The position numbers were made by a program, and so were the translations under genes. Shown piece after piece: positions 1 through 64,000 of a stretch of 64,000 nt of DNA. The notes under the pieces were generated by a model, which worked only from the letters and a program-made list of their open reading frames with translations, searched no databases and was not told where the DNA came from. The stretch is taken from the IMG/VR virus record IMGVR_UViG_3300031857_000014, one strand, 5' to 3'. Position 1 is the first letter of the stretch. Every line of letters starts with the position of its first letter. Source of the DNA: a virus. Its lineage: Duplodnaviria; Caudoviricetes.

Positions 1-5
1 ACTCC

Positions 6-770
6 GTGTATCAATCCGTGGCGTTTTTTACAAAATACACTCAAACCTTTTTTGAACCTTACGTCGAATCTTTCTTCGAAGATAGAATAAACGACAACAG
101 ACACAATTTTGTTGGTAATGTATACCAAAACCTCTACTTATACGTAACTAAAGGTGGTAATTACTACGATTTAGATATAGAACCTACAGTTGATATACTT
201 GATCACACAAACTCCATAATTCCGGGTTTAAATGACCTTACAACCACTAAAGTTAGAAAAGGTGTATACGTGGTTAATTTTGGTATAGATGGTACTTTAT
301 GTGACGGTAGAAGGTTCTTTTTTGATAAATGGAAGGGTATTGAAATAGATGGTGTATCATTAGCAGATGTAAAACAAAAATTTGTTCCCAAATTATTTAA
401 TACACAATATACAATAGGTGAAAATCCAACTGAATATCAAAGGTATATTGTTCAATATTATGGAATAAAATTGAATGAGAAAATAAAGAGAGGTGAACTC
501 AGAAAAGTAGTTGTTAATTTGAAATCTATTGATGTTCAGAACATTGTTTTATTTGACCAAGTATATTATAGAATGTACATAAAAGAAGGTCGTACTGAGG
601 TTAATATTCACGATTGGACCCTATTAGATGTGACTAATGAGAACTCTTTTGTTTTAGACACGTCCTATATGATTCCAAGAGAATATTTTATCGAAATAAA
701 AGCAAAAACTCACACAGAGGAAATTTTCCATAATGATATATTAAAATTTGAGATTGTATCAGAAAAGTAA
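6..770 (+). CDS. Conserved phage hypothetical protein, probably the C-terminal part of a longer gene truncated by the window edge
   Basis: 254-aa open frame that is already open at the window start; no recognisable catalytic motif. Confidence 0.55.
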   Translation: MYQSVAFFTKYTQTFFEPYVESFFEDRINDNRHNFVGNVYQNLYLYVTKGGNYYDLDIEPTVDILDHTNSIIPGLNDLTTTKVRKGVYVVNFGIDGTLCDGRRFFFDKWKGIEIDGVSLADVKQKFVPKLFNTQYTIGENPTEYQRYIVQYYGIKLNEKIKRGELRKVVVNLKSIDVQNIVLFDQVYYRMYIKEGRTEVNIHDWTLLDVTNENSFVLDTSYMIPREYFIEIKAKTHTEEIFHNDILKFEIVSEK

Positions 771-772
771 AA

Positions 773-780
773 TATTTATA
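773..780 (+). promoter_or_regulatory. Representative copy of the recurrent TATTTAT(A/T) putative late promoter
   Basis: Seen on the sense strand upstream of more than 15 genes (see findings). Confidence 0.7.
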
Positions 781-783
781 GAT

Positions 784-1260
784 ATGAAAAATATAGAAGA
801 AATTATTAAAAGACAATTAAGAAGTCTAACAGAAAATGAAGGTATGGAAAACTACATGTTTTTCAGTAATCTAGAACAAATTAAGAGACAATGTGAAATG
901 TTACTTAAAATGGACCCGAAGATGTTGGATTCTATTATTCAGGATGGTCACGATTGGGCTGATGACCATGTATCTGAAGCAAAGAATAACATGGATCAAG
1001 TATTCGATTTCTTTATGAACAAAACTAAAGAAATGGAAAAAGGTATAACTGACGTTAAATCAGATTTGAGTCAATTTAGTTTAAATGAAGAAGAACAAAT
1101 TGATGAAAGTAAAAACAAACCAACAAATCCTAAACTATGGGCGAGAGCAAAATCTATGGCTAAATCCAAATTTAAGGTCTACCCTTCAGCTTATGCAAAC
1201 GGATGGGCTGCTAAATGGTATAAAAAACATGGTGGTGGATGGAGAAAGTCAAAAAAGTAA
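784..1260 (+). CDS. Phage protein with acidic N-terminal part and basic C-terminal DUF5872-like motif; probable virion-internal protein
   Basis: ATG at 784 follows TATTTATA (773-780); C-terminus PTNPKLWARAK...YPSAYANGWAAKWYKKHGGGWRK recalls a motif common in T4-like aquatic phages. Confidence 0.6.
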   Translation: MKNIEEIIKRQLRSLTENEGMENYMFFSNLEQIKRQCEMLLKMDPKMLDSIIQDGHDWADDHVSEAKNNMDQVFDFFMNKTKEMEKGITDVKSDLSQFSLNEEEQIDESKNKPTNPKLWARAKSMAKSKFKVYPSAYANGWAAKWYKKHGGGWRKSKK

Positions 1261-1263
1261 AAT

Positions 1264-1995
1264 ATGAAAATAAGATTAAGTGAAGAGGATTTAAAATACG
1301 TTCAAGAATCCATTCAAACCGGTGAAGTTTTACAAGAAGATTTAAGAAGATGGTTTAAAGAAAAATGGGTTGATGTTAGTAGAAAAGTTGATGGTAAACA
1401 TCCTCCTTGTGGTAGAAAGAAAGCAACAGATAAAGGATACCCTAAATGTAGACCTAAAAAGAAAATATCCAAAGAAACACCTAAAACCGCTGGTTCGTAT
1501 TCCGCAAAAGAAAAGAAAGCAATGACAACACAAAAGAGAAAAGCGGAGAAAACACATAATAAATCAGGAACAGGAAATAAACCAAAAATGACACATTATA
1601 ACGAAGAAAGAATATCAAAACTAACTGATTTAGTTTTAGAAGAAATAAACAGTTTAAAACACACTAGTATTCTATATGAAGATGAATTCGGTTCTGTTGA
1701 AGAAACTGAATTTATTGCAGACGATTTATTGAATGAAGCGGAATATCAAGGACGTAAAGTTCAGTTAGGTAAAATCATGCAAGGAGACATTAAGAAATTC
1801 AAAGTTTATGTTAAAAATGATAAAGGAAAAGTAGTTAAAGTAAACTTTGGGTTTGGTGGTAAATCCGCAAAAGGAAAAAGAATGGTTATTAAAAAGAATA
1901 ACCCACAAAGAAGAAAATCATTTAGAGCAAGACACAATTGTGATAATCCGGGACCTCGTTGGAAACCGAGATATTGGGCATGTAGAACATGGTAA
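1264..1995 (+). CDS. Basic two-domain phage protein (EDLRRWFKEKWVD..PPCGR..YPKCRP domain plus KVYVKN..VKVNFG..RKSFRARHNC domain)
   Basis: 243-aa ORF; both motifs recur in aquatic phage hypothetical proteins (recognised from memory). Confidence 0.6.
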   Translation: MKIRLSEEDLKYVQESIQTGEVLQEDLRRWFKEKWVDVSRKVDGKHPPCGRKKATDKGYPKCRPKKKISKETPKTAGSYSAKEKKAMTTQKRKAEKTHNKSGTGNKPKMTHYNEERISKLTDLVLEEINSLKHTSILYEDEFGSVEETEFIADDLLNEAEYQGRKVQLGKIMQGDIKKFKVYVKNDKGKVVKVNFGFGGKSAKGKRMVIKKNNPQRRKSFRARHNCDNPGPRWKPRYWACRTW

Positions 1996-2026
1996 AATTA
2001 TAGGCACACCTCGCACGCCACCCAGA

Positions 2027-2058
2027 CAAAAACCCACCGTAATTGGTGGGTTTGTTGT
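2027..2058. terminator. Probable bidirectional intrinsic terminator
   Basis: AAACCCACC-gtaatt-GGTGGGTTT hairpin between convergent genes. Confidence 0.7.
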
Positions 2059-2385
2059 TTATAGTAATTTTTGATTTGACCAGTACTGTAATCTATTATC
2101 ACAATACCTATTTAATTTATACGCGTCCTTTTTCTCAATCAACTTAGAGATATCTGACATGTGTTTTTTATTATTAAAATCTATACCAATAATATATCCA
2201 CCTTCACTTTTTTCATGTGTTGTTTCCCTTATATATTTCCCTTGGTCGTCTAAAAGTAAAAGTTCAATTATACCTTTTTTGGTGTCAGTGTCCTTTTTAT
2301 AAACTTTGAATGGTATTGAACGTATTTCAATCATTTGCTGAAGGACATCCAATCTTAACTTTTCGTAATCTGTAGTTTCATTCAT
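2059..2385 (-). CDS. Hypothetical protein
   Basis: 108-aa ORF with phage-like composition. Confidence 0.55.
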   Translation of the reverse strand: MNETTDYEKLRLDVLQQMIEIRSIPFKVYKKDTDTKKGIIELLLLDDQGKYIRETTHEKSEGGYIIGIDFNNKKHMSDISKLIEKKDAYKLNRYCDNRLQYWSNQKLL

Positions 2386-2617
2386 TATACAAAAATAGTA
2401 AAATGTTTTGAAATAACAAAATTAATTTACTTTACATAACCAATATCTAACACCGTTAATTTTTACATATGTAGTGTTTGAAGACGGTTTTTCACAATAT
2501 GTTTCTTTAGTACCGTTTTCAAATGTTAGTACAAAACCGGTCCTATTTAAATTCCATTTAATTGTATTCATAAATTATATTTTAATTAATATAGATTTTA
2601 AAGGACAATAAGTAAAT

Positions 2618-2647
2618 AAAAAACCCCCGATTTCTCGAGGGTTTTTA
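2618..2647 (-). terminator. Intrinsic terminator of the major capsid gene
   Basis: On the minus strand, a CCCTCGAG-aaa-TCGGGGG hairpin followed by a T run, just after the capsid stop. Confidence 0.7.
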
Positions 2648-2665
2648 TATAGATAGTCGTAAAGA

Positions 2666-4414
2666 TTATCTTAAAGTGTTCAAATCAAATGTTTGAAGAC
2701 CTCTCACATCGATAGTTGCGAAGTAACGGTTGTTAACCATTTTCTTTGCGTATCTTGTCATGATACCTTTAATCGGTGTCATGTTGAAAGGATTATACAT
2801 TGTTGGAGTCAACTGTAATGGTACGTATGGTGCGTAAATGTAACCAGCGTCTAACAATGACTTACCTTTGTGTCCAATCAAGATTTTTCCTGCTGGGAAG
2901 TAAGGGTCACGATATACTTGGTAACGACCTGCTAATGTACCAACTTTCTCAATACCCATGTTGTACTGATCTTGCTCAGGAGCAGCGTTTGATACGTGGA
3001 AATATTCCAAATCATCGAATACTGCAGAAACTTCTGAAGAAACAACGATCCAGTTAGCACCACCTCTCAAAGTAGTTTTGTGGATTTGAGCAGACAATTG
3101 GTTAATTTTGGTTAACAATGTTTGGTTCCAATCTTTTTGAGTGTAACCCTGAAGAGTAGCACCTGCATTACCACCATATTTCCATTCGTTGTAATCCCAC
3201 TTCAATGACCATGCTGCACCTTTTCTAAGGTCACGTAAAATTTCACGGTCAACCTCAGCAGCGATTTGCTCAGATAACAACGCTGTTAACTCAGCTTCTG
3301 CATCGATGTTGTGGAACGCACTAACGTCTTGTGCTAATTCAGGAGACCAGCTAGCTCTCAATTTTCTTTCAGTTACAGAAACTGTTACTGACTCAAGATC
3401 GAAAGAAACTTCACCGATTTCATCTTCAAATTCCAAAGTAGCATATCTACGATAAGTAAAGATAAAGTCAGTACCATCTAAAGCACCACCTGCTACTGTG
3501 TAATTAGAGAAACCTGCAGTTGACGAATAAGTTTGTAAATCAACTTGGATGAATATAGTACCATTCTCATCGCAAATATCTTGATAACCAAGACCATTAG
3601 CAGAATCAAATGCTTTAACACCGTAATTAACAATTCCTTTACCATATTTCTGTGTAACGATATTGAATGGTAAATTTCCTGTTGATATACCTGAAATACT
3701 AACCGCGTTAGTCACAACAGATAATGAAGCCAAGAATTCTTCTGTATCCATTTCGTTACCGTCTGGACCAGCTAATTTACCTTGACCTGGTCTAGAGAAA
3801 CCACTAAGTGCAACAACTACACTTGATAAAGATGTATTAATTGGATAAGTTACACCATAAGTAACAGCTCCGTTAGAGAAAGTAACAAGACTATTACCTG
3901 TTAAACTAACTGTAGTGAAACCTCCTTTAGAGTAATCATACAATCCTGAAGTTGCGTCATCGTTTGACTCATAGAAACGATCATAAAGGTTAATACCTGT
4001 GTATCCAGTAGATGCACTTGTACCACCTCCACCACCTGGAATACCATATGGTTGATAGTGACCATTTCCGCCAGTTCTATCTTGAATTTTTGGTACGAAA
4101 TAGAATAATTTACCGATTGGTAAGTTCATAGCTTGTACAGACACGATGTCGTTAGCTAATAATTTAGAGAACACACGTCTGATGATAGGAAATACCACAG
4201 TCTCAAATGAACCTGAAGCATCAGATACTGCTGCTTCGTTTATCAAATAAGACGCTTGGTTTTCATACAACTGCGCGATGTTATCTTTCATGTGACCGTC
4301 AAGACCCTCAAGGAATCCGAGGTCATCCCATTTTCTGATGGTATCTTCTTTGATAACACGAAGGTGCTTAAGACCGATGTTACCAACCATACCTGATTCT
4401 AATAATGCTCCCAT
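2666..4414 (-). CDS. Major capsid protein, T4 gp23-like
   Basis: IIRRVFSKLLANDIVSVQAMNLPIGKLFY, VTERKLRASWSPELAQDVSAFHNIDAEAELTALLSEQIAAEVDREI and GYIYAPYVPLQ are gp23-family motifs. Confidence 0.95.
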   Translation of the reverse strand: MGALLESGMVGNIGLKHLRVIKEDTIRKWDDLGFLEGLDGHMKDNIAQLYENQASYLINEAAVSDASGSFETVVFPIIRRVFSKLLANDIVSVQAMNLPIGKLFYFVPKIQDRTGGNGHYQPYGIPGGGGGTSASTGYTGINLYDRFYESNDDATSGLYDYSKGGFTTVSLTGNSLVTFSNGAVTYGVTYPINTSLSSVVVALSGFSRPGQGKLAGPDGNEMDTEEFLASLSVVTNAVSISGISTGNLPFNIVTQKYGKGIVNYGVKAFDSANGLGYQDICDENGTIFIQVDLQTYSSTAGFSNYTVAGGALDGTDFIFTYRRYATLEFEDEIGEVSFDLESVTVSVTERKLRASWSPELAQDVSAFHNIDAEAELTALLSEQIAAEVDREILRDLRKGAAWSLKWDYNEWKYGGNAGATLQGYTQKDWNQTLLTKINQLSAQIHKTTLRGGANWIVVSSEVSAVFDDLEYFHVSNAAPEQDQYNMGIEKVGTLAGRYQVYRDPYFPAGKILIGHKGKSLLDAGYIYAPYVPLQLTPTMYNPFNMTPIKGIMTRYAKKMVNNRYFATIDVRGLQTFDLNTLR

Positions 4415-4442
4415 TTTTAAATTGGTTTTATTTTTTTATTAT

Positions 4443-5660
<1,218 letters not shown>

Positions 5661-5748
5661 TTTTCTTTATTTAGTTTTATTATTCTATAAATACTATGAA
5701 TTTTATAAAAAATTCAGTTTTATTATATGTTTATCGGGAAAAAATTGA

Positions 5749-6435
5749 TTATTTTGATAAGAAGTTATCAAGTCGACCCATTAGACTTTTCATTTTGTCA
5801 GTATCGACCTTTGGTTCTTCTATAGACTCTTGATACTGTTCTCTCTCTGATGGGTCACTAAATACATATGCACCAGGAGTAGACGGAGACGACACTAAAT
5901 CAAAACAGACCAATTCAAAATCTTCTTGTACAACGTTTTGACCTTTTATATTTTTTAAAGAACCAACTCCTCTAGATGAAATACCTAAAGTCGCACCATT
6001 CATTATTAACATTGCTGCTTGGTCACCTTTAGTACTGACTATTCCCATTTTTTTCCAACCGGGAGAAGTAAACAATTTGATTTTACCCATTAACATTTTA
6101 CCATCCCACCATGTTTCTAAAATTGAGTGAGAAACTCTGTCTAAGTCAATAAGAGAAGATGATGGGTGATTTAATTCATTTAATGCCCCACCTTTTTTTA
6201 TAATTGTTTGATATTTTTCGTTTTCTCTTTTTAAAATGGTTTCAGGATAAATTCTACCATTTTTGTTTGGTGTGTCGTATTTCTGTAAAACAGCATAAAG
6301 GATAAGGTCTTTTGAAAAGTCCATATCCTTCATTTCTGAAATTATTCCTTTATTATCTTCTGCGGAAACGTATCCTGCATCGTATTCGATGAGGTAACCT
6401 TTTACACCAATATCATTGGGACCTAATATCTTCAT
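5749..6435 (-). CDS. Prohead protease, T4 gp21-like
   Basis: NKNGRIYP, ALNELNHP, GISSRGVGSL and FDLVSSPSTPGAY motifs. Confidence 0.92.
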   Translation of the reverse strand: MKILGPNDIGVKGYLIEYDAGYVSAEDNKGIISEMKDMDFSKDLILYAVLQKYDTPNKNGRIYPETILKRENEKYQTIIKKGGALNELNHPSSSLIDLDRVSHSILETWWDGKMLMGKIKLFTSPGWKKMGIVSTKGDQAAMLIMNGATLGISSRGVGSLKNIKGQNVVQEDFELVCFDLVSSPSTPGAYVFSDPSEREQYQESIEEPKVDTDKMKSLMGRLDNFLSK

Positions 6436-6471
6436 TTATAGCTATTAATACTATAAATACTTAGATATTTA

Positions 6472-6897
6472 CTAATTTTTACTTTTAGAGAAATTAAATA
6501 GATTTTTGTCAGATAAACCATTATCGATAATGGTTTCTGTAATATATTTTATAGTTGACTTTATTTCTTTTGATTTAACATCAAACTTTTTTTCTACGTA
6601 TAAAGTAACCTCTAAATTCATAAAGGATTTTTTTTCTTTTTTAATTCCTTTTGTCCTTATGTCTAAATCAACTATAGATTGTGGTTTAAAATATTCTAAT
6701 TTGAGATTAGAAATTATTTCTTTAATTAATCTTCTTGATTTCAAAATAGTAAAATCAAAATCTTCATTTTCGTTTTTTGGTTGAACCCAAGAATTAATTT
6801 TTAAATAAATTGTTTTTAAATTTTTAGAATCTACTGTTCCATATCCAATTTTTACATCATTGTAAATTCCTAATGGAATAAACTTACCGGTTTTCAT
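6472..6897 (-). CDS. Hypothetical protein in the head module
   Basis: 141-aa ORF co-oriented with the head genes. Confidence 0.6.
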   Translation of the reverse strand: MKTGKFIPLGIYNDVKIGYGTVDSKNLKTIYLKINSWVQPKNENEDFDFTILKSRRLIKEIISNLKLEYFKPQSIVDLDIRTKGIKKEKKSFMNLEVTLYVEKKFDVKSKEIKSTIKYITETIIDNGLSDKNLFNFSKSKN

Positions 6898-6997
6898 TAA
6901 TTTTTCATGTTATAATATTTTTATGGTGTTAATAAAATATAATATAATTTTTAGTAAAAAACAAATTTTTTTATATTTTTTTCAAATACTTATTTTT

Positions 6998-7189
6998 ATG
7001 ATTATTATTGATGTAACAAAAGAAAAAAATATTGAAACCGCGTTGAAAAACTATAAAAACAAGGTGAATAGAATTAAACAAATTCAAAAATTGAAAGAGA
7101 GAAAAGAATACGTGAAACCCTCTGTAGTTAAAAGAGAAATTATATTAAAAGCTAAATTTAAAAATAAAATGAAAAATGGTCTTAATTAA
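6998..7189 (+). CDS. rpsU: Ribosomal protein bS21 (phage-encoded)
   Basis: From ATG 6998: MIIIDVTKEKNIETALKNYKNKVNRIKQIQKLKERKEYVKPSVVKREIILKAK; matches the bS21 pattern (E.ALK.FK.K...ELR.R..YEKPS..RR). Confidence 0.88.
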   Translation: MIIIDVTKEKNIETALKNYKNKVNRIKQIQKLKERKEYVKPSVVKREIILKAKFKNKMKNGLN

Positions 7190-7929
7190 AGACCATTTTT
7201 TAATTCTTTAAGTTTGTAATAATTGTATTTTGAAATTTCCATAGAATCCACTTCTTTTTTAACAGATTCTAATTTTGATATAACATCTGATTGTATGTAT
7301 TTTGACTCAGATAAGATACCATTGATTTTTTGATTGATATCTTCTTTTAATTCTTTTGTTTTTTCTTTTAAATCTTCGTCATTAAATGATAAAATGTCCT
7401 TTAATTCTTTTCTCTGATTCTCATTTAATGAATCATTATATAAAACATTGAAATTATTGACAAGTACTGCATTTAATAAACCTAAATTTGGTATTAATGT
7501 TTCCGATTCCTCAAGTTTTACAGATTCTTTTTTAGTTGTTAAAAACTTAATTAAATTATCCTTCGCTAATACTTTTTTATCTATGTTTAACAAACTATCA
7601 TCCTCTGATAAAATATCTAAGTATTCATATACTTGATTGTTATCACAGTTATAATCTTGAATATGTTCGTAAAGTGTTTTGTTAAATTTATATAATTCTT
7701 TAGTCTTATCTTTTAATAGATTAATTATACTTTCAACGTATACTTTCGCAACATTTTTATCTTCAAAATATTTGTTTTCTATTTCTTCATAAAATAGATA
7801 TAATTCTTTGAAACTTTTATTCTCTTTTATGATTTCCATAATAGATTTTACATCTGTCATGTTTTTTTCAGAATACGATTCAGATATTCTTGTCAGTAAT
7901 TTTGATTTTAATTTACCAAAACTGTTCAT
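7186..7929 (-). CDS. Hypothetical head-module protein
   Basis: 247-aa helical ORF directly downstream of the portal gene. Confidence 0.6.
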   Translation of the reverse strand: MNSFGKLKSKLLTRISESYSEKNMTDVKSIMEIIKENKSFKELYLFYEEIENKYFEDKNVAKVYVESIINLLKDKTKELYKFNKTLYEHIQDYNCDNNQVYEYLDILSEDDSLLNIDKKVLAKDNLIKFLTTKKESVKLEESETLIPNLGLLNAVLVNNFNVLYNDSLNENQRKELKDILSFNDEDLKEKTKELKEDINQKINGILSESKYIQSDVISKLESVKKEVDSMEISKYNYYKLKELKNGL

Positions 7930-7931
7930 GT

Positions 7932-9728
7932 TTAATCGTTTAATATGTCTTTTAATTTATTTTCTATTTCATAAATATTCTCTTGCGCCTTATTAAAATC
8001 AAATTCTTCATTTTCATCTAACATTTCTGTTATTTTTAATTTTTTTGATTCACTTAAAGGAGCTTCACCACCACCTGTTGGAGGTGGTGGAGGAGGAGAA
8101 CCACCACCCAATTCACCACCCATACCACCGGGAGATTCACCTGGAGCACCCGCACTTGCTTCTCTTTCTTTTTCGGGTATACCGTACTTATTGTCTACAT
8201 TATCAAATACTCCTGAACGTTTAATAACATTTTGTGTGTTAGTTAACTCAAAACCAATAGCTCTTTCAAGTCTTTGTTGCTGTAAATCAAGAATAACTTC
8301 ATTATCACTCATACCAAGAATATTTTTCTTAGCCCATGTATGAGAAACAGGTAAAATACCTATTTGAGATTGGTCAGATGTTGCATCCTTATAAAGAGTT
8401 ATCTTTTCTTTCCATTGTTCAATCTTTAATAATTCTGATTGAGAAGATGGGTTAGTTAAAGATAATTGAAAATTATTTAATTCATCTTCTAAACCTAATA
8501 AGTATAAATGAATTAACGCAATTTTATTTAATTCCTGAATTAATGATTTTTGAATTCTATTAATTGTTCTCGCAAAACGTATATCCATTAGTGCAAGATT
8601 CTTACCGTCACCCACAGCATCTTCAAACCCTAAAAAAGCTTTAGGTATTCTCAATGCAGCTAATAATTTCTTTTGAATATATTCTATATCGGCGATTTCA
8701 CCTAAGTTTTGAGCACCTGCTAATGTTTCAATAGGGTTAGTCGCAGCTGGATCACGAACAGGAATAAAATAATCTTGGTCTACCGCCATTTGATTATATC
8801 TCATATCAATTTGTCCATTCTTAGGGTCAGCAATAGGTTGTCTTTTAAATTTATTCGCAACCCTTTGTACGTAAGCTTCAATATCCTTATCATCCATATT
8901 ACCAACAAAGACTTTAAACACACGTCTCTCCGGTGCTCTTGATGTTCTATAAATTAACATAGCGTCTTCGGCTAAAAGTAGTTGTTTCCAAATTCTTCTA
9001 ACTTTATCTAACATTGATGTACCATAAGGTAATTTTCTATCATCACCTAATAATCTAAAATGTCCAATTTCCCATGATTGAAATTCCATGTCTTTATTTT
9101 TCCATTGAAATCTCAATTCTCTAGTTGGCATTTTCATTTCAGGATTTTGATTGGGTGTTTTTGATGAAACACCTTCCAATCTTTCTATTTCAATATTTGG
9201 TAACTGTTGACAACCAATAATTCCTTTTTCGGGATTTATTTTGAGATAGATAAAATTGTCACCATATTTACATAATCCTCTAGCCCACATTTGTAAATTT
9301 GTGTTTATGTCTAATCTGTTACTAAATAAATCTTCTAAAATATTTTTAACTCTGGTTGATTCTGAATATATCGTTAATATTTCACCTTTTTCTGACATTG
9401 TTGTTGATTCTTCAGCGTAAATGTCTAAAGCAGCAGATATCTCCGGAGTAAACTCCATAGATTCATAATCATAGTATGCTGCTAATCTATTTGGTTCATA
9501 ATATACTGATTGATTATATAGTGATTGATCTAATTTAGCCCATTTATCTGCGATATATGTACTTTGTTGTGCTTGAAGTAATGCGTTTTCGTATTCTTCT
9601 TTACTATCCGTTTTCAGTAACTCATCCTTACTAAATGTAAATGATTGTTTTTCTTCAGGTTTTGATTGACCCGGAAACCCAAACATCTTAGTGAGTTTCT
9701 GAAATACCGTTAAATTTTGATTATCCAT
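7932..9728 (-). CDS. Portal protein, T4 gp20-like
   Basis: YDYESMEFTPEISAALDIYAEE, LPYGTSMLDKVRRIWKQLLLAEDAMLIYRTSRAPERRVF, QDYFIPVR and IETLAGAQNLGEIADIEYIQKKLLAALRIPK. Confidence 0.95.
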   Translation of the reverse strand: MDNQNLTVFQKLTKMFGFPGQSKPEEKQSFTFSKDELLKTDSKEEYENALLQAQQSTYIADKWAKLDQSLYNQSVYYEPNRLAAYYDYESMEFTPEISAALDIYAEESTTMSEKGEILTIYSESTRVKNILEDLFSNRLDINTNLQMWARGLCKYGDNFIYLKINPEKGIIGCQQLPNIEIERLEGVSSKTPNQNPEMKMPTRELRFQWKNKDMEFQSWEIGHFRLLGDDRKLPYGTSMLDKVRRIWKQLLLAEDAMLIYRTSRAPERRVFKVFVGNMDDKDIEAYVQRVANKFKRQPIADPKNGQIDMRYNQMAVDQDYFIPVRDPAATNPIETLAGAQNLGEIADIEYIQKKLLAALRIPKAFLGFEDAVGDGKNLALMDIRFARTINRIQKSLIQELNKIALIHLYLLGLEDELNNFQLSLTNPSSQSELLKIEQWKEKITLYKDATSDQSQIGILPVSHTWAKKNILGMSDNEVILDLQQQRLERAIGFELTNTQNVIKRSGVFDNVDNKYGIPEKEREASAGAPGESPGGMGGELGGGSPPPPPPTGGGEAPLSESKKLKITEMLDENEEFDFNKAQENIYEIENKLKDILND

Positions 9729-9779
9729 ATAAGTAAATACTTTTGTTTAAAATAAACTAAAATATCAATAGTTTAAAGG

Positions 9780-11558
9780 TTATTTCTTAGTACCAAATAA
9801 CCACGAATATTCTTGATATGCGTCTTTATTTGATGATATATTATTCATATTAGAATTTAATCCTGGATTATCCATTTGAGTTAAACCAACCGGATCAAAA
9901 GACGTTCCGTATGAATAAAATGATTTATTAGGTTCATATGTTCTTTCACTTACTGTCCAAGACTCTAACATGGCTTTATTTGCCGATTCATTTCTTTGAA
10001 GTTGGTTAAAACATATATCACCAGCATATAACGCCATAGATATACTCATAATTGCATCGTCATGAGCACCTTTCATGTGGTCAGGTCTACCATTAATATA
10101 AACAAACGTGTTTAATTCATTTAATAATCTATTCGATCTAATTAAGAATCCTTTTCTAACTTGTTCTTCAAATGCAGCAACAATTTGAGTTCTTTTGTTA
10201 TTAAAATTTATACCGGGAATTTTATCCATTACTTTTCTATTATATTCCCAAATATTTTGTGTATTAATACCTTCAATATATAAATTTTTATAATTCATTT
10301 CTTGAAGTTTTCTTGATGTAGCAATTCCCATACCACCAGTTATATCTGTAACAATAAATGAATTACCATAAAGAATACCCCATTTATATGCGATTGACGC
10401 CAAATCATCTGGAGGAATTTTTCCTATATATTCTAAAACTTGTTCTCTATCATCAAAATCAATTATATTGATTGCTGAAAAATCTTCACTATCACCTCTA
10501 CTCACATCAACACCCATAATATATCGGTGACCAACAATAGGTTCTTTCCATTGCCAAAGAGTACCTTGCATATACTTTTCAATCGGTTGTCTAACCATAT
10601 TCTTTGCAATATTCTCTTGTATTTCACCTGGAATAACACCATCACCTGAACCTAAAAAGTCACATTCCAATTCCTGAGCAATCTTACGTCTATCATATTT
10701 GAATTTTTTAGACATAGATTCAAACCAAGAAGAAAAAGGTTTGTATCCTTGTTCTTCATACTCACGATATTTTTCAATATCAAAATCGTACATAACAACT
10801 TCATCATCATTATATTGTTCTCTATTCAACATGTAATGACATATGTCAGCACATTTAATCCACCTTAAATCCTTAGTATATCTTGGGTCTTTAAACCATC
10901 TTAAATCAGTAATATGAAAATCATTTATACCACGTAGAGCCTGATCATAAACACCATAATAAATTGGGTCATATCCATTTGGTGTTGAAATAAGAATAAT
11001 CTTACCACCGGTAGACAATGACGCCATAGACGCCGCCCAAAAATCTTCTCCTGCTTCAATATAAGCAGCCTCATCAAATACAAGTATTGTTGGAGTATAA
11101 CCACGTAACGCATCCGCAGATGTTGCTACCGCTTTTACTTCACAACCATTGTTTAATCTAAATCTACTTTCTGAATTTTTATCCGGGTGAAAACCAACAT
11201 TAATCCATTCAGGCCATTGGTCTAAGAAATGTCTAACCTTATTGGCCATTTCAATTGCGGTATCTCTCTTGTTTGCAATAATCAAAACCCTTTCAGGATT
11301 TTCGGGTTTTGCTGTCTGAAGTTTCTTTGATATCCATGCAGCGGTAACTGTTGACACACCCGCCTGTCTATATTTCCTTGTTATATTCTCATTATAAGTT
11401 TCGTAATCTTTAATTAACTGAACTTGGTCAGGGAATAATTCTAAAGGAACAAATTTCTTTTGTGTATTATCATAAGTTGTTAGATATGTTTTGAGAGCAT
11501 ATGGAGCATCTTTGATAATACGAGCATATTCTTTTAACTGCTCAATTTTACTATTCAT
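9780..11558 (-). CDS. Terminase large subunit, T4 gp17-like
   Basis: KYRQAGVST (Walker A-like), ILVFDEAAYIE (Walker B), ISTPNG, GVDVSRGDSEDFS and HDDAIMS nuclease motifs; start moved to MNSKIEQ (11558) because a terminator and the late motif lie immediately upstream. Confidence 0.93.
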   Translation of the reverse strand: MNSKIEQLKEYARIIKDAPYALKTYLTTYDNTQKKFVPLELFPDQVQLIKDYETYNENITRKYRQAGVSTVTAAWISKKLQTAKPENPERVLIIANKRDTAIEMANKVRHFLDQWPEWINVGFHPDKNSESRFRLNNGCEVKAVATSADALRGYTPTILVFDEAAYIEAGEDFWAASMASLSTGGKIILISTPNGYDPIYYGVYDQALRGINDFHITDLRWFKDPRYTKDLRWIKCADICHYMLNREQYNDDEVVMYDFDIEKYREYEEQGYKPFSSWFESMSKKFKYDRRKIAQELECDFLGSGDGVIPGEIQENIAKNMVRQPIEKYMQGTLWQWKEPIVGHRYIMGVDVSRGDSEDFSAINIIDFDDREQVLEYIGKIPPDDLASIAYKWGILYGNSFIVTDITGGMGIATSRKLQEMNYKNLYIEGINTQNIWEYNRKVMDKIPGINFNNKRTQIVAAFEEQVRKGFLIRSNRLLNELNTFVYINGRPDHMKGAHDDAIMSISMALYAGDICFNQLQRNESANKAMLESWTVSERTYEPNKSFYSYGTSFDPVGLTQMDNPGLNSNMNNISSNKDAYQEYSWLFGTKK

Positions 11559-11571
11559 ACATATAAATACA

Positions 11572-11596
11572 AAAAAAGGTGGTAAAACCACCTTTT
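11572..11596 (-). terminator. Intrinsic terminator between the 439-aa gene and terminase
   Basis: AAAAGGTGG-tttta-CCACCTTTTTTT on the minus strand. Confidence 0.65.
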
Positions 11597-11600
11597 CGTA

Positions 11601-12920
11601 TTAATTATCACTTGGCATGTCTATACCTAAACCACCAAGAAAATCTCGTAAATCATCATCGTCAGTATCATCCGTGATATCGTCTAAATCACTTTCGAAC
11701 TGTTGAACCGCTTGTTCAAATTCTTCGTCTTTTAACATTTTTTCAATACCATCCATTAACTCATTCATAAGTCTTTTACCTTTATCAGTACCACCTATGA
11801 CCTCTTTAGCAAATACTAAGAAATTTCTTGCTGGTAGTTTGAATATTTCCGCAATTAAATAATTCTGTAATTCGTATTTATCCGTATCAGTTAAAATTTC
11901 TTCAGGGAATTGTTGTCTAATTCTGTCCCAAATAGCTGGACCTAATCTTAAATCCCACATTTCTTTTTCTAATGTATCTTCAGACGCTTGTACCGCACTA
12001 AATGTTTCTTCATCACTTGGGTCACCATGATGCGACAATAATTCTAACCAACCTTTAATTAATTCATGAACTAATACAGGGAAGTTTATTGCTCTCACAG
12101 TAATCTTTGGTGGATCAGAATTTCTATCAACGGACTCTTTACCACCAACCATAGGTTCTCCACCTCCACCTCCCATCATCATCTGCATTTGGTCATCACC
12201 TAATTGCCAATATAGAGTATCATTAATTGACATTAACACACCATATTGATTAATTAAATTTTCAGAACCGGTAATTTCTCTTATTTTATCAGCAACATAA
12301 TGGTACATGTAATGACCCCTTTTTGATGCTCCTTGAATTATATTGTTTATTAATCTTCTTTTAGCCTTTTCTAAATCTAAATTTTGTAAATCGTTTGCTA
12401 AATCTTCTTCAACTTCTAAATTAACTTCAGGAGCGTTTTGTTGTCCTTGATTTTCTCTATTAAAATCACTAGCATCTATTTCTCCTAAACCAACAATTTT
12501 TGCATCAAATTCAACAGCACCTTCAGGTATTGAAAATTCTTTCATAACTAATTCAATACCTAATTTTTCTAATGCGTCTCTGTGTGCTCTTTCAGTTTGA
12601 ACAATTTGATTATGAGCACCCATCATCATTTGAGTCAATGGACCTAAATCACCCATAGTTCTCAAAGGAGTATTAACACCAGTATATTGTCTAACTTTTT
12701 GAATTACTTGTTTATATCTTTCAGACGCTAGCAACTCCTGAAAGTTTTTGTTTGGTTCGTCACCTGTTTTAGGTAACGGTACCTTTTTTAAAGGAGTATC
12801 ACCGGCAGCCAATTTTGCTTGGATGTCGGGACTTGGTCTATCTTCCGTATCAAAGTCCATTGCCATTTCTTCTATGTTTTCTTTGATGAAAGATAACAAA
12901 TTTTTTTTACTTATTTCCAT
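11601..12920 (-). CDS. Conserved phage hypothetical protein (acidic), likely virion-associated
   Basis: 439-aa ORF; AKRRLINNIIQGASKRGHY and FPVLVHELIKG (HExxK) motifs. Confidence 0.6.
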   Translation of the reverse strand: MEISKKNLLSFIKENIEEMAMDFDTEDRPSPDIQAKLAAGDTPLKKVPLPKTGDEPNKNFQELLASERYKQVIQKVRQYTGVNTPLRTMGDLGPLTQMMMGAHNQIVQTERAHRDALEKLGIELVMKEFSIPEGAVEFDAKIVGLGEIDASDFNRENQGQQNAPEVNLEVEEDLANDLQNLDLEKAKRRLINNIIQGASKRGHYMYHYVADKIREITGSENLINQYGVLMSINDTLYWQLGDDQMQMMMGGGGGEPMVGGKESVDRNSDPPKITVRAINFPVLVHELIKGWLELLSHHGDPSDEETFSAVQASEDTLEKEMWDLRLGPAIWDRIRQQFPEEILTDTDKYELQNYLIAEIFKLPARNFLVFAKEVIGGTDKGKRLMNELMDGIEKMLKDEEFEQAVQQFESDLDDITDDTDDDDLRDFLGGLGIDMPSDN

Positions 12921-14103
12921 TTTTCAAACTTTTTTTCTCGGATAACGCTTTTGGTTTATGATCCGGTCCGGGACCTGGTATGTAAGACGGTTTTTTTGGT
13001 TTTTCTCCCGGAGTTGGTATAGGTTTTTCTCTTACAGGTGTTTCAGTTGGTGCCGGTTTTTCCTTTGTTTCACTTGAACTCATAATTGAGTCATATGTCA
13101 TAAATTCAGGAACACCATTATGTCCTTTTTTAGCCTTAGTTGATGGCATTGGAATCGCAGCTGTTTCAACCTCGTTAAGTTTTGTTTTAATTAACTCCAT
13201 AATTTCATTTTTAGATGTAAATGGATGATAATTATTTTCCACAATATCTTCAACCCAATTTCTAATTTCTTTAGTTTCTTTTAAATTTTTAAGTGTCTTT
13301 GCAAGTCTTGCTCTTTGACCTAATTTACCACCTTTTTTTGCAGCTGCTTTCAATTTACCTGCAGGAATTGTTTCGTCTTTTTTTACACCTAACGCCTTTT
13401 TTAATGAACCTTTTTTGGAAGGATGTAACGCTTTTTGAATCCATTTTTTATCATTTTCATTAACCACATTATCTTCATTTGATAATTTATAAGCGTTAAA
13501 TTCAATACCTGATTTTCTGACAGCACCAACAATTACACCTTCTTCTTTCATCTCGTTCGCCATTTGATTCACAAGTTCTTCTGAAACTCCACGAAAACTA
13601 ACTAATCCCGCATATTCGTATTTATATCCCGTTCCTTCAGATTTTGTAAAACCTCTAACACCTGTTGTAATTGTTTTATATGGTTTCAGTTCGTGTTTTT
13701 TAAAGATACGATTAATCACTTTTTTGACAGGACTCATTTCACCTTCTTTCATTTCAGTTTTTTTACTTCTAAGTAATTTGAAATCTTCTTTATCTATTTT
13801 ACCATTTTTATTTTTGTCTAAAGCGGATAATTGTTTCTTTGTTGGTTTAGTTTTTTCTTCTTTTGTTACTTGTATATGACCTTGTTTAGAAATATCCGCA
13901 ACTTTTTTTGGGTCATTAATTATTGTATTGATAGCCTCAGCGTCCTTTGGGTTATTCATGCTATAAACCTTAACTTGCTTAGTCAACTCCTCATTTAACA
14001 TTCTTTCACATAAAGAATTAAGTTGTTTATCTGTTAAATTTACTAATGTATTTCTGGAAAGACCTTCACCTAAAAGTCTTCTTACCATTTCAACTCTTGT
14101 CAT
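12907..14103 (-). CDS. Hypothetical virion-internal protein with an EF-hand-like motif and a basic KKWIQKA..GSLKKALG domain
   Basis: LDKNKNGKIDKEDF; KWIQKALHPSKKGSLKKALGVKKDETIPAGKLKAAAKKGGKLGQRARLAKTLK. Confidence 0.55.
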   Translation of the reverse strand: MTRVEMVRRLLGEGLSRNTLVNLTDKQLNSLCERMLNEELTKQVKVYSMNNPKDAEAINTIINDPKKVADISKQGHIQVTKEEKTKPTKKQLSALDKNKNGKIDKEDFKLLRSKKTEMKEGEMSPVKKVINRIFKKHELKPYKTITTGVRGFTKSEGTGYKYEYAGLVSFRGVSEELVNQMANEMKEEGVIVGAVRKSGIEFNAYKLSNEDNVVNENDKKWIQKALHPSKKGSLKKALGVKKDETIPAGKLKAAAKKGGKLGQRARLAKTLKNLKETKEIRNWVEDIVENNYHPFTSKNEIMELIKTKLNEVETAAIPMPSTKAKKGHNGVPEFMTYDSIMSSSETKEKPAPTETPVREKPIPTPGEKPKKPSYIPGPGPDHKPKALSEKKSLKNGNK

Positions 14104-14501
14104 ATTGTTTTGAATTTAATTTCTTCGTTAATAAGTAAGTAACCTCTTACTTTTAATTTTTTGGTTACGTTATCTAATGTCTCACCAAATTTAAATGTCA
14201 ATCTTTCATCTTCGGAATCAATATCAAATTTTTCCCAAGCTAATGAAATTACACCATCTACAGCATCAATAACTCCGAAATAATCGGAGTTTTGAATCAG
14301 TTCTAAATTCAGGTTGGTATCTTTTAACAAACCAACCAAATCAATATATTCAACGTTTGGTGATTTTTGTCCTGTAGATAAAGATGCAGGAATTACAAAC
14401 CATTCATCCATGTCAAATTCTGAGCTCTTACTGAAAATGAACTCATATTGTTTCTGACCCTTGTAATCTGAACCAATTTCATTGACATAGATTAATTTCA
14501 T
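14100..14501 (-). CDS. Hypothetical protein
   Basis: 133-aa ORF within the operon. Confidence 0.6.
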   Translation of the reverse strand: MKLIYVNEIGSDYKGQKQYEFIFSKSSEFDMDEWFVIPASLSTGQKSPNVEYIDLVGLLKDTNLNLELIQNSDYFGVIDAVDGVISLAWEKFDIDSEDERLTFKFGETLDNVTKKLKVRGYLLINEEIKFKTI

Positions 14502-14503
14502 TA

Positions 14504-15511
14504 TTATTTGAAATATTTACTCAAAGTTTTATTTATCGAATCATTAATATCTCTCTTTATTTCATCCAAATCTAATTCTTGAATATCAGATTTACCTTCA
14601 TTACCTAAATCAGCGTACTTACTCAAATCAATTTCACCATAATTAGCAATTGGTGTATTAATAAAACTTTCTAGTTTGTCCATAGTTTCACCTAATTCAG
14701 ATTCTTCGCCACCCATTTCAGGTTCTTCTGACGGCATTTCTTCATCACCCATTTCAGGTTCTTCTGATGGGGATTCTTCACCTTCTTCTTTAGGTTCAAA
14801 TTTTTTCGCAATATCGTCTAAATCATCTTCTTCTAATTTCTCCAAATCAACCGCAGATATGACCATGTTTAAAACATATTTAATATCGTCACTTTCCATT
14901 TTTTGTTTTTGGTCTCTTAATTCTTGACCTAATTTACCTGCGAATTTTTGAATTTCAGCCATATAATCCGATGGTTTGGAACCTTCTTGACCACTCATTT
15001 CAGGTTCTTCTGATGGCATTTCTTCACCACCCATTTCTTCACTTGGTGGTGGCGGTGTCATTTCTTCACCTGATGGAGGTGGAGGAGGAGTCATTTCAGT
15101 AGAAGGTGCTGGAGGAGGAAAAGGAGGTACAGTTCCATCACTAGATGGTTCTTCAGAGGAACCTTCAGATTTTTGTTTTAATACATATTTGGTGGCTTCT
15201 TGTAATTCTTCTTGACCTTTTAATAATTCAAGTCTTTTCAACGCTTCCGCATATGAACTAAATTTATTTTTATTTTTCATGAATAATCCACCGATATAAT
15301 CGAGTGAACTTTCATTCAAACCTTTCTTTACATAATATCCATCCTTCTCTTTTACGATTCCGTAAACACCATTATTAGATTCTTTTACTACTTGTACTTT
15401 AGAATCAGATGGTTTATTATTGTTTGTTTTGTAGTATGTGAGTTCGAGGATTCTTTTTAATTTTTCGTCTCCTGCTAATTTCTCACTACCTAGTGGTTTG
15501 TATTCTCCCAT
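14504..15511 (-). CDS. Acidic, Pro/Glu-rich hypothetical protein
   Basis: 335 aa with duplicated EEMPSEEPEMG; late motif upstream at 15546-15553. Confidence 0.6.
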   Translation of the reverse strand: MGEYKPLGSEKLAGDEKLKRILELTYYKTNNNKPSDSKVQVVKESNNGVYGIVKEKDGYYVKKGLNESSLDYIGGLFMKNKNKFSSYAEALKRLELLKGQEELQEATKYVLKQKSEGSSEEPSSDGTVPPFPPPAPSTEMTPPPPPSGEEMTPPPPSEEMGGEEMPSEEPEMSGQEGSKPSDYMAEIQKFAGKLGQELRDQKQKMESDDIKYVLNMVISAVDLEKLEEDDLDDIAKKFEPKEEGEESPSEEPEMGDEEMPSEEPEMGGEESELGETMDKLESFINTPIANYGEIDLSKYADLGNEGKSDIQELDLDEIKRDINDSINKTLSKYFK

Positions 15512-15581
15512 TTTTTAATAAAATTAAATTGGCTTATTCTTAACCTATAAATACAATGATAATTCAAAAAATTAACGTTAA

Positions 15582-16661
15582 TTATTGTGGTAGAGATAAT
15601 TTTTTATCGATTGCGGTACTTTTTAAATTAAGTAACTTCTCGATATATCCATTTCTTCTCAAAAGTTTGAATGTTAAATTTTCGTATGAATATTCACCAC
15701 CATCCTCTAAACCACTCTGTCTGAATTTTTTTATTTTATTTTTTAGGTCGTCTATTTTTTTAACTATGTCTTTATCATCACTATTTGAAACCAAATCATC
15801 TATCTGTTTAGCATATTCTTCACCTTTCTCTAGAATTTTCCTATCATCAATTTTAGTATTAACTTTTTGAGGTTCTACTAACCATTTATTGTGTAATATA
15901 GAATAAACTCCGGAGGAAATATGTTCTTCATCAATGTCTTGAACGTATAATTCAACATCAAATCCTTTTATTTTAATATTATGGTCTTTATTCCATACGT
16001 TCTTTTTACTATTAAAAAATTCTTTTACGATATTATGAAGTATTTTTGAATCCGTTTTTTTACTATTATCAAATTCATCCATATCAAGAAGTATATGTAA
16101 GTCAACATCCGAGAATTCCGACCAATTAAAATTTGCTAATGAACCTGTTAAGATTATATCGTGTATAAAAAAATCAACATCTATAGATTCAATAAAATTA
16201 TTAGCAATTTCTAATAATCTTTTTCTAATGTTTTCTTTCATTTCATAACCACTATCAACTCTACGGAATATATCATAACAAAGATGGTCTTTACTTTCAA
16301 ATGAAGAAATAATTTTTTTATCTAATTCTTTATCCTCTTCTAACTCACTTTCCTTACTTAAAATATGATTAATTAATTTAGTCATGTTTTCAGCGGTAAA
16401 TCCTTGAGTTCCGATACTACCATTAGGTCTTCTTAAGATTTCTGTAGGTATTAATTTAAAATCACCATTTACAATTGAGGGGATTTTTTTAACATTTAAC
16501 AGATTTAATAAATTCGCTCGATGATTACCATCATTTATCACATATGTATCATCTGGCATTTTAGAAATTTCAACAGGATTAGATATCACAAATTTTAATA
16601 TTTTTTGGATATCCTGTTTATTATCTCTTAATTGATATATTAAATCTTTAAACTCACTCAT
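15582..16661 (-). CDS. ParB/Srx-like fragment fused to a Pol-beta-family nucleotidyltransferase
   Basis: N-terminal PVEI..YVINDGNHR; central ILTGSLANFNWSEFSDVDLHILLD and DVELYVQ (GS..DxD plus third acidic residue). Confidence 0.7.
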   Translation of the reverse strand: MSEFKDLIYQLRDNKQDIQKILKFVISNPVEISKMPDDTYVINDGNHRANLLNLLNVKKIPSIVNGDFKLIPTEILRRPNGSIGTQGFTAENMTKLINHILSKESELEEDKELDKKIISSFESKDHLCYDIFRRVDSGYEMKENIRKRLLEIANNFIESIDVDFFIHDIILTGSLANFNWSEFSDVDLHILLDMDEFDNSKKTDSKILHNIVKEFFNSKKNVWNKDHNIKIKGFDVELYVQDIDEEHISSGVYSILHNKWLVEPQKVNTKIDDRKILEKGEEYAKQIDDLVSNSDDKDIVKKIDDLKNKIKKFRQSGLEDGGEYSYENLTFKLLRRNGYIEKLLNLKSTAIDKKLSLPQ

Positions 16662-16903
16662 TTTACTTTAGTGTATTTATAATTTTTTGATATATTCTGA
16701 TTAAAAAACTTTCCCTGAGATTCCGCTAACCTTAATTTCGCAAACACTTCCCATGGAACTTTATTATACTCATAAATAGAGCCATTATTAAAAGTGATAG
16801 TTAAATCTTCTGATTCGGTATTAAATGATGCTGATTTAAGATTACTTGAATTGATTTCAACCATAATCATTTTACCTTCAATTTTTTCTGATGTAATTGC
16901 CAT
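16658..16903 (-). CDS. KTSC domain protein
   Basis: SSNLKSASFN..LTITFNNGSIYEYNKVPWEVFAKLRLAESQGKFFNQNI. Confidence 0.85.
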   Translation of the reverse strand: MAITSEKIEGKMIMVEINSSNLKSASFNTESEDLTITFNNGSIYEYNKVPWEVFAKLRLAESQGKFFNQNISKNYKYTKVK

Positions 16904-16943
16904 AATATTTCTTTTTAAAGAATATACTTAATAAATATCAAAT

Positions 16944-16970
16944 AAAAAACCCTCCGTAATAGGAGGGTTC
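16944..16970 (-). terminator. Terminator after hsp20
   Basis: AACCCTCC-tattac-GGAGGGTTTTTT on the minus strand. Confidence 0.7.
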
Positions 16971-16975
16971 AATTA

Positions 16976-17353
16976 TTAATTCAGAGAAATGAGTCGTTCA
17001 ATTGACTTTCTCCTACTTCTTGGTAGAGTAATCTCTACTACCCCGTTTTCTACTTTACCCTTAATGTTTTTTTCATCAACATCTTCAGGTAAACGATAGG
17101 ACTTTTTAAAAGAGTTCACAAAAGAATATGTTTTATCATCTGTTTCTTGTTTTTCATAAGACACAGTTAAAACATCATCTTTCAAAATAATCTTTATGTC
17201 CTCTTTTGACAATCCGGGTACCGCTAAATTTATACGGTACTCGTTTTCGGTTGTTATTACATCTGATGACTTTTTGTTTTTTGATTGATAATTTCTGTCA
17301 TCAAAGAAAGAATCAATCATCTCTTTGAATGGATCTCTGTAAGTTGTTAACAT
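16976..17353 (-). CDS. Small heat shock protein Hsp20
   Basis: YRINLAVPGLSKEDIKI, FKKSYRLPEDVDEKNIKGKVENGVVEITLP alpha-crystallin motifs. Confidence 0.92.
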   Translation of the reverse strand: MLTTYRDPFKEMIDSFFDDRNYQSKNKKSSDVITTENEYRINLAVPGLSKEDIKIILKDDVLTVSYEKQETDDKTYSFVNSFKKSYRLPEDVDEKNIKGKVENGVVEITLPRSRRKSIERLISLN

Positions 17354-17508
17354 AATATATAAATTTTTGTAATAGAAAAATCAAATTTTGCACCTTTCAA
17401 TATTATTATGACATTTTTTCATATTTATCATAAATTAAGTGACATTTTGTCGATAATTTTTTATTTCAAATATTTTGAGTTATATTTTTTTGATAAAACT
17501 AAATTTTA

Positions 17509-19521
17509 ATGTCAGTAGATTTTTTTGAAGAAGGTCCAACTTCAAACCAAAAGAAAGTAAAAAAAGGTTCTAACACACCTATTTTAGATAATTTTTCAAG
17601 GGATTTGATAAAATTAGCTGAAGAGGGTAAAATAGATCCGGTAATTGGTAGAGATATTGAAGTAAAAAGAATTGCACAAATATTATCTCGTAAAAAGAAA
17701 AATAATGTGGTAATTGTTGGAGACGCGGGAGTTGGTAAATCTGCGTTAGTTGAAAAACTAGCACTTATGATTTATAAAAATCAATGTCCACCAAATCTTT
17801 TAGAAAAAAGAATTATGTCTTTAGATTTGACATCACTTGTCGCTGGTACTAAATATAGGGGTCAATTTGAAGAAAGGATTAAAGCAATTCTTAACGAACT
17901 ACAAGAAGCACCTAATGTAATTGTTTTTATAGATGAATTACATACCATGATTGGAGCAGGAAACGCAAGTGGTTCAATGGATGCTGCCAACATATTAAAA
18001 CCAGCATTAGCTCGAGGTGAAATTCAATGTATTGGTGCAACCACATTTGATGAATTTAAGAAACATATCGAAAAAGATAGTGCCTTGGTAAGAAGATTTC
18101 AAAAAATAATTCTAAAAGAACCAACACAATCTGAAACAGTTGAAATTCTTAATAATATAAAAAATTCTTATCAGAATTATCATAAAGTATCATATGAAGA
18201 AGGGGTTATAGAAACAATTGTAAAATTATCAGGTAGATACATTACAGATAGACAATTTCCGGATAAAGCAATTGATGTTATGGATGAACTTGGTTCCGAG
18301 AAAAAAGTTTCTGATAAAATACCTGATTCAATAGATAAGATAAAAAAACAAGCGGAAGAATTAAAAGAAAAAAAATTAGAAGTTGTTAAATCACAAAACT
18401 ATGAATTAGCTGCAAAACTTAGAGATGAAGAAAGAAAAATTTTAACATCATTAGAAGAAGAAAAACAAAAATGGAACAACATTAAAAAAGAGAACAAAAT
18501 CCCAATTTCTATTGATGATGTTTATCAAATTATATCTCAAATGACGGGTGTTCCTATTGCAAAATTGGATAGTAAAGAAACTGAAAAACTTTTAAAATTA
18601 GAAGAAATACTAAGTAATAAAGTTATTGGTCAAGATGAAGCAATTTCAATCATATCCAAATCAATTAGGAGAAATAGAGTTGGAATCAAAGACGCAAACA
18701 AACCAATTGGTTCTTTTATATTTTTAGGTTCCACTGGAGTAGGTAAAACATTTTTAGCAAAATCACTTGCGGAAGTTTTGTTTGGTAATCCTGAAAACAT
18801 GATTAGAATTGATATGAGTGAATATATGGAAAAACATAATTTATCAAGACTAATAGGTTCTCCTCCCGGATATGTGGGTTATGATGAAGGTGGACAATTA
18901 ACAGAAAAAGTTAAAAACAATCCATTTTCAGTTATTCTATTTGATGAAATAGAAAAAGCTCATAAAGATGTGTTTAATCTTTTACTTCAAATTTTAGATG
19001 AAGGACATTTGACTGATTCCTTTGGTAGGAAAGTTAATTTTACAAATTGTCTAATTATTATGACATCAAATGTAGGTGCAAGAAAAATATCTGATTTTGG
19101 TGATGGTGTTGGTTTCGCAACTAAATCTACTGAACAACAAAAATATGAAGTTAGAAAATCAATAATTCAGAAGTCATTAAAACAACAATTTTCACCTGAG
19201 TTTTTGAATAGAATTGACGATATTATCCTCTTCAATTCTTTGAATAATGAAACACTTAAAAAAATTATTGATATAGAATTAAAATTACTTTCTAACAGAT
19301 TACTTGAAAAAAACTACAAAATCAATTACGATATCTCTGTTGTTAACAAAATTTTTGATTTAAATTCACAAGAAGAATATGGTGCAAGACCATTAAAAAG
19401 AATTATCCAAAATTTATTGGAAGACTTTTTAAGCGAAGAAATTTTAAAAGGAAATATTGTGGAAAATAAACAAGTAACATTGAGGTACAAAAACGATAAT
19501 CTAAAAATTTTTAAAAAATAA
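17509..19521 (+). CDS. ClpC-like AAA+ unfoldase lacking the N-terminal Clp repeat domain
   Basis: Two AAA modules (GDAGVGKS / FIDELH; GSTGVGKT / LFDEIEKAH), UVR-like linker ([15 protein letters not shown]), putative ClpP-binding VGF loop; sequence begins just before [11 protein letters not shown]. Confidence 0.9.
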
Positions 19522-19569
19522 TTTGGTAAATATTTGTTTTTTTGTAAAAACATATATATTTATATTCTT

Positions 19570-19672
19570 GGAGGTTCTCTTTGTCGATTACCTTTTCGTT
19601 TTTTTTCATAAGTAAGTGGAGTTGAACCCACCGAAAGACCTTCTAACCCCGACATCTCGTTGGGGTTTTTTT
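19570..19672 (+). ncRNA. Candidate small structured RNA with its own late-type promoter and terminator
   Basis: TATTTATA at 19557-19564; GGAGG/CCTTC closing helix; GTGG/CCAC hairpin; AACCCCGAC/GTTGGGGTT terminator followed by a T run. Confidence 0.4.
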
Positions 19673-19715
19673 ATAACATTTTTTTTTTCAAATCATTTTT
19701 GTTATATTTAACAAT

Positions 19716-19907
19716 ATGAGAAAATATATTTTAATTTTTGTCGCATTTGCACTTGTTGCAATTGCTTCTTGTGGAACAGGGTCAACCACATCCGACACAA
19801 CAGAAACAACGGACTCAACAGTAGTCACAACTGACACAGTAATAAGTGAAAGTGTTGATACTACTAAAACAGAAGCTAAAAACTGTGCTGATAGCTGCAG
19901 TAAATAA
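19716..19907 (+). CDS. Small lipoprotein with Thr/Ser/Asp-rich tail
   Basis: Signal II lipobox IASC (MRKYILIFVAFALVAIASC). Confidence 0.75.
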   Translation: MRKYILIFVAFALVAIASCGTGSTTSDTTETTDSTVVTTDTVISESVDTTKTEAKNCADSCSK

Positions 19908-19986
19908 TTTCTGAACCGATTAATAAGGCCGGTCAAACGGCCTTATTTTCTTTCTCATTATTAACTAACCTTTTTATACTATAACT

Positions 19987-20409
19987 ATGACTAACACTAA
20001 CTACGTGGGGGACTTAATCCTACTAAGAGGACTACCAGGTTCCGGTAAATCAACACTTGGTGAAATCATACTAACAAATTTTATAGATAAACCTGATGTT
20101 TTATCTGCTGACGATTATTTTATAAATTCTGAAGGTAACTATGAATTTGATGGGTCGAAATTAAAAGAAGCTCACAATGATTGTCAACAAAGGTGCGCAA
20201 ACAAAATGAGAAATGAGATTTTAAAGATAGTTGTTGCAAATACTTTTACTGAAGAATGGGAAATGGAAACATATTTTGAAATGGCTGAAAGATACAGATA
20301 TAGGGTACATACCGTAATTGTGGAAAATAGACATGGTAATAAAAACATACATGATTGTCCCGAGGAAAAAGTATCACAAATGAAAAATCGATTTAACATA
20401 AAACTGTGA
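19987..20409 (+). CDS. P-loop kinase (AAA_33 / polynucleotide-kinase-like)
   Basis: LILLRGLPGSGKST, LSADDYF, IVVANTF..WE, HGNKNIHDCP. Confidence 0.82.
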   Translation: MTNTNYVGDLILLRGLPGSGKSTLGEIILTNFIDKPDVLSADDYFINSEGNYEFDGSKLKEAHNDCQQRCANKMRNEILKIVVANTFTEEWEMETYFEMAERYRYRVHTVIVENRHGNKNIHDCPEEKVSQMKNRFNIKL

Positions 20410-20592
20410 ATAAATTTTTTTATCAAAAAGTTATCAACAAGTGGATTTTTAACATAATCCCGACCTTACATTTGTATTTCGAGTCACATTCTCCACTTGA
20501 ACATAGACGATTACTAAAAGACGGTATTACCGGGATTTTTTTAACCTTCTCTTGGGGTAAATGGGAATTCATTTTTGGGTACACAAAGAATT

Positions 20593-21006
20593 ATGGATAA
20601 AATAAGAATATACTTAGATGATGTACGTACACCTAAACAGGATACTTGGGTAATTGCTAGAAATTATGATGAATTTGTAAAAATAGTAAATGAAAATGGG
20701 TTATCCTCAATTGACTTCATTTCATTAGACCATGATTTAGGTGAAAGTGCAATGAAAGAATATTTCACAAACGTAAGCCCAAATTATAAATTGGATTACA
20801 ATAATATTTCTGAAAAAACAGGATATGATTGTGCAAAATTTTTAGTTGATAAATCGATTCAAGATAACGTCCCTTTACCTCTAATATATGTACACTCCGC
20901 CAATCCAATAGGTTCTGCGAATATTATGGGGTACGTTAACAATTACTTAAAAAACTGTAGACTACCACAGACATGTGTTAGAATAAGAATAGATCATACA
21001 ATATAA
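20593..21006 (+). CDS. Cyclic-phosphate-processing receiver-like domain protein
   Basis: IYLDDVRTP, WVIARNYDEF, ISLDHDLG, TGYDCAKFL, VHSANPIG. Confidence 0.75.
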   Translation: MDKIRIYLDDVRTPKQDTWVIARNYDEFVKIVNENGLSSIDFISLDHDLGESAMKEYFTNVSPNYKLDYNNISEKTGYDCAKFLVDKSIQDNVPLPLIYVHSANPIGSANIMGYVNNYLKNCRLPQTCVRIRIDHTI

Positions 21007-21024
21007 AATAATAGACTAATTTAA

Positions 21025-21339
21025 ATGGCAAAGAAAAACTACTACAAAATTTTAGAATCAAAAGAAAAATTTGAAGATTTTACTGATTTTTATGATAAAA
21101 ATAGACCTTATATATTGAAAACAATAATTGAAGTTTTTGACGAATTTTTGAAAACAAAAAAACAAAAATTATCAATTCTTGTGGTTGGTAACATTCAAGG
21201 ATTAGAATGGGATACTGAATTTCATTTTACAAGAAAAGATACAATTGTACTTAAAAGAGATGTGTTATCCTATTTTGAAGAAATTGAAGATTATGATACC
21301 TGTTGTATAGTAAGAGATTTATACAAAAAATTAACATAA
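21025..21339 (+). CDS. Hypothetical protein
   Basis: 104-aa ORF. Confidence 0.55.
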   Translation: MAKKNYYKILESKEKFEDFTDFYDKNRPYILKTIIEVFDEFLKTKKQKLSILVVGNIQGLEWDTEFHFTRKDTIVLKRDVLSYFEEIEDYDTCCIVRDLYKKLT

Positions 21340-21375
21340 AAAAAAGTCGGATAATTTCCGACTTTTTAATTATAT

Positions 21376-21654
21376 CTAAACTATTGGTTCTTCGGGGGTT
21401 TCAGAAATTATAGTTGGTTCTTCTTTCTTTTTATGTGAAAATTTATCCAAACTATCAGCACCCATACCAATTGCGGTGATAATCATAACAGCATCGACTA
21501 ATGAATCTGATGGTTTTATGTCACCATGGGTAAATGAGTTTATTAACATTGTACCACATAGAAATATTGCACCTAAAAATGCAATTACCGGTTTAATTGA
21601 TGTAGAACCTCTCTCGTCTTTAAAAAGTTCAATAATCCATTTTTTGAAAGTCAT
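21376..21654 (-). CDS. Small two-TM membrane protein, possibly holin-like
   Basis: Two hydrophobic segments, charged C-terminus; function inferred from size and topology only. Confidence 0.45.
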   Translation of the reverse strand: MTFKKWIIELFKDERGSTSIKPVIAFLGAIFLCGTMLINSFTHGDIKPSDSLVDAVMIITAIGMGADSLDKFSHKKKEEPTIISETPEEPIV

Positions 21655-21679
21655 TGTGTAAGTTTTTATTTGTGTTTAT

Positions 21680-22291
21680 TTATGATACTTTATATGCATC
21701 TCGTATTTTTTGAACCATAACTAAATCTCCCTTATTTGGTCCTGTTATAAATTCATAATATCTAATTTCACCTGTATTTGTTGGTTTTGACGCTTTACCT
21801 CTAAGTTGCATATCATTTAATATCTTATTTTCGAAAGTACTTTTCACTAAATAACCTAAAGACGGTATATCTTTTTGTACATCATGAAATAATACAACCT
21901 TATTATTACGTTGAGTAGGTTGAGTTAATTTTATTGCTTCTGTATTTGAATTCTTTGCAATGGTATTAGTTTCTTCTGAAATTTTATTATCTACTATTTT
22001 AAAACCTAATTCGTTAATAAAAGGTAATTTATACCCGGTTGAAATAATTGATTTTGATCCGGTATTTGGGTCAATTTTTTCTTCAAACGATTCAAATCTA
22101 TTACCACTTTTTTTAAAATACATATATCCTGGTTCTTCAATTAATGGGTCATCTGAATAAAGTTGTAAATAGTATTCGTATGTATTATCAGGTTTAGTTG
22201 ATTTCATTTCTTGAGGTACTTCAGCCTCTTTTAACATATACAATTTTTTTATGTGATTTCTGTCATTTTCGTTTAAAATAAATCTATTCAT
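21680..22291 (-). CDS. Hypothetical protein with LNE/LKE motifs, possible head cargo
   Basis: MNRFILNENDRNHIKKLYMLKEAE. Confidence 0.5.
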   Translation of the reverse strand: MNRFILNENDRNHIKKLYMLKEAEVPQEMKSTKPDNTYEYYLQLYSDDPLIEEPGYMYFKKSGNRFESFEEKIDPNTGSKSIISTGYKLPFINELGFKIVDNKISEETNTIAKNSNTEAIKLTQPTQRNNKVVLFHDVQKDIPSLGYLVKSTFENKILNDMQLRGKASKPTNTGEIRYYEFITGPNKGDLVMVQKIRDAYKVS

Positions 22292-22371
22292 GTAAAATAT
22301 TTTTAAATAAATATTTGGTTATTTGGAAACAAACCCCTAATTTTGATATTAGAATCAAAAAAACCATTATT

Positions 22372-22734
22372 ATGAAAAAGTCATTACTAACGATTTTTGT
22401 GTTTATTTTTTCTTTGGTTAAAATGAACGCTCAAAATTTACGCAGTGAAATGACACCAGAGTCGTATCAAAAATTGACAGAAAGTCAAAAAGAATTGTAT
22501 AAACAGTGTTTATCTGAATCGGGATTAGATGAAAAAGATATAATTTGGTTAAAAGATAGTACCTATGAAAATCTTATTTCAGATTATAAATATTATAGTA
22601 CAAAAGTCATCATAAAAAACAAAAATGATAAGAAAAATCAAACACATGTAATTTGTGGTAGGTATGAATTAAAAACCCCACAATGTTTGTATTTTGTAAA
22701 TGATAATGAAGTTATTTTACAGATTTATTTTTAA
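22372..22734 (+). CDS. Secreted hypothetical protein
   Basis: Signal peptide MKKSLLTIFVFIFSLVKMNA. Confidence 0.55.
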   Translation: MKKSLLTIFVFIFSLVKMNAQNLRSEMTPESYQKLTESQKELYKQCLSESGLDEKDIIWLKDSTYENLISDYKYYSTKVIIKNKNDKKNQTHVICGRYELKTPQCLYFVNDNEVILQIYF

Positions 22735-22811
22735 ATAAAAAAATATTATTTTTTCTCTTTTGATTTTGTTTGTGTTATTTATTATTAGATAAATTTCACA
22801 AACAATTTTTT

Positions 22812-23873
22812 ATGCCCAAACCAAAAGTACTCTTCATTTTAAAGAGAAGACATGATTACAATTCAGAAAAACATTCAAATGTTAATATGAGCACCGGTTT
22901 ATATAATTCGGCGTTTTTTATGAATGAAATGATAAATGAATTGGGAATAAAATCTGAAATTGTTGTGGTAGTAGATAACAATTGTATTGATAAAGAAGTA
23001 ACAAAATACAAACCTACTCATGTAATAATAGAAGCATTATGGGTTGTTCCTGATAAATTTTATGTTCTCACAAAACTACATCCTAATGTTAAATGGATTA
23101 TTAGACTGCACAGTGAAATTCCATTTTTAGCAAATGAAGGTTCTGCTTTTAATTGGTTAGGTGACTACATGACTTATAAAAATGTGATAATTGCAACAAA
23201 TGCACCAAGAACTTATAAGGAAATGAAGTTTTATCTTAAACACAAATTAAATTGTAATAGTGAAATTGTTGAAAACAAAGTAACGTATCTCCCAAATTAT
23301 TATCCACAACAATACATTGACAAAAAATTCAATAGAAACAAAGAATATATTGATATCTGTTCTTTTGGTGCAATTAGACCATTAAAAAATCAACTTTTAC
23401 AAGCAATTGCTGCTGTTAAGTTTGCGGAAAAAATAGGTAAAAAATTAAGATTTCATATCAATTCAGGTAGGGTTGAACAAAAAGGTAATTCTGTTTTAAA
23501 AAATATGATGAGTTTATTTGAACATTTATATGACGAAGGTCATGAATTAATTAATCATGAATGGATGCCAAGAGAAGAATTTTTAGAATTATGTTCAAAA
23601 ATGGATATTGGTATGCAAGTTTCATTATCTGAAACATTTAATATAGTTGGTGCAGACTTAGTAAGTCAAGGAATTCCATTAGTGGCGTCTCACGAAATCC
23701 CTTGGGCCAATTCTTGGTTTTGTTCTAACCCTGTAGATAGTGAAGATATGGTACGAAAATTAATGTTTAGTTATAATTTTCCAAAATTAAATGTACTAAC
23801 TAATCAATATTTTTTAAAAAGTTACACAAATAAAACAAAAAAGATTTGGAAAAACTATTTATTAAAAAAGTAA
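22812..23873 (+). CDS. Glycosyltransferase, GT-B fold (GT4-like)
   Basis: ICSFGAIRPLKNQL, SKMDIGMQVSLSETFNIVGAD..SQGIPLVAS (ExF7E-like region). Confidence 0.78.
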   Translation: MPKPKVLFILKRRHDYNSEKHSNVNMSTGLYNSAFFMNEMINELGIKSEIVVVVDNNCIDKEVTKYKPTHVIIEALWVVPDKFYVLTKLHPNVKWIIRLHSEIPFLANEGSAFNWLGDYMTYKNVIIATNAPRTYKEMKFYLKHKLNCNSEIVENKVTYLPNYYPQQYIDKKFNRNKEYIDICSFGAIRPLKNQLLQAIAAVKFAEKIGKKLRFHINSGRVEQKGNSVLKNMMSLFEHLYDEGHELINHEWMPREEFLELCSKMDIGMQVSLSETFNIVGADLVSQGIPLVASHEIPWANSWFCSNPVDSEDMVRKLMFSYNFPKLNVLTNQYFLKSYTNKTKKIWKNYLLKK

Positions 23874-23874
23874 A

Positions 23875-24084
23875 ATGAAAGAAAATAAAAAATTTAGAAT
23901 AGAAGTTTTTATTTGGAAAGACGGTAGATTAAAAAAATTGGTTCATTATTTTTTAAATGAGAATAGAGCAGTTAGATACGCTAAAAGATTATTACACAAA
24001 ACCAAAGTTTACGATGAAAACGGTGAAATGATTTGTCAATATTATGGTGGAGAAATTATGGATTCAGATGAATCTTATTCATAA
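23875..24084 (+). CDS. Hypothetical protein
   Basis: 69-aa ORF following the glycosyltransferase. Confidence 0.45.
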   Translation: MKENKKFRIEVFIWKDGRLKKLVHYFLNENRAVRYAKRLLHKTKVYDENGEMICQYYGGEIMDSDESYS

Positions 24085-24094
24085 ATTTATGTTG

Positions 24095-24709
24095 TTAAGG
24101 TATACTACATAAATTTTGATTAGATAATGTCGAAGAATTAACTGTCCATACGTTTATACCATCAGAATAGTAACCGTTACTCACTTGTGTAGTTAATTCC
24201 ATATCAGTAAATATTGTTACACCGTTTGATAGTAATGATGAACTTGAATAATATGCATTAGTTGTGGGATATATTGTACATGCATCGTTTTCGGTGACAT
24301 CACTAAAAGATAAGTCAAAAACATAAAAAACAGTTGTTGGTGTTGGTGTAGATGTTGGACTAAGTGTTGGTGTAGGCGTTGGAGTAGGATTAGGTACCCA
24401 AGGTAATGGTAAATTAATAATTGGAGGATTTATTAAATCCTCTATTTTTTTGTTTAATATTGATTGTAATTGATTGACATTTGTACTTGTATTTAACCAA
24501 TAATCCGCAATATTTTTTGTTATACTTTCATAAGGTACATAAGTATCACTATTAACTTCAGAACTAAATTCAGTGTATCCTTTAATTGTTGAGGTATAAC
24601 CACTTTCATTATCCGCCAAATAATCCCAATATATTATATAAACAAAATTTTCTAAACCTTCAAAAACCGGTTTAACATCAATTTTATTTATTATCCATTC
24701 GTATTTCAT
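24095..24709 (-). CDS. Tail-associated protein with a PT-rich linker
   Basis: YEW.I..IDVKP..VYIIYW..YVPYESIT..W N-terminal domain typical of tail-fibre-adjacent proteins; PTPTPTPTLSPTSTPTPT linker. Confidence 0.55.
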   Translation of the reverse strand: MKYEWIINKIDVKPVFEGLENFVYIIYWDYLADNESGYTSTIKGYTEFSSEVNSDTYVPYESITKNIADYWLNTSTNVNQLQSILNKKIEDLINPPIINLPLPWVPNPTPTPTPTLSPTSTPTPTTVFYVFDLSFSDVTENDACTIYPTTNAYYSSSSLLSNGVTIFTDMELTTQVSNGYYSDGINVWTVNSSTLSNQNLCSIP

Positions 24710-24730
24710 TTAAATTGTTTTTAATAAATA

Positions 24731-25732
24731 TTACCAAGTATAAACCCTAACTTCACCTCTACCACCATTACCTCCGTTACCACCATTACCTGTACCCGTC
24801 GCGGCACCACCACCACCTCCTCCACCACCACATGCGCCACCATTACCACCTACGGCACCTGAAACGTTTCCGGTACCAGTACCTGCACCTCCACCACCAC
24901 CACCGGAACCACATTTTAAAGAATTTCCGTCTGAACCCGTACTACCTGATGTTGGTGCGGTTGAACTATTAGTTCCCACTGCACCACCACCACCATTTGT
25001 GTAAGATTGTGAACTACCACCAGCACTCCCAACTAATCCTCCATTACCTGTACCCACAAGACCACCATAACCACCACCACCTGCGCCATATATTGATGAA
25101 CCTCCGGGAGAGGATACCGAAATTGTATTATTAGTTCTACCACCACCAGCACCACCACCATATTCACCATTCCCTGTCGTAGTGGCACCTTGACTACTCG
25201 CACCTTGACCTCCAATCGCTGTTAGTATTGATGTTCCGGGTAAACCTCCACCACGTACAGTTGATACCGCCGTTCCTGTTAATCCCGAACTACCTGTGCC
25301 ACCACCTCCACCTCCACCATGTGCGGTAGCAGTTACTTGTCCACCACTACCACCTCCACCACCATACGCAATAGTTTGAGTTAAACCTGTACTAAATGAT
25401 GATGATTCACCCGTATTTCCACTAATTCCTACAGTATTTGTAGTAGTTGAACCAGCACCGCCAGTACCGCCAGCACCAACATAAACAGATTCAGTTGAAT
25501 TTAATAATGACGCTAAATATGTTCTTGTTGATATTGCACCACCACCACCACCAGCACCACCTAATCTGTTAGTACCTGCGTTATTTTTTGCTCCTCCACC
25601 ACCTCCACCACCAGCGCCAACACAAACCACATACACAACTTTTGCACCTGTCGGTTTTGTCCAAGTGTTTATACCTGTTCCTGTAAAAATTTGAACATTA
25701 GGTACTGAATTTATTGAGTTATTAAATGACAT
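24731..25732 (-). CDS. Glycine-rich adhesin-like tail protein, paralog 1
   Basis: TWTKPTGAKVVYVVCVGAGGGGGGG ... GGNGGRGEVRVYTW. Confidence 0.75.
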   Translation of the reverse strand: MSFNNSINSVPNVQIFTGTGINTWTKPTGAKVVYVVCVGAGGGGGGGAKNNAGTNRLGGAGGGGGAISTRTYLASLLNSTESVYVGAGGTGGAGSTTTNTVGISGNTGESSSFSTGLTQTIAYGGGGGSGGQVTATAHGGGGGGGTGSSGLTGTAVSTVRGGGLPGTSILTAIGGQGASSQGATTTGNGEYGGGAGGGRTNNTISVSSPGGSSIYGAGGGGYGGLVGTGNGGLVGSAGGSSQSYTNGGGGAVGTNSSTAPTSGSTGSDGNSLKCGSGGGGGGAGTGTGNVSGAVGGNGGACGGGGGGGGAATGTGNGGNGGNGGRGEVRVYTW

Positions 25733-25738
25733 AAAAAT

Positions 25739-26734
25739 TTACCAACTATATACAATTATTTTACCATTTCCACCTTTTCCACCATCGCCACCTCTCGCAC
25801 CGAAACCAAAACCACCACCTCCACCACCTCCTCCCGGATATCCACCATCACCACCATTTGCACCTCTTGTTGTTGTGTTTGTTGAACCACCTCCACCACC
25901 ACCACCATTTCCACAATAAATACCAGTATCACTTGTCGTTCCCGATGTACCAACAGTACCTATAGCACCATTCGTACCGGCAGAACCACCGTTACCTGCT
26001 GTGTATGATGATGAAGAACCACCATTAGTAGGTGCAAAAGATGAACCACCTGACCTTGATCCACCATTCCCACCACCACCACCACCAAATAATGAACTTC
26101 CTCCGTTATATTGAACATATAATGCACTATGACCTCCACCACCAGCACCACCGTACTCGGCGGTACCACCATTTGAATTTGTTTGTGAGTTACCTCCTTG
26201 ACCGGAATTAGCAACATTTGATGTTGCTCCCGGAAGACCTCCTGAAAGACTAGATGCTGAAGAGGAATTACCTGCACTTCCACTACCACCACCAGAACCA
26301 CCTGACAATGCGGATGCAATAATGTCACTGAATCCACCACCAGCACCACCACCAAAAGCAGTTAAGTAAACTGTTGAACCTGTACCAAATGTTGAGTTTC
26401 CACCAACAGTCGCGGCGGTAATTGGATTTAATCCGCCACCATGTAATCCACCTCCACCACCAGTACCTCCAGATGCCACAAAAATTGGTACTACCGATGG
26501 TAAATCAGACGCAGTAAACATTTTAAAACAAACTGCACCACCACCTCCTCCAGTACCACCAGCTTGGTTATCTGTAGATGTGGTTGAAGCATAACCACCA
26601 CCACCACCACCACCTCCACCAATACAAACAACAAATACAAATTGAACACCCGTAGGTTTTGTCCAAGTTGTGAAACCTGTTGTTGTGTATATATCTACAC
26701 TTCTTGCACTATTTATTACGTTATTTATTGACAT
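25739..26734 (-). CDS. Glycine-rich adhesin-like tail protein, paralog 2
   Basis: TWTKPTGVQFVFVVCIGGGGGGG ... GGKGGNGKIIVYSW. Confidence 0.75.
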   Translation of the reverse strand: MSINNVINSARSVDIYTTTGFTTWTKPTGVQFVFVVCIGGGGGGGGGYASTTSTDNQAGGTGGGGGAVCFKMFTASDLPSVVPIFVASGGTGGGGGLHGGGLNPITAATVGGNSTFGTGSTVYLTAFGGGAGGGFSDIIASALSGGSGGGSGSAGNSSSASSLSGGLPGATSNVANSGQGGNSQTNSNGGTAEYGGAGGGGHSALYVQYNGGSSLFGGGGGGNGGSRSGGSSFAPTNGGSSSSYTAGNGGSAGTNGAIGTVGTSGTTSDTGIYCGNGGGGGGGSTNTTTRGANGGDGGYPGGGGGGGGFGFGARGGDGGKGGNGKIIVYSW

Positions 26735-26745
26735 TTTATTTTAAT

Positions 26746-27741
26746 TTACCAAGAATAAACTCTAATCTCACCAATTCCACCGGTTCCTCCGGCACCCCCA
26801 ATGGCACCTCCTGAATTACCGCCGCCACCACCTCCTCCGCCACCTCCGCCAGGCGTACCACCATTACCACCTCTTCCTCCTGATACAGTTGTTGATGTAG
26901 AACAACCACCACCCCCACCGCCATCACCAGCAGCAATACCAACACGACTAGTTCCTGTTGAACCTGAAGTTGGTGGATTACCAGTTGTTCCACTTAACCC
27001 TCCTGTACCACCAGTATAAATACCTGACGCACCTCCTGAACTTGGTTGTCTTGTATAACTAATACCACCAAAACCACCACATCCTCCGCCACCGCCACCA
27101 AATAAAGAACACCCTCCTTGAAATACTGTTACTCCACTGGCAGTGTATGCTCCCCCACCGGCACCACCATATTCAGCAGATGCTCCACCAAATGTTGAGT
27201 TTGATGCACCTCCTGTACCACCGATTGAAAGAGAAGTTGATGCTGACGATTGTGGGTTACCTCCAGCAACACTTGTTGAGTTTGACGCAGCATTCGTACC
27301 AACACTAGCGGTACCACCACCTCCACCACCACATGCTGCCGACTGAACAGTAACAAATCCACCTCCTCCACCACCGCCACCATATGCAACTAATAAAGTT
27401 GAACCTGAACTAAATCTTGAATTACCACCACCAGTACCCGCATTTCCATTACCCGTTGTCCCTGCACCACCTGTACCTCCTGATGCTACAATTACAGTTT
27501 CTGATGAGGATAATTCAGATGCGGTGTAGAGTCTTGAAACAAAAGCACCACCGCCGCCTCCTTTACCTGATTGTCTAATACCATTAGATGCGTTACCTCC
27601 ACCACTTCCACCACCACCACCGCCGCCTATACAAACAACATATACAAACTTAACACCTGTAGGTTTTGTCCAAGTTGTTGTTCCTACACCTGAAAATATT
27701 TGAGTATCTATTATTTCGTTTATAGAATTATTAAATGACAT
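26746..27741 (-). CDS. Glycine-rich adhesin-like tail protein, paralog 3
   Basis: TWTKPTGVKFVYVVCIGGGGGGG ... GGTGGIGEIRVYSW. Confidence 0.75.
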   Translation of the reverse strand: MSFNNSINEIIDTQIFSGVGTTTWTKPTGVKFVYVVCIGGGGGGGSGGGNASNGIRQSGKGGGGGAFVSRLYTASELSSSETVIVASGGTGGAGTTGNGNAGTGGGNSRFSSGSTLLVAYGGGGGGGGFVTVQSAACGGGGGGTASVGTNAASNSTSVAGGNPQSSASTSLSIGGTGGASNSTFGGASAEYGGAGGGAYTASGVTVFQGGCSLFGGGGGGCGGFGGISYTRQPSSGGASGIYTGGTGGLSGTTGNPPTSGSTGTSRVGIAAGDGGGGGGCSTSTTVSGGRGGNGGTPGGGGGGGGGGGNSGGAIGGAGGTGGIGEIRVYSW

Positions 27742-27745
27742 ATTT

Positions 27746-30700
27746 TTAGTTTATATCGATATTACCAATTGCAGATAATACGGTGTATTCGTTATTTGTT
27801 GTTGTACACAATAATTTAATTGCGTCATATGTTTGTGTTGATTGTACGTATCCTGTTGCACCTGAAGTAGAATTAACAATACCAAAATGAATTTGATGAT
27901 TAGATTCTTGTGCAATTTTCCAACCTCCGGCACCAATACCAACAACTTCAATTATCGACCCAACTGATGCTGTAGAAGGTAATGTAATAATCACTTGTGA
28001 CCCTGAATTAGTTATATACCCATTGTTTGTCACACCTGTTTGAGAAGATGTAATTGTTGACCAAGTAATAATACCCACACTATTTAAACTTCTTGTGTGT
28101 AAAACACCAGTGCCGTCTGTGGTAATAATATCAGTATCTGTTGATGGTTGTAATCCAACAAATTGAACAGGGTTTGTTGTTGCTGTGACAACTAAAGTAT
28201 TAGCGGTCAACCCCGCAGCAAAATATGTTTCACCCGGAACAGTTCCACCAGTAAACGTTCCACCTGAACCAGTCGTACCAGTAAAATTTACACCAAAATT
28301 TGGATATGTACCAGTAATTTGAATGTTTGTCCCACCAGATATTGTTACTGTTTGGTCTGGCGATGTGTTGATTAATGTTATGTTACCATTAGTTGATGAA
28401 CCAGATAAACCTGTACTAGTCGTTATTGAATTAACAACATTTGTTAAATTGGAACCATCACCATATATTGTTCCACCACTTATTGTATTTGCGGTTAAAC
28501 CTGCATTAAATATTTGTCCTGATGTGAAAGTGTTTGATACATTTTCATACGCAACGTTATTATATTCTGACGATGTTAGGTGATAATATTCGCCACCGGT
28601 CCCACCTTGTATTCCTGTTAGATCATTGTGAGATTGTACTGTTGATGGTTGAAATACTTGAGCAAACGCACTCTCAACAGTACCTGTCAAAGCCGACACT
28701 TGAACAATAATTCTACCAGTTAAAAACGCATGTGATGTGATTAATTCGGGTAAATTAGGTTCTAACGATAATTGTGCTTCAGACACGTTATCATATTCGT
28801 CATTACCCCAAACTTCATATAAATGGTCATTTATTTCTTGACCTCTAAAATACCAGTTAACAAGATATTTTCCTGCGGTACCAGCGATTCTATCCGTTCC
28901 ATTATCGTAAAATAAATTATTCAGTGTATTTGATGTTGTTGTATATGTCCATGTACCACCACTGTGAAAACTTTGAAAAAATACATCATCTGTACTATTA
29001 ACCGCAACCAATGTTTGTCTATTTGTACCATTCCATGCAACACCTGAAGATAAAGTCACAACACCCGTTGTCCCACTTAAACCCAAAGAAAAACCGTCTT
29101 CTCTTGCAAACCTATCTGTGTAAATGATTCTATCGTTTAATTTATTTGGAAGACCAGCACCTTCGTTACCAAAATCTAATACGTGAACAAAATTATTTGC
29201 CCTATAAACTATTAGGTACAATACTATATTACTACTATTGATTGTTGAGTCGTCTGTGAGAACATCGTACACCGGAGTTCCATTATTATAATCTATAACA
29301 ATGTAGTTAGTATCTTCATTTGATAATGCAGGTATTCCTACACCTGTAGTTTGACCTGACACAGTGTATACTTCAACACTACCAGTAAACGCGGTATTAC
29401 TATATAATGCAACTTGTGTGGTAGGGAATGTCATTGTACCATCATTATTGTTAATCCATAAGTCAGAATTAACAATCACTCCGGAATTATAATTAGATAT
29501 ATTATAATAAGTTGAAGCACTTATTGTATTTGCGGTTAATCCATTTGTAAAATTTGTTGCACCTGTTACTGTCCCACCCGTAAATGAAGTACCTGTCGAA
29601 CCTGTAAAATTTACACCAAAGTTTGGATATGCACTAACTATTTGAATTCCTGTCCCTCCGGATATTGTGATAGTTTGGTCCGGTGATGTATTAGTAATTG
29701 TTACAACACCATTGTTTGTTGATGCCGAAATTCCTGTTCCGCCAGTCACAGAACTTACTGGTAAATTACTGTATGTCGATGCGCTTATTGTATTTGCCGT
29801 TAAACCACCAGTAAAATTCGTTGGACCTGATACAGTACCACCTGTGAATGTTCCACTTGATGTACCACCAGTTAATCCGGATAAAGGATATGTGTGAACA
29901 ACACCAGTCGAGTCAATACTCAAAATCAAATTATCTGTAGTACTTCCAGTTAATCCTTGAATCCTAATAGGATTTGTACTACCTGAAATGTGTAATTTAT
30001 TTGTTGGATTTCTTACACCAATACCTATTGTTTGTCCTGAAGTCAAAACTAATAAATTAGAATTAGCATCCCAATTATCATTTTGTGGTGTAACACCAAA
30101 AATTAATGGCCACCCCTCAGCACTAACGTTAGTTGAGTCGGTATGAATATAATGTGCTTTAGTTAAGTTATCTCCAACAAAAAGTAATGAATTCGCTATG
30201 TTATTTGCAGCAAATTGAAACGCATATCCATAACCAGAAGGATTTCCATTAGGTGTAAGTGCAACCGATACTCCGTAATTGGTTTCTTTTGATATTACTG
30301 TCAAATAATCTATGAATCCAGATGAAGTAGAACTTAATGTTGTATATTGTAAATCGAATGTATTACCACTTATAAAAGGTGCGTTCAAATTACCAAACAC
30401 ATTTACTTCATTTTGGTTTACATTTAAAATATCACTTCTATTAAAATCGTCAGTACCATTACCGATTACAAATAATGAATTAGTATTACCTGTGAGATTA
30501 TATTTTCCGGAAGCATGTTGACCTTCACCATCCGCATGTGTACCAATACCTTCAGAATGAGAATAATTACCATTAGCTCGTGTAGATAAACCTTCAGAAT
30601 GTGAACCTATACCGTTAGATATATTTGTACAACCAGTAACAGAACTTAATATAACACCACTCCAATTATTCGTAAAAATAACATTTGATTCACCTGCTCC

Positions 30701-33700
30701 GGAATCGAAAATTGCTTTGTCTATATAGTATGGTCCATAATAACATAAATTAACATCAAAAGAATTAAATATTAACCTACTTACTATCGAACCATCGGGT
30801 ATTGATGACCAATCACCAATTATTCTAATTGTCGATTCATCTAACCAATCACCACTATATGATTCATAAGTGACACCTGAAACATCAATTCTAAAATATG
30901 TTAAAGGATTATTCACTAATGGTTCAAAAGTATTTGAACCGTCAATAAAATATCCCGCACCTTCGGAATGTGAATATAAACCCACTGAATTTGTATAATA
31001 ACCCTCTGAATGAGAATATTCACCATTAGAATCAGTATTAAAACCTTCGGCATGTGAATAATTACCATTAGAATCATTATATGAACCTTCAGCATGTGAA
31101 TGAGAACCTGGTGATCTTGAGAAATGACCTTCAGAATGTGAATATGAGCCGTTAGATTGTGTTTGTTCACCTTCACTATGTGAATAAGAACCATTTGCTA
31201 TAGTACTATTCCCTTCAGAATGAGATCCGGTACCAAAAGCGGTAGACGAACCTTCCGCGTGAGAATAAATACCAATCGCACCTGAACTTACACCTTCTGA
31301 ATGAGAATAAGCACCACTAGCAGTTGTACTTAATCCTTGTGCATGTGATAAAATACCACTTGGATTATTACTAGGTGCCCCTTGTTTAAATTTTTCAAGT
31401 ATTGATAATGTTGATGCTGTTGTTCCTGTAAATGTTAATGATAATTCATTTTGATTTACTGTTCTAGGACTTGACAAAGTACCGTTACCGGTATATAAAG
31501 TATTTGGTAAATTATTGTAAGTCGATGCACTTATTGTATTTGCAATTAAACCACCAGTAAAACTTGTTGACCCTGTAACAGTACCTCCACTTAATGGAAG
31601 ATAAGGGAATGATGTTTGACCTGTGTAGTTTACCCCAAAATTTGGATATGTTCCTGCAATCTGAATATTTGTTCCACCTGTAATTGTTACAGTTCTATCC
31701 GGAGATGTGTTTGTAACTGTTACAACACCATTACTTGTTGATGCTGAAATTCCTGTCCCACCAGTAACAGAACTTACTGGTAAATTACTGTATGTCGATG
31801 CAGATATTGTTGTTGCAGTTAAACCTTGTAATGACGTGTTACCACCAATATTCAAAGTGTTTCCGAATATAGATGTTCCTGAAAACGCACCATCCGCCCT
31901 TATGAATGAGGTAACAACATTACTTGAATTAACACCCTCTATTAAATTCGTTACCGAATCACCTGATATTGTACCATTTTTTATTGATAAACCATCTAAT
32001 GTTGAATTAATTGTGATTTCAGGATTAGATGAGTTATTATACGCTTGTTGTAAAGTTGTTGTTGATGTTCCACCCGCAGCGCCAATTAATTCACCAAATT
32101 TTGATACTGAGAAAAATTGAGCCTTACTTGTATCATTTAATTCAGTACAACTGCTTAAAACAGAAAGAATACCAATTAAAATACCATTATCTCTAAAATT
32201 GGGGAATGTAACAAATGTTTCGTTTTGTAGTGCAGCAACAGCAGCCGCCAATTGGTTATACTCCTGTTGTCCGTATTGAATTCTTATTTGACCGTTTTGT
32301 AATAAATAAATTCTTTGATTTGTTGCCTTTACACCAGTTATTGGTGTAATTACACCATTAACATCCTTATTTGATGGGTCAATTACTGTCGTATTCGACG
32401 CCGTTCCACCTGTTCGAGTTCTGTATTGAAAGGTTGTTGGACTTTGACTATTAATTGTTAAACTATTCGGATTTAATTTGTTTGTAATGTATCCAATACC
32501 AAGACCATATAATGTACCTGCAGAAGTATTAAATGTTAAATTGGCACCATTATCGGATGGTATAACACCATCATTAATCAATTTAATCGAGGTAAACATA
32601 TCCCTTAATTGGGATAGTGGTGATAATACAGAATCAGGTTCGTTAAATGTATTAATTAAAAACTGTTTATTTCCGTGACCAAACTTTCCAAGATATATGT
32701 TTTGTCTTCTTTGTTGTGGCGTTGGAAAACTTGTTTGTTGTGTTATTGTTGATGCACTTGTAAGTAATACATATGTTTCTGTTGCAGTAGAATAATATAA
32801 TGAGGTGTTACCTGTAGAACCAGAATATATAATAAGTTGAATTGTTGGATTTGCTGGTGCTGTCACATTATCAATTATCCAACCCTCAACCTCACCGACA
32901 CTAAATGTTGTTCCTGATGGGTTATCAATACTAAGTCCACCGAATTGGAAAACACCGGTGGAACTATTATTAGCAGCCAATATATTATTTTCTTGAGTCG
33001 TAATAATTGTTCCCTCAATTTCATTTAATATTGTAACTTGTAATTTACCATTAGATGAATTATCTAAAACGTGACCGACTTCACAAGTTCTGCCTGTATA
33101 AAATAGGTCGGAATAACTCGCGAATCCACCCGCAACATGTTGAGATAAATAAACCTGTTCACCAATACTAAATCCTGTTAAATTAATATCTCTAACGACA
33201 CCAAAAACAGTCATAAAACCAAATGAACCATTTGGTATATCATGAGTTGCAATACCTGATATTTGAAATTGTACCGCATCTCCACCCGTTCCGATTGCTA
33301 ATGATACGGTTGGTGTACCTGAAATTGCACCTGTTATATGTAATGCCTGTCCATTATTTATTTGAACCCCTAAATTATTATAAATTCTAACTAAACTTTC
33401 TTGACCTAAATTAACAGTTACATCATTACTTGGTGTTATTGGTTTGTATGATAAAGCATTTTCATTTGAGTCGTAATATAGTGTTCCTCCTGTTGGTGAC
33501 GGTACGGTTGGTGTAGTATCAAAATCAATATAATTCACTGATAACCCACTCGTAAAAGTTGTGTTACCAAATACAGTTCCTCCAGAAAGTGAAAGAAAGT
33601 TTCCTGACGCACCAGAAACAGGACCCCAATTAGCATTACCATTTGAATCACATGTTAATACGTAACCATTTATTTCTGTTCCGTTAGAATAAGTAAAACC

Positions 33701-39317: not shown

Positions 39318-40230
39318 AAAAATATTATCCATTTAGGATTCACAGTTTTAATCTTCGGATTATTTCTGAAGTTCTAATAAAAGATAATTGGGCGGTCTAT
39401 AGTCCATTCACCTTCGGGTGACAGATACCTTCGGGTATTTGAAAATAAACTATGAAAGTAGTATAAAGTGACTTACTTTGGTTGAAGTAGGTTGCGGTTC
39501 TCGAAAGAGAACTCGAGTAGACAAGCGAGATATCATTTAATCTTGAGTACTGAGGGTGACACTGTAGGGAAAGTGGTTGAATGACTTGGCGATGTGGGTC
39601 GTCAGGTTGAGGTGGGAACACCAATAAGAATAACTCGTAGAATACATGCAAGAAATAAGGTCATCCTACTTTATAATTGCGTTGTTCAATATTAGAGTTG
39701 ATTTAAAACCGAAAGGTATGATGATGTACAGATGGTGCTGTTATTATCCTTAATCTTTGTCCTACCAAGGACTTGATTATGAAGTTGACTTGAAATATGG
39801 AGACAGGGATGTTTCAGAGGGTAGTTCAGTATTTTCTCGTTCAAAAGATGGGAGAACTGGTGACGGACCACTACCTTCAAAATCCACAAACCAAAACTTT
39901 TTGATTGTATTCAAAAATATTAAATCAATAAAGAAAAAGTGTCCGTCAGTTGTCAGAAACAGGTGACTACACAGTCGTGAGGGGTTCACGGCCACAAAGG
40001 GTCTCAAGCCCGATGTGATTTTTAAGAAAGTTCTCTAATCCCGCAAGGATGAGTTGGGGTGGCAACCTCGAAGAGCAGCAAGTATTAAGAGAGTATTTGA
40101 CAACTTTAGGATTGGTTAATCTAATTGACCGTCACTGATTGGTACTACTCAAAAGGTAGTGGATAAGGGAAGAACAAATAATGTCCCCAAGTCAATCAAT
40201 AGAACTTGTAATCTCAGAGTTTCTTTTAAA
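39318..40230 (+). ncRNA. Large (about 0.9 kb) highly structured ncRNA, GOLLD/ROOL-class candidate; boundaries approximate
   Basis: No credible ORF; higher GC than flanks; several cUUCGg and GNRA hairpins; long-range 8-9 bp helices; own promoters, boxA-like leader and terminator. Confidence 0.8.
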
Positions 40231-40305
40231 AAATTTGTTTCCTAGTTTAGTAAAACTATGGTGGTGGAGATAATGACTTCTTTATGCGGTCAGCCTCAAA
40301 ATATG

Positions 40306-40333
40306 AAAGGACTAGTAAACTAGTCCTTTTTTT
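40306..40333 (+). terminator. Intrinsic terminator of the large-RNA transcript
   Basis: AAAGGACTAGT-aa-ACTAGTCCTTTTTTT. Confidence 0.8.
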
Positions 40334-40421
40334 ATTATACCACTTTTTTTTACCGGAAATTTTACTTATATTTATATTCAGTTAACGATTTTGTTAACTA
40401 TAAACTAAATAAAAATAAAAT

Positions 40422-40946
40422 ATGAAAAAAACAGTTTTCTTATTAGTTGCAACAATGTTAGCATTTACAACATTGTACGCACAAAAACAATCTGACATGT
40501 TTGTTAGTGGAACAGTATCGTTCACTAAAACTACAGATGTAGACGCATCTTATCAATTAAAACCAACTATCGGTTATTTTGTTACAAACAAACTTGCTGT
40601 TGGTGTACTTGGTGAAGTATCAAAATCAAGCACAGAAGAAGTATTGAATATCGGTGCTTTCGGAAGGTATCACTTTTTAACTGTTGGTAAAAATTGTCAA
40701 GTATTCTCACAATTGAGTTTGGCTAACAATTCTACAACAGTTGCTGGTGTAAAAACATCCGGATTTGGTGCTAATTTAGGTCTTGGTTCAAACTATTTTG
40801 TTACCAAAAGACTCGGTCTTACTATGGATTTAACCAATCTAATTACCTATTCAAATGTTGATTCTAAATCAACAATTAATATTGGTTTTGATGGTGTGGT
40901 AAACCCATTTGCAATTCCAAAATTTGGTGTTATTTATAATTTCTAA
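40422..40946 (+). CDS. Outer-membrane beta-barrel protein (small, Bacteroidota type)
   Basis: Signal peptide, alternating amphipathic strands (IGYFVTNKLAVG, FGRYHF, LGSNYFVTKRLGL), C-terminal GVIYNF. Confidence 0.85.
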   Translation: MKKTVFLLVATMLAFTTLYAQKQSDMFVSGTVSFTKTTDVDASYQLKPTIGYFVTNKLAVGVLGEVSKSSTEEVLNIGAFGRYHFLTVGKNCQVFSQLSLANNSTTVAGVKTSGFGANLGLGSNYFVTKRLGLTMDLTNLITYSNVDSKSTINIGFDGVVNPFAIPKFGVIYNF

Positions 40947-40968
40947 AAAAAATAACAAATATTATTTA

Positions 40969-40996
40969 ATCCCCACAATAGTGGGGATTTTTTTTT
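40969..40996 (+). terminator. Terminator after the OMP gene
   Basis: AATCCCCAC-aata-GTGGGGATTTTTTT. Confidence 0.75.
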
Positions 40997-41100
40997 GTCT
41001 AAACTTTTTGAGATTATTTTGAATAAAATAAAAATTGGTTCAAAATTTGATATAATTAAAATATTTAATATCTTGTTAACCTATTTATAATAAAGAACAT

Positions 41101-41652
41101 ATGAAAAATATAACATTATTTTTATTTTTTTTAATAGGTTTTTTAAGTGTGAATGCACAAACCCCTGATACTGTTTGTTATCGTTCAAATAACTCAACAT
41201 ATCAAGTAACAAATACACCGGGAAACACATATACTTGGACAGTCGCGTCACCTGGTGTTATTACAGGAGGACAAGGTACAAATGTGATTACAGTTAACTG
41301 GGGTTCAGCAAATCCTGGTTTAATTACAAATGCGGTTACAGTATTTCCAACAAGTGCTGAAGGTTGCGTAGGACCAACAGTATTATTAGATGTTTTTGTT
41401 TTAAACATTATACCTACAGTAACACCGGTAGTGTTATGTGCAGATGCTGGTTGTGTTCCTTTAATTGGTTCACCATCGGGAGGAGTTTGGAGTGGATCCG
41501 GTGTTAGTGGTAATCAGTTCTGTCCTAATTTAGTTACTGCGGGTCAATACACCATAACATACACATATAGTTTGGCTGGATGTACGTTTACAGGTACGGG
41601 TACCGCAACTGTAAATCCATTACCAACAATAAGTCCTATACAACATGATTAA
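41101..41652 (+). CDS. Secreted Ig/PKD-like domain protein
   Basis: Signal peptide; NTYTWTV..GVITGGQGTNVITVNW and GGVWSGSGVSGNQFCP...GQYTITYTY repeats typical of Bacteroidota surface proteins. Confidence 0.75.
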   Translation: MKNITLFLFFLIGFLSVNAQTPDTVCYRSNNSTYQVTNTPGNTYTWTVASPGVITGGQGTNVITVNWGSANPGLITNAVTVFPTSAEGCVGPTVLLDVFVLNIIPTVTPVVLCADAGCVPLIGSPSGGVWSGSGVSGNQFCPNLVTAGQYTITYTYSLAGCTFTGTGTATVNPLPTISPIQHD

Positions 41653-42212
41653 TGAAATGGATATTTTGTTTAATATATGTTTTACTGGGTTATGTCACAT
41701 ACGGACAACAAGAAATTGAATTATGTCCAGGTAATAGAAATACATTTACCTATTGGAGTAATTCATCTACATCAAATGGGGGTTGGTTATGGTTATTAAA
41801 CCTTGACACAATCTCAATAAACAGTAGTGTTAAAATAACATATCGAGACACCGGATTTTTTTTAATTACTGTTCATTATAAAGATGAATGTGGAGAACCT
41901 ATTCGTTTTTACAGAGTAAAAGTTAAAAAATGTCCCGAATCTGCAATATTTTTTCCAAACGCCTTTACACCAAATGGGGATGGATTAAATGATGGTTGGT
42001 CACCAATACCATTTAAAATAATTGAAATGAAATGGAATGTGTGGAATCGTTATGGTCAAAAAGTATACGAAAGTAAATACATTGAAGACAAGTGGAATGG
42101 GTTATACAAAGAAACACCACAACCAATTGGTGGATATGTTTTTCAATGTTGGTGGAAAGGAATTGATGGTAAAACTGGATATAAAAAAGGAAATTTAATA
42201 TTAATAAGATGA
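41652..42212 (+). CDS. T9SS type B (gliding-motility-associated, CHU_C-like) C-terminal sorting domain protein
   Basis: Signal peptide; IFFPNAFTPNGDGLNDGW, VWNRYGQKVYES, KWNG, QPIGGYVF, KKGNLILIR. Confidence 0.88.
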   Translation: MKWIFCLIYVLLGYVTYGQQEIELCPGNRNTFTYWSNSSTSNGGWLWLLNLDTISINSSVKITYRDTGFFLITVHYKDECGEPIRFYRVKVKKCPESAIFFPNAFTPNGDGLNDGWSPIPFKIIEMKWNVWNRYGQKVYESKYIEDKWNGLYKETPQPIGGYVFQCWWKGIDGKTGYKKGNLILIR

Positions 42213-42355
42213 AAAAATATATAACACGAGCAATATTTTTAATTATTATTTTTTTCTTAGTGATGGTGTTTTCTGGATGTACAAAATATTATTCACCTGA
42301 AAAATATGCTAACCCAAAAAGAAAATATGAGGTAGAAAGGAGAAAAGTATATTAA
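42209..42355 (+). CDS. 48-aa lipoprotein (absent from the ORF track)
   Basis: MKKYITRAIFLIIIFFLVMVFSGCTKYY...; lipobox FSGC; abuts both neighbouring genes. Confidence 0.65.
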   Translation: MKKYITRAIFLIIIFFLVMVFSGCTKYYSPEKYANPKRKYEVERRKVY

Positions 42356-42356
42356 A

Positions 42357-43727
42357 ATGAGACAAATTATCACATTATTATTTACAATATTTTCAATTGC
42401 AGGTTATTCTCAATGTGGTAATACTGATTTTGAAACAGGGACATTTACTGGTTGGTCCGGTAAATTAGGAACTTGTTGTCCAATTAATCTTCCAAATAAT
42501 GGTATTGTAAATGGGAGACAAACAATAATGACACAAGGAATTGATCCTCACTCATGCGGTGGTTTAAGAACTGTTTATCAAGGTACATATTCCGCTAGAT
42601 TAGGTAATGATAGAATTGGTGCACAAGCTGAAGGGTTGTCATATACATTAACAATAACACCAGCATCAACAATAATAAGGTATGCGTATGCTGTTATATT
42701 TCAAGATCCGAACCACGCAACTGCAGACCAACCCCGGTTTCAATCGAGAGTTAGATTAGCAAATGGTTCGATAATACCTTGTACTGATTATACTGTTACC
42801 GCAGCATCAGATTTACCTGGATTTCAATATTGCTCACCAACACCACCTGATACGACATTTATCGCGTGGAGAGATTGGACTGAAGTTGCTGTTGATTTAA
42901 GTGCATATGTTGGACAAACAGTTACACTTGAATTTGAAACTGGTGATTGTAGATTAAGAGGTCATTATGGTTATGCGTATATCGACGCAGTACAATGTGG
43001 TCAATCAAATACACATGTGACTTATTGTGAAGGTGATGACTCATTAACTATAAATGCAATGGGTGGATTTGCAAATTATGAATGGGAAACAGGTGATACC
43101 ACACAACAAATAACAATAAATCCAAACTTATATGATACTATAACGTGTACTGTAACAACATTTTTAGGTTGTGAATTAACATTATATTATATATTAGACA
43201 TGGCACCAGGGTACCCTAATTTTATTTACAGTCCAAATTGTTCGGGATTAGTTCAATTCACAAATACAAGTACCGCATCATATACACCAATAAATTATTT
43301 GTGGACATTTCCTGATGGTACAACATCAACTTTAGAAAACCCAACACACATTTTTAGTCCAGGTATTCATAGTGTTAACTTACAAATTTCTTCTAATTTA
43401 GGTTGTGGTAGAGATACCACTATTTTGATAGAAATATATCCAACACCTGTACCTAATTTTTCCGCACCTAATGTTTGTTTAGGTGTTCCAACACCGTTTA
43501 CAAATTTATCAACTCAAACCCTTGGGTATCCGGTAAGTTATTTGTGGGGTTTTGGTGATAATTCCACATCAACAAATACAAATCCAATTCACCTTTATAA
43601 TAACTCTGGCACATATTTGGTTACATTATATGCTGCAACAACAGGAACAGGATGTATGGATAGTATAACAGGACAAATAACTGTTTATCAAAATCCAATC
43701 ATTATTGGTCCAATAATATCAAATTAA
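42357..43727 (+). CDS. Secreted PKD-domain protein
   Basis: Signal peptide; CGNTDFETGTFTGWSG N-domain; two PKD repeats (VQFTNTS..YLWTFPDGTTSTLENPTHIF; FTNLST..YLWGFGDNSTSTNTNPIHLYNNSGTYLVTL). Confidence 0.82.
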   Translation: MRQIITLLFTIFSIAGYSQCGNTDFETGTFTGWSGKLGTCCPINLPNNGIVNGRQTIMTQGIDPHSCGGLRTVYQGTYSARLGNDRIGAQAEGLSYTLTITPASTIIRYAYAVIFQDPNHATADQPRFQSRVRLANGSIIPCTDYTVTAASDLPGFQYCSPTPPDTTFIAWRDWTEVAVDLSAYVGQTVTLEFETGDCRLRGHYGYAYIDAVQCGQSNTHVTYCEGDDSLTINAMGGFANYEWETGDTTQQITINPNLYDTITCTVTTFLGCELTLYYILDMAPGYPNFIYSPNCSGLVQFTNTSTASYTPINYLWTFPDGTTSTLENPTHIFSPGIHSVNLQISSNLGCGRDTTILIEIYPTPVPNFSAPNVCLGVPTPFTNLSTQTLGYPVSYLWGFGDNSTSTNTNPIHLYNNSGTYLVTLYAATTGTGCMDSITGQITVYQNPIIIGPIISN

Positions 43728-44725
43728 TGAAACAATACTTAATAATTTTCTTTTTACTGTTTTCTAACTTTTTATATTCTCAATGTAAAGATGTGTATAG
43801 TGTTCAAATAGATTGTCCAACAGAACAGGATAGTTTAGTACTATACAATAACGCATTGAAAGTGTATGATTTTTATGATAATAATAAATCATATGAAAAA
43901 ACAAGAACAAGAGAATTAACATCAGATTTTGATAAAAGAAACATATTTGAAGATTTAACAACGGCTAGAAGATTATTTTTTGTTATAAGAAGAGAAGTCG
44001 CTAAAATAAAAGAAACAGAAAAAAAATTTATTGCGGGTAAAACAAGCCCAAAATATGTTGACATTAATTACAAAGAATATTATCAAGAAGTTGATGAATA
44101 TAGATTCTATCAAAGAGAAATAGAAAGTCAAATAGTGAATAAATCCGCACCAATTGCAATTTATGATAATAGAATTGCACCAATTATTGTAAATGAATAT
44201 CACTGTATTGACTCAACAAGCCCTTATTTTGGTGATTTAGTAAACATACCATTATATATTCCTGTGACTGTTAAACCTTTTATGTTATTAACAGAATCAG
44301 AGTTAATTATTCGTAATGATATTTTAAAAAAAATTGACCCTAACTACATACCAAAAAATATGAACAAACCACTAATAGATACAATGACTATTAGAGAAAC
44401 AATAACCAAAATAACAAATACTGAAGACAATAAAAAAAGAGTAATTATTAAAGATACAGTAATTAAAAAAGACAATATAAGAATAAAACAACCAGAAATA
44501 CAATTAAGTTGTACATTCCCTATTCCTGTTTATGCATTTAATCCTATGAGAGGGGGAACGTTGGTTGGATTTGTTTGCGATAAATATTTTATAAAAATAA
44601 AACCATCACAATACAACTATTATGCTGTACCTAAATGGGCTCAAGACATATTAGAAAATAAAAAAGATTTAAATAATCTCCTAAAAAACAAATTTGGTGA
44701 TTATTTATTAGGCGTGATAGAATAA
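43727..44725 (+). CDS. Secreted hypothetical protein
   Basis: Signal peptide MKQYLIIFFLLFSNFLYSQ. Confidence 0.6.
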   Translation: MKQYLIIFFLLFSNFLYSQCKDVYSVQIDCPTEQDSLVLYNNALKVYDFYDNNKSYEKTRTRELTSDFDKRNIFEDLTTARRLFFVIRREVAKIKETEKKFIAGKTSPKYVDINYKEYYQEVDEYRFYQREIESQIVNKSAPIAIYDNRIAPIIVNEYHCIDSTSPYFGDLVNIPLYIPVTVKPFMLLTESELIIRNDILKKIDPNYIPKNMNKPLIDTMTIRETITKITNTEDNKKRVIIKDTVIKKDNIRIKQPEIQLSCTFPIPVYAFNPMRGGTLVGFVCDKYFIKIKPSQYNYYAVPKWAQDILENKKDLNNLLKNKFGDYLLGVIE

Positions 44726-44735
44726 AATAAAAATT

Positions 44736-47015
44736 ATGAAAAAAATATCAATCATTTTAATTTTAACAATAATCTTTTCTTCAGCAAATGCAAGAAAATT
44801 TTACTTTAGTAGTTCTACAGGTAGTGATACCTACACTACAACTCAAGCACAAAATCAATCAACTCCATGGGCGAGTCTTAAAAAAATGGAACAAGTGTCA
44901 CGAACTGCGAATGTTTTTCAAGCGGGTGACACATTAGCATTTAAACGTGGTGATGTTTTTGCGAACGGGTACATCAATACTTTTGCAAGTATGCAATGGA
45001 GAAATGATGGTGGTACTTATTGGATTGCACCAAGTGGTACTCCAGATAGACCTATTGTAATCACAAATTACGGAGACCAAACTTTACCATTACCAAATTG
45101 GTTATGGCCAACAACCACATCTCCTGTTAACGCTTGGCCAAACACAAGGCCGGCAAGACATGTTGTTTGTTTTACAGGTGTTGCGAATATAGTGATTGAT
45201 GGTATTCAATCCAATGATTTCAGATTTCCCGAGAATGATAAAATTACACCCGCATATACAGGTGGATGGTTAATTGGAGAATGGACAAATTCTAGAACTG
45301 TCAATGGAGTTTATGTTCAAGGTGCGAATAACCCCAATAATAGAAAATATATGGTTACAAACTTCAAGGTTCGTAACTGTGTGTTTAATAACATTCAATA
45401 TGGTTTTGGTGGGATAGCTGCAATTAATAGCGAATTTAGTTATAATAGAATAACAAATTTAAAGGCTACGACAGATACTGCTGGTGTGAATGATGTGATG
45501 GCAGGTGCTTTCGAAGCTTTAAGTGGGTTTTATGTCAATATACATCACAACTATATAAAAGGGGCTTGGGCTAAAAGTGGACGAATAAGTTCAACAAATG
45601 GACTCGGCGGTGTTGGTTTTGATATTCTTAACTTAAAAAATAGTAAAATTGCATATAATACAGTGATTGATTGTTCGGGTATGTGGGAAATTGGTAATCT
45701 GGACAGATTAGACTCTACTTCAGGTGCACAATACGATACCTTCGCATTTAACAAAGTAATTAACTGTGGTAATTTCGGTTATTTACATGGTTCGACAGGA
45801 TCATTTATTGGTAATAATCATCATTTATCTTTTTGGAACAATGTAATAATATCTAATAACAAAGACAGACAAAATGGATTAGGTTTTGGAAAAGACGTTT
45901 ATGGGGATGGACAAGGATTTGCACCAGGGACACCTAATGCTTGGTGGATGTGTAGAAACCCTTTGAGTACATGGAATCAATCACCATATATCCCTTCAAC
46001 AACTACAACAGCTGGTTCAAACATAGTTACCGTGAGTAATGTAACAGGAATACGAATAGGTAGTGTAGCATTCGCAAACAATGATAGTCTTTTAGGTACA
46101 ACATATCAAACAGTTACTGTAACATCAATAAACGGAAATCAACTCACATTGAGTGTAAACTGTACTCGTTCTACTATCACTACGAATGTGGCTTATTACC
46201 TACCTGTATCTGATACCACATGGAGTACTCCACTCAATTCATCATTTGCTAATTACGGTGGTACAAGAGCTTTTATTCAGTATGCTTCTGACAATACCAC
46301 TTTTGGTTCATATATTGATACAATGATTGATAGTAGAAATAATATCATGTATTGGACCACAGGTATACAAGGAGTTTATGATAGAACAAGATTCAAAAGA
46401 AATAGTAATATATACACACCTATTGGTGGTGCTAGATTTACAACTTCGGTCGGTAGTCCATTAAGAACTTCTGAAAGAGTTATCACAACCAAACTATTCA
46501 GGGACACTACCGCCTTATATCCCGAGGATTGGGACTTACATCCTGTGGATACAAGTTACGCTTATGCGACAGGGTCACCAACACCAGGGTTTACCGTAGA
46601 CTTTGAAGGTAAACCAATAACGACACCTTTTATCGGATTATTTTCAAAGTTAAATGTCGTTACTATAGATACTTGTAGATTCACATATGGACAGTGGAGT
46701 TCTTGTAATGGAAGTTTTCAAACAAGACCATATACCTCATTTCCCTCGGGTTGTGTTGGCGTCCCACCACTTGATAGTATTCAAAGAAGTTGTGTCGTTG
46801 TTTCACCGGTTAGATATTTTTATTATAGTCCAAGTAGAGTTAGTATTAGAATTGAATCATCTACTTCAGGAGTAATTACAATTACAAATACTTTAGGTCA
46901 AGTAATTCGTAATATAAATTATTCTGCAGGAGGTTCTTGGAAAAGTGTTAATTTTTTACCTTCCGGAACATATACTGCAAGAACTTATGATAAATCATTT
47001 TTGTTTATAAGATGA
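44736..47015 (+). CDS. Right-handed beta-helix (pectin-lyase-like) protein with a T9SS type A-like C-terminal domain
   Basis: Signal peptide; FYFSSSTGSD..N..TPWASL..AGDTLAFKRGDVF start; Asn ladders; C-terminal ITITNTLGQVIR..LPSGTYTAR. Confidence 0.78.
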   Translation: MKKISIILILTIIFSSANARKFYFSSSTGSDTYTTTQAQNQSTPWASLKKMEQVSRTANVFQAGDTLAFKRGDVFANGYINTFASMQWRNDGGTYWIAPSGTPDRPIVITNYGDQTLPLPNWLWPTTTSPVNAWPNTRPARHVVCFTGVANIVIDGIQSNDFRFPENDKITPAYTGGWLIGEWTNSRTVNGVYVQGANNPNNRKYMVTNFKVRNCVFNNIQYGFGGIAAINSEFSYNRITNLKATTDTAGVNDVMAGAFEALSGFYVNIHHNYIKGAWAKSGRISSTNGLGGVGFDILNLKNSKIAYNTVIDCSGMWEIGNLDRLDSTSGAQYDTFAFNKVINCGNFGYLHGSTGSFIGNNHHLSFWNNVIISNNKDRQNGLGFGKDVYGDGQGFAPGTPNAWWMCRNPLSTWNQSPYIPSTTTTAGSNIVTVSNVTGIRIGSVAFANNDSLLGTTYQTVTVTSINGNQLTLSVNCTRSTITTNVAYYLPVSDTTWSTPLNSSFANYGGTRAFIQYASDNTTFGSYIDTMIDSRNNIMYWTTGIQGVYDRTRFKRNSNIYTPIGGARFTTSVGSPLRTSERVITTKLFRDTTALYPEDWDLHPVDTSYAYATGSPTPGFTVDFEGKPITTPFIGLFSKLNVVTIDTCRFTYGQWSSCNGSFQTRPYTSFPSGCVGVPPLDSIQRSCVVVSPVRYFYYSPSRVSIRIESSTSGVITITNTLGQVIRNINYSAGGSWKSVNFLPSGTYTARTYDKSFLFIR

Positions 47016-47656
47016 GAATAATTTTAATGTTATTAATTTTATTTAGTCCTAATTTACAGGTTTATCAAGAAAATCTTGTAACAGAAAATGAACATGTTTT
47101 AATACGAATTTTTAAATATGAACAAGAACTTGAAGTTTGGGTGAATAACTCAGAAAAAAAAGAATACTATTTGTATAAAAAGTATTCCATTTGTAAAATA
47201 AGTGGAACTCTCGGACCAAAAAGAAAAGAAGGTGATTATCAAGTTCCAGAAGGGTTTTATTACATAAACGATTTTAACCCTAAAAGTAAATATAAAAAAA
47301 GTTTAGGTATAAATTATCCAAATGAATCTGATAAAATACTAAGTACATATAAAAAATTAGGTGGAAACATATACATACATGGTGATTGTGTTTCAGTTGG
47401 GTGTATTGCTATTGGTAATAAATTTATTGAAGAGTTATTTTTAATTTGTATAAGAACAAAAAATCCGATTCCGGTTCACATTTTCCCAATTAACTTTAAC
47501 AATAATAAATCTAAAAATTCATTACTATATTACAATTATGTTTATGAAAACAAAAATTTTGAAACTAATTTAAAAAATGGTTTTAACTTTTTTGAAGAAA
47601 AAAAATATCCGCCAAAAATAAAAGTAGACAGTTTGGGATATTACCAATTTTTTTAG
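47012..47656 (+). CDS. L,D-transpeptidase family protein (YafK/DpaA-like)
   Basis: LEVWV, SGTLGPKRKEGDYQVPEGFYYI..FNPKSKYKKSLGINYPN, IYIHGDCVSVGCIAI. Confidence 0.87.
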   Translation: MRIILMLLILFSPNLQVYQENLVTENEHVLIRIFKYEQELEVWVNNSEKKEYYLYKKYSICKISGTLGPKRKEGDYQVPEGFYYINDFNPKSKYKKSLGINYPNESDKILSTYKKLGGNIYIHGDCVSVGCIAIGNKFIEELFLICIRTKNPIPVHIFPINFNNNKSKNSLLYYNYVYENKNFETNLKNGFNFFEEKKYPPKIKVDSLGYYQFF

Positions 47657-47670
47657 TTATATTTACAAAT

Positions 47671-48354
47671 ATGAAAATAGTATTAATTTCAGACACTCAC
47701 GGTTTACATGAAAAAATGTTGTATAACTTACCTGAAGGTGATATGATAATCTGTGCTGGAGATATAAGTAATGTCGGTAGTATATTTGAAATTAATCAAT
47801 TTACACAATGGTTTTCTAAATTGCAGTATAAATACAAAATTTTTATTGCGGGTAACCATGATTTTGGTTTTGAAAAAATTAGAAAATCTAATGAAATAGG
47901 TATTAGTATTCCACATGGTGTGATATATCTTGAAGATGAAATGGTTGAAATTGAAGGATTAAAAATATATGGTAGTCCTTGGCAACCCGAATTTCATAAT
48001 TGGGCATTTAATTTACCAAGAAACGGTGATCAAATAAAATTCAAATGGGATTCAATACCTGATGATACAGATATATTAATTACTCACGGACCACCTTTTG
48101 AATGTTTAGATATTACACCAACAAATCAAAGAGTTGGTTGTGAATTATTAAAAATTAGATTAGATGATTTGAAACCAAAACTTCATGTGTTTGGTCATAT
48201 ACATGACAGTTATGGAATAAAATATACAAGTGACACATTATCTGTAAATGCGTCTATTTGTAATGAAAGATATCAACCGATAAATAAACCAATTGTTGTT
48301 GAGGTGTCTGAAGTTTATGGTGAAAAAGTCATAACTTATGTTGATAATGGTTGA
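47671..48354 (+). CDS. Metallophosphoesterase (calcineurin-like)
   Basis: ISDTHG, ICAGDIS, IAGNHD, LITHGPP, HVFGHIH. Confidence 0.9.
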   Translation: MKIVLISDTHGLHEKMLYNLPEGDMIICAGDISNVGSIFEINQFTQWFSKLQYKYKIFIAGNHDFGFEKIRKSNEIGISIPHGVIYLEDEMVEIEGLKIYGSPWQPEFHNWAFNLPRNGDQIKFKWDSIPDDTDILITHGPPFECLDITPTNQRVGCELLKIRLDDLKPKLHVFGHIHDSYGIKYTSDTLSVNASICNERYQPINKPIVVEVSEVYGEKVITYVDNG

Positions 48355-48404
48355 TAAGATATTTAATATTTTTCATAGATATTTATATAGTACAACTAAA
48401 TAAC

Positions 48405-48632
48405 ATGAAAAAAATCGTAAACTTTTTTAAGTCTATTTTTACTACTCTTGGTTTAGACACTCAAATTGAAGAAATAAAAAAAGAGATAAAAGAAGAGGTT
48501 AAAGAAACCGTTGAAGAAGTAAAAACAAAGACTAGAAAACAAGTTAAAACCGCAAAAGAAAAAGTTTTAGGTAAGGAGGAAAAATCCACCAAAAAACAAC
48601 CAGTCAAAAAAACTTCAGCAAAAAAGAAATAA
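48405..48632 (+). CDS. Small Lys-rich protein
   Basis: TATTTATA at 48380-48387; amphipathic N-terminus and basic tail. Confidence 0.55.
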   Translation: MKKIVNFFKSIFTTLGLDTQIEEIKKEIKEEVKETVEEVKTKTRKQVKTAKEKVLGKEEKSTKKQPVKKTSAKKK

Positions 48633-48660
48633 TTTCAAATTATTTTATTATCTTTGTATT

Positions 48661-48672
48661 AGTTCTTTAAAA
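48661..48672 (+). promoter_or_regulatory. boxA-like element upstream of ssrA; other copies at 35790, 36594 and 39306
   Basis: (A/T)GTTCTTT(G/A)A(A/C)AT, resembling rrn boxA TGCTCTTTAACA. Confidence 0.6.
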
Positions 48673-48675
48673 TTA

Positions 48676-49094
48676 TGGGCCTGCCTTGGTTTTGACGGAC
48701 ATTTGTATGGTAAATGGGCATGTAGTCGGATGTCATCTACGACTTAAATCTACGGTGGTAAAATTCAAACGGCAACGTTTACAACAACATGGAAATTGCA
48801 GGTCTTCTTGCAACTTCTAAAGTAGCTGCTTAATTAAGTACCTACTCTCGGGTCGGTTAGGACATATAACCTAGGAACAGAAGTCCATGAGGTTTAACAC
48901 CTACCACGTGATTCAGTTCAGAAAAGTGTGTTGGAGCAAATCAGACGGCTCCTTAAATCCGGTTTGGGGATTGTTGGAAGTAGTTATCTAAATCTATAAC
49001 TTCCTATTTGTTGATTATGAATAATCAAATAAACATGTAGTCCATTTATTGTTCGGTGTTTCGGACAGCGGTTCGACTCCGCTCAGGTCCACCA
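48676..49094 (+). ncRNA. ssrA: tmRNA (phage-encoded), predicted tag (A)GNVYNNMEIAGLLATSKVAA at 48771-48833
   Basis: 5' GGGCCTG..GGTTTTGAC; 3' GCGG-TTCGACT-CCGCT-CAGGTCC-A-CCA; G3.U70 and A discriminator; TATCTTTG promoter at 48649-48656. Confidence 0.93.
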
Positions 49095-49103
49095 CAAATA
49101 AAA

Positions 49104-49127
49104 TTCCCCTCATTTGAGGGGTTTTTT
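49104..49127 (+). terminator. Terminator after ssrA
   Basis: CCCCTC-attt-GAGGGG followed by TTTTTT. Confidence 0.8.
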
Positions 49128-49295
49128 GTTTCAAGGACACATTGTCCTTGATAATGTCTTTGAGAGGTCTATAAACGAACAAGAGAGGTCTTTAGGACCC
49201 CTCTGTCGAGATTTTAGAATACCTCCTTTTCGTTTTTTAAAGGTTATCATCTAATGGCGACCAAACCGATTAGACTCTATTAATAAATATCTTAA

Positions 49296-50258
49296 TTAAA
49301 CACTTTGTGCTAACATTTTTAACATATTTAACCCCATTGCGTTTGATAAAACTGAAGATTGTCCCGCAGCAGGTGCACCTGCTTGTGCAGACATACTTTC
49401 TATTTGTGATAACTCTTGCGGTGTCGTAGACTGATTTATCAATTGTGAAAATCTTGGGTCATTAGCAAGTTGTTCCCTAAATTTTTCATCTGATTTAAAC
49501 TTATCTGAAAATGCTTCAAAACTCGGTAGACCAAACATATCCAATAAATTATTAGATATTACAAAATATTTGACCATATCCCTTCTACCTTTTCTAGCAG
49601 GCATTACAACATTCCACCAATTAGATAACCATGTTTTGGGTTCATGTCCGCGCTTTGTAACATATTGAGATAGTTTTTCATCCTGAAAAAACTTTTTATA
49701 TCCTGAACTAAAAGATTTACCCGCAGATATTTCTTTTCCTATTGTTTTACCGACATGAGCGGGTCTAGTTTTACCTAAACTCTCTCCAATTTTTTGTATT
49801 GCGGTTTTATGTTCAGTAATTGATTTAGTTAGTCCATTTGCCGCTTTTGTTCCAACAACAGGTATATTGTCTAATTGACTAATTGTTTTTCCTATTAACG
49901 GGTTGTTCAAGTGTTGACCTAATTTTACATACTCCTTTGCAAATTGTGGGTTTGTTGCAGCAAATCTTACCATATCATCACCACTCTTTAATGCCACTTT
50001 ACCCGCAACTCCGGAACCTTTTAATAAACTAATTATTGGTTTTGCAATAAAGTCACCCACAGTTGGAATCAATGCAATTAACATCAAACCGGCGTATAGG
50101 TATTCTTTTTTATAGATATATCTGATTATTAATATGATATCAAAGACTTCACCGATTACCGGAATAAAACCTCCAACCATTAATGCGTTCTCAATAAAGT
50201 CTTCATTGAGAACTTTTTTTGATTCTAAAATTTCTTTTTTTGTGTATTCTTTTCTCAT
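49296..50258 (-). CDS. Membrane-associated protein with a pre-toxin-TG-like N-terminal domain
   Basis: ALMVGGFIPVIGEVFDIILII..EYLYAGLMLIALIPTVGDFIAK. Confidence 0.55.
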   Translation of the reverse strand: MRKEYTKKEILESKKVLNEDFIENALMVGGFIPVIGEVFDIILIIRYIYKKEYLYAGLMLIALIPTVGDFIAKPIISLLKGSGVAGKVALKSGDDMVRFAATNPQFAKEYVKLGQHLNNPLIGKTISQLDNIPVVGTKAANGLTKSITEHKTAIQKIGESLGKTRPAHVGKTIGKEISAGKSFSSGYKKFFQDEKLSQYVTKRGHEPKTWLSNWWNVVMPARKGRRDMVKYFVISNNLLDMFGLPSFEAFSDKFKSDEKFREQLANDPRFSQLINQSTTPQELSQIESMSAQAGAPAAGQSSVLSNAMGLNMLKMLAQSV

Positions 50259-50866
50259 TTGTGTATTGCTTTACAAAATAAATCTGCGACTGTCTCACCA
50301 AAATTAGATTTTCTTAATGCTTCACCAAACATATTACCGACATAAGTAGAACCCACACCAGACCAGTCGTAATCATTACTATTTACTTTGGTAACACTTC
50401 CACCCAATTGTCTGATTACAACTTCACCTACAGCATCAAATACATTTGGTGCTCCTGCCATACAAGATGACTTATCTTTAAACATTCTAATTATATCTAA
50501 AGGACTTTTCACATAATCCGCTAATCCTTGTGCTAATTTAGTTGAAAGACTATCACTAAGACCTAAAGCGGCAAGAATATATTTTATTGCGAATTCTCTT
50601 GCTCCGGAATAAAGACTTTCTTTTGCCATTCCACCCCAATCAATTTTTTCTAAAGGGTTTTCGAATTCATTTAATTGAATTAGTATTTCTTTTTCAGTAT
50701 AACCTTCAGAAATCAATTTACTACTGATATATTTATACCTTTTTACAAATGAATCAAAATCACTTGATTCATTTAAAGTAGAGACAGATTCAATTAATTT
50801 TTCTTTTCTCTTTTTTTGTAAGTTGTTACTTACAATATTTTTAATTTTTAAATTAACTTTTTCCAT
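50255..50866 (-). CDS. Hypothetical protein, possible head cargo
   Basis: LIESVSTLNESS and LNEFE motifs. Confidence 0.55.
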   Translation of the reverse strand: MEKVNLKIKNIVSNNLQKKRKEKLIESVSTLNESSDFDSFVKRYKYISSKLISEGYTEKEILIQLNEFENPLEKIDWGGMAKESLYSGAREFAIKYILAALGLSDSLSTKLAQGLADYVKSPLDIIRMFKDKSSCMAGAPNVFDAVGEVVIRQLGGSVTKVNSNDYDWSGVGSTYVGNMFGEALRKSNFGETVADLFCKAIHK

Positions 50867-50870
50867 TTAA

Positions 50871-52904
50871 TTATTTTTTTCTTTTTACAAAAACATATTT
50901 TTCACCAAATTTCTTGTCTTTTTCTTTTCCTAATTTGTAACCTTTTTTATTCATATAATCAACAATGAACTTTTCTTCTTGAGGGTTCAAATCTCTACCT
51001 TTATAAACGTATCTGTTTAAAAGTCTTTGATATTTTAAATTGTTTGATAATTCAAAAACAACTTCATTACTTAATGGTGTTTCTACCGCTGTACTTGTCG
51101 TTGGTGTACTTGTCGTTGGTGTACTTGTCGTTGTAGAGGTAGTTGGTGTAGTTGTAGAAGTAATTGGTGTCGTTGTAGATGTGGTTGGAGGAGTCACAAC
51201 AGTTGTTTTACCACAATTTCTCTTAATTTCATCATACAACGCTTCACTAATACCAGTAGCGTTAAAATCTTTAATATCAATTACCTTAGTTCCTTTATTG
51301 TTGATGTAATTTTCAAGATATCCTTTAGTTGCCGGTCCAAAATTACCTGTTTGTACATTTGCTGGCATACCTAAACAAACTTGTATTTCTTTTATTTTAC
51401 CTGATTTACATCCCATTTGCATAGGGAATTTATCGCACTCGGTAAAAGAACTTTTCTTTTTACCTCCACCACCAGTAGAACCTCCACCACCAGTAGAACC
51501 TCCACCACCAGTAGAACCTCCACCACCAGTAGAACCTCCACCACCTTCTGATTTTGCTCCGTCCCACGTAATTTCTATATTACCAATACCAGTCGCTCCA
51601 CCACCAGTAGTTGGTGCCGGTGTTGTTGATTTACCACTTTCAATTTGACTAATTAGTTTTCTCATTTCTTTTTTCGCCCTTACTGATTCAGCATTAACGG
51701 TATAAATGAAATCTAAACTCTTATTTAAACTACCACCACCGAAACCTGAATCTTTATAAAGTTCTAAAAATTCTTTTCCTTGTGTGGGATTTGAAGAATA
51801 TTTCTGAAGTAAATTTTTGGCATCTTGTAAATCACCACTAGTTACAGGAAAATCTAATAAATCAATCATGGTCTCAACATCACTTTCAACTGATTCGGTT
51901 AAATTTAAACTTTCAGTAATAGTTGCGACACCTGATTTACATTTCCAACTACCTTTCTTTTTTGTTTTATAATCAACTACTCTACCTGTACTAAAAAATC
52001 CTAAACCTTCAGGATATTCTGTTGTCGGATTTGTTTTGACAATATTACTATTTGCGTCAAATTTTACAATTTTAGCAGAACCATCATCAATCATCTTTTG
52101 TAAACATTCAGCCCATTCACCCGGAGCCGTTTTTGGTGTACCTTCAGCAGTTTCACCACTATCTGATAACCAATACCATAATATCGCACCTGTAACACCA
52201 ATACCTGCACCCCATATTAATAACTTTTGCCAAGTTGGTTTTGTTTTCATGAATTCTTTAAACTTATTTCCGTGTTTACCAAATAAATTTTTAATTCTCT
52301 CACCGAAAGATTTTGAAATTTTACCATCAGCAGCAGCTGTTTCAGTTGCTTTATGTGTTGAACTAATACCTTTTTGTTTTATTGTTTGAGGTCTTTCATA
52401 AACTTTACCGGTTTTCGGATCTATTTGATTGAATTTCTTTTGTACAATTTTTGTAATCGCGTCTTGACTATAACCAGCATCTTTTAACGCCTTTTCGTAT
52501 GCGGGTTGTCCTTTAGCAAATTCTGACGCGTATTTTTGGTCAAACATTTTATTTCTAACCAAATTTTCAGAAGCTAAATCAATTAATTTAGCATTTTTTG
52601 TGTTTGATTTCAATATACTTAACTCTAACGCACCTTTCAAACTAGAAGTTAATCTGTTTCCTTTTAATGCCGCTAATAATTCTTCAGATGTTCTTATACC
52701 ACTTTTTAATAACTCATCTGCTATTTTTTTATTTTTATTCATTGCTTTTAAGTACCCTTCTAATTCAGAAGCCACTAATTTACCTTCCCTTGCAGCGGAT
52801 GCGATTAAGTCTTCATTAATTAATTCATTTTGAATCAATTTATTTTCAATTGATTCAACTAAATTCATGTACTTTCTAATTAATAAACTGTCTTTATTTT
52901 CCAT
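50871..52904 (-). CDS. TM protein with Gly/Ser linker, peptidoglycan-binding-like domain and PT-rich linker
   Basis: TM WQKLLIWGAGIGVTGAILWYWL; MQMGCKSGKIKEIQVCLG..TGNFGPATKGYL; (GGGGST)n; PTTST repeats. Confidence 0.6.
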   Translation of the reverse strand: MENKDSLLIRKYMNLVESIENKLIQNELINEDLIASAAREGKLVASELEGYLKAMNKNKKIADELLKSGIRTSEELLAALKGNRLTSSLKGALELSILKSNTKNAKLIDLASENLVRNKMFDQKYASEFAKGQPAYEKALKDAGYSQDAITKIVQKKFNQIDPKTGKVYERPQTIKQKGISSTHKATETAAADGKISKSFGERIKNLFGKHGNKFKEFMKTKPTWQKLLIWGAGIGVTGAILWYWLSDSGETAEGTPKTAPGEWAECLQKMIDDGSAKIVKFDANSNIVKTNPTTEYPEGLGFFSTGRVVDYKTKKKGSWKCKSGVATITESLNLTESVESDVETMIDLLDFPVTSGDLQDAKNLLQKYSSNPTQGKEFLELYKDSGFGGGSLNKSLDFIYTVNAESVRAKKEMRKLISQIESGKSTTPAPTTGGGATGIGNIEITWDGAKSEGGGGSTGGGGSTGGGGSTGGGGSTGGGGKKKSSFTECDKFPMQMGCKSGKIKEIQVCLGMPANVQTGNFGPATKGYLENYINNKGTKVIDIKDFNATGISEALYDEIKRNCGKTTVVTPPTTSTTTPITSTTTPTTSTTTSTPTTSTPTTSTAVETPLSNEVVFELSNNLKYQRLLNRYVYKGRDLNPQEEKFIVDYMNKKGYKLGKEKDKKFGEKYVFVKRKK
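51463..51545. repeat. 18-bp tandem repeat, 4 full copies plus a partial (coding GGGGST)
   Basis: CCTCCACCACCAGTAGAA repeated. Confidence 0.9.
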
Positions 52905-52927
52905 CTTTTTATTTTTTTTATTTTATT

Positions 52928-54223
52928 TTATAAATCATCATAAACGTATTCAGATTCTATACTTTTATCTGAAAGACCTGTTTCTGCAGCCTTTTCATAC
53001 TCACGTTTCTTTCCTTGACCATATGCACCAATACCAACTAACGGTACTCCAATGTTTGCAGCTGCTTGAGCTCCTTTTAATGTCTTAGTACCTTGTAATG
53101 ATTTTGGTGCAACCTTACCAACAAGTTTACCTGGAGCGGTTAAGACTTTACCCCCAACATTAAATAATCCTTTTATCGCGGCACCCATTGTGTTCAAAAC
53201 TTTACCAACACCATTAAAAGCACCACTTAAAAAATTATAGATTTTAGGTGCGTTTTTTTGAAGATATGTTGCTGCTCTTTGCATCAAAGACGATGCACCA
53301 CCAATACCACCTGATATTTTTTGTAATATTCCTTGTAATGGTTTACTTGATTGAACTGCTTTAGATAAAGCTGAAGTTGATTTACCAAATTGTCTAATTA
53401 AACCACCAACAACCCCTTTTGCGGTTTTAGCTGCAACACCTGCAAATACTAAACCTAAAATATCAACACCTAAAAACACATATCTCCAAACTGGGCTTAA
53501 ATCAGGATCTTCATAATTTCCTGTCATTATTTCGTAAACATCTAATGCAACAATAACTGCCCATATAACAAATTGAGCGCTTTTACCAATTCCTGTTGCA
53601 ACTAAAATGGCGTCTAACAATAAACCTATTGGATTATACATTGCTGATCTTATTTTTCTTGCAACATATAACATTCCTTTTTTTATTAAATCCAAAACTG
53701 CTGACCAATCACCATCTTTGATGTAACTATACGCCTTTTTCATACCCTCCCAAGATGTGGAAGCGAAATCTTTAACACCTTTAACCGCACCTTTTACTGT
53801 TTCTTTACCCCAATTAGCAACATCACCAGCAACTTGTTTGGTTTTATCCCATAAATCTCCAAAAAACCCTTCTTCTATTAATTGTTTTATAATTGGTTTT
53901 AATTCACTAAGGTTTTGAGTACTTTCAGTTAAAACCAATTTATCCAAAGACTGTAAAACATCTTCTTTTATTTGTTGTGGCACATTTTCAGCGACCTCAA
54001 ATGAATGTTTCAAGAAAAATTTGAAATTATCAAAATTTTCCCAAATATTCCCTATTTTAGATTTATTCTCAATATCGTACAACTCGTCTAAGAAAATACA
54101 ATATTTTTCATCTGGTGATAACCAATCAGTAAAAACAACATCACTATTCTTTTGCATCTCATGCAAACCTCTAATTCTGTTTCTTTCTGATTCTGTTAAG
54201 ATTTCTCTTACTTGTTTAACCAT
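52928..54223 (-). CDS. Ala/Gly-rich membrane-associated protein, possible head cargo
   Basis: Starts MVKQVREILTESER; hydrophobic block IGLLLDAILVATGIG..FVIWAVIVALD..VFLGVDILGLVFAG. Confidence 0.55.
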   Translation of the reverse strand: MVKQVREILTESERNRIRGLHEMQKNSDVVFTDWLSPDEKYCIFLDELYDIENKSKIGNIWENFDNFKFFLKHSFEVAENVPQQIKEDVLQSLDKLVLTESTQNLSELKPIIKQLIEEGFFGDLWDKTKQVAGDVANWGKETVKGAVKGVKDFASTSWEGMKKAYSYIKDGDWSAVLDLIKKGMLYVARKIRSAMYNPIGLLLDAILVATGIGKSAQFVIWAVIVALDVYEIMTGNYEDPDLSPVWRYVFLGVDILGLVFAGVAAKTAKGVVGGLIRQFGKSTSALSKAVQSSKPLQGILQKISGGIGGASSLMQRAATYLQKNAPKIYNFLSGAFNGVGKVLNTMGAAIKGLFNVGGKVLTAPGKLVGKVAPKSLQGTKTLKGAQAAANIGVPLVGIGAYGQGKKREYEKAAETGLSDKSIESEYVYDDL

Positions 54224-54231
54224 TTTACTTA

Positions 54232-54477
54232 TTATTTTAACGGATTTGCTTTTCCTCTTTTTAGTATTGAACCCACAACATCTGACCATTTTGACTTAGT
54301 TAATTGATTTGCAGGACCTCTTGTAACACCACTTTCCCAACGACCAACTTCAGGATATCCTTTTGAAGGACCACTTGTTGACGTTGTTTGTGTAGTTGTA
54401 GAAGGAGCATCTTGTTCCTCTAAATCAATATTTGACATAATTGTTTTCAATTGTTTTTCGGTTAAATACAATTTCAT
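54232..54477 (-). CDS. Small phage protein (KWESGVTRGPANQL motif)
   Basis: MKLYLTEKQL start with late motif at 54482-54489. Confidence 0.55.
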   Translation of the reverse strand: MKLYLTEKQLKTIMSNIDLEEQDAPSTTTQTTSTSGPSKGYPEVGRWESGVTRGPANQLTKSKWSDVVGSILKRGKANPLK

Positions 54478-54551
54478 AACATATAAATACTCGGAAAACA
54501 AATAGAAATACAGTTTAGAATGTGAGAAAATGGGTTTTTTTACTAGTACAA

Positions 54552-54920
54552 TTATTCGTCATAAATGGTATTATCCATTTTTGCAAATAATTTAATATAC
54601 TGTCCCGCTTTTGCGTTTGCTTCATCTTCAATTTCACCTCCAATATCCGGTGGAGGTGTTTTCAACCTACCCTCTTCAAACTGTTTGTGGTGAACCAATT
54701 CATGAGCAATACTTCTCATTACATCAACTAAAGCTCTATTTTTGGCGTTTACCTTGATAATTTTATTTTCCTTTCTGTAATCGTAATTTGCGGTAGTTTT
54801 AAGTTCACCTCTACCATTTTGGATAGAAATAGTGGGAGGATTTTCAATTTGTAATTGTTCCTTAACAAATTTTACGAATCTTGTAAGTTTTTCTTTCTTT
54901 TCTTTATCTAAGAATCCCAT
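54552..54920 (-). CDS. HExxH metallopeptidase-like protein
   Basis: DVMRSIAHELVHHKQ...EDEANAKAG. Confidence 0.75.
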   Translation of the reverse strand: MGFLDKEKKEKLTRFVKFVKEQLQIENPPTISIQNGRGELKTTANYDYRKENKIIKVNAKNRALVDVMRSIAHELVHHKQFEEGRLKTPPPDIGGEIEDEANAKAGQYIKLFAKMDNTIYDE

Positions 54921-54931
54921 GTTAATAAATA

Positions 54932-55180
54932 TCACAAATTTTGTTGTTCTGGTAAATCATTATCCAAAAAATACTGATCCATAATTTCTACTAAAAAATC
55001 TTCATCTATTTCGTCCATATCACCTTCGTGTATAATCGTTGGAGAATAGTATTCAACATCGTTAAAATCTAACTCTAAAACCCTATAAAATAAATCCTTA
55101 TCTTCTTCTGTAGAAAATTCTATGTATAATTTTTTATTATCTGAGTTATAATAATATTCGTGTATATTCATCTTAAACAC
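54932..55180 (-). CDS. Hypothetical acidic protein
   Basis: 82-aa ORF. Confidence 0.5.
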   Translation of the reverse strand: MFKMNIHEYYYNSDNKKLYIEFSTEEDKDLFYRVLELDFNDVEYYSPTIIHEGDMDEIDEDFLVEIMDQYFLDNDLPEQQNL

Positions 55181-55262
55181 AAATAATTATATTAATAAAA
55201 TCGAAAAGCAAATTTTTTTTGGTATTTGATATATAAAAAGTAAAAAAAAGGTTATAATTAGT

Positions 55263-55592
55263 ATGAATATGGACTGGTACAGTATTGAATTTTTATATCC
55301 AAATTCTTATAGAGATTTTATTGAATCTATGTTTCCAAATGTTGGGATAATAAGTGTTTCAACGCTATATTATTTTGACACAAAAAAACTATATAGATAT
55401 TTTGATAAAAAAGGTATTTTTTTAACCACCGAATTATTCAGATCATATTGTTGGGGGTATACAATTTCATTACAAAATGGTGTTGTTTTCGGACCGTCTC
55501 AAGAATTTAAAAATAGTAGAGAGGAAATTGAATCTGACGGGTTTATGGAATGTTTTAAAATCTTAGATAAGATGTTGATGGACACAATTTGA
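55263..55592 (+). CDS. Hypothetical protein
   Basis: 109-aa ORF. Confidence 0.5.
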   Translation: MNMDWYSIEFLYPNSYRDFIESMFPNVGIISVSTLYYFDTKKLYRYFDKKGIFLTTELFRSYCWGYTISLQNGVVFGPSQEFKNSREEIESDGFMECFKILDKMLMDTI

Positions 55593-55605
55593 ATGTATTT
55601 ATAGT

Positions 55606-55908
55606 ATGAGCACATCATTAAATTTTTTGTTACAAGCAACTAAACTTTTACATAATAGAAGTTATGATGACCATGAGTTGAGTATTATCTACGAATACTT
55701 AGTTTCTGTTGACAATGAAATTTTAAATGATTATTATAGTAGATGTACGGTTTTGACATTTACAAATGATTTGGAATTATACATCGAAATTGTAAACTCA
55801 ATGATTGTTATTTTTGAAGAAAAAGAAGAATATGAGAGATGTGGGGTTCTGAAAAGTAAAATGGACGAATCGTTAAAAATAATCGACAGTCATCAGGACA
55901 AAAAATGA
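55606..55908 (+). CDS. Hypothetical protein (C-terminal EEYERC UVR-like motif)
   Basis: TATTTATA at 55596-55603. Confidence 0.55.
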   Translation: MSTSLNFLLQATKLLHNRSYDDHELSIIYEYLVSVDNEILNDYYSRCTVLTFTNDLELYIEIVNSMIVIFEEKEEYERCGVLKSKMDESLKIIDSHQDKK

Positions 55909-56243
55909 ATGGATACTTATACTTGTTAATTGAAGTAAACGAAAAAGGAGAGGAATATCACAAAATAGGAATTTCAAAAAATCACCCGGAAAAACGAGCA
56001 AAAAAATTACAAACCGGAAATCCCAACAAAATAGACGTTTTAAAAATTTACGAATCCAAAAACTATAAATCACTTGAAAAATGGTTGCATAGTAAATTTT
56101 ACAACAAAAAGACCTTATCAGAAAATGAATGGTTTAAATTATCTGATGAGGATGTAATCAATTTTTTGGATACTTGTAAAAAAATGGACGATACAATTGA
56201 AATGTTGATAAGAGAAAATTCTTTTTATAGAGAAATTCTCTAA
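55905..56243 (+). CDS. GIY-YIG-like T5orf172/MUG113 domain protein
   Basis: GYLYLL..YHKIGISK..PEKRAKKLQTGNP..LEKWLHSKF..EWF. Confidence 0.85.
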   Translation: MNGYLYLLIEVNEKGEEYHKIGISKNHPEKRAKKLQTGNPNKIDVLKIYESKNYKSLEKWLHSKFYNKKTLSENEWFKLSDEDVINFLDTCKKMDDTIEMLIRENSFYREIL

Positions 56244-56252
56244 TCTTTATTC

Positions 56253-56489
56253 TTACTTATTAATCTCGTAAAAAAAATATAAGACAACCAAAAACAAGCG
56301 GAAATTGAATAAAAAACGATATCTGCAACCCAGTATGAACCACTCACGTCCATTATCAATTTGAACAATGCGTCGTACCCAAATGGGAGAAAGAACATCG
56401 CTAACATTAGTGATGTATCTTTGTAAAAAATTAAACGGTTCTCTTTTTCCTTTAAGGATTTTATTTTTTTTACCATCATCAGAATCCAT
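56253..56489 (-). CDS. Small hydrophobic protein; frame ambiguous with 56240-56479
   Basis: Two overlapping minus-strand ORFs; the 56240-56479 frame has two clear TM segments and may be the real one. Confidence 0.3.
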   Translation of the reverse strand: MDSDDGKKNKILKGKREPFNFLQRYITNVSDVLSPIWVRRIVQIDNGREWFILGCRYRFLFNFRLFLVVLYFFYEINK

Positions 56490-56530
56490 TCAACTATTGT
56501 TTAATCAATTATGTCTTAAAGACCTTTTGA

Positions 56531-57610
56531 TTATAAATACTTAACAAATTCTAATGCGGATTGAATTACTTGGTGCATATCGTAGTATTTGTATTCCGCC
56601 AACCTACCACCAAAGTAAACATTTCTTAAATTTTCTGATTCCTGTTTGTACTTGAGATACCTCTCATTATTTATTTCATCATTCACAGGATAGTATGGTT
56701 CCGTTTTATCTGCAATATACTCTGTCGGGTATTCAAATGTTAACCAAGTCACATCTGATTGAATATTTTCAAAATGTTTGTGTTCAATAACTCTGGTGAA
56801 TGGAATACCGACATCAGTATAATTCATCACAGGAGTGCCTTGGTAATCATCATCAATTATTTTTTTATGTTCAAATTTCGTTGTTTTATATTCCAAGTCA
56901 CCATATTTGTAATTGAAAAATTTATCGATTGGTCCGGTATAAATTAATTTGTAATAATCAGGAATTTCGTCTTTAAAGAAATCTGTATTTAATCTAACTT
57001 CAATTCCTTCCAATAATTTTTCAAATATTTGAGTATATCCACCAACAGGTATTCCTTGATATTTGTCATTAAAATAATTGTTATCGTAAGTAAATCTAAC
57101 CGGTAATCTCTTAATTATTTCTTTTGGTAAATCCTTTGGTTCTTTTCTCCATTGTTTAGTTGTATACCCTTTAATTAGTTTTTCATAGACATCGGTACCA
57201 ACTAATTTAATAGCTTGTTCTTCTAAATTCTGTGGGTCTTTGATATGTTCACTCTGAAGTTGTATCATTCTTTTTGCCTGATCTGGATGTGTTACATTCC
57301 ATAATTTTGAAAATGTCCACATATTGAATGGTAAAGAATAAATTTCACCTTTATAATTTGCAACAGGTCTTAGGGTAAAATCATTGAAAGAAACAAATTG
57401 ATTAATCCATTTCCAAACCTCTTCATTTGATGTGTGAAAAATATGTGGACCGTATTCGTGTACATTTATACCATCTCTATTGGAAGTATAACAATTACCA
57501 CCAATGTGGTTTCTTGATTCAATTACACAAACTTTATAACCCTGTTTGTATAATTCGTGTGCACAAATCGAACCAAAAAATCCTGACCCAACAATCAAAT
57601 AATCATACAT
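56531..57610 (-). CDS. glf: UDP-galactopyranose mutase
   Basis: DYLIVGSGFFG, HIGGNCY, VHEYGPHIFHT, KYQGIPVGGYT, PYYPVN, GGRLAEYKYYDMHQVI. Confidence 0.95.
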   Translation of the reverse strand: MYDYLIVGSGFFGSICAHELYKQGYKVCVIESRNHIGGNCYTSNRDGINVHEYGPHIFHTSNEEVWKWINQFVSFNDFTLRPVANYKGEIYSLPFNMWTFSKLWNVTHPDQAKRMIQLQSEHIKDPQNLEEQAIKLVGTDVYEKLIKGYTTKQWRKEPKDLPKEIIKRLPVRFTYDNNYFNDKYQGIPVGGYTQIFEKLLEGIEVRLNTDFFKDEIPDYYKLIYTGPIDKFFNYKYGDLEYKTTKFEHKKIIDDDYQGTPVMNYTDVGIPFTRVIEHKHFENIQSDVTWLTFEYPTEYIADKTEPYYPVNDEINNERYLKYKQESENLRNVYFGGRLAEYKYYDMHQVIQSALEFVKYL

Positions 57611-57623
57611 AAAAAATATAATA

Positions 57624-58280
57624 TTAAATTTCTAATAAACCAATACCTAAAAAATTACCATCAACATTATCGTATTGTTTAATAAACTCATGATGTTTAT
57701 AGTCATTTTTTATCTCATTCCAAAATTTAACGACATCAGGACACGCATCGCTATATATATCATGTAAAACAATATATTTTGGGTTCAATGTTAATGATAA
57801 ATTAAAATCTTTTTTTACTGCCTCGTAACTATGAAATCCATCAACTAATATTAAATCTACTTGATTATCAACATCAGATTTTGTAATATCAAAACTAGAT
57901 TTATTTAGATACGTAAATTCTGAATATTCTTCATATTCTTTTAAAATGTCTGTTTTTGAAATTATATCACATGCGTATAATTTCAAATTTTTATTTTTTA
58001 ATTTTAATATTTCTGATGTGATGATAAATGTACCACCCCATCTACTACCAATTTCCAAGTAAGAATTAATTTCATAAGATGATAATTTTTTTAAGTATTC
58101 ATTAAATTGATTTGGGTATTGCCAAAATTTTAAACCTTTTCCGTAACTATCACTAAGATGTGGTGGCATCTGCATTAATTTTTCATCATTCATACCAAAT
58201 GATGGTAGTAACAATTCCAAATCGTCATTTGATATATTATCAATATCAATTTCATTTAATTTTGTAATTAAACCTTTCAT
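57624..58280 (-). CDS. Class I SAM-dependent methyltransferase (Methyltransf_24-like)
   Basis: YLEIGSRWGGT, DLILVDGFHSYEAVKKD, IVLHD. Confidence 0.82.
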   Translation of the reverse strand: MKGLITKLNEIDIDNISNDDLELLLPSFGMNDEKLMQMPPHLSDSYGKGLKFWQYPNQFNEYLKKLSSYEINSYLEIGSRWGGTFIITSEILKLKNKNLKLYACDIISKTDILKEYEEYSEFTYLNKSSFDITKSDVDNQVDLILVDGFHSYEAVKKDFNLSLTLNPKYIVLHDIYSDACPDVVKFWNEIKNDYKHHEFIKQYDNVDGNFLGIGLLEI

Positions 58281-58405
58281 TTTAAAATTTTTTATTTAGT
58301 TTATTTTTTTTATATAATCAATGTAATAAGGTAATGTATGAATTTTTATAAATTAGTCTAAAATATAGAATGTTAAGGTTGTATTTTTAAATTTTTAAAA
58401 ACCTG

Positions 58406-59089
58406 TTAAAAATGTTTTATTATTTTTTTATCGTAGTGTGATAACCAAAATTCTTCACCCATTGACACAACACCACCAATATCGGTTTGAAGTCCCCCTT
58501 TTTGTATTACAGATATGGGGTATGAAACATATTTATTTTTAAAAACATCATTAAAAAATATATCTAAAAAATCCCAAGGTCTATCGAAACCATTTTCAAT
58601 TACTTTGTCAAAATGTTTAGAATTTAAAATATACGCATGTGTACAAATACAAACTTGACATTTTATTAGATGTTCGGAATGTAAATTTAACTCTGAATCG
58701 GCAATATTGGCACCTAAATAAAAAATATCCCAATCATTTATTTTACTTAATTCATCTAGCGCCAATTCAACAGTTGTTAAACCATTATAATTATCTTTTT
58801 CATAAAAAAGAGCGTCATCCTCAAAAACTAAAACATTTTTATACCCTCTATTTTTTGCAATTCTAATCACTTCTTTATGTGACCTTGATCCTGCAGAACC
58901 TAATAAAAACATTTTTTCACTATCATCCGCCCTAAAATCGACAGTATCATAAGGTGATATTCCTGAAAATCTCTCAACAAAATTTTCTAAACCCAATTTT
59001 TTAAATTGTTCAATCATAAATTGGTTTTTATCTGTGCGATGATCTACATTTATATAAAACGCACCATCAACAAATTCTTGTATCTTCAT
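58406..59089 (-). CDS. Glycosyltransferase family 25-like
   Basis: FYINVDHRTDK, SHKEVI..NVLVFEDDA, WDIFYLG, THAYILN. Confidence 0.85.
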   Translation of the reverse strand: MKIQEFVDGAFYINVDHRTDKNQFMIEQFKKLGLENFVERFSGISPYDTVDFRADDSEKMFLLGSAGSRSHKEVIRIAKNRGYKNVLVFEDDALFYEKDNYNGLTTVELALDELSKINDWDIFYLGANIADSELNLHSEHLIKCQVCICTHAYILNSKHFDKVIENGFDRPWDFLDIFFNDVFKNKYVSYPISVIQKGGLQTDIGGVVSMGEEFWLSHYDKKIIKHF

Positions 59090-59091
59090 TT

Positions 59092-60177
59092 TTAAAATGA
59101 TTTTAAATAATTGTCCCATAAAGGACCTATTTTATTTATTGAAAAATTTTCTTTAATGTATTCAACACCCCTTTCTCTTTTTTCTTTTTTATAATTTGGA
59201 TTTGAATCTAAAAATTTTAATTTTTCAATTATGTTTTTTGTATAATCTAATTTTGGTTCTTCAGAAACTCTATCGTTTTCTAAACTATCGATATTTGATT
59301 CCGGCGGATATTCTAAAAATTCACAAAAATCACCAAAATATTCAGGTAATGCACCTAAAGGATATGTAACAACTGTAACACCAAGAGCAATCGCCTCTGC
59401 AACAGACAATGAAAATGTATCTTTATAAACTAGTTTACCATGAGTTAATTGTGGGAACACAAAATATTCACTATTACTAATTTTACTAAATAACGTTTTT
59501 TTATCAATACCTGTCGCTTTATGTACGTAATCAAACGATTCAAATTCTAAATCAGACCATCCGATTTCATTACATGCTTTCTTTGCGACTTCACCACCTC
59601 TAGACCATTGAGCATGAAAAATAAATTTCCTGTTTTTCTTTTCAATTTTTTCATTTAACACCTCATTAATGATGTCCATTGCAACAGGATTAGGTATTAT
59701 AACCTCTATTATTTTATTATCAACTTTTAATATGTCATTAAATTCTTGATTATATTTTTTTGCCCACTTTGATACTGATACTGCACCAACTTTTAAATTA
59801 TTTTTTATTGCATAGTTTCTTAATTCAACTAAACTATAACCCCAAGCCAAATGATACCAATAAACAACACCTAAATTTACTGTTATCGGTAAGTTATCAT
59901 AATGTTCAAACCAAAGACAAGAAATTAATACGTCAAATTCTTTATTGTCAACATAATCAAAGTTATAATTAGTATATGTGACGTTTCTATCAACTATAGT
60001 ATGTTCACAACCTTCATTACTAATTACTACATCATAACCACATTCGGCCAAATATTCTGCAACATAGATCACACTACTTTCTGTTCCTGAAGATGCGGTA
60101 TTTCCATATCTAATGTTGTGTCCTGACAATTGACCACTTCTGTTAACATTTCCCGGTAATAAAAAAGCTATTCTCAT
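59092..60177 (-). CDS. Glycosyltransferase, GT-B (GT4-like)
   Basis: SGTESSVIYVAEYLA, VIIPNPV, KDTFSLSVAEAIALGVTVVTYPLGALPE. Confidence 0.83.
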   Translation of the reverse strand: MRIAFLLPGNVNRSGQLSGHNIRYGNTASSGTESSVIYVAEYLAECGYDVVISNEGCEHTIVDRNVTYTNYNFDYVDNKEFDVLISCLWFEHYDNLPITVNLGVVYWYHLAWGYSLVELRNYAIKNNLKVGAVSVSKWAKKYNQEFNDILKVDNKIIEVIIPNPVAMDIINEVLNEKIEKKNRKFIFHAQWSRGGEVAKKACNEIGWSDLEFESFDYVHKATGIDKKTLFSKISNSEYFVFPQLTHGKLVYKDTFSLSVAEAIALGVTVVTYPLGALPEYFGDFCEFLEYPPESNIDSLENDRVSEEPKLDYTKNIIEKLKFLDSNPNYKKEKRERGVEYIKENFSINKIGPLWDNYLKSF

Positions 60178-61424
60178 ATTGTTTTTTCATATCTGTCACT
60201 CCATTGTTTTTCTTCATCAAACAAGTACATGACAATTTTATTTGGTTTATCCGCAGTTTCTAAATTGAAAGAATATTTGTTATTTTCTAAATTAACATAC
60301 TGCGGTTCGTTTTCTATTGTAAAATCTTTTCTTAATAATTCTAATCCTGATTTAGTTTGAACACCAAGAGTAATAAATTTAGGTTTTTTAAAATCAAACT
60401 TTTTAAAAAACTCAATATCCCAATCTACAGATAAATCGTATTTGTTTTTAATGAACAATTCTTCCCAATTACTTGGATTTGGTGGTTCATTAACTCTTAA
60501 TGTGTATTCTTGAATTAGACATTTTTTAAAATCAAATCCACCAAAAACTTCATAATCGTGTAAAGACCTTTCAGTACCTAACCCATAGGTACCCATGTCA
60601 ATTCCGTGATTTTCAGTGCCAAATAATTGTCTTGTTTTGTTTCTTGCAAAAATATCCCTTTCTCCGCTAGTCTTTTTTGTTTCACTGTTGACACCATGAT
60701 CATCCCAATGCTTCACTCTATAATTTCTTGTATATTCGTGCCATAATAATGTTCTATAAGGACTATAAAAATCATATCCGTTAGTAAACGCCCTTAAACT
60801 TAAACTTGTTTCCTCGGTATATCCACCGAAATAAATGTCAGGGTCATAAGGAACCTCCTCAATAAACTTTCCATAGGTGAAATAAAAGTGTCCACTTATT
60901 GTCCTGGCTCTTATAACTTTATCTCTTTTTTTATAATCTTGAATATACCACGGCATACTCATCAATAATCTATCTCCACTAAATTCATATTGTGACATTA
61001 AACATGGTATAGGGTTCCATGTACTTTCATCAGATTTAGGGTCAAAAGGACCACAATATGTTGTTATTACCGGTTTATCTGACATAGTTAATGCCTGATA
61101 GAAATCCTCTAACAACATCTCATCCCAATTTTGTACGAATCTGTGGTGTGAATCAATTTGAAGTGTAAATTCTTCTCCACGATAGAGTGTGTTTGTGATG
61201 TGTCTCGCCCAACCTAACCCTTCACTTTCACTGTAGTGATGTTTACTCACTCTAAATTGAGGGTTGTCATCATATTTGTCTACAGGTTCCGAACTATCAT
61301 ATTGCCAGCACAACCCAAAAACTAAATTTTCAGGGTTTTTGGCCCTTTTTATCATGTCTTCAATAGTCGGGACTAATTCCGGATCCCTATAAGACGCAAT
61401 CTGAACAAAAATTTTTCCTTTCAT
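60174..61424 (-). CDS. GlcNAc-transferase family (GT60 / Skp1-hydroxyproline GlcNAcT-like)
   Basis: IFVQIASYRDPEL, GLGWARH, FTLQIDSHHRFVQNWD, VPYDP.IYFGG..EE..SLRAFTNGYD. Confidence 0.83.
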   Translation of the reverse strand: MKGKIFVQIASYRDPELVPTIEDMIKRAKNPENLVFGLCWQYDSSEPVDKYDDNPQFRVSKHHYSESEGLGWARHITNTLYRGEEFTLQIDSHHRFVQNWDEMLLEDFYQALTMSDKPVITTYCGPFDPKSDESTWNPIPCLMSQYEFSGDRLLMSMPWYIQDYKKRDKVIRARTISGHFYFTYGKFIEEVPYDPDIYFGGYTEETSLSLRAFTNGYDFYSPYRTLLWHEYTRNYRVKHWDDHGVNSETKKTSGERDIFARNKTRQLFGTENHGIDMGTYGLGTERSLHDYEVFGGFDFKKCLIQEYTLRVNEPPNPSNWEELFIKNKYDLSVDWDIEFFKKFDFKKPKFITLGVQTKSGLELLRKDFTIENEPQYVNLENNKYSFNLETADKPNKIVMYLFDEEKQWSDRYEKTI

Positions 61425-61520
61425 GATTTTTTTATAAAAATGTAAGAAAAAAAAACGATAATTCAAACTACAATTTTTTTTATCGGTTATTTTTTTTATA
61501 CTTTATTCAAAATCACTAAA

Positions 61521-61886
61521 ATGGGAAAAATATACCAACCAATAGTTGTAGAAAAAGTAAATTTATTTATCGAATCACTTGAAGAATCAAATTTCTTTAT
61601 TGATTACGAATTAGAATCAAAAGATTTTGCAAAAGAATATCTTTGTGATAGAATTACTGAAAAATTCATAAAAGGAGAAATTGAGCAAGATTCAAATGAA
61701 ATGTTTACCGAAGAAGAAATTGAAACTTATTTAAAAGAAATAATTGCAGGTACACTTTTAAATGAATTAAAAAATAAAGGTCTTGTAAATTCCTATGATG
61801 ATGACAATACCGATGAAACTTTCTTTTTAACTGATGAAGGTAAAGAATATCTGAAGAAAATGATTGAAGAAGATAAAGAAGACTAA
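61521..61886 (+). CDS. Acidic hypothetical protein (possible winged helix)
   Basis: LKNKGLVNSY..FFLTDEGKEYL. Confidence 0.55.
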   Translation: MGKIYQPIVVEKVNLFIESLEESNFFIDYELESKDFAKEYLCDRITEKFIKGEIEQDSNEMFTEEEIETYLKEIIAGTLLNELKNKGLVNSYDDDNTDETFFLTDEGKEYLKKMIEEDKED

Positions 61887-62641
61887 TCTAAACCAAAGGT
61901 ATCATTAAATTTACCAGCAGATTTTTTATAACTTGATTGTGTTTCGTCCTTTACATTGGTACTATACTGCCAATTCCAACACAAAACGTCTTTCACATCA
62001 AACCCAAAGAATTTTAAAACTTCTTTTTGTAGTTCAATTACATTTGAACCGTTAAAATTCTGACCAGTGGCAATTATACCGCAAGAAATATCTTTAATTA
62101 TATTTGATTCACCTAAAGTACTATGTCTATTCTCTAACCAAGTCAATCTTTCAATCAAATGTTGATAAAACCCATTCATTTGACCCCATCTTACAGACCC
62201 AAAGAACACAACTGCATCAGATTCAAATAGTTCTTTACTTATTTTCCATAATTCGTCATCAGGGTTATTGATGTTTCTCCAACATCTATGATGTCCGGTA
62301 GGGTTCTTTTCTTTGTCTTTTAATTCTGATTTTTTTACACCACAACTATTACCGTCTACATGTGAAACATTACCCTCACATGGATATATTTTTAATTTAG
62401 GTACTTCAATTACTTTACATTTTTTGTTCCCAAGATAGTTTGCAATTGATTTCGCTAATATTGTTGATTTAGGTTCCTCGTTTAATTCCTTAATTGCCCA
62501 CTCACCTCTGTTTGATGTAGTCAAAAATAATATTCTTTCTTTTTTTTCTAAAAACTTAACTGTCTCAACTAACATCTTGTAATGTTCGTTGTTTTTTTTC
62601 AAGTCTAAGTTTAATTCTTCTATTATATGAGTTAGTTCCAT
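61883..62641 (-). CDS. Flavodoxin-like / NADPH-dependent FMN reductase family protein
   Basis: ILFLTTSNR, KIYPCEGN, SDAVVFFGSVRWG, GFFGF. Confidence 0.78.
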   Translation of the reverse strand: MELTHIIEELNLDLKKNNEHYKMLVETVKFLEKKERILFLTTSNRGEWAIKELNEEPKSTILAKSIANYLGNKKCKVIEVPKLKIYPCEGNVSHVDGNSCGVKKSELKDKEKNPTGHHRCWRNINNPDDELWKISKELFESDAVVFFGSVRWGQMNGFYQHLIERLTWLENRHSTLGESNIIKDISCGIIATGQNFNGSNVIELQKEVLKFFGFDVKDVLCWNWQYSTNVKDETQSSYKKSAGKFNDTFGLD

Positions 62642-62970
62642 TATTTTTTGTTTTCTTCTTCTTGTGACGGACGAAGTGATTTTTTATAATCTCTTATTTT
62701 TGATTTTAACTGATTAATGACTTTATAAGAATTTGATAAATTATTGGATATTGCAGAAATTCTACCATTTGATATGGTTTTTAAACCTTCCGGTATAGAA
62801 TCTTCTAATTTCCTCAATTCTTTAATCGTTTCATTTAAAGAATTTTGTAATTCTTCAATTTTAAACTGAACTCGACTAAAATCCTGTCTATTAACTTTAG
62901 ACACTTCCTCTTTTAAGACACTTTTAAGTACCCCTTTTATCAAATCTTCATTGATTTTGTTGTTTTCCAT
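62641..62970 (-). CDS. Coiled-coil hypothetical protein
   Basis: MENNKINE start with late motif at 62976-62983. Confidence 0.55.
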   Translation of the reverse strand: MENNKINEDLIKGVLKSVLKEEVSKVNRQDFSRVQFKIEELQNSLNETIKELRKLEDSIPEGLKTISNGRISAISNNLSNSYKVINQLKSKIRDYKKSLRPSQEEENKK

Positions 62971-63042
62971 ATTAATATAAATATATTTAGTTACGCGTTT
63001 GTTTTTATCGGTTTTTTTATTTAGATTTTTAAAAAAATAAGT

Positions 63043-64000
63043 ATGATTTACAAACCGAAACAATTATTCGATTTCGATGACATTCTAATCCAACCTGAAA
63101 AATTTACTGACATTTCCAGTAGGAAGGAAATAAATCCTTATTATGAGGGTAGAAAACTACCTTTAATGACCGCGCCAATGGATACCGTAGTAAATGAAAA
63201 GAACTTTGCTTATTTCCAAAATAAAGGTATTACACCTATTTTACCAAGAACTAAAAATCCAGATTCTGATTATGTAGATGTTTCTTTGTTTCTGTCATAT
63301 AGTCTTGTTGATTTTAAAAGAATTTTCTTAGATAAAAAACAACCAATTATTGATGACCACAAATACTATGCGTTAATTGACATCGCAAACGGTCATATGA
63401 GAGAAATGTATGAAGTTACAGAAACTGCGAAAAAACTTTACGGTGATAGACTGGTTCTTATGGTAGGAAATGTTGCAAATCCATCAACTTTTCATATGTT
63501 ATGTAAAACAAATGTCGATTTTGTTAGAATTGGTATTGGTAACGGTAATGGTTGTTTAACCACTCAAAATACCGGTATTGGATATCCCATGGGTTCATTG
63601 ATATCCGAATGTTGCATGTTACAAGAAGGAAACACAAAAATTGTCGCTGATGGTGGATTTAAAAAATACTCTGATATAATTAAAGCGTTGGCTTTAGGAG
63701 CGGATTATGTTATGTTAGGTTCTGTGTTCAATAAATGTCTTGAAAGTGCTGGTGAAACTAGTGAAAAAACATATTTAGGGAATCATCAAGTCGTAAATCA
63801 ATATAGTGATGATACCTTGGATTTATTTCAGAGTGGTATTCCTTTATATAAAACCTTTAGAGGTATGAGTACTAAGGAAGTACAAAAAGATTGGGGTAAA
63901 GAAACCCTAACTACTTCTGAAGGTGTGGTGAGGACTCACCAAGTAGAATACACATTGGATGGTTGGGTTGAAAATTTTACAGACTATCTCAAATCTGCGA
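63043..64000 (+). CDS. GMP reductase / IMPDH-family protein, 3'-truncated by the window (absent from the ORF track)
   Basis: FDFDDILIQP, PLMTAPMDTV, IDIANGH, VGNVA, RIGIGNGNGCLT, IVADGG..DIIKALALGADYVMLGS, FRGMS, SEG; SEG favours GuaC over GuaB. Confidence 0.88.
   Translation, partial: MIYKPKQLFDFDDILIQPEKFTDISSRKEINPYYEGRKLPLMTAPMDTVVNEKNFAYFQNKGITPILPRTKNPDSDYVDVSLFLSYSLVDFKRIFLDKKQPIIDDHKYYALIDIANGHMREMYEVTETAKKLYGDRLVLMVGNVANPSTFHMLCKTNVDFVRIGIGNGNGCLTTQNTGIGYPMGSLISECCMLQEGNTKIVADGGFKKYSDIIKALALGADYVMLGSVFNKCLESAGETSEKTYLGNHQVVNQYSDDTLDLFQSGIPLYKTFRGMSTKEVQKDWGKETLTTSEGVVRTHQVEYTLDGWVENFTDYLKSA

Follow-up and report, generated by a model that had tools for sequence, protein, structure and literature searches.

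Candidate stable-RNA island with rRNA operon-type boxA leaders, and a separate bS21 module, in a freshwater jumbo phage of Bacteroidota

Do the translation-related elements encoded by this phage DNA act as one programme, or do they belong to several modules? The window (the whole 64,000-nt stretch analysed, from IMG/VR record IMGVR_UViG_3300031857_000014) was previously interpreted from its letters alone, and that sequence-only reading combined a bS21 gene, tRNAs, a tmRNA, a tRNA mimic, candidate RNA-repair enzymes, a nucleotidyltransferase (NTase), an RNase H-like protein, small SD/anti-SD-like RNAs and a giant RNA into an integrated translation-takeover programme. Nearly all of these elements exist; the SD/anti-SD small RNAs are not supported. 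The coherent stable-RNA island survives from that proposal, whereas bS21, the NTase and the chaperone genes lie elsewhere and have no boxA. On balance, we consider it probable that the window holds several translation-related modules and not one programme, with a stable-RNA island under rrn-type boxA and with bS21 separate from it.

The window is part of a ~300-kb freshwater (lake) jumbo phage of Bacteroidota and falls within the published group of bS21-encoding freshwater Bacteroidetes jumbo phages (Chen et al. 2022, PMC9723584); no close relative was found among GenBank phages (TerL identity ≤29%). In common with the phages of that group, it has bS21 on the opposite strand to a conserved gene block (capsid, prohead protease, portal and TerL), ~31–33% GC, 5–25 tRNAs, chaperone and Clp-type genes and Bacteroidota host signals. 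In contrast, tmRNA and GOLLD each occur 0 times in the text of PMC9723584, and we saw neither boxA leaders nor the RNase H-like gene nor a tRNA mimic discussed there. The general idea of phage translation takeover is already in print (PMC7162821, PMC7824862, PMC9723584).

The first module would be bS21 within the late structural block, as already described (PMC9723584). The gene lies at 6998–7189 (+ strand); its true start is 6998, giving a 63-aa product that matches Pfam Ribosomal_S21 (PF01165) at 34.4 bits against a cut-off of 27, which confirms that bS21 is present. Its neighbours encode the Gp23 capsid protein, prohead protease, portal and TerL, the last three being flanking genes on the opposite strand. 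This placement is the arrangement in PMC9723584, where co-transcription of bS21 with structural genes is also reported. Orthologues were found in 13/29 records. Neither a boxA nor an exact TAnnTTTG promoter accompanies the gene, and its proposed membership of the RNA programme is not borne out, as it sits in the late structural block without boxA. bS21 is a separate and already published module, and the takeover story should therefore not be over-read.

The second module would be a proteostasis-type cluster of the NTase, a KTSC-domain gene, HSP20 and a ClpC-like ATPase, with the kinase and cREC genes adjoining it. The NTase (15582–16661, − strand) is a Pol-beta-type nucleotidyltransferase of a phage-only family: it matches phrog_36119 at 1.4e-43, its match to an MTPAP-like palm lies below threshold (25.2 bits vs a cut-off of 27) and its neighbours in the atlas are phage-only NTP_transf_2 clusters. 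Its start overlaps the stop of the KTSC-domain gene (16658–16903). Assignment as a CCA-adding or poly(A) polymerase (PolyA_pol head plus tRNA-binding body) was rejected on account of the sub-threshold palm match and the phage-only neighbours. The NTase gene of the sequence-only reading is present, whereas its membership of the same programme as the RNAs does not hold, given its chaperone-gene neighbourhood and lack of boxA. The proteostasis pair comprises HSP20 (16976–17353, − strand) and a ClpB/ClpC-type double-AAA ATPase (17509–19521, + strand), whose best cellular relatives are from Bacteroidota (52–59% identity). Profile matches identify the two adjoining genes, both on the + strand, as a P-loop kinase (AAA_33, polynucleotide-kinase-like; 19987–20409) and a cREC_REC protein (20575–21006), a pair that is kept in the related genomes G001 and G002; cREC proteins are predicted to open or process 2′,3′-cyclic phosphates (Iyer et al. 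2021, PMC7824862). PDB sequence searches with the NTase, RNase H-like, cREC and kinase proteins returned nothing useful, with no match for the NTase, and an NCBIfam search added nothing to the protein identities.

The third module would be the stable-RNA island, made up of tRNAs, the tRNA mimic, small structured RNAs, the RNase H-like nuclease, GOLLD, an MPPED-like phosphodiesterase and tmRNA. All features of the tRNA array are on the + strand. It contains a boxA (35791–35799) before exon 1 of a split tRNA-Leu(UAA) (35803–35837), a group I-like intron (35838–36532) carrying an HNH ORF (35873–36343), exon 2 (36533–36584) and a second boxA (36595–36603). In silico splicing and the intron mode of ARAGORN agree on tRNA-Leu(TAA) with a 695-nt insert; the match of the insert to Intron_gpI spans the full model and, at 44.3 bits, stays under the gathering score of 50 (narrow-search E 6.7e-10). 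Downstream lie a small ORF with a strong AAGGAG leader that is conserved in G001 (36624–36932), tRNA-Arg(UCU) (36966–37038), small structured RNA s1 (37786–37927), tRNA-Asp(GTC) (37928–38000) and conserved segment s2 (38001–38130). Both s1 and s2 have BLAST matches in G001 and other contigs, and covariation was seen in s1 (alignment A1). tRNA-Glu(UUC) (38368–38440) and tRNA-Met(CAU) (38550–38624), separated by spacer s4, complete the array. Segments s3 (38253–38367) and s4 (38441–38549) had no detectable relatives among the loci compared; a reading of the inter-tRNA segments as decayed tRNAs was dropped, as matches to the tRNAs of relatives were only T-arm-sized.

The tRNA mimic (38132–38250), recognised by reading the sequence, proved to be real and anticodon-less. 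Its acceptor stem is 7 bp long, its D stem is of the Leu type and a T arm is present; a 4-bp stem capped by a GTAA tetraloop takes the place of the anticodon arm. A 24-nt part at its 3′ side was found in 103 viral contigs. The SD/anti-SD small RNAs did not stand up: the pyrimidine tract pairs in cis within a conserved hairpin and an SD-like leader precedes just 3/64 genes, and this reading was dropped.

The tRNAs fit AT-rich codons as proposed, with Leu(UAA), Arg(UCU) and Glu(UUC) reading the dominant codons of the phage (UUA, 65% of Leu; AGA, 77% of Arg; GAA, 87% of Glu). Among close relatives, tRNA number ranges from ~5 to ~25, while GOLLD and tmRNA stay. The reduced arrays keep the tRNAs for the most biased codons, which fits codon supply and not defence; the proposed shielding of translation from tRNA-targeting defences is purely conjectural.

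Starting 35 nt after tRNA-Met is the RNase H-like gene (38660–39121, + strand), whose product matches PF04308 (YkuK/DUF458) at 59.2 bits (cut-off 25). Its predicted model (pLDDT 89) has an RNase H fold with matches to RNase H1, RNase H2 and EndoV, and residues D36, E82, E88, D105, D107 and D111 are invariant. A tRNA lies within 1 kb of the gene in 75/80 related loci and within 3 kb in 79/80, and in many loci the gene begins 20–60 nt after a tRNA. The claim of an RNase H-like protein inside the RNA island is therefore well founded, and we observe a predicted nuclease gene embedded in tRNA arrays.

The proposed giant RNA was identified as GOLLD (Weinberg 2009, as cited in 10.1101/2024.12.08.627333). 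The unit (39150–40330, + strand) comprises promoters, hairpins, boxA, a 5′ domain, a 3′ domain and a terminator (40305–40330). The 3′ domain (39817–40220) matches RF02032 at 326.2 bits, above the gathering score of 150, across model positions 1–416 of 416. Host-type promoters occur twice (−7 boxes at 39176 and 39277); behind each come a hairpin and a word of the boxA type, and the word at 39307–39315 is exact. As in known GOLLD RNAs, a full-length 3′ domain match is joined to a variable 5′ domain in a phage, beside a tRNA island; the differences are that a tmRNA gene regularly accompanies GOLLD in this phage family and that, in tier-A relatives, an MPPED-like phosphodiesterase lies between the two.

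The tmRNA unit (48649–49121, + strand) consists of a −7 box (TATCTTTG, 48649), a boxA-like word (GTTCTTTAA, 48662–48670), the tmRNA (48677–49094) and a terminator (49106–49121). ARAGORN does not call a tmRNA at 48677–49094; the covariance score (RF00023: 102.5 bits vs a gathering score of 47), the CCA end and the internal tag frame nonetheless establish that it is real. The 3′ end reads ...GGTCCACCA, with the tRNA-like domain ending in CCA, and the tag, GNVYNNMEIAGLLATSKVAA followed by a stop, is a 20-aa peptide ending in VAA that is conserved in relatives with conservative changes. GOLLD is accompanied by tmRNA in 9/9 records, with the two <3 kb apart in seven of these, and the adjacency survives inversion of the tmRNA in tier B. 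In this phage only, a 7.2-kb envelope-gene island lies between GOLLD and the phosphodiesterase. No earlier report of the GOLLD–tmRNA pairing was found in the literature searched. This repeated pairing points towards a ribosome-linked function for GOLLD. Contigs from RNA libraries of four lake studies cover GOLLD (39341–40137) and tmRNA (48716–49052) with 0–3 mismatches and give little or no cover for most protein genes of 33800–49400, a pattern that is not usable to rank expression.

What the units of this island appear to share is their leader. The exact word GTTCTTTGA occurs three times in the window, always on the + strand and in the RNA island beside RNA genes, and a copy with one mismatch lies 7 nt before tmRNA. 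Among sampled Bacteroidota, a word of this type is present in 14/16 rrn leaders and in 19/21 16S–23S spacers; the word beside tRNA-Leu in the phage has exactly the spacer form GTTCTTTGACATATTGG, and the identity of phage boxA to host rrn leader and spacer boxA extends over 17–18 nt. A boxA-type word precedes the 5′ domain in 9/9 GOLLD loci. In eight of the nine, a −7 box (TAnnTTTG) stands ahead of it, and in 7/9 there is a hairpin with compensatory changes; the −7 box and the boxA that follows it are ~20–25 nt apart, in most cases with the hairpin between them. A promoter and boxA are also found in 6/10 tmRNAs of the family. By itself, TAnnTTTG is no more frequent in the window than expected (86 vs 93), and a sigma-70 scan, which is uninformative for Bacteroidota, returned 92 sites vs 82 expected. 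In G001, 4/9 copies of GTTCTTTGA are in coding DNA, and the copies outside its RNA island are mostly coding.

The proposal of boxA-like leaders on the RNA units holds: the word is exactly that of Bacteroidota rRNA operons, with a host-type promoter at GOLLD and tmRNA. The match to the host group and, at GOLLD, the leader position downstream of a predicted promoter with a hairpin are those of an rrn-type boxA. These data support a coherent, syntenic island of stable-RNA genes that share a putative rrn-type boxA and, from sequence identity and position, we infer that the word functions as a Nus site in the phage. The alternative that GTTCTTTGA is instead a promoter-proximal or processing element (a signal of the initial transcribed region, an RNase site or one arm of a processing stem) draws on its position at tmRNA and some tRNA units, where it starts 4–7 nt past the −7 box, at or near the transcription start. 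The second boxA, after tRNA-Leu, also lies in a long-range stem, pairing with a complementary stretch before tRNA-Arg. However, rrn spacer boxA elements likewise adjoin processing stems, and both the 17–18-nt extended identity and the rrn-like spacing in the GOLLD leaders speak against this alternative, which we regard as very unlikely.

In the proposed mechanism, host RNA polymerase would start at the host-type promoters (TAnnTTTG at GOLLD and tmRNA, and a near match before tRNA-Leu), and the nascent boxA, with its preceding hairpin at GOLLD, would recruit NusB/NusE and other rrn antitermination factors. The long untranslated transcripts would then escape Rho and be made at a high rate, and the products would be cut out by RNase P and RNase Z, perhaps with help from the embedded RNase H-like nuclease. 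The layout is reminiscent of the bacterial rrn antiterminator (boxB–boxA–boxC; NusA/B/E/G, SuhB and S4) in its succession of promoter(s), hairpin and host-identical boxA, its second boxA downstream of a tRNA as in the 16S–23S spacer and its untranslated stable RNA products. It differs in that the phage products are tRNAs, GOLLD and tmRNA and not rRNA, and in that the putative tmRNA boxA lies almost at the predicted transcript start, a few nt before the mature 5′ end. In a bolder version, which we consider doubtful, these units would be pseudo-rRNA operons that divert the Nus-modified polymerase of the host to a single regulon of tRNA arrays, GOLLD and tmRNA; the latter two would act jointly on ribosomes (cage and rescue, with a phage-specific long tag), and the RNase H-like protein, kinase, cREC and phosphodiesterase would be the processing and healing enzymes of the regulon.

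RNA-end-healing-type genes (cREC, kinase and MPPED-like) lie near stable RNAs in several lineages. In addition to the kinase and cREC genes, the window encodes an MPPED2-like metallophosphodiesterase (47671–48354, + strand; E 2.6e-50 vs MPPED2), and in relatives such a gene stands directly between GOLLD and tmRNA. From their predicted activities, the three enzymes would plausibly heal broken RNA ends. cREC and MPPED genes are near tRNAs in just 31% and 21% of loci, respectively, which counts against our preferred reading. No ligase family was matched by any scanned ORF of the window, and the gene at 22770–23873 encodes a GT4 glycosyltransferase. The 5′-kinase, 2′,3′-phosphoesterase and RNA ligase that are encoded together in Pnkp/ligase-type RNA repair are thus not found together in the window; candidate repair genes are present as claimed, whereas the repair set is incomplete because no ligase was found.

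Phage T4 carries a tRNA cluster with Pnkp and Rnl1, which act against the anticodon nuclease PrrC. The present phage resembles T4 in combining a tRNA array with 5′-kinase and 3′-phosphoesterase-type healing activities, here predicted from genes. It differs in that these are separate proteins of other families (an AAA_33 kinase, cREC and a calcineurin-type MPPED-like protein), no ligase was found in this window and no host nuclease is known here. The translation-redirection repertoire of huge phages (Al-Shayeb et al. 2020, PMC7162821) and the RNA repair and tRNA provisioning of jumbo phages (Iyer et al. 2021, PMC7824862) likewise include S21, tRNAs, tmRNA and RNA-repair enzymes that intercept translation and counter tRNA attack. 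Those studies are inventories across many phages in which co-regulation is not shown, whereas here the RNA genes share a putative rrn-type leader, and cREC and a kinase occur without an RNA ligase in the window.

Finally, comparison across relatives bears on whether all of these elements (bS21, tRNAs, tmRNA, mimic, GOLLD, nuclease, NTase and healing enzymes) are one co-selected programme for reprogramming host ribosomes and guarding translation against tRNA-targeting defences. Close family members, whose TerL is at least 61% identical, carry almost all of the elements together, and a lineage-specific joint function may therefore exist; their synteny is held in G001 and G002, their order is the same in tier-A relatives and most are kept in tier B. 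Healing-type genes recur near RNA genes, and GOLLD is reported as ribosome-bound in pull-downs in a thesis, as cited in 10.1101/2024.12.08.627333. Outside the family, by contrast, the elements occur in mix-and-match combinations, contrary to the co-occurrence expected of one programme. Among 19 such records, bS21 is present in four and tmRNA in five, never together (0/9 positives), and the complete genomes G012, G016 and G025 carry single items only; many of the compared records are fragments, so absences are soft. Together with the bS21 gene without boxA or promoter match, the missing ligase, the shrinkage of tRNA sets from ~25 to ~5 with GOLLD and tmRNA retained, and the codon bias of the tRNAs that remain, this makes the single programme rather improbable.

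We likewise give little credence to the view that the island mostly represents a hot spot of tolerated insertions, where tRNAs, introns, HNH genes, morons and assorted RNAs accumulate and co-location reflects where insertions are allowed and not shared function. The 7.2-kb envelope-gene island peculiar to this phage, the HNH-bearing intron, the highly variable tRNA content and the sporadic mimic (3/80 RNase H-like loci) would all be expected of such a site. However, the promoter and boxA architecture is common to units and lineages, the RNase H-like gene keeps its 20–60-nt distance from a tRNA in many loci and GOLLD–tmRNA adjacency outlasts inversion. In favour of our preferred reading, a 12-kb stretch of a phage with only ~31% TerL identity brings together tmRNA, a tRNA array, cREC, GOLLD and the RNase H-like gene.

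Our preferred reading, of several modules with a stable-RNA island under rrn-type boxA, replaces a broad takeover story with separately testable pieces. The uncharacterised RNase H-like family (YkuK/DUF458) gains a strong tRNA context, and the stable RNAs of these phages, among them GOLLD with its unexplained function, appear to co-opt the rRNA antitermination signal of their host, which would provide a handle for expressing and studying GOLLD.

A T4-type structural block lies on the minus strand of the window, with genes for the Gp23 capsid protein (2666-4414), prohead protease (5749-6435), portal (7932-9728) and TerL (9780-11591). The window also encodes the Bacteroidota-specific export domains CHU_C and PKD, and the best cellular relatives of its ClpC-like ATPase are from Bacteroidota. 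No close cultured phage was found (TerL identity ≤29 %); relatives in IMG/VR number in the hundreds, with some of their contigs measuring 234-334 kb. The bS21 gene called in the sequence-only reading scored above Pfam's cut-off, lies on the strand opposite to the surrounding structural block and likely starts at 6998, giving 63 aa, as in relatives. In bS21 arrangement, GC content and tRNA range, the phage agrees with the freshwater Bacteroidetes jumbo phages with bS21 genes described by Chen et al. 2022 (PMC9723584); that paper reports co-transcription of bS21 with structural genes and makes no mention of tmRNA or of the giant phage RNA GOLLD (Rfam RF02032). The 60 nt upstream of gene starts in the window are ~11-fold enriched in the word TATTTAT(A) (e.g. 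5693(-), 6459(-), 15553(-), 38636(+), 40369(+) and 41082(+)); this word, a possible phage-specific promoter, precedes structural genes, the RNase H-like gene and envelope genes and was not seen upstream of bS21. The 24095-34701 stretch, encoding a 2031-aa protein, three glycine-rich paralogues and adjoining small ORFs, has no counterpart in the matching regions of the large relatives G001 and G002 and is a hypervariable block, perhaps for tail fibres or host range.

ARAGORN and Rfam detected tRNA-Arg(UCU), Asp, Glu and Met, while tRNA-Leu(UAA) is interrupted after U34 by 695 nt containing an HNH ORF; its joined exons give a normal tRNA-Leu, and the insert scored just under the gathering score of the group I intron model. 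As had been proposed, the tRNAs match AT-rich codons: genes of the window use UUA, AGA and GAA far more often than any other Leu, Arg or Glu codon. Acceptor, D and T arms are all present in the tRNA mimic (38132-38250), with a GNRA-capped stem in place of the anticodon arm. Its 24-nt 3′ part is present in 103 viral contigs, most copies not being callable as tRNAs, and the mimic is a member of a widespread phage family (loci L184-L286) sharing an AGTCAGG/CCTGACT acceptor stem, a Leu-type D arm and a T arm around a very variable middle domain, often of 40-70 nt; the window copy has a 47-nt D-loop insertion as against a 73-nt form in L191, L207, L233 and L247. Directly upstream of a tRNA, a structured RNA of ~130 nt (37786-37927) without an Rfam match is conserved in no fewer than six further viral contigs; it includes covarying pairs, one of them with four pair types. 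The SD/anti-SD-like small RNAs of the sequence-only reading were rejected: the pyrimidine tract of this RNA pairs in cis, and SD-like leaders are not above background (3 of 64 window genes versus 6 %). The phage thus uses SD-independent initiation, as is typical of its hosts.

The giant RNA of the sequence-only reading proved to be GOLLD (326 bits), and the tmRNA (102.5 bits; 20-aa tag ending VAA) was clear. All nine records with GOLLD also have tmRNA (uncorrected Fisher p ~2e-4, with effectively only two independent lineages behind the nine), and in seven the two lie <3 kb apart, cases of inverted tmRNA included. Four freshwater RNA libraries, from four studies, contain contigs that match GOLLD (39341-40137) and tmRNA (48716-49052) with 0-3 mismatches per piece; these contigs, which neither rank expression nor give transcript ends, show only that both, or near-identical RNAs, exist as RNA in lakes. 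Within the island, an envelope or T9SS-cargo gene block (40422-47656; OMP, PKD, CHU_C, YkuD) forms a 7.2-kb insertion private to the window phage, between GOLLD and the phosphodiesterase gene; G001 and G002 lack it and have GOLLD, phosphodiesterase and tmRNA side by side. At 20-21 aa, the tmRNA tags of the window phage (48677-49094) and its relatives are long, and those of relatives with TerL 61-63 % identical end VSVA, VVVA, VTVA or VVTA rather than the usual AA. The window phage also has its own ClpC-like unfoldase gene.

The proposed boxA-like leaders are borne out on several RNA units. The exact word GTTCTTTGA has three copies in 64 kb, all on the plus strand and inside the RNA island (3 nt before tRNA-Leu, 10 nt after it and in the GOLLD leader), with a further copy, differing at one position, 7 nt upstream of tmRNA. 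The same word occurs in 14/16 leaders and 19/21 16S-23S spacers of Bacteroidota rRNA operons, and their spacer form, GTTCTTTGACATATTGG, is identical to the one next to tRNA-Leu in a related phage. A boxA-type word lies upstream of the GOLLD 5′ domain in all nine GOLLD loci, itself preceded by a TAnnTTTG -7 box in eight and by a short hairpin with compensatory arm changes in seven; one of these phages, with TerL only ~31 % identical, retains the word but shows no evident promoter or hairpin. Promoter and boxA also occur at 6/10 family tmRNAs. Across five records, the word outnumbers its reversed control genome-wide by ~3x (34 versus 11), a share of the surplus falling in coding DNA. Our literature search found no published description of boxA on phage tRNA, GOLLD or tmRNA units. 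Two further exact words in G001 (171543 and 171718, L550), spaced 175 nt apart within a gap of ~290 nt without genes, may mark another small RNA unit. In distant phage G027 (27356-27980, L287), a boxA word and an HNH ORF come after an apparent tRNA-Leu(UAA) 5′ exon, suggesting that the intron-plus-HNH arrangement is shared. A segment of some 20 nt that follows tRNA-Leu and takes in the second boxA is complementary to the sequence directly before tRNA-Arg (36583-36963), thus enclosing in a processing-stem-like arrangement a small ORF (36624-36932) with a strong AAGGAG leader, rare in this phage.

The RNase H-like protein (PF04308), modelled with confidence as an RNase H fold and invariant in its acidic residues, is tied to tRNAs. 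Among 80 loci encoding proteins 55-78 % identical, a tRNA lies within 1 kb in 75 and within 3 kb in 79, in many just 20-60 nt upstream, and in distant phages the gene sits within or at the edge of a tRNA array. The RNA-repair candidates held up in part: an AAA_33/PNK-like kinase, a cREC_REC protein and an MPPED2-like metallophosphodiesterase are present, but no RNA ligase family was found in the window, and 22770-23873 is a GT4 glycosyltransferase. tRNAs are near cREC in 31 % and near the MPPED-like enzyme in 21 % of loci (rough base rate 5-8 %), and the two genes are often near each other and the kinase. The NTase is as called, a member of a phage-only Pol-beta family in which nothing indicates CCA-adding enzymes; its gene overlaps a KTSC-domain gene (16658-16903, by 4 nt at the NTase start) and adjoins HSP20 and the ClpC-like ATPase. 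The KTSC domain, named after a C-terminal domain of lysyl-tRNA synthetase, is a possible RNA binder; the KTSC and NTase genes are adjacent in a more distant relative too (G029).

The sequence-only reading had joined these elements into one programme reprogramming host ribosomes and shielding translation from tRNA-targeting defences, a takeover idea already in print for huge and jumbo phages (PMC7162821, PMC7824862, PMC9723584). Two large relatives (TerL 86-89 % identical) have the elements in unchanged order: bS21, NTase, HSP20, Clp, kinase, cREC, tRNA island, RNase H-like gene, GOLLD, phosphodiesterase, tmRNA. Six markers were scored in 29 viral records. The five closest by TerL have all of them, save one contig that ends before the island; those with TerL 61-63 % identical lack the RNase H-like gene and show single absences of GOLLD (G011), bS21 (G021) or cREC (G026, G029). 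The 19 remaining records mix and match: bS21 occurs in four and tmRNA in five, with no overlap. At least as regards bS21 and the RNAs, this is what that reading had itself said would refute a joint programme; with fragmentary contigs among the records, the absences are soft. Near-complete genomes have the RNase H-like gene only (G012), cREC only (G025), bS21 and NTase only (G016) or tmRNA, cREC and NTase (G019). G027 lacks bS21; a span of 12 kb in it holds tmRNA, a 25-tRNA array, cREC, GOLLD and the RNase H-like gene. The number of tRNAs is fluid, with 23 and 25 in the two large relatives versus five in the window phage; reduced arrays keep Arg(UCU), Leu(UAA), Met and Glu, a set better explained by codon supply than by defence evasion. 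The inventory was largely right, the integrated reading only in part. The stable-RNA island is real and conserved, has with it a tRNA-linked nuclease gene and, more loosely, end-healing-type enzymes, and appears to be wired to the host rRNA transcription machinery. Separate modules hold bS21, NTase and the chaperones.

Follow-up and report, generated by a model that had tools for sequence, protein, structure and literature searches.

GOLLD RNAs are among the largest non-coding RNAs of bacteria or phages. The class was reportedly described by Weinberg et al. in 2009, and the same work is said to have found that a kissing pair between L20 and J13/15 covaries.

The closest described system to the locus studied here is env-38, an 833 nt GOLLD RNA that was solved by cryo-EM as a D7 14-mer cage (PDB 9MEE; Kretsch et al. 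2025, PMC12286853). According to that paper, the 5ʹ region of env-38 (1–420) forms the cage cap, the 3ʹ region spans 421–833, and J13/15 is a disordered loop inside the cage (disordered linker 497–538). The supplement prints the sequence and lists the inter-subunit bridges. Bridge B7 joins L20 to J13/15 through the pairs U617-A547 and C618-G546, and bridges B8 and B9 are self-complementary kissing loops, L21a and L21b, that join the two half-shells. The same paper states that cages persist at 12.5 nM, and it mentions ribosome binding in pull-downs. A second GOLLD, from Streptococcus agalactiae (PDB 9L0R), forms a 12-mer and lacks P9, P11a–c and P21b, as given in PMC12990946. ROOL, an octameric phage RNA cage, has the same niche in phage tRNA islands and is likewise an RNA-only cage, but its sequence and fold are unrelated to those of GOLLD.

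Here, we describe a locus in a 64,000-nucleotide stretch of viral DNA (Duplodnaviria; Caudoviricetes; IMG/VR record IMGVR_UViG_3300031857_000014), which we refer to as the window. A sequence-only reading had singled out positions 39318–40230 as an ornate non-coding RNA, either GOLLD-like or of a new giant class, and as the strongest candidate in the window for an undescribed system.

Results

Assignment to the GOLLD family

When the window was scanned with all Rfam models, GOLLD (RF02032) matched at 39817–40220, with 326.2 bits (E 1e-92) for a gathering score of 150; the alignment spans model positions 1–416 of 416, with no truncation. The Rfam model describes only the conserved 3ʹ half of GOLLD, and we read the region upstream of the match, 39389–39816, as the GOLLD 5ʹ domain. 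No other large-RNA family among the Rfam models was matched. ROOL, OLE and HEARO had no match in the window at the gathering score, nor in 39000–40500 at E ≤ 1, and intron and rRNA families had no match within the stretch even at E ≤ 1. As had been proposed, there is no plausible protein: no ORF in the stretch is longer than 84 aa, the next two have 76 and 69 aa, and all three start with TTG. The 840-nt core has a predicted folding energy of -253 kcal/mol, compared with -209 ± 7 in dinucleotide shuffles (z = -5.9). By the criterion set in the sequence-only reading, the GOLLD match confirms the RNA and removes its novelty as a class. The 0.9-kb gene-free stretch is, on sequence grounds, almost certainly a complete GOLLD RNA. 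Hence, the GOLLD half of the earlier proposal stands and the new-class half falls; with it goes the claim to an undescribed system, GOLLD being a described class.

Relatives and compensatory evolution

A 3ʹ-domain pattern pulled at least 120 IMG/VR contigs. In nhmmer searches of 122 loci with the window sequence, 99 loci had the 3ʹ domain and 86 had the 5ʹ domain. Sixty-seven loci from IMG/VR phage contigs (57 distinct sequences) align from the promoter to ~40230, with 62–75% identity. RNAalifold predicted ~40 helices from the 57-sequence alignment. These comprise 230 predicted pairs, of which 97.2% are canonical and 127 have compensatory changes, defined as double changes in at least two sequences; sliding the 3ʹ partner by 1–3 columns left 24–40 such pairs, a generous control since the structure was drawn from the alignment used for scoring. 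The margin is large in both domains: 73 of 118 pairs are compensatory in the 5ʹ domain (96% canonical; 14–26 in slid controls), and 54 of 105 pairs have double changes in the 3ʹ domain (98.3% canonical; 8–14 in slid controls). Thus, the ~40 helices are maintained by compensatory evolution. Homology to the relatives stops at 40225–40235, and the core is 832 nt long in the window versus 794–831 nt in the relatives.

All 13 sequence strings picked out by the sequence-only reading occur exactly once, where it had placed them. Two of its hairpins belong to the conserved structure: GTTCTC-GAAA-GAGAAC is supported by covariation in the 57 sequences, and ACC-GAAA-GGT is invariant across them. Three of its four long-range helices also held up, with 56–57 of the 57 sequences paired at almost every position and compensatory changes present (GAGGGTAGT/ACTACCTTC, TGACGGAC/GTCCGTCA and AGTTGTCA/TGACAACT). 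The fourth, TGACTTGG (39582) with CCAAGTCA (40187), is a chance match: four of its eight positions are unpaired in 24–50 of the 57 sequences and none has a double change, and we rejected it because most relatives are unable to form it. A further predicted pairing, between 39309–39315 in the boxA-like leader and 40105–40111, is compatible in 49–56 of the 57 sequences, with zero double changes.

The pseudoknot in the 3ʹ domain (Table 1) is paired in 56–57 of 57 sequences at seven of its eight positions, five of which have compensatory changes. It encloses the variable, A/U-rich linker J13/15 (39879–39940), which is 62 nt long in the window and 51–73 nt in relatives. No tRNA was found inside this linker.

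Table 1. Features of the GOLLD locus and its upstream tRNA island (window coordinates).
Feature	Position	Strand	Basis
tRNA island (Arg, Asp, Glu, Met)	36966..38624	+	tRNA search
Upstream promoter P1, Bacteroidota type: TTTG, 19 nt, TATATTTG	39153..39183	+	pattern match; direct repeat of promoter P2
Proximal promoter P2: TTTG, 20 nt, TATCTTTG	39253..39284	+	pattern match; TAnnTTTG box kept in 56/57
5ʹ leader: hairpin AUCG-GAAA-CGAU, boxA-like AGTTCTTTGAAT (39306-39317), lineage-specific stretch	39290..39388	+	conservation; RNA contig 39341-39488
GOLLD 5ʹ domain, helices P1 to P12	39389..39816	+	nhmmer, 86/122 loci; covariation; collinear by eye with env-38
33-nt insertion, two UUCG-capped hairpins, between helix P1 and J1/2	39407..39439	+	gap in 56/56 relatives
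GOLLD conserved 3ʹ domain (RF02032, model 1-416)	39817..40220	+	326.2 bits
Pseudoknot UGACGGAC (39861-39868) / GUCCGUCA (39941-39948)	39861..39948	+	covariation
J13/15 side of kissing contact with L20 (40004-40005)	39933..39934	+	covariation; env-38 bridge B7
L21a (GCAA; GC at 40043-40044) and L21b (GGCA; GC at 40062-40063)	40040..40067	+	conservation; env-38 B8, B9
Last hairpin P27 (loop UAAUCU), then UUUCUUUU	40204..40228	+	conservation end; U-rich tail after P27 in relatives shown
Strong intrinsic terminator: 11-bp stem, loop AAAC, T run	40305..40330	+	sequence prediction

Lineage-specific parts

The three TTCG hairpins of the sequence-only reading are present as strings, but lie in parts that vary between relatives. 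AATC-TTCG-GATT is in a lineage-specific stretch of ~62 nt (39327–39388) in the leader that is absent in the closest relatives among the matches listed; in these, the boxA-like word is 9 nt before helix P1, and the distance in the window is ~62 nt longer. TCACC-TTCG-GGTGA and ATACC-TTCG-GGTAT lie within the window-specific insertion that follows helix P1 (39390–39405), and a contig from an RNA run (39394–39474) crosses this insertion without mismatch. Judged from the alignment, all three hairpins are lineage-specific expansions around helix P1. We also considered whether an extra UAUCC motif in the leader might compete with the L10–L12 kissing loop; this idea was dropped because the closest relatives simply have P1 at that position. 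At the other end of the RNA, P27 and the following UUUCUUUU form a possible first transcript stop.

Comparison with env-38 and other cages

Compared by eye with the printed sequence, the window runs collinear with env-38 from helix P1 to the last hairpin; no identical copy of env-38 for formal alignment was found in the loci or in IMG/VR. The two RNAs share the 3ʹ domain in full, along with a collinear 5ʹ domain (P1–P12) that includes the P11a GAAA loop, as well as the bulge-to-J13/15 pseudoknot around a variable linker, and the core of 832 nt in the window compares with 833 nt in env-38. They also share the bridge loops: P2 GAAA, GGAA, the CAAAA loops L14 and L26, L20, L21a and L21b. Both lie downstream of tRNA-Met in a phage tRNA island, and both come from aquatic samples. 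In contrast to env-38, the window has the 33-nt double-hairpin insertion after P1 and ~62 extra leader nt before P1, and its L10–L12 kissing contact is G-U where that of env-38 is G-C. The 3-bp core of this contact is invariant in the 57 sequences, with no covariation.

Conservation extends to loops that bridge subunits in env-38. Within the clade, the GAAA loop of helix P2, GAGGGUGAC, GGAA, the CAAAA loops of L14 and L26, L21a, L21b and the P11a GAAA loop are all conserved. At columns 39934/40004, which correspond to bridge B7, there are 33 GC, 22 CG and one AU pair and a single mismatch, and 39934 is the best mutual-information partner of 40004 across the whole RNA. The AU pair is that of the window, as in env-38. 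The L21a dinucleotide is GC in 54 relatives and AU in three, self-complementary either way, and L21b GGCA is invariant.

The S. agalactiae GOLLD is of the same family and has the 3ʹ domain in common with the window. The window differs from it in keeping the P11a loop, the P11b and P11c helices and both L21 loops, which places it closer to the 14-mer form.

Promoters, leader and terminator

The two host-type promoters, boxA-like leader and strong terminator of the sequence-only reading were all found (Table 1), although its start at 39318 needs revision: the transcript is likely to start at ~39290, and the conserved core starts at 39389. The leader word is GTTCTTTGAA, also given as GTTCTTTGA. 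Positions 39280–39320 are 72–84% identical across 56 relatives, and 38 relatives have a boxA-like GTTCTTT motif located 26–28 nt past the -7 box. The upstream promoter is followed by an incomplete leader copy, GTTCTT, at 39215–39220. The 75-nt trailer ahead of the terminator is poorly conserved. As patterns, these signals are not rare: whole-window counts of the promoter pattern (TTTG, 19–20 nt, TAnnTTTG) and of the boxA word are not above chance, with five matches to GTTCTTTRA versus 3.25 expected. On the plus strand of the window, GTTCTTTRA occurs four times, each time ahead of a stable-RNA gene. A sigma-70 scan was uninformative for this host type.

The same arrangement leads 16S in two Bacteroidota genomes, which agrees at the sequence level with the earlier description of the RNA as “transcribed like an rRNA”. 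In Danxiaibacter and Agriterribacter (Chitinophagaceae), 2–4 tandem TTTG-N19/20-TAnnTTTG promoters precede 16S, with AGTTCTTTGAAAG or GATCTTTGAAAG ~130–150 nt before it; the window likewise has tandem promoters followed by GTTCTTTGAA. Unlike in rRNA operon leaders, no leader-trailer stem for RNase III was found in the window: the leader-trailer duplex has an energy of -20.2 kcal/mol, compared with -21.0 ± 3.9 in shuffles. The rRNA leaders of these two Chitinophagaceae (L243 1–1520 and L244 1–1520) have four and two tandem TTTG-N19-TAnCTTTG promoters, respectively, and a GTTCTTTGAAAG-type boxA; they are a useful reference for host-type stable-RNA signals.

Transcription in environmental RNA

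Thirteen studies contribute 20 public runs with near-identical sequence; six of the 20 are RNA libraries. We mapped four RNA runs from four studies (freshwater metatranscriptomes) over 35000–50000; these runs are stored as contigs, without transcript ends or levels, and many of the pieces come from relatives. Contigs fall almost only on 39341–40165, on the tmRNA (48716–49052) and on 36364–36498. The coding flanks of GOLLD are hardly covered, and only a few short contig pieces fall on the ~8 kb of coding sequence that separates GOLLD from the tmRNA. Several of the contigs have no mismatch. Since DNA carry-over would cover the flanks too, this pattern points to an abundant stable RNA. The GOLLD of the window is present in freshwater RNA libraries and is very probably an expressed RNA.

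Two other places drew our attention in the same data. Contigs in three of the four RNA runs cover 36364–36498, just after an HNH gene (35873–36343), where a stable intron RNA may fit. At 38146–38225, contigs from three RNA runs (three studies) skip 77–78 nt (38147–38223/4) that lie inside an odd tRNA-like element, 38130–38249. The skip, with matches of just 18–22 nt on either side, hints weakly at a spliced form or at relatives without the insert.

Phage context

Genes for a major head protein, a portal and a large terminase lie in the window, together with type IX secretion cargo genes, which are typical of Bacteroidota. With the tRNAs and tmRNA, this gene content marks it as a tailed phage of a Bacteroidota host. 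Four tRNAs lie within 2.4 kb upstream of GOLLD, and 665 nt separate the end of tRNA-Met from the GOLLD leader. Where relatives have a tRNA within 300 nt of GOLLD, it is tRNA-Met in 12 of 13. The tmRNA lies 8.4 kb downstream of GOLLD (5ʹ end at 48677). The tmRNA region (48640–49094) has a TATCTTTG -7 box and the word GTTCTTTAAAAT, which ends 4 nt before the first base of the tmRNA and is the same leader word that precedes GOLLD.

Directly upstream of GOLLD is an RNase H-like gene (PF04308, phrog_11311; 38660–39121). It has the same position in the five closest relatives among the matches listed (67–75% identity), and is elsewhere in the locus in four others. Genes that recur beside GOLLD in the 99 loci (tail lysozyme, methylase, glycosylase) follow clade synteny, and the window shares none of them. 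The neighborhood varies from clade to clade and offers no clue to function.

Two uncultured huge phages (635 and 642 kb) were the only deposited phage genomes with similar DNA; each has its own GOLLD (287 and 275 bits) adjoining tRNAs. In LR745206.1 and LR756502.1, which are unannotated and are the largest deposited huge-phage genomes matched, GOLLD lies at 3352–3757 of locus L001 and 2730–3136 of locus L002. A GOLLD pattern scan of genome contigs gave only chance matches among the 120 listed, with none confirmed by nhmmer. The GOLLD model had no match in 151 Bacteroidota genomes, in a search where no positive control matched either.

Discussion

Taken as a whole, the locus is very probably a complete GOLLD RNA of the env-38 (“lake”) type, carried by a tailed phage of a Bacteroidota host. 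By analogy with env-38, its ~830-nt core RNA (39389–40228) would have two domains and would self-assemble without protein into a closed, two-shell cage; we consider this probable. The likely size is 14 copies, because the P11a GAAA loop, L21a and L21b, which set the 14-mer of env-38 apart from the 12-mer of Streptococcus, are present. We extrapolate this stoichiometry from env-38. In such a cage, the A/U-rich linker of 62 nt would face inward.

How do other explanations fare? A new giant RNA class, a degenerate intron, an rRNA fragment or a hidden protein gene would each account for a stretch without ORFs and with dense helices, and nothing else speaks for them. They are refuted by the Rfam match to GOLLD, which is full-length and high-scoring, whereas introns, rRNA, ROOL, OLE and HEARO had no match in the stretch even at E ≤ 1, and it is base pairing, not codons, that shapes substitutions. 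We give these possibilities practically no weight. It is also very improbable that the locus is a decaying or passenger copy of GOLLD, without present function in the phage. The two lineage-specific expansions around helix P1 and the lack of conservation of the 75-nt trailer would fit such a copy, but all the helices and bridge loops examined are intact, the promoter and leader are conserved, and exact-match RNA contigs, insertion included, are present in environmental RNA libraries.

A more serious alternative, which we nonetheless regard as unlikely, accepts a true GOLLD and holds that in the cell it is a monomer or bound by protein, acting as a decoy for RNases or anticodon nucleases, or as a scaffold, with the cage as an in vitro form. 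The accessible text of PMC12286853 and PMC12990946 reports no in vivo image of a GOLLD cage, and PMC12286853 mentions ribosome binding in pull-downs. The RNase H-like gene that adjoins GOLLD on its upstream side, both in the window and in the five closest relatives among the matches listed, would also speak for this alternative. However, strict covariation is seen in the clade for the L20–J13/15 pair, which links different molecules in the solved structure, and the L21a dinucleotide remains self-complementary when it changes. Together, these two observations indicate selection on contacts between copies. Moreover, cages persist at 12.5 nM, according to PMC12286853. We favor a cage of the env-38 type.

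The tandem promoters and boxA-like leader of GOLLD are described here from their sequence patterns; the accessible text of PMC12286853 and PMC12990946 makes no mention of a GOLLD promoter or leader. What might these signals do? In E. coli rRNA operons, boxA recruits Nus factors and shields untranslated transcripts from Rho. From its position and conservation, we infer a similar role for the boxA-like leader of GOLLD. Two tandem host-type promoters would yield large amounts of RNA, the leader would recruit host rRNA antitermination factors, and the long untranslated transcript would then escape Rho-dependent termination. We put the chances of high output from the tandem promoters combined with boxA-mediated antitermination at about even.

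We tentatively propose that the cage would act on the translation apparatus in infection, holding or shielding tRNAs or ribosomal parts. A role in translation fits the place of GOLLD in a phage island of tRNAs, an intron-bearing tRNA and tmRNA, and we offer it as a possibility with the odds somewhat against it. An equally speculative proposal is that GOLLD in a large clade of Bacteroidota phages is a self-contained cassette, consisting of tandem rrn-type promoters, boxA leader, RNA and U-tract, that is made by the host rRNA machinery. If true, this would open a first way into GOLLD biogenesis. Another implication would be that cages reach ribosome-like abundance and act on, or compete with, host translation and rRNA synthesis, and the cage cap would carry the three UUCG-hairpin expansions around helix P1 as natural decorations.

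As an RNA class, this copy is not new. It does provide a clearly defined natural variant, from a Bacteroidota phage of fresh water, in which the expression signals are intact. Four independent sets of environmental RNA data give evidence of its transcription, it has two natural expansions beside helix P1, and it comes with 57 diverse full-length sequences in which an inter-subunit contact covaries. Together, these could guide work on how GOLLD is made and what its cages contain.

What the first reader, a model, noticed from the sequence alone, without database searches (positions are those of the whole stretch)
41101..47656. A phage operon of type IX secretion cargo and envelope enzymes
Seen: seven tightly coupled genes with export signals: an Ig/PKD protein, a type B CTD protein, a lipoprotein, a PKD protein, a secreted unknown, a beta-helix protein with a type A-like CTD, and an L,D-transpeptidase family protein. 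The operon is preceded by the late motif at 41082. Known: T9SS is confined to Bacteroidota and close relatives and exports CTD-bearing adhesins and enzymes to the cell surface. Inference: the phage uses the host T9SS to coat or remodel the infected cell surface, degrade polysaccharide, jam gliding/T9SS receptors against competing phages, or promote aggregation. I know of no characterised phage system like this.
Basis: partly seen in the sequence, partly recalled or inferred. Interest (0 to 1): 0.8.

Follow-up and report, generated by a model that had tools for sequence, protein, structure and literature searches.

The report
Phage island of T9SS surface cargo
A large freshwater phage of Bacteroidota carries a swappable eight-gene island of exported cell-envelope proteins, including type IX secretion cargo whose sorting domain is encoded on a separate small gene from its passengers, which suggests that the phage re-dresses the surface of the cell it infects.

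Summary
Window 40422-47656 has eight consecutive + strand genes with signal peptides. They are the only clear ones among about 77 ORFs.

The genes are:
- an outer-membrane barrel
- g1, a PKD-like protein
- g2, a mini-protein with a type B CTD (TIGR04131 45.4 bits, cut-off 35)
- g3, a 48-aa lipoprotein
- g4, a PKD protein
- g5, an unknown protein
- g6, a GH136-like beta-helix with a diverged type A CTD (below cut-off alone, supported at family level)
- g7, a YafK/DpaA-like YkuD enzyme

The block is phage-borne:
- Head genes lie upstream in the window.
- At least 8 independent assemblies show the same flanks.
- A complete 170-kb phage genome carries part of it.
- It is a clean indel between GOLLD RNA and a phosphoesterase gene in close relatives.

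What this adds: g4 and g2 are the two halves of one bacterial type B cargo architecture. CTD-less passengers (g1, g4, about 100 relatives) end in a conserved tag, I-x-H-[D/N]-COOH. In the DNA scanned, that tag almost always lies beside a mini CTD carrier. Some phages carry the fused form.

Phage T9SS cargo was noted in silico by Bellas 2020. The split carrier/passenger arrangement was not found in the literature searched. Function (surface remodelling, receptor masking) is inferred, not shown.

The parts
40275..47647 (+). Accessory island (OMP + g1-g7), absent as one block from close relatives
   Evidence: In G001 and G002 (TerL 86-89% identical), GOLLD (window 39442-40274) is followed after 65 bp by the g8 gene (window 47648 onward).
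40369..40376 (+). TATTTATA motif upstream of the OMP gene
   Evidence: The same octamer lies 17-35 nt upstream of head genes at 5660, 6435 and 15511.
40422..40946 (+). 174-aa small outer-membrane beta-barrel with signal peptide
   Evidence: PF13505 24.4 bits, below the 28.7 cut-off. The 49%-identical orthologue in G004 scores 30.1.
40968..40989 (+). Intrinsic terminator after the OMP gene
   Evidence: 9-bp stem followed by a T run.
41082..41089 (+).
41101..41652 (+). g1: signal peptide plus two PKD_6/Ig-like repeat modules. CTD-less passenger ending in the tag ..PIQHD
   Evidence: PKD_6 37.6 bits. Its repeats match giant multi-repeat surface proteins, some with CHU_C or Por_Secre_tail. Tag.
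41652..42212 (+). g2: mini carrier made of signal peptide, one Ig-like domain and a T9SS type B CTD
   Evidence: TIGR04131 45.4 bits (cut-off 35) and PF13585 44.6 bits. Aligns to residues 626-755 of bacterial cargo P0346.
42209..42355 (+). g3: 48-aa lipoprotein (lipobox FSGC)
   Evidence: A conserved homologue sits in the same position in L122. It is not universal: the small ORF at that position in L121 has no signal peptide.
42357..43727 (+). g4: signal peptide, N-terminal jelly-roll-like domain and 2 PKD domains. CTD-less passenger ending in the tag ..GPIISN
   Evidence: PKD_4 85 bits. 39% identical over residues 1-448 to a 792-aa bacterial CHU_C protein. About 100 CTD-less relatives carry the same tag.
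43727..44725 (+). g5: exported protein of unknown fold, with a conserved Q-C..C mature N-terminus
   Evidence: 150 homologues, the sampled ones all with signal peptides, one annotated as a Caudovirales protein. AF2 pLDDT 77, with no fold match.
44736..47015 (+). g6: signal peptide, right-handed beta-helix (GH136/PL6-like), 4-Cys linker and a diverged type A CTD (about residues 690-759)
   Evidence: TIGR04183 16.9 bits. 20 of 54 relatives hit PF18962. hhalign 73% to bona fide type A CTDs.
47012..47656 (+). g7: YkuD-fold enzyme of the YafK/DpaA subfamily with signal peptide
   Evidence: YkuD 38.2 bits. NF040599 123 bits (cut-off 365). E 2.8e-31 to PDB 8IKR, with the IHGDCVS.GC motif conserved.
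47671..48354 (+). g8: cytoplasmic metallophosphoesterase. Same transcription unit, but backbone rather than island
   Evidence: Metallophos 63 bits and no signal peptide. Present in relatives that lack the island.
49106..49121 (+). First strong + strand terminator after g1 (downstream of the tmRNA)

Best explanation
This is a horizontally exchanged accessory island of a large (at least 205 kb) freshwater phage. The host is a Bacteroidota bacterium, probably a member of Chitinophagaceae.

Shown:
- Eight co-oriented genes encode Sec-exported envelope proteins built from host cell-surface gene families.
- One (g2) carries a bona fide T9SS type B sorting domain.
- One (g6) is a GH136-like beta-helix glycanase with a diverged type A sorting domain.
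- Two (g1, g4) are cargo 'passengers' that have lost their sorting domain. They end instead in a conserved tag, I-x-H-[D/N]-COOH.
- One (g7) is a YafK/DpaA-type peptidoglycan amidase-like enzyme.

Inferred mechanism:
1. During infection the proteins enter the periplasm through host Sec.
2. The OMP and the lipoprotein are inserted by host BAM and Lol.
3. g6 leaves through the host T9SS by the PorV/type A route. It then trims a surface polysaccharide.
4. g2 leaves through the T9SS and docks on a host PorP/SprF-type shuttle, because the phage encodes none.
5. g1 and g4 associate with g2 through their tag and are displayed with it.
6. g7 loosens tethers between outer membrane and peptidoglycan.

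The net effect proposed is to re-dress the infected cell surface. Receptors would be masked or destroyed, which gives superinfection exclusion and keeps progeny from being lost on debris. Adhesion would also change.
For: Phage linkage:
- Major head protein, portal and TerL lie at 2.6-11.6 kb of the window.
- The island sits between identical flanks in at least 8 independent assemblies and is present in runs from 16 studies.
- A complete DTR phage, G004, carries OMP, g2, g4, g6 and g5 at 38-66% identity. Its TerL, portal and MCP are only 27-43% identical.
- The island is a clean indel in relatives G001 and G002.

Export:
- Unambiguous signal peptides occur only in this block.
- Six of the seven signal peptidase I-type signal peptides (OMP, g1, g2, g4-g7) expose Gln at +1. 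This is the Bacteroidetes Q-rule (PMC5837995).

T9SS:
- TIGR04131 is above cut-off in g2 and in four other phage carriers.
- For the g6 CTD: family hits to PF18962, hhalign 73% and a seven-strand sandwich in the model.
- Ferruginibacter paralogues of the g6 helix carry TIGR04183 at 38-46 bits.

Split cargo:
- g4 and g2 map to contiguous parts of one bacterial protein.
- The tag is conserved in about 100 cluster representatives.
- 15 of 17 tagged IMG/VR loci have an adjacent mini carrier, and 7 loci carry the fused form.
- The complete phage has no PorP/SprF gene. Candidate hosts have 11-12.

Type B CTDs need PorP/SprF shuttles (PMC9143113, PMC12618676).
Against: - No experiment and no expression timing are available. 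RNA evidence is two small exact contigs of g6 in two metatranscriptomes, which could be DNA carry-over.
- g6 alone fails the TIGR04183 cut-off.
- The host is inferred only from homologue taxonomy.
- The role of the tag is untested. One carrier (L121) is a bare CTD, so the partner of the tag is unclear.
- One tagged locus (L172) and several distant variants have no carrier within 6 kb.
- g5 has no recognisable fold.
- Close relatives do without the island, so it is dispensable for the lytic cycle.
Confidence: 0.5

Rival explanations
1. Dominant-negative jamming. The mini CTD carrier and the CTD-less adhesin fragments are decoys, not functional surface proteins. g2 saturates the host PorP/SprF shuttle or the translocon. 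g1 and g4 compete with host adhesins in the periplasm. Host type B adhesins, which are likely phage receptors and gliding adhesins, then disappear from the surface.
For: - The phage has no shuttle gene of its own, while candidate hosts pair g4-like giant proteins with PorP/SprF genes.
- The passengers are truncated copies of host cargo.
- One carrier is only a signal peptide plus a CTD.
Against: - A strictly conserved C-terminal tag, and fused full-length versions in other phages, suggest that the passengers are meant to travel with the carrier, not merely to clog the system.
- g6 looks like an intact enzyme.
Confidence: 0.2
2. Egress helper. The secreted glycanase (g6) strips capsule or EPS, and the YafK-like amidase (g7) detaches the outer membrane from peptidoglycan. 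Lysis and progeny release are more efficient as a result. The other proteins are accessory.
For: - The fold of g6 resembles GH136 and PL6 depolymerases.
- g7 is closest to DpaA, which cleaves the Lpp-peptidoglycan link.
- A possible late-type motif lies upstream.
- g6 and g7 are also adjacent in L122.
Against: - No endolysin, holin or spanin was recognised in the island.
- G004 keeps g6 but not g7.
- This does not explain the adhesin-like PKD passengers, the CTD carrier, the OMP or the lipoprotein.
Confidence: 0.15
3. Host-benefit moron set. The island gives the infected cell, or a pseudolysogenic one, new adhesins and a glycan-degrading enzyme. These serve nutrient acquisition, attachment or aggregation during a long jumbo-phage infection.
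For: - Bellas 2020 proposed this for Cryophage T9SS glycoside hydrolases.
- The g5 family occurs as a lone, oppositely oriented moron in small phages.
Against: - No integrase or lysogeny genes were seen in the window.
- The passengers lack their own sorting domains.
Confidence: 0.12
4. Virion proteins. The beta-helix and Ig/PKD proteins are tail spikes, fibres or decoration proteins, and the 'CTDs' are just beta-sandwich domains.
For: - Tailspikes appear among weaker fold matches of g6.
- Ig-like domains are common on virions.
Against: - Cleavable signal peptides are conserved in all of the more than 100 g6 relatives listed and in the sampled g5 relatives.
- The Q-rule holds, a lipobox is present and TIGR04131 is above cut-off.
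- The island is absent from close relatives that share the structural genes.
Confidence: 0.03
5. Assembly chimera or host contamination.
For: The genes resemble host gene families.
Against: - The junctions are identical in at least 8 assemblies from different samples and pipelines.
- Runs from 16 studies hold the DNA.
- Part of the island is present in a complete DTR phage genome.
- GC content equals that of the phage backbone.
Confidence: 0.01

Closest known systems
Phage-encoded T9SS type A cargo of 'Cryophage' (Bellas et al. 2020, Nat Commun, PMC7468147)
   Same: - A large environmental phage of a Bacteroidota host.
- Glycoside-hydrolase-type genes with T9SS CTDs lie in variable genomic islands.
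- The authors proposed that the host T9SS is hijacked to change the cell surface.
   Different: - Only type A CTDs on intact enzymes were reported there.
- Here there is also a type B CTD, an OMP, a lipoprotein, a YafK-like enzyme and a split carrier/passenger arrangement.
- Neither system has been tested experimentally.
Bacterial T9SS type B cargo with cognate PorP/SprF shuttle (SprB-SprF; PG1035-PorP-PorE; PMC9143113, PMC12618676)
   Same: - g2 has a TIGR04131/CHU_C domain above cut-off.
- g4 plus g2 together reproduce the architecture of 790-aa bacterial 'gliding motility-associated' PKD proteins.
   Different: - The sorting domain sits on a separate 111-194-aa protein.
- The passengers end in a short conserved tag.
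- No shuttle gene is linked.
Superinfection-exclusion and surface morons of coliphages (T5 Llp, phi80/N15 Cor lipoproteins; lambda Lom and Bor) (from my own knowledge)
   Same: Small phage-encoded outer-membrane barrels and lipoproteins, dispensable for lysis, that alter or block surface receptors.
   Different: - There is no sequence relationship.
- Those are single genes, not an eight-gene operon that uses a dedicated secretion system.
GH136 lacto-N-biosidase and PL6/PL9 beta-helix glycan-active enzymes
   Same: - The g6 model is a right-handed beta-helix. The best Foldseek match is GH136 (7v6m, E 5.7e-10).
- The N-termini of Ferruginibacter paralogues hit the LnbX model.
   Different: - Sequence identity is 12%.
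- Catalytic residues and substrate are unknown.
- TM-scores are low (0.33-0.42).
E. coli DpaA/YafK (LdtF), PDB 8IKR
   Same: - YkuD fold with the shortened HG-x-C-x-S-x-GC catalytic motif.
- E 2.8e-31 over nearly the full length.
   Different: - g7 scores well below the equivalog cut-off (123 bits against 365).
- The Braun lipoprotein substrate is not known in Bacteroidota.
- g7 is phage-encoded.

Membership tests
T9SS type B CTD protein (TIGR04131 / PF13585 CHU_C): g2 | C-terminal domain scores above the curated HMM cut-off | tested here: met
   TIGR04131 45.4 bits (cut-off 35). PF13585 44.6 bits (cut-off 27). Orthologous carriers in other phages score 37.0-57.2 bits.
T9SS type B CTD protein: g2 | N-terminal Sec signal peptide | tested here: met
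   Hydrophobic N-terminus with Gln at +1. This is a heuristic, not SignalP.
T9SS type B CTD protein: g2 | Genetically linked cognate PorP/SprF-like shuttle (frequent, not obligatory) | tested here: not met
   No PF11751 hit in the island or in the complete phage G004. The search does work: Ferruginibacter genomes give 11-12 hits.
T9SS type B CTD protein: g2 | T9SS-dependent secretion | not testable with these tools
   Needs expression in wild-type versus T9SS-mutant hosts.
T9SS type A CTD protein (TIGR04183 / PF18962): g6 | C-terminal domain scores above the curated HMM cut-off | tested here: inconclusive
   - g6 alone scores 16.9 bits (cut-off 23) and has no Pfam hit.
- 20 of 54 family members hit PF18962 at E<=0.01.
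- A profile-profile comparison with bona fide CTDs gives 73% probability, E 3e-5, with motifs in register.
- The canonical PNP motif reads YYN-S here.
T9SS type A CTD protein: g6 | Seven-stranded Ig-like beta-sandwich at the extreme C-terminus | tested here: met
   The AF2 model has seven strands in residues 692-758, with pLDDT about 90. It aligns with the C-terminal region of Zobellia beta-porphyranase A (row 25).
Right-handed beta-helix glycan-active enzymes (GH136/PL6-like): g6 | Parallel beta-helix fold | tested here: met
   Foldseek E 5.7e-10 to 7v6m. 29 PDB matches at E<=0.001, almost all beta-helix glycosidases or lyases.
Right-handed beta-helix glycan-active enzymes: g6 | Catalytic residues and substrate | not tested
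   Identity of about 12% is too low to transfer active-site residues.
YkuD superfamily, YafK/DpaA subfamily: g7 | YkuD domain above cut-off, with catalytic His and Cys | tested here: met
   PF03734 38.2 bits (cut-off 23.4). The motif IHGDCVSVGC aligns with IHGDCVSIGC of 8IKR.
DpaA equivalog (NF040599): g7 | Score above the equivalog cut-off | tested here: not met
   123.2 bits against a cut-off of 365. It is a subfamily relative, not an orthologue.
Small OM beta-barrel (PF13505): 40422-40946 | HMM above cut-off | tested here: inconclusive
   24.4 bits against 28.7 in the window. The G004 orthologue scores 30.1 bits.
Phage flexible island / moron cassette | Present or absent as a block between conserved flanks in close relatives, and more conserved than the backbone between distant phages | tested here: met

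The most novel reading that the evidence does not exclude
Freshwater Bacteroidota phages use a bipartite T9SS substrate. CTD-less passengers carry a short C-terminal tag (consensus P-x-x-[I/P]-[G/S]-[P/I]-I-x-H-[D/N]-COOH). The tag is derived from the last inter-domain junction of the ancestral cargo. Through it, the passengers bind a separately encoded mini type B CTD 'carrier' in the periplasm. The binding could be non-covalent strand complementation, or a covalent Asp/Asn-based linkage of the tag/catcher kind. One sorting domain then ferries one to three different passengers through the host T9SS and docks them on a host PorP/SprF shuttle.
Probability: 0.3. Interest if true: 0.9.

Novelty: new variant of a known kind. 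Interest (0 to 1): 0.74.

Why it matters
T9SS substrates are defined by a covalently attached C-terminal sorting domain. A natural system in which that domain is a separate polypeptide would change the definition of cargo. It would also reveal a new short sorting or assembly tag, and it would offer a modular display tool for Bacteroidota.

Ecologically, abundant freshwater jumbo-type phages appear to exchange islands that rewrite the host surface: adhesins, glycans and tethers between outer membrane and peptidoglycan. This bears on superinfection exclusion, on receptor dynamics and on why gliding and T9SS loci are hot spots of phage resistance.

The island exists in plus and minus variants of otherwise similar phages. 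That gives a ready natural experiment.

Tried and rejected
- **Known phages:** DNA and protein searches of INPHARED phages with the cassette and with g6 found nothing.
- **g5 fold:** Foldseek against PDB and AFDB clusters, VIA-align wide and the ESM Atlas gave no credible fold (best Z 3.2).
- **g5 as an LnbY-like chaperone of the GH136-like g6:** considered and rejected. g5 relatives occur alone in small phages without g6.
- **g5 as a PorP/SprF shuttle:** rejected. There is no PF11751 hit and the model is alpha/beta, not a barrel.
- **Tag completing a truncated Ig domain of g2:** weakened. The L121 carrier is a bare CTD.
- **g1-g2 as one gene split by a stop or a frameshift:** rejected. g2 has its own signal peptide, and gene order varies between phages.
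- **Expression evidence:** only two short exact g6 contigs in metatranscriptomes, so inconclusive.
- **Late promoter motif:** enrichment is weak. The sigma-70 scan is uninformative in this AT-rich DNA.
- **A variant junction in run X27 (38250 to 44724):** has short anchors, so it was not pursued.

Full report
**What is there**

Window 40422-47656 holds eight co-oriented + strand genes.

A hydrophobicity heuristic was applied to about 77 non-nested ORFs of the window. It flags signal-peptide-like N-termini only in this block, apart from one doubtful hit on g9 read from an upstream TTG. Of the seven signal peptidase I-type signal peptides (OMP, g1, g2, g4-g7), six would expose Gln at +1. This is the Bacteroidetes Q-rule (PMC5837995). 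Matrishin et al. also noted Q-rule proteins in Porphyromonas phages (PMC10367356).

Strong + strand terminators lie at three places only:
- 40305-40330, after a GOLLD RNA
- 40968-40989, after the OMP gene
- 49106-49121, after a tmRNA

g1 through g9 therefore look like one transcription unit.

The octamer TATTTATA sits 12 nt before g1 and 46 nt before the OMP gene. It also precedes the head genes at 5660, 6435 and 15511. It is only modestly enriched, 22 sites against 13.3 expected. Late expression is therefore a reasonable guess, not a result.

**Gene by gene**

- **OMP (174 aa):** PF13505-type small barrel. It is just under cut-off here and above it in the orthologue of phage G004.
- **g1 (183 aa):** a signal peptide plus two PKD_6/Ig-like modules. 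An exhaustive search matches these modules up to 74 times within single giant (1,000-6,300 aa) proteins. Of the ten smaller relatives scanned, three carry Por_Secre_tail or CHU_C.
- **g2 (186 aa):** a signal peptide, one Ig-like domain and a type B CTD. TIGR04131 scores 45.4 bits against a cut-off of 35.
- **g3 (48 aa):** a lipoprotein with a conserved homologue at the same position in L122.
- **g4 (456 aa):** a signal peptide, an N-terminal domain and two PKD domains.
- **g5 (332 aa):** belongs to a family of at least 150 proteins. The sampled members all have a signal peptide and a conserved Q-C...C start, and one is annotated as a Caudovirales protein. The AF2 model (pLDDT 77) matches no known fold.
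- **g6 (759 aa):** the AF2 model (pLDDT 82) has three parts. They are a right-handed beta-helix, a 4-Cys linker and a seven-strand C-terminal sandwich. The best fold matches are GH136 lacto-N-biosidases (E 5.7e-10) and PL6/PL9 lyases.
- **g7 (214 aa):** a YkuD enzyme of the YafK/DpaA subfamily. It matches PDB 8IKR, the DpaA structure, at E 2.8e-31, and the IHGDCVS.GC motif is intact.

For the CTD of g6 the evidence is mixed but leans positive:
- g6 alone scores below the TIGR04183 cut-off, 16.9 bits against 23.
- 20 of 54 relatives hit PF18962.
- A profile of the family's C-termini aligns in register with bona fide type A CTDs, hhalign 73%, E 3e-5.
- In a Ferruginibacter chromosome, tandem paralogues of the same helix are 1,241-1,522-aa proteins with TIGR04183 at 38-46 bits.

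**Is it really phage DNA?**

Yes.
- The window encodes a major head protein, a portal and a TerL. The TerL is T4-like and only about 28% identical to any isolate.
- Hundreds of IMG/VR contigs, up to 334 kb, carry an 85-89% identical TerL.
- The exact g6 protein lies between the same flanking genes in at least 8 assemblies from JGI, ENA and NCBI samples. Its longest contig on record is 205 kb.
- Freshwater, lake and river runs from 16 studies hold the DNA.

A complete 170-kb phage with direct terminal repeats (G004) carries OMP, g2, g4, g6 and g5 at 49, 53, 66, 58 and 38% identity. Its TerL, portal and capsid are only 27, 35 and 43% identical. The cassette is therefore better conserved than the backbone, which indicates exchange between phages.

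The same region of G004 also encodes three more envelope-related proteins:
- a PorE-like PD40 + OmpA protein
- an SPFH protein
- an Ig + papain-like protein

Conversely, in the close relatives G001 (287 kb) and G002 the GOLLD RNA is followed after 65 bp by the g8 phosphoesterase gene. Window 40275-47647 is thus a clean presence/absence island.

**Host**

Relatives of g6 in species-representative genomes are almost all Chitinophagaceae or Ferruginibacter. Ferruginibacter chromosomes hold long g4-like PKD proteins. One 656-aa example has TIGR04131 at 38.6 bits. These genomes also hold 11-12 PorP/SprF genes, several of them adjacent to the PKD proteins. The complete phage G004 has no PorP/SprF gene. 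The phage type B CTD must therefore rely on a host shuttle. Such shuttles are required for type B cargo (PMC9143113, PMC12618676).

**The unexpected part: a split cargo**

Sister notes of this scan suggested that the sorting domain is split from its passengers. I tested this.

A 792-aa bacterial 'PKD domain-containing' CHU_C protein (P0346) aligns collinearly with both phage genes:
- g4 residues 1-448 align at 39% identity, E 1e-91. The last residues of g4 align to P0346 up to position 621.
- Mature g2 aligns to P0346 626-755.

g4 and g2 are therefore the two halves of one cargo architecture, each with its own signal peptide. They are cut at the last inter-domain junction, which reads IYPTPEEPILxxxTPICPG in the bacterial proteins.

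About 100 CTD-less cluster representatives of the g4 family all stop at this junction, with a conserved end. Position -4 is Ile in 101 of 120. Position -2 is His in 78. The last residue is Asn in 59 and Asp in 41. Relatives with CHU_C end in the usual ..L[RK].

The same tag ends two other kinds of protein:
- g1 and its relatives
- an unrelated 237-aa exported protein in L123

Co-occurrence of the tag with a mini carrier gene:
- Among 2,189 ORFs of all loci then held, a signal peptide plus [ILV]-x-H-[DN]-COOH occurred only next to a mini CHU_C gene.
- A profile scan of IMG/VR gave 42 loci. Seventeen have strictly tagged passengers. Fifteen of these have an adjacent 111-194-aa carrier. One contig ends 24 nt after the passenger, and one has no carrier within 6 kb.
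- Each carrier has one or two passengers in these loci, and three in L123.
- Seven loci instead carry a fused 877-884-aa g4-like protein with CHU_C. This is a Rosetta-stone link between the two parts.
- More distant lineages show variant tags (..IIYTD..AIYTN) with carriers.
- All carriers tested pass the TIGR04131 cut-off.

**How it probably works**

The statement and the evidence for and against it are in Best explanation. In short:
- **Shown:** the proteins are exported. They derive from host surface-protein families. They carry, or sit beside, T9SS sorting domains. They travel between phages as a dispensable block.
- **Inferred:**
  - Host Sec, BAM and Lol and the host T9SS deliver them.
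  - g6 trims a surface glycan.
  - g2 docks on a host shuttle, with g1 and g4 attached through the tag.
  - g7 remodels tethers between peptidoglycan and outer membrane.
- The likeliest pay-off is masking or destruction of receptors, by analogy with T5 Llp, Cor and receptor-destroying enzymes (my own knowledge).
- **Rivals:**
  - jamming of the host type B pathway by decoys
  - help with egress
  - benefit to the host

  These cannot be separated without experiments.
- A virion role and mis-assembly are effectively excluded.

**Novelty**

Phage-encoded T9SS cargo has been described twice before from sequence alone:
- Bellas et al. 2020 called the three type A CTD genes of Cryophage 'a unique occurrence'. 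They noted that these genes lie in variable islands.
- de Jonge et al. 2019 saw T9SS sorting-domain ORFs in gut phage contigs.

Further literature searches found nothing on phage type B CTDs or on split cargo.

The finding is a new variant of a known kind. The carrier/passenger split and its tag are the part that a T9SS specialist would find surprising.

Noticed in passing
window 39817-40220 (+): A GOLLD RNA (Rfam RF02032, 326 bits) lies immediately upstream of the island. Contigs covering it are very abundant in two lake metatranscriptomes, with word depth about 1,300-1,800, while the neighbouring genes are near zero.
   Followed up: partly
window 48677-49094 (+): A phage-encoded tmRNA (RF00023, 102 bits) lies at the end of the same transcription unit. 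ARAGORN did not call it.
   Followed up: no
window 36966-38624 (+): Four tRNA genes (Arg-TCT, Asp-GTC, Glu-TTC, Met-CAT) lie upstream of an RNaseH-like gene and the GOLLD RNA.
   Followed up: no
window 56531-61466 (-): A UDP-galactopyranose mutase-like gene (GLF/NAD_binding_8) is followed by three glycosyltransferase-like genes. This is a second possible surface-glycan modification module in the same phage.
   Followed up: no
window 24731-33841 (-): Three paralogous 331-333-aa Gly_rich_2 proteins and a 2,031-aa protein lie in a region of raised GC (0.40-0.44 against about 0.31). They may be fibre or receptor-binding genes.
   Followed up: no
window 22372-22734 (+): One more small ORF has a signal-peptide-like start (MKKSLLTIFVFIFSLV..) if read from an internal ATG. 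It lies next to a glycosyltransferase-like gene.
   Followed up: no
L001:835-2259 and L001:6673-8217 (phage G004): The complete 170-kb phage carries two more envelope-related genes beside its copy of the island. One is a PorE-like PD40 + OmpA peptidoglycan-binding protein (NF052230, 157 bits). The other is a Big_7 + papain C1 protein.
   Followed up: partly
L118:6001-6939, L120:6001-6924: The g5 family occurs as a solitary gene in small (31-45 kb) siphovirus-like contigs. In L118 it is oriented against its neighbours, between terminase and replication genes, which is moron-like.
   Followed up: partly
g6 family (P0022, P0052-P0074, P0102-P0119): Relatives of g6 swap the type A-like CTD for other C-termini. 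These are SprB repeats followed by short basic tails (..SRRNRNC, ..KSSSVTCP, ..KSRLKFKN, ..RKKFVNKN). They may be other sorting signals.
   Followed up: no
L122:7001-8473 (P0254, P0259, P0268): Some g4-like passengers (490-493 aa) have a lipobox (..LLFTSCG) instead of a signal peptidase I site. Tagged passengers can therefore also be lipoproteins.
   Followed up: no
window 38250 / 44724 (run X27): Contigs of one aquatic run join 38250 directly to 44724, the start of g6. This hints at a relative that carries g6 without g1-g5. The anchors are only 23-24 nt, so the evidence is weak.
   Followed up: no
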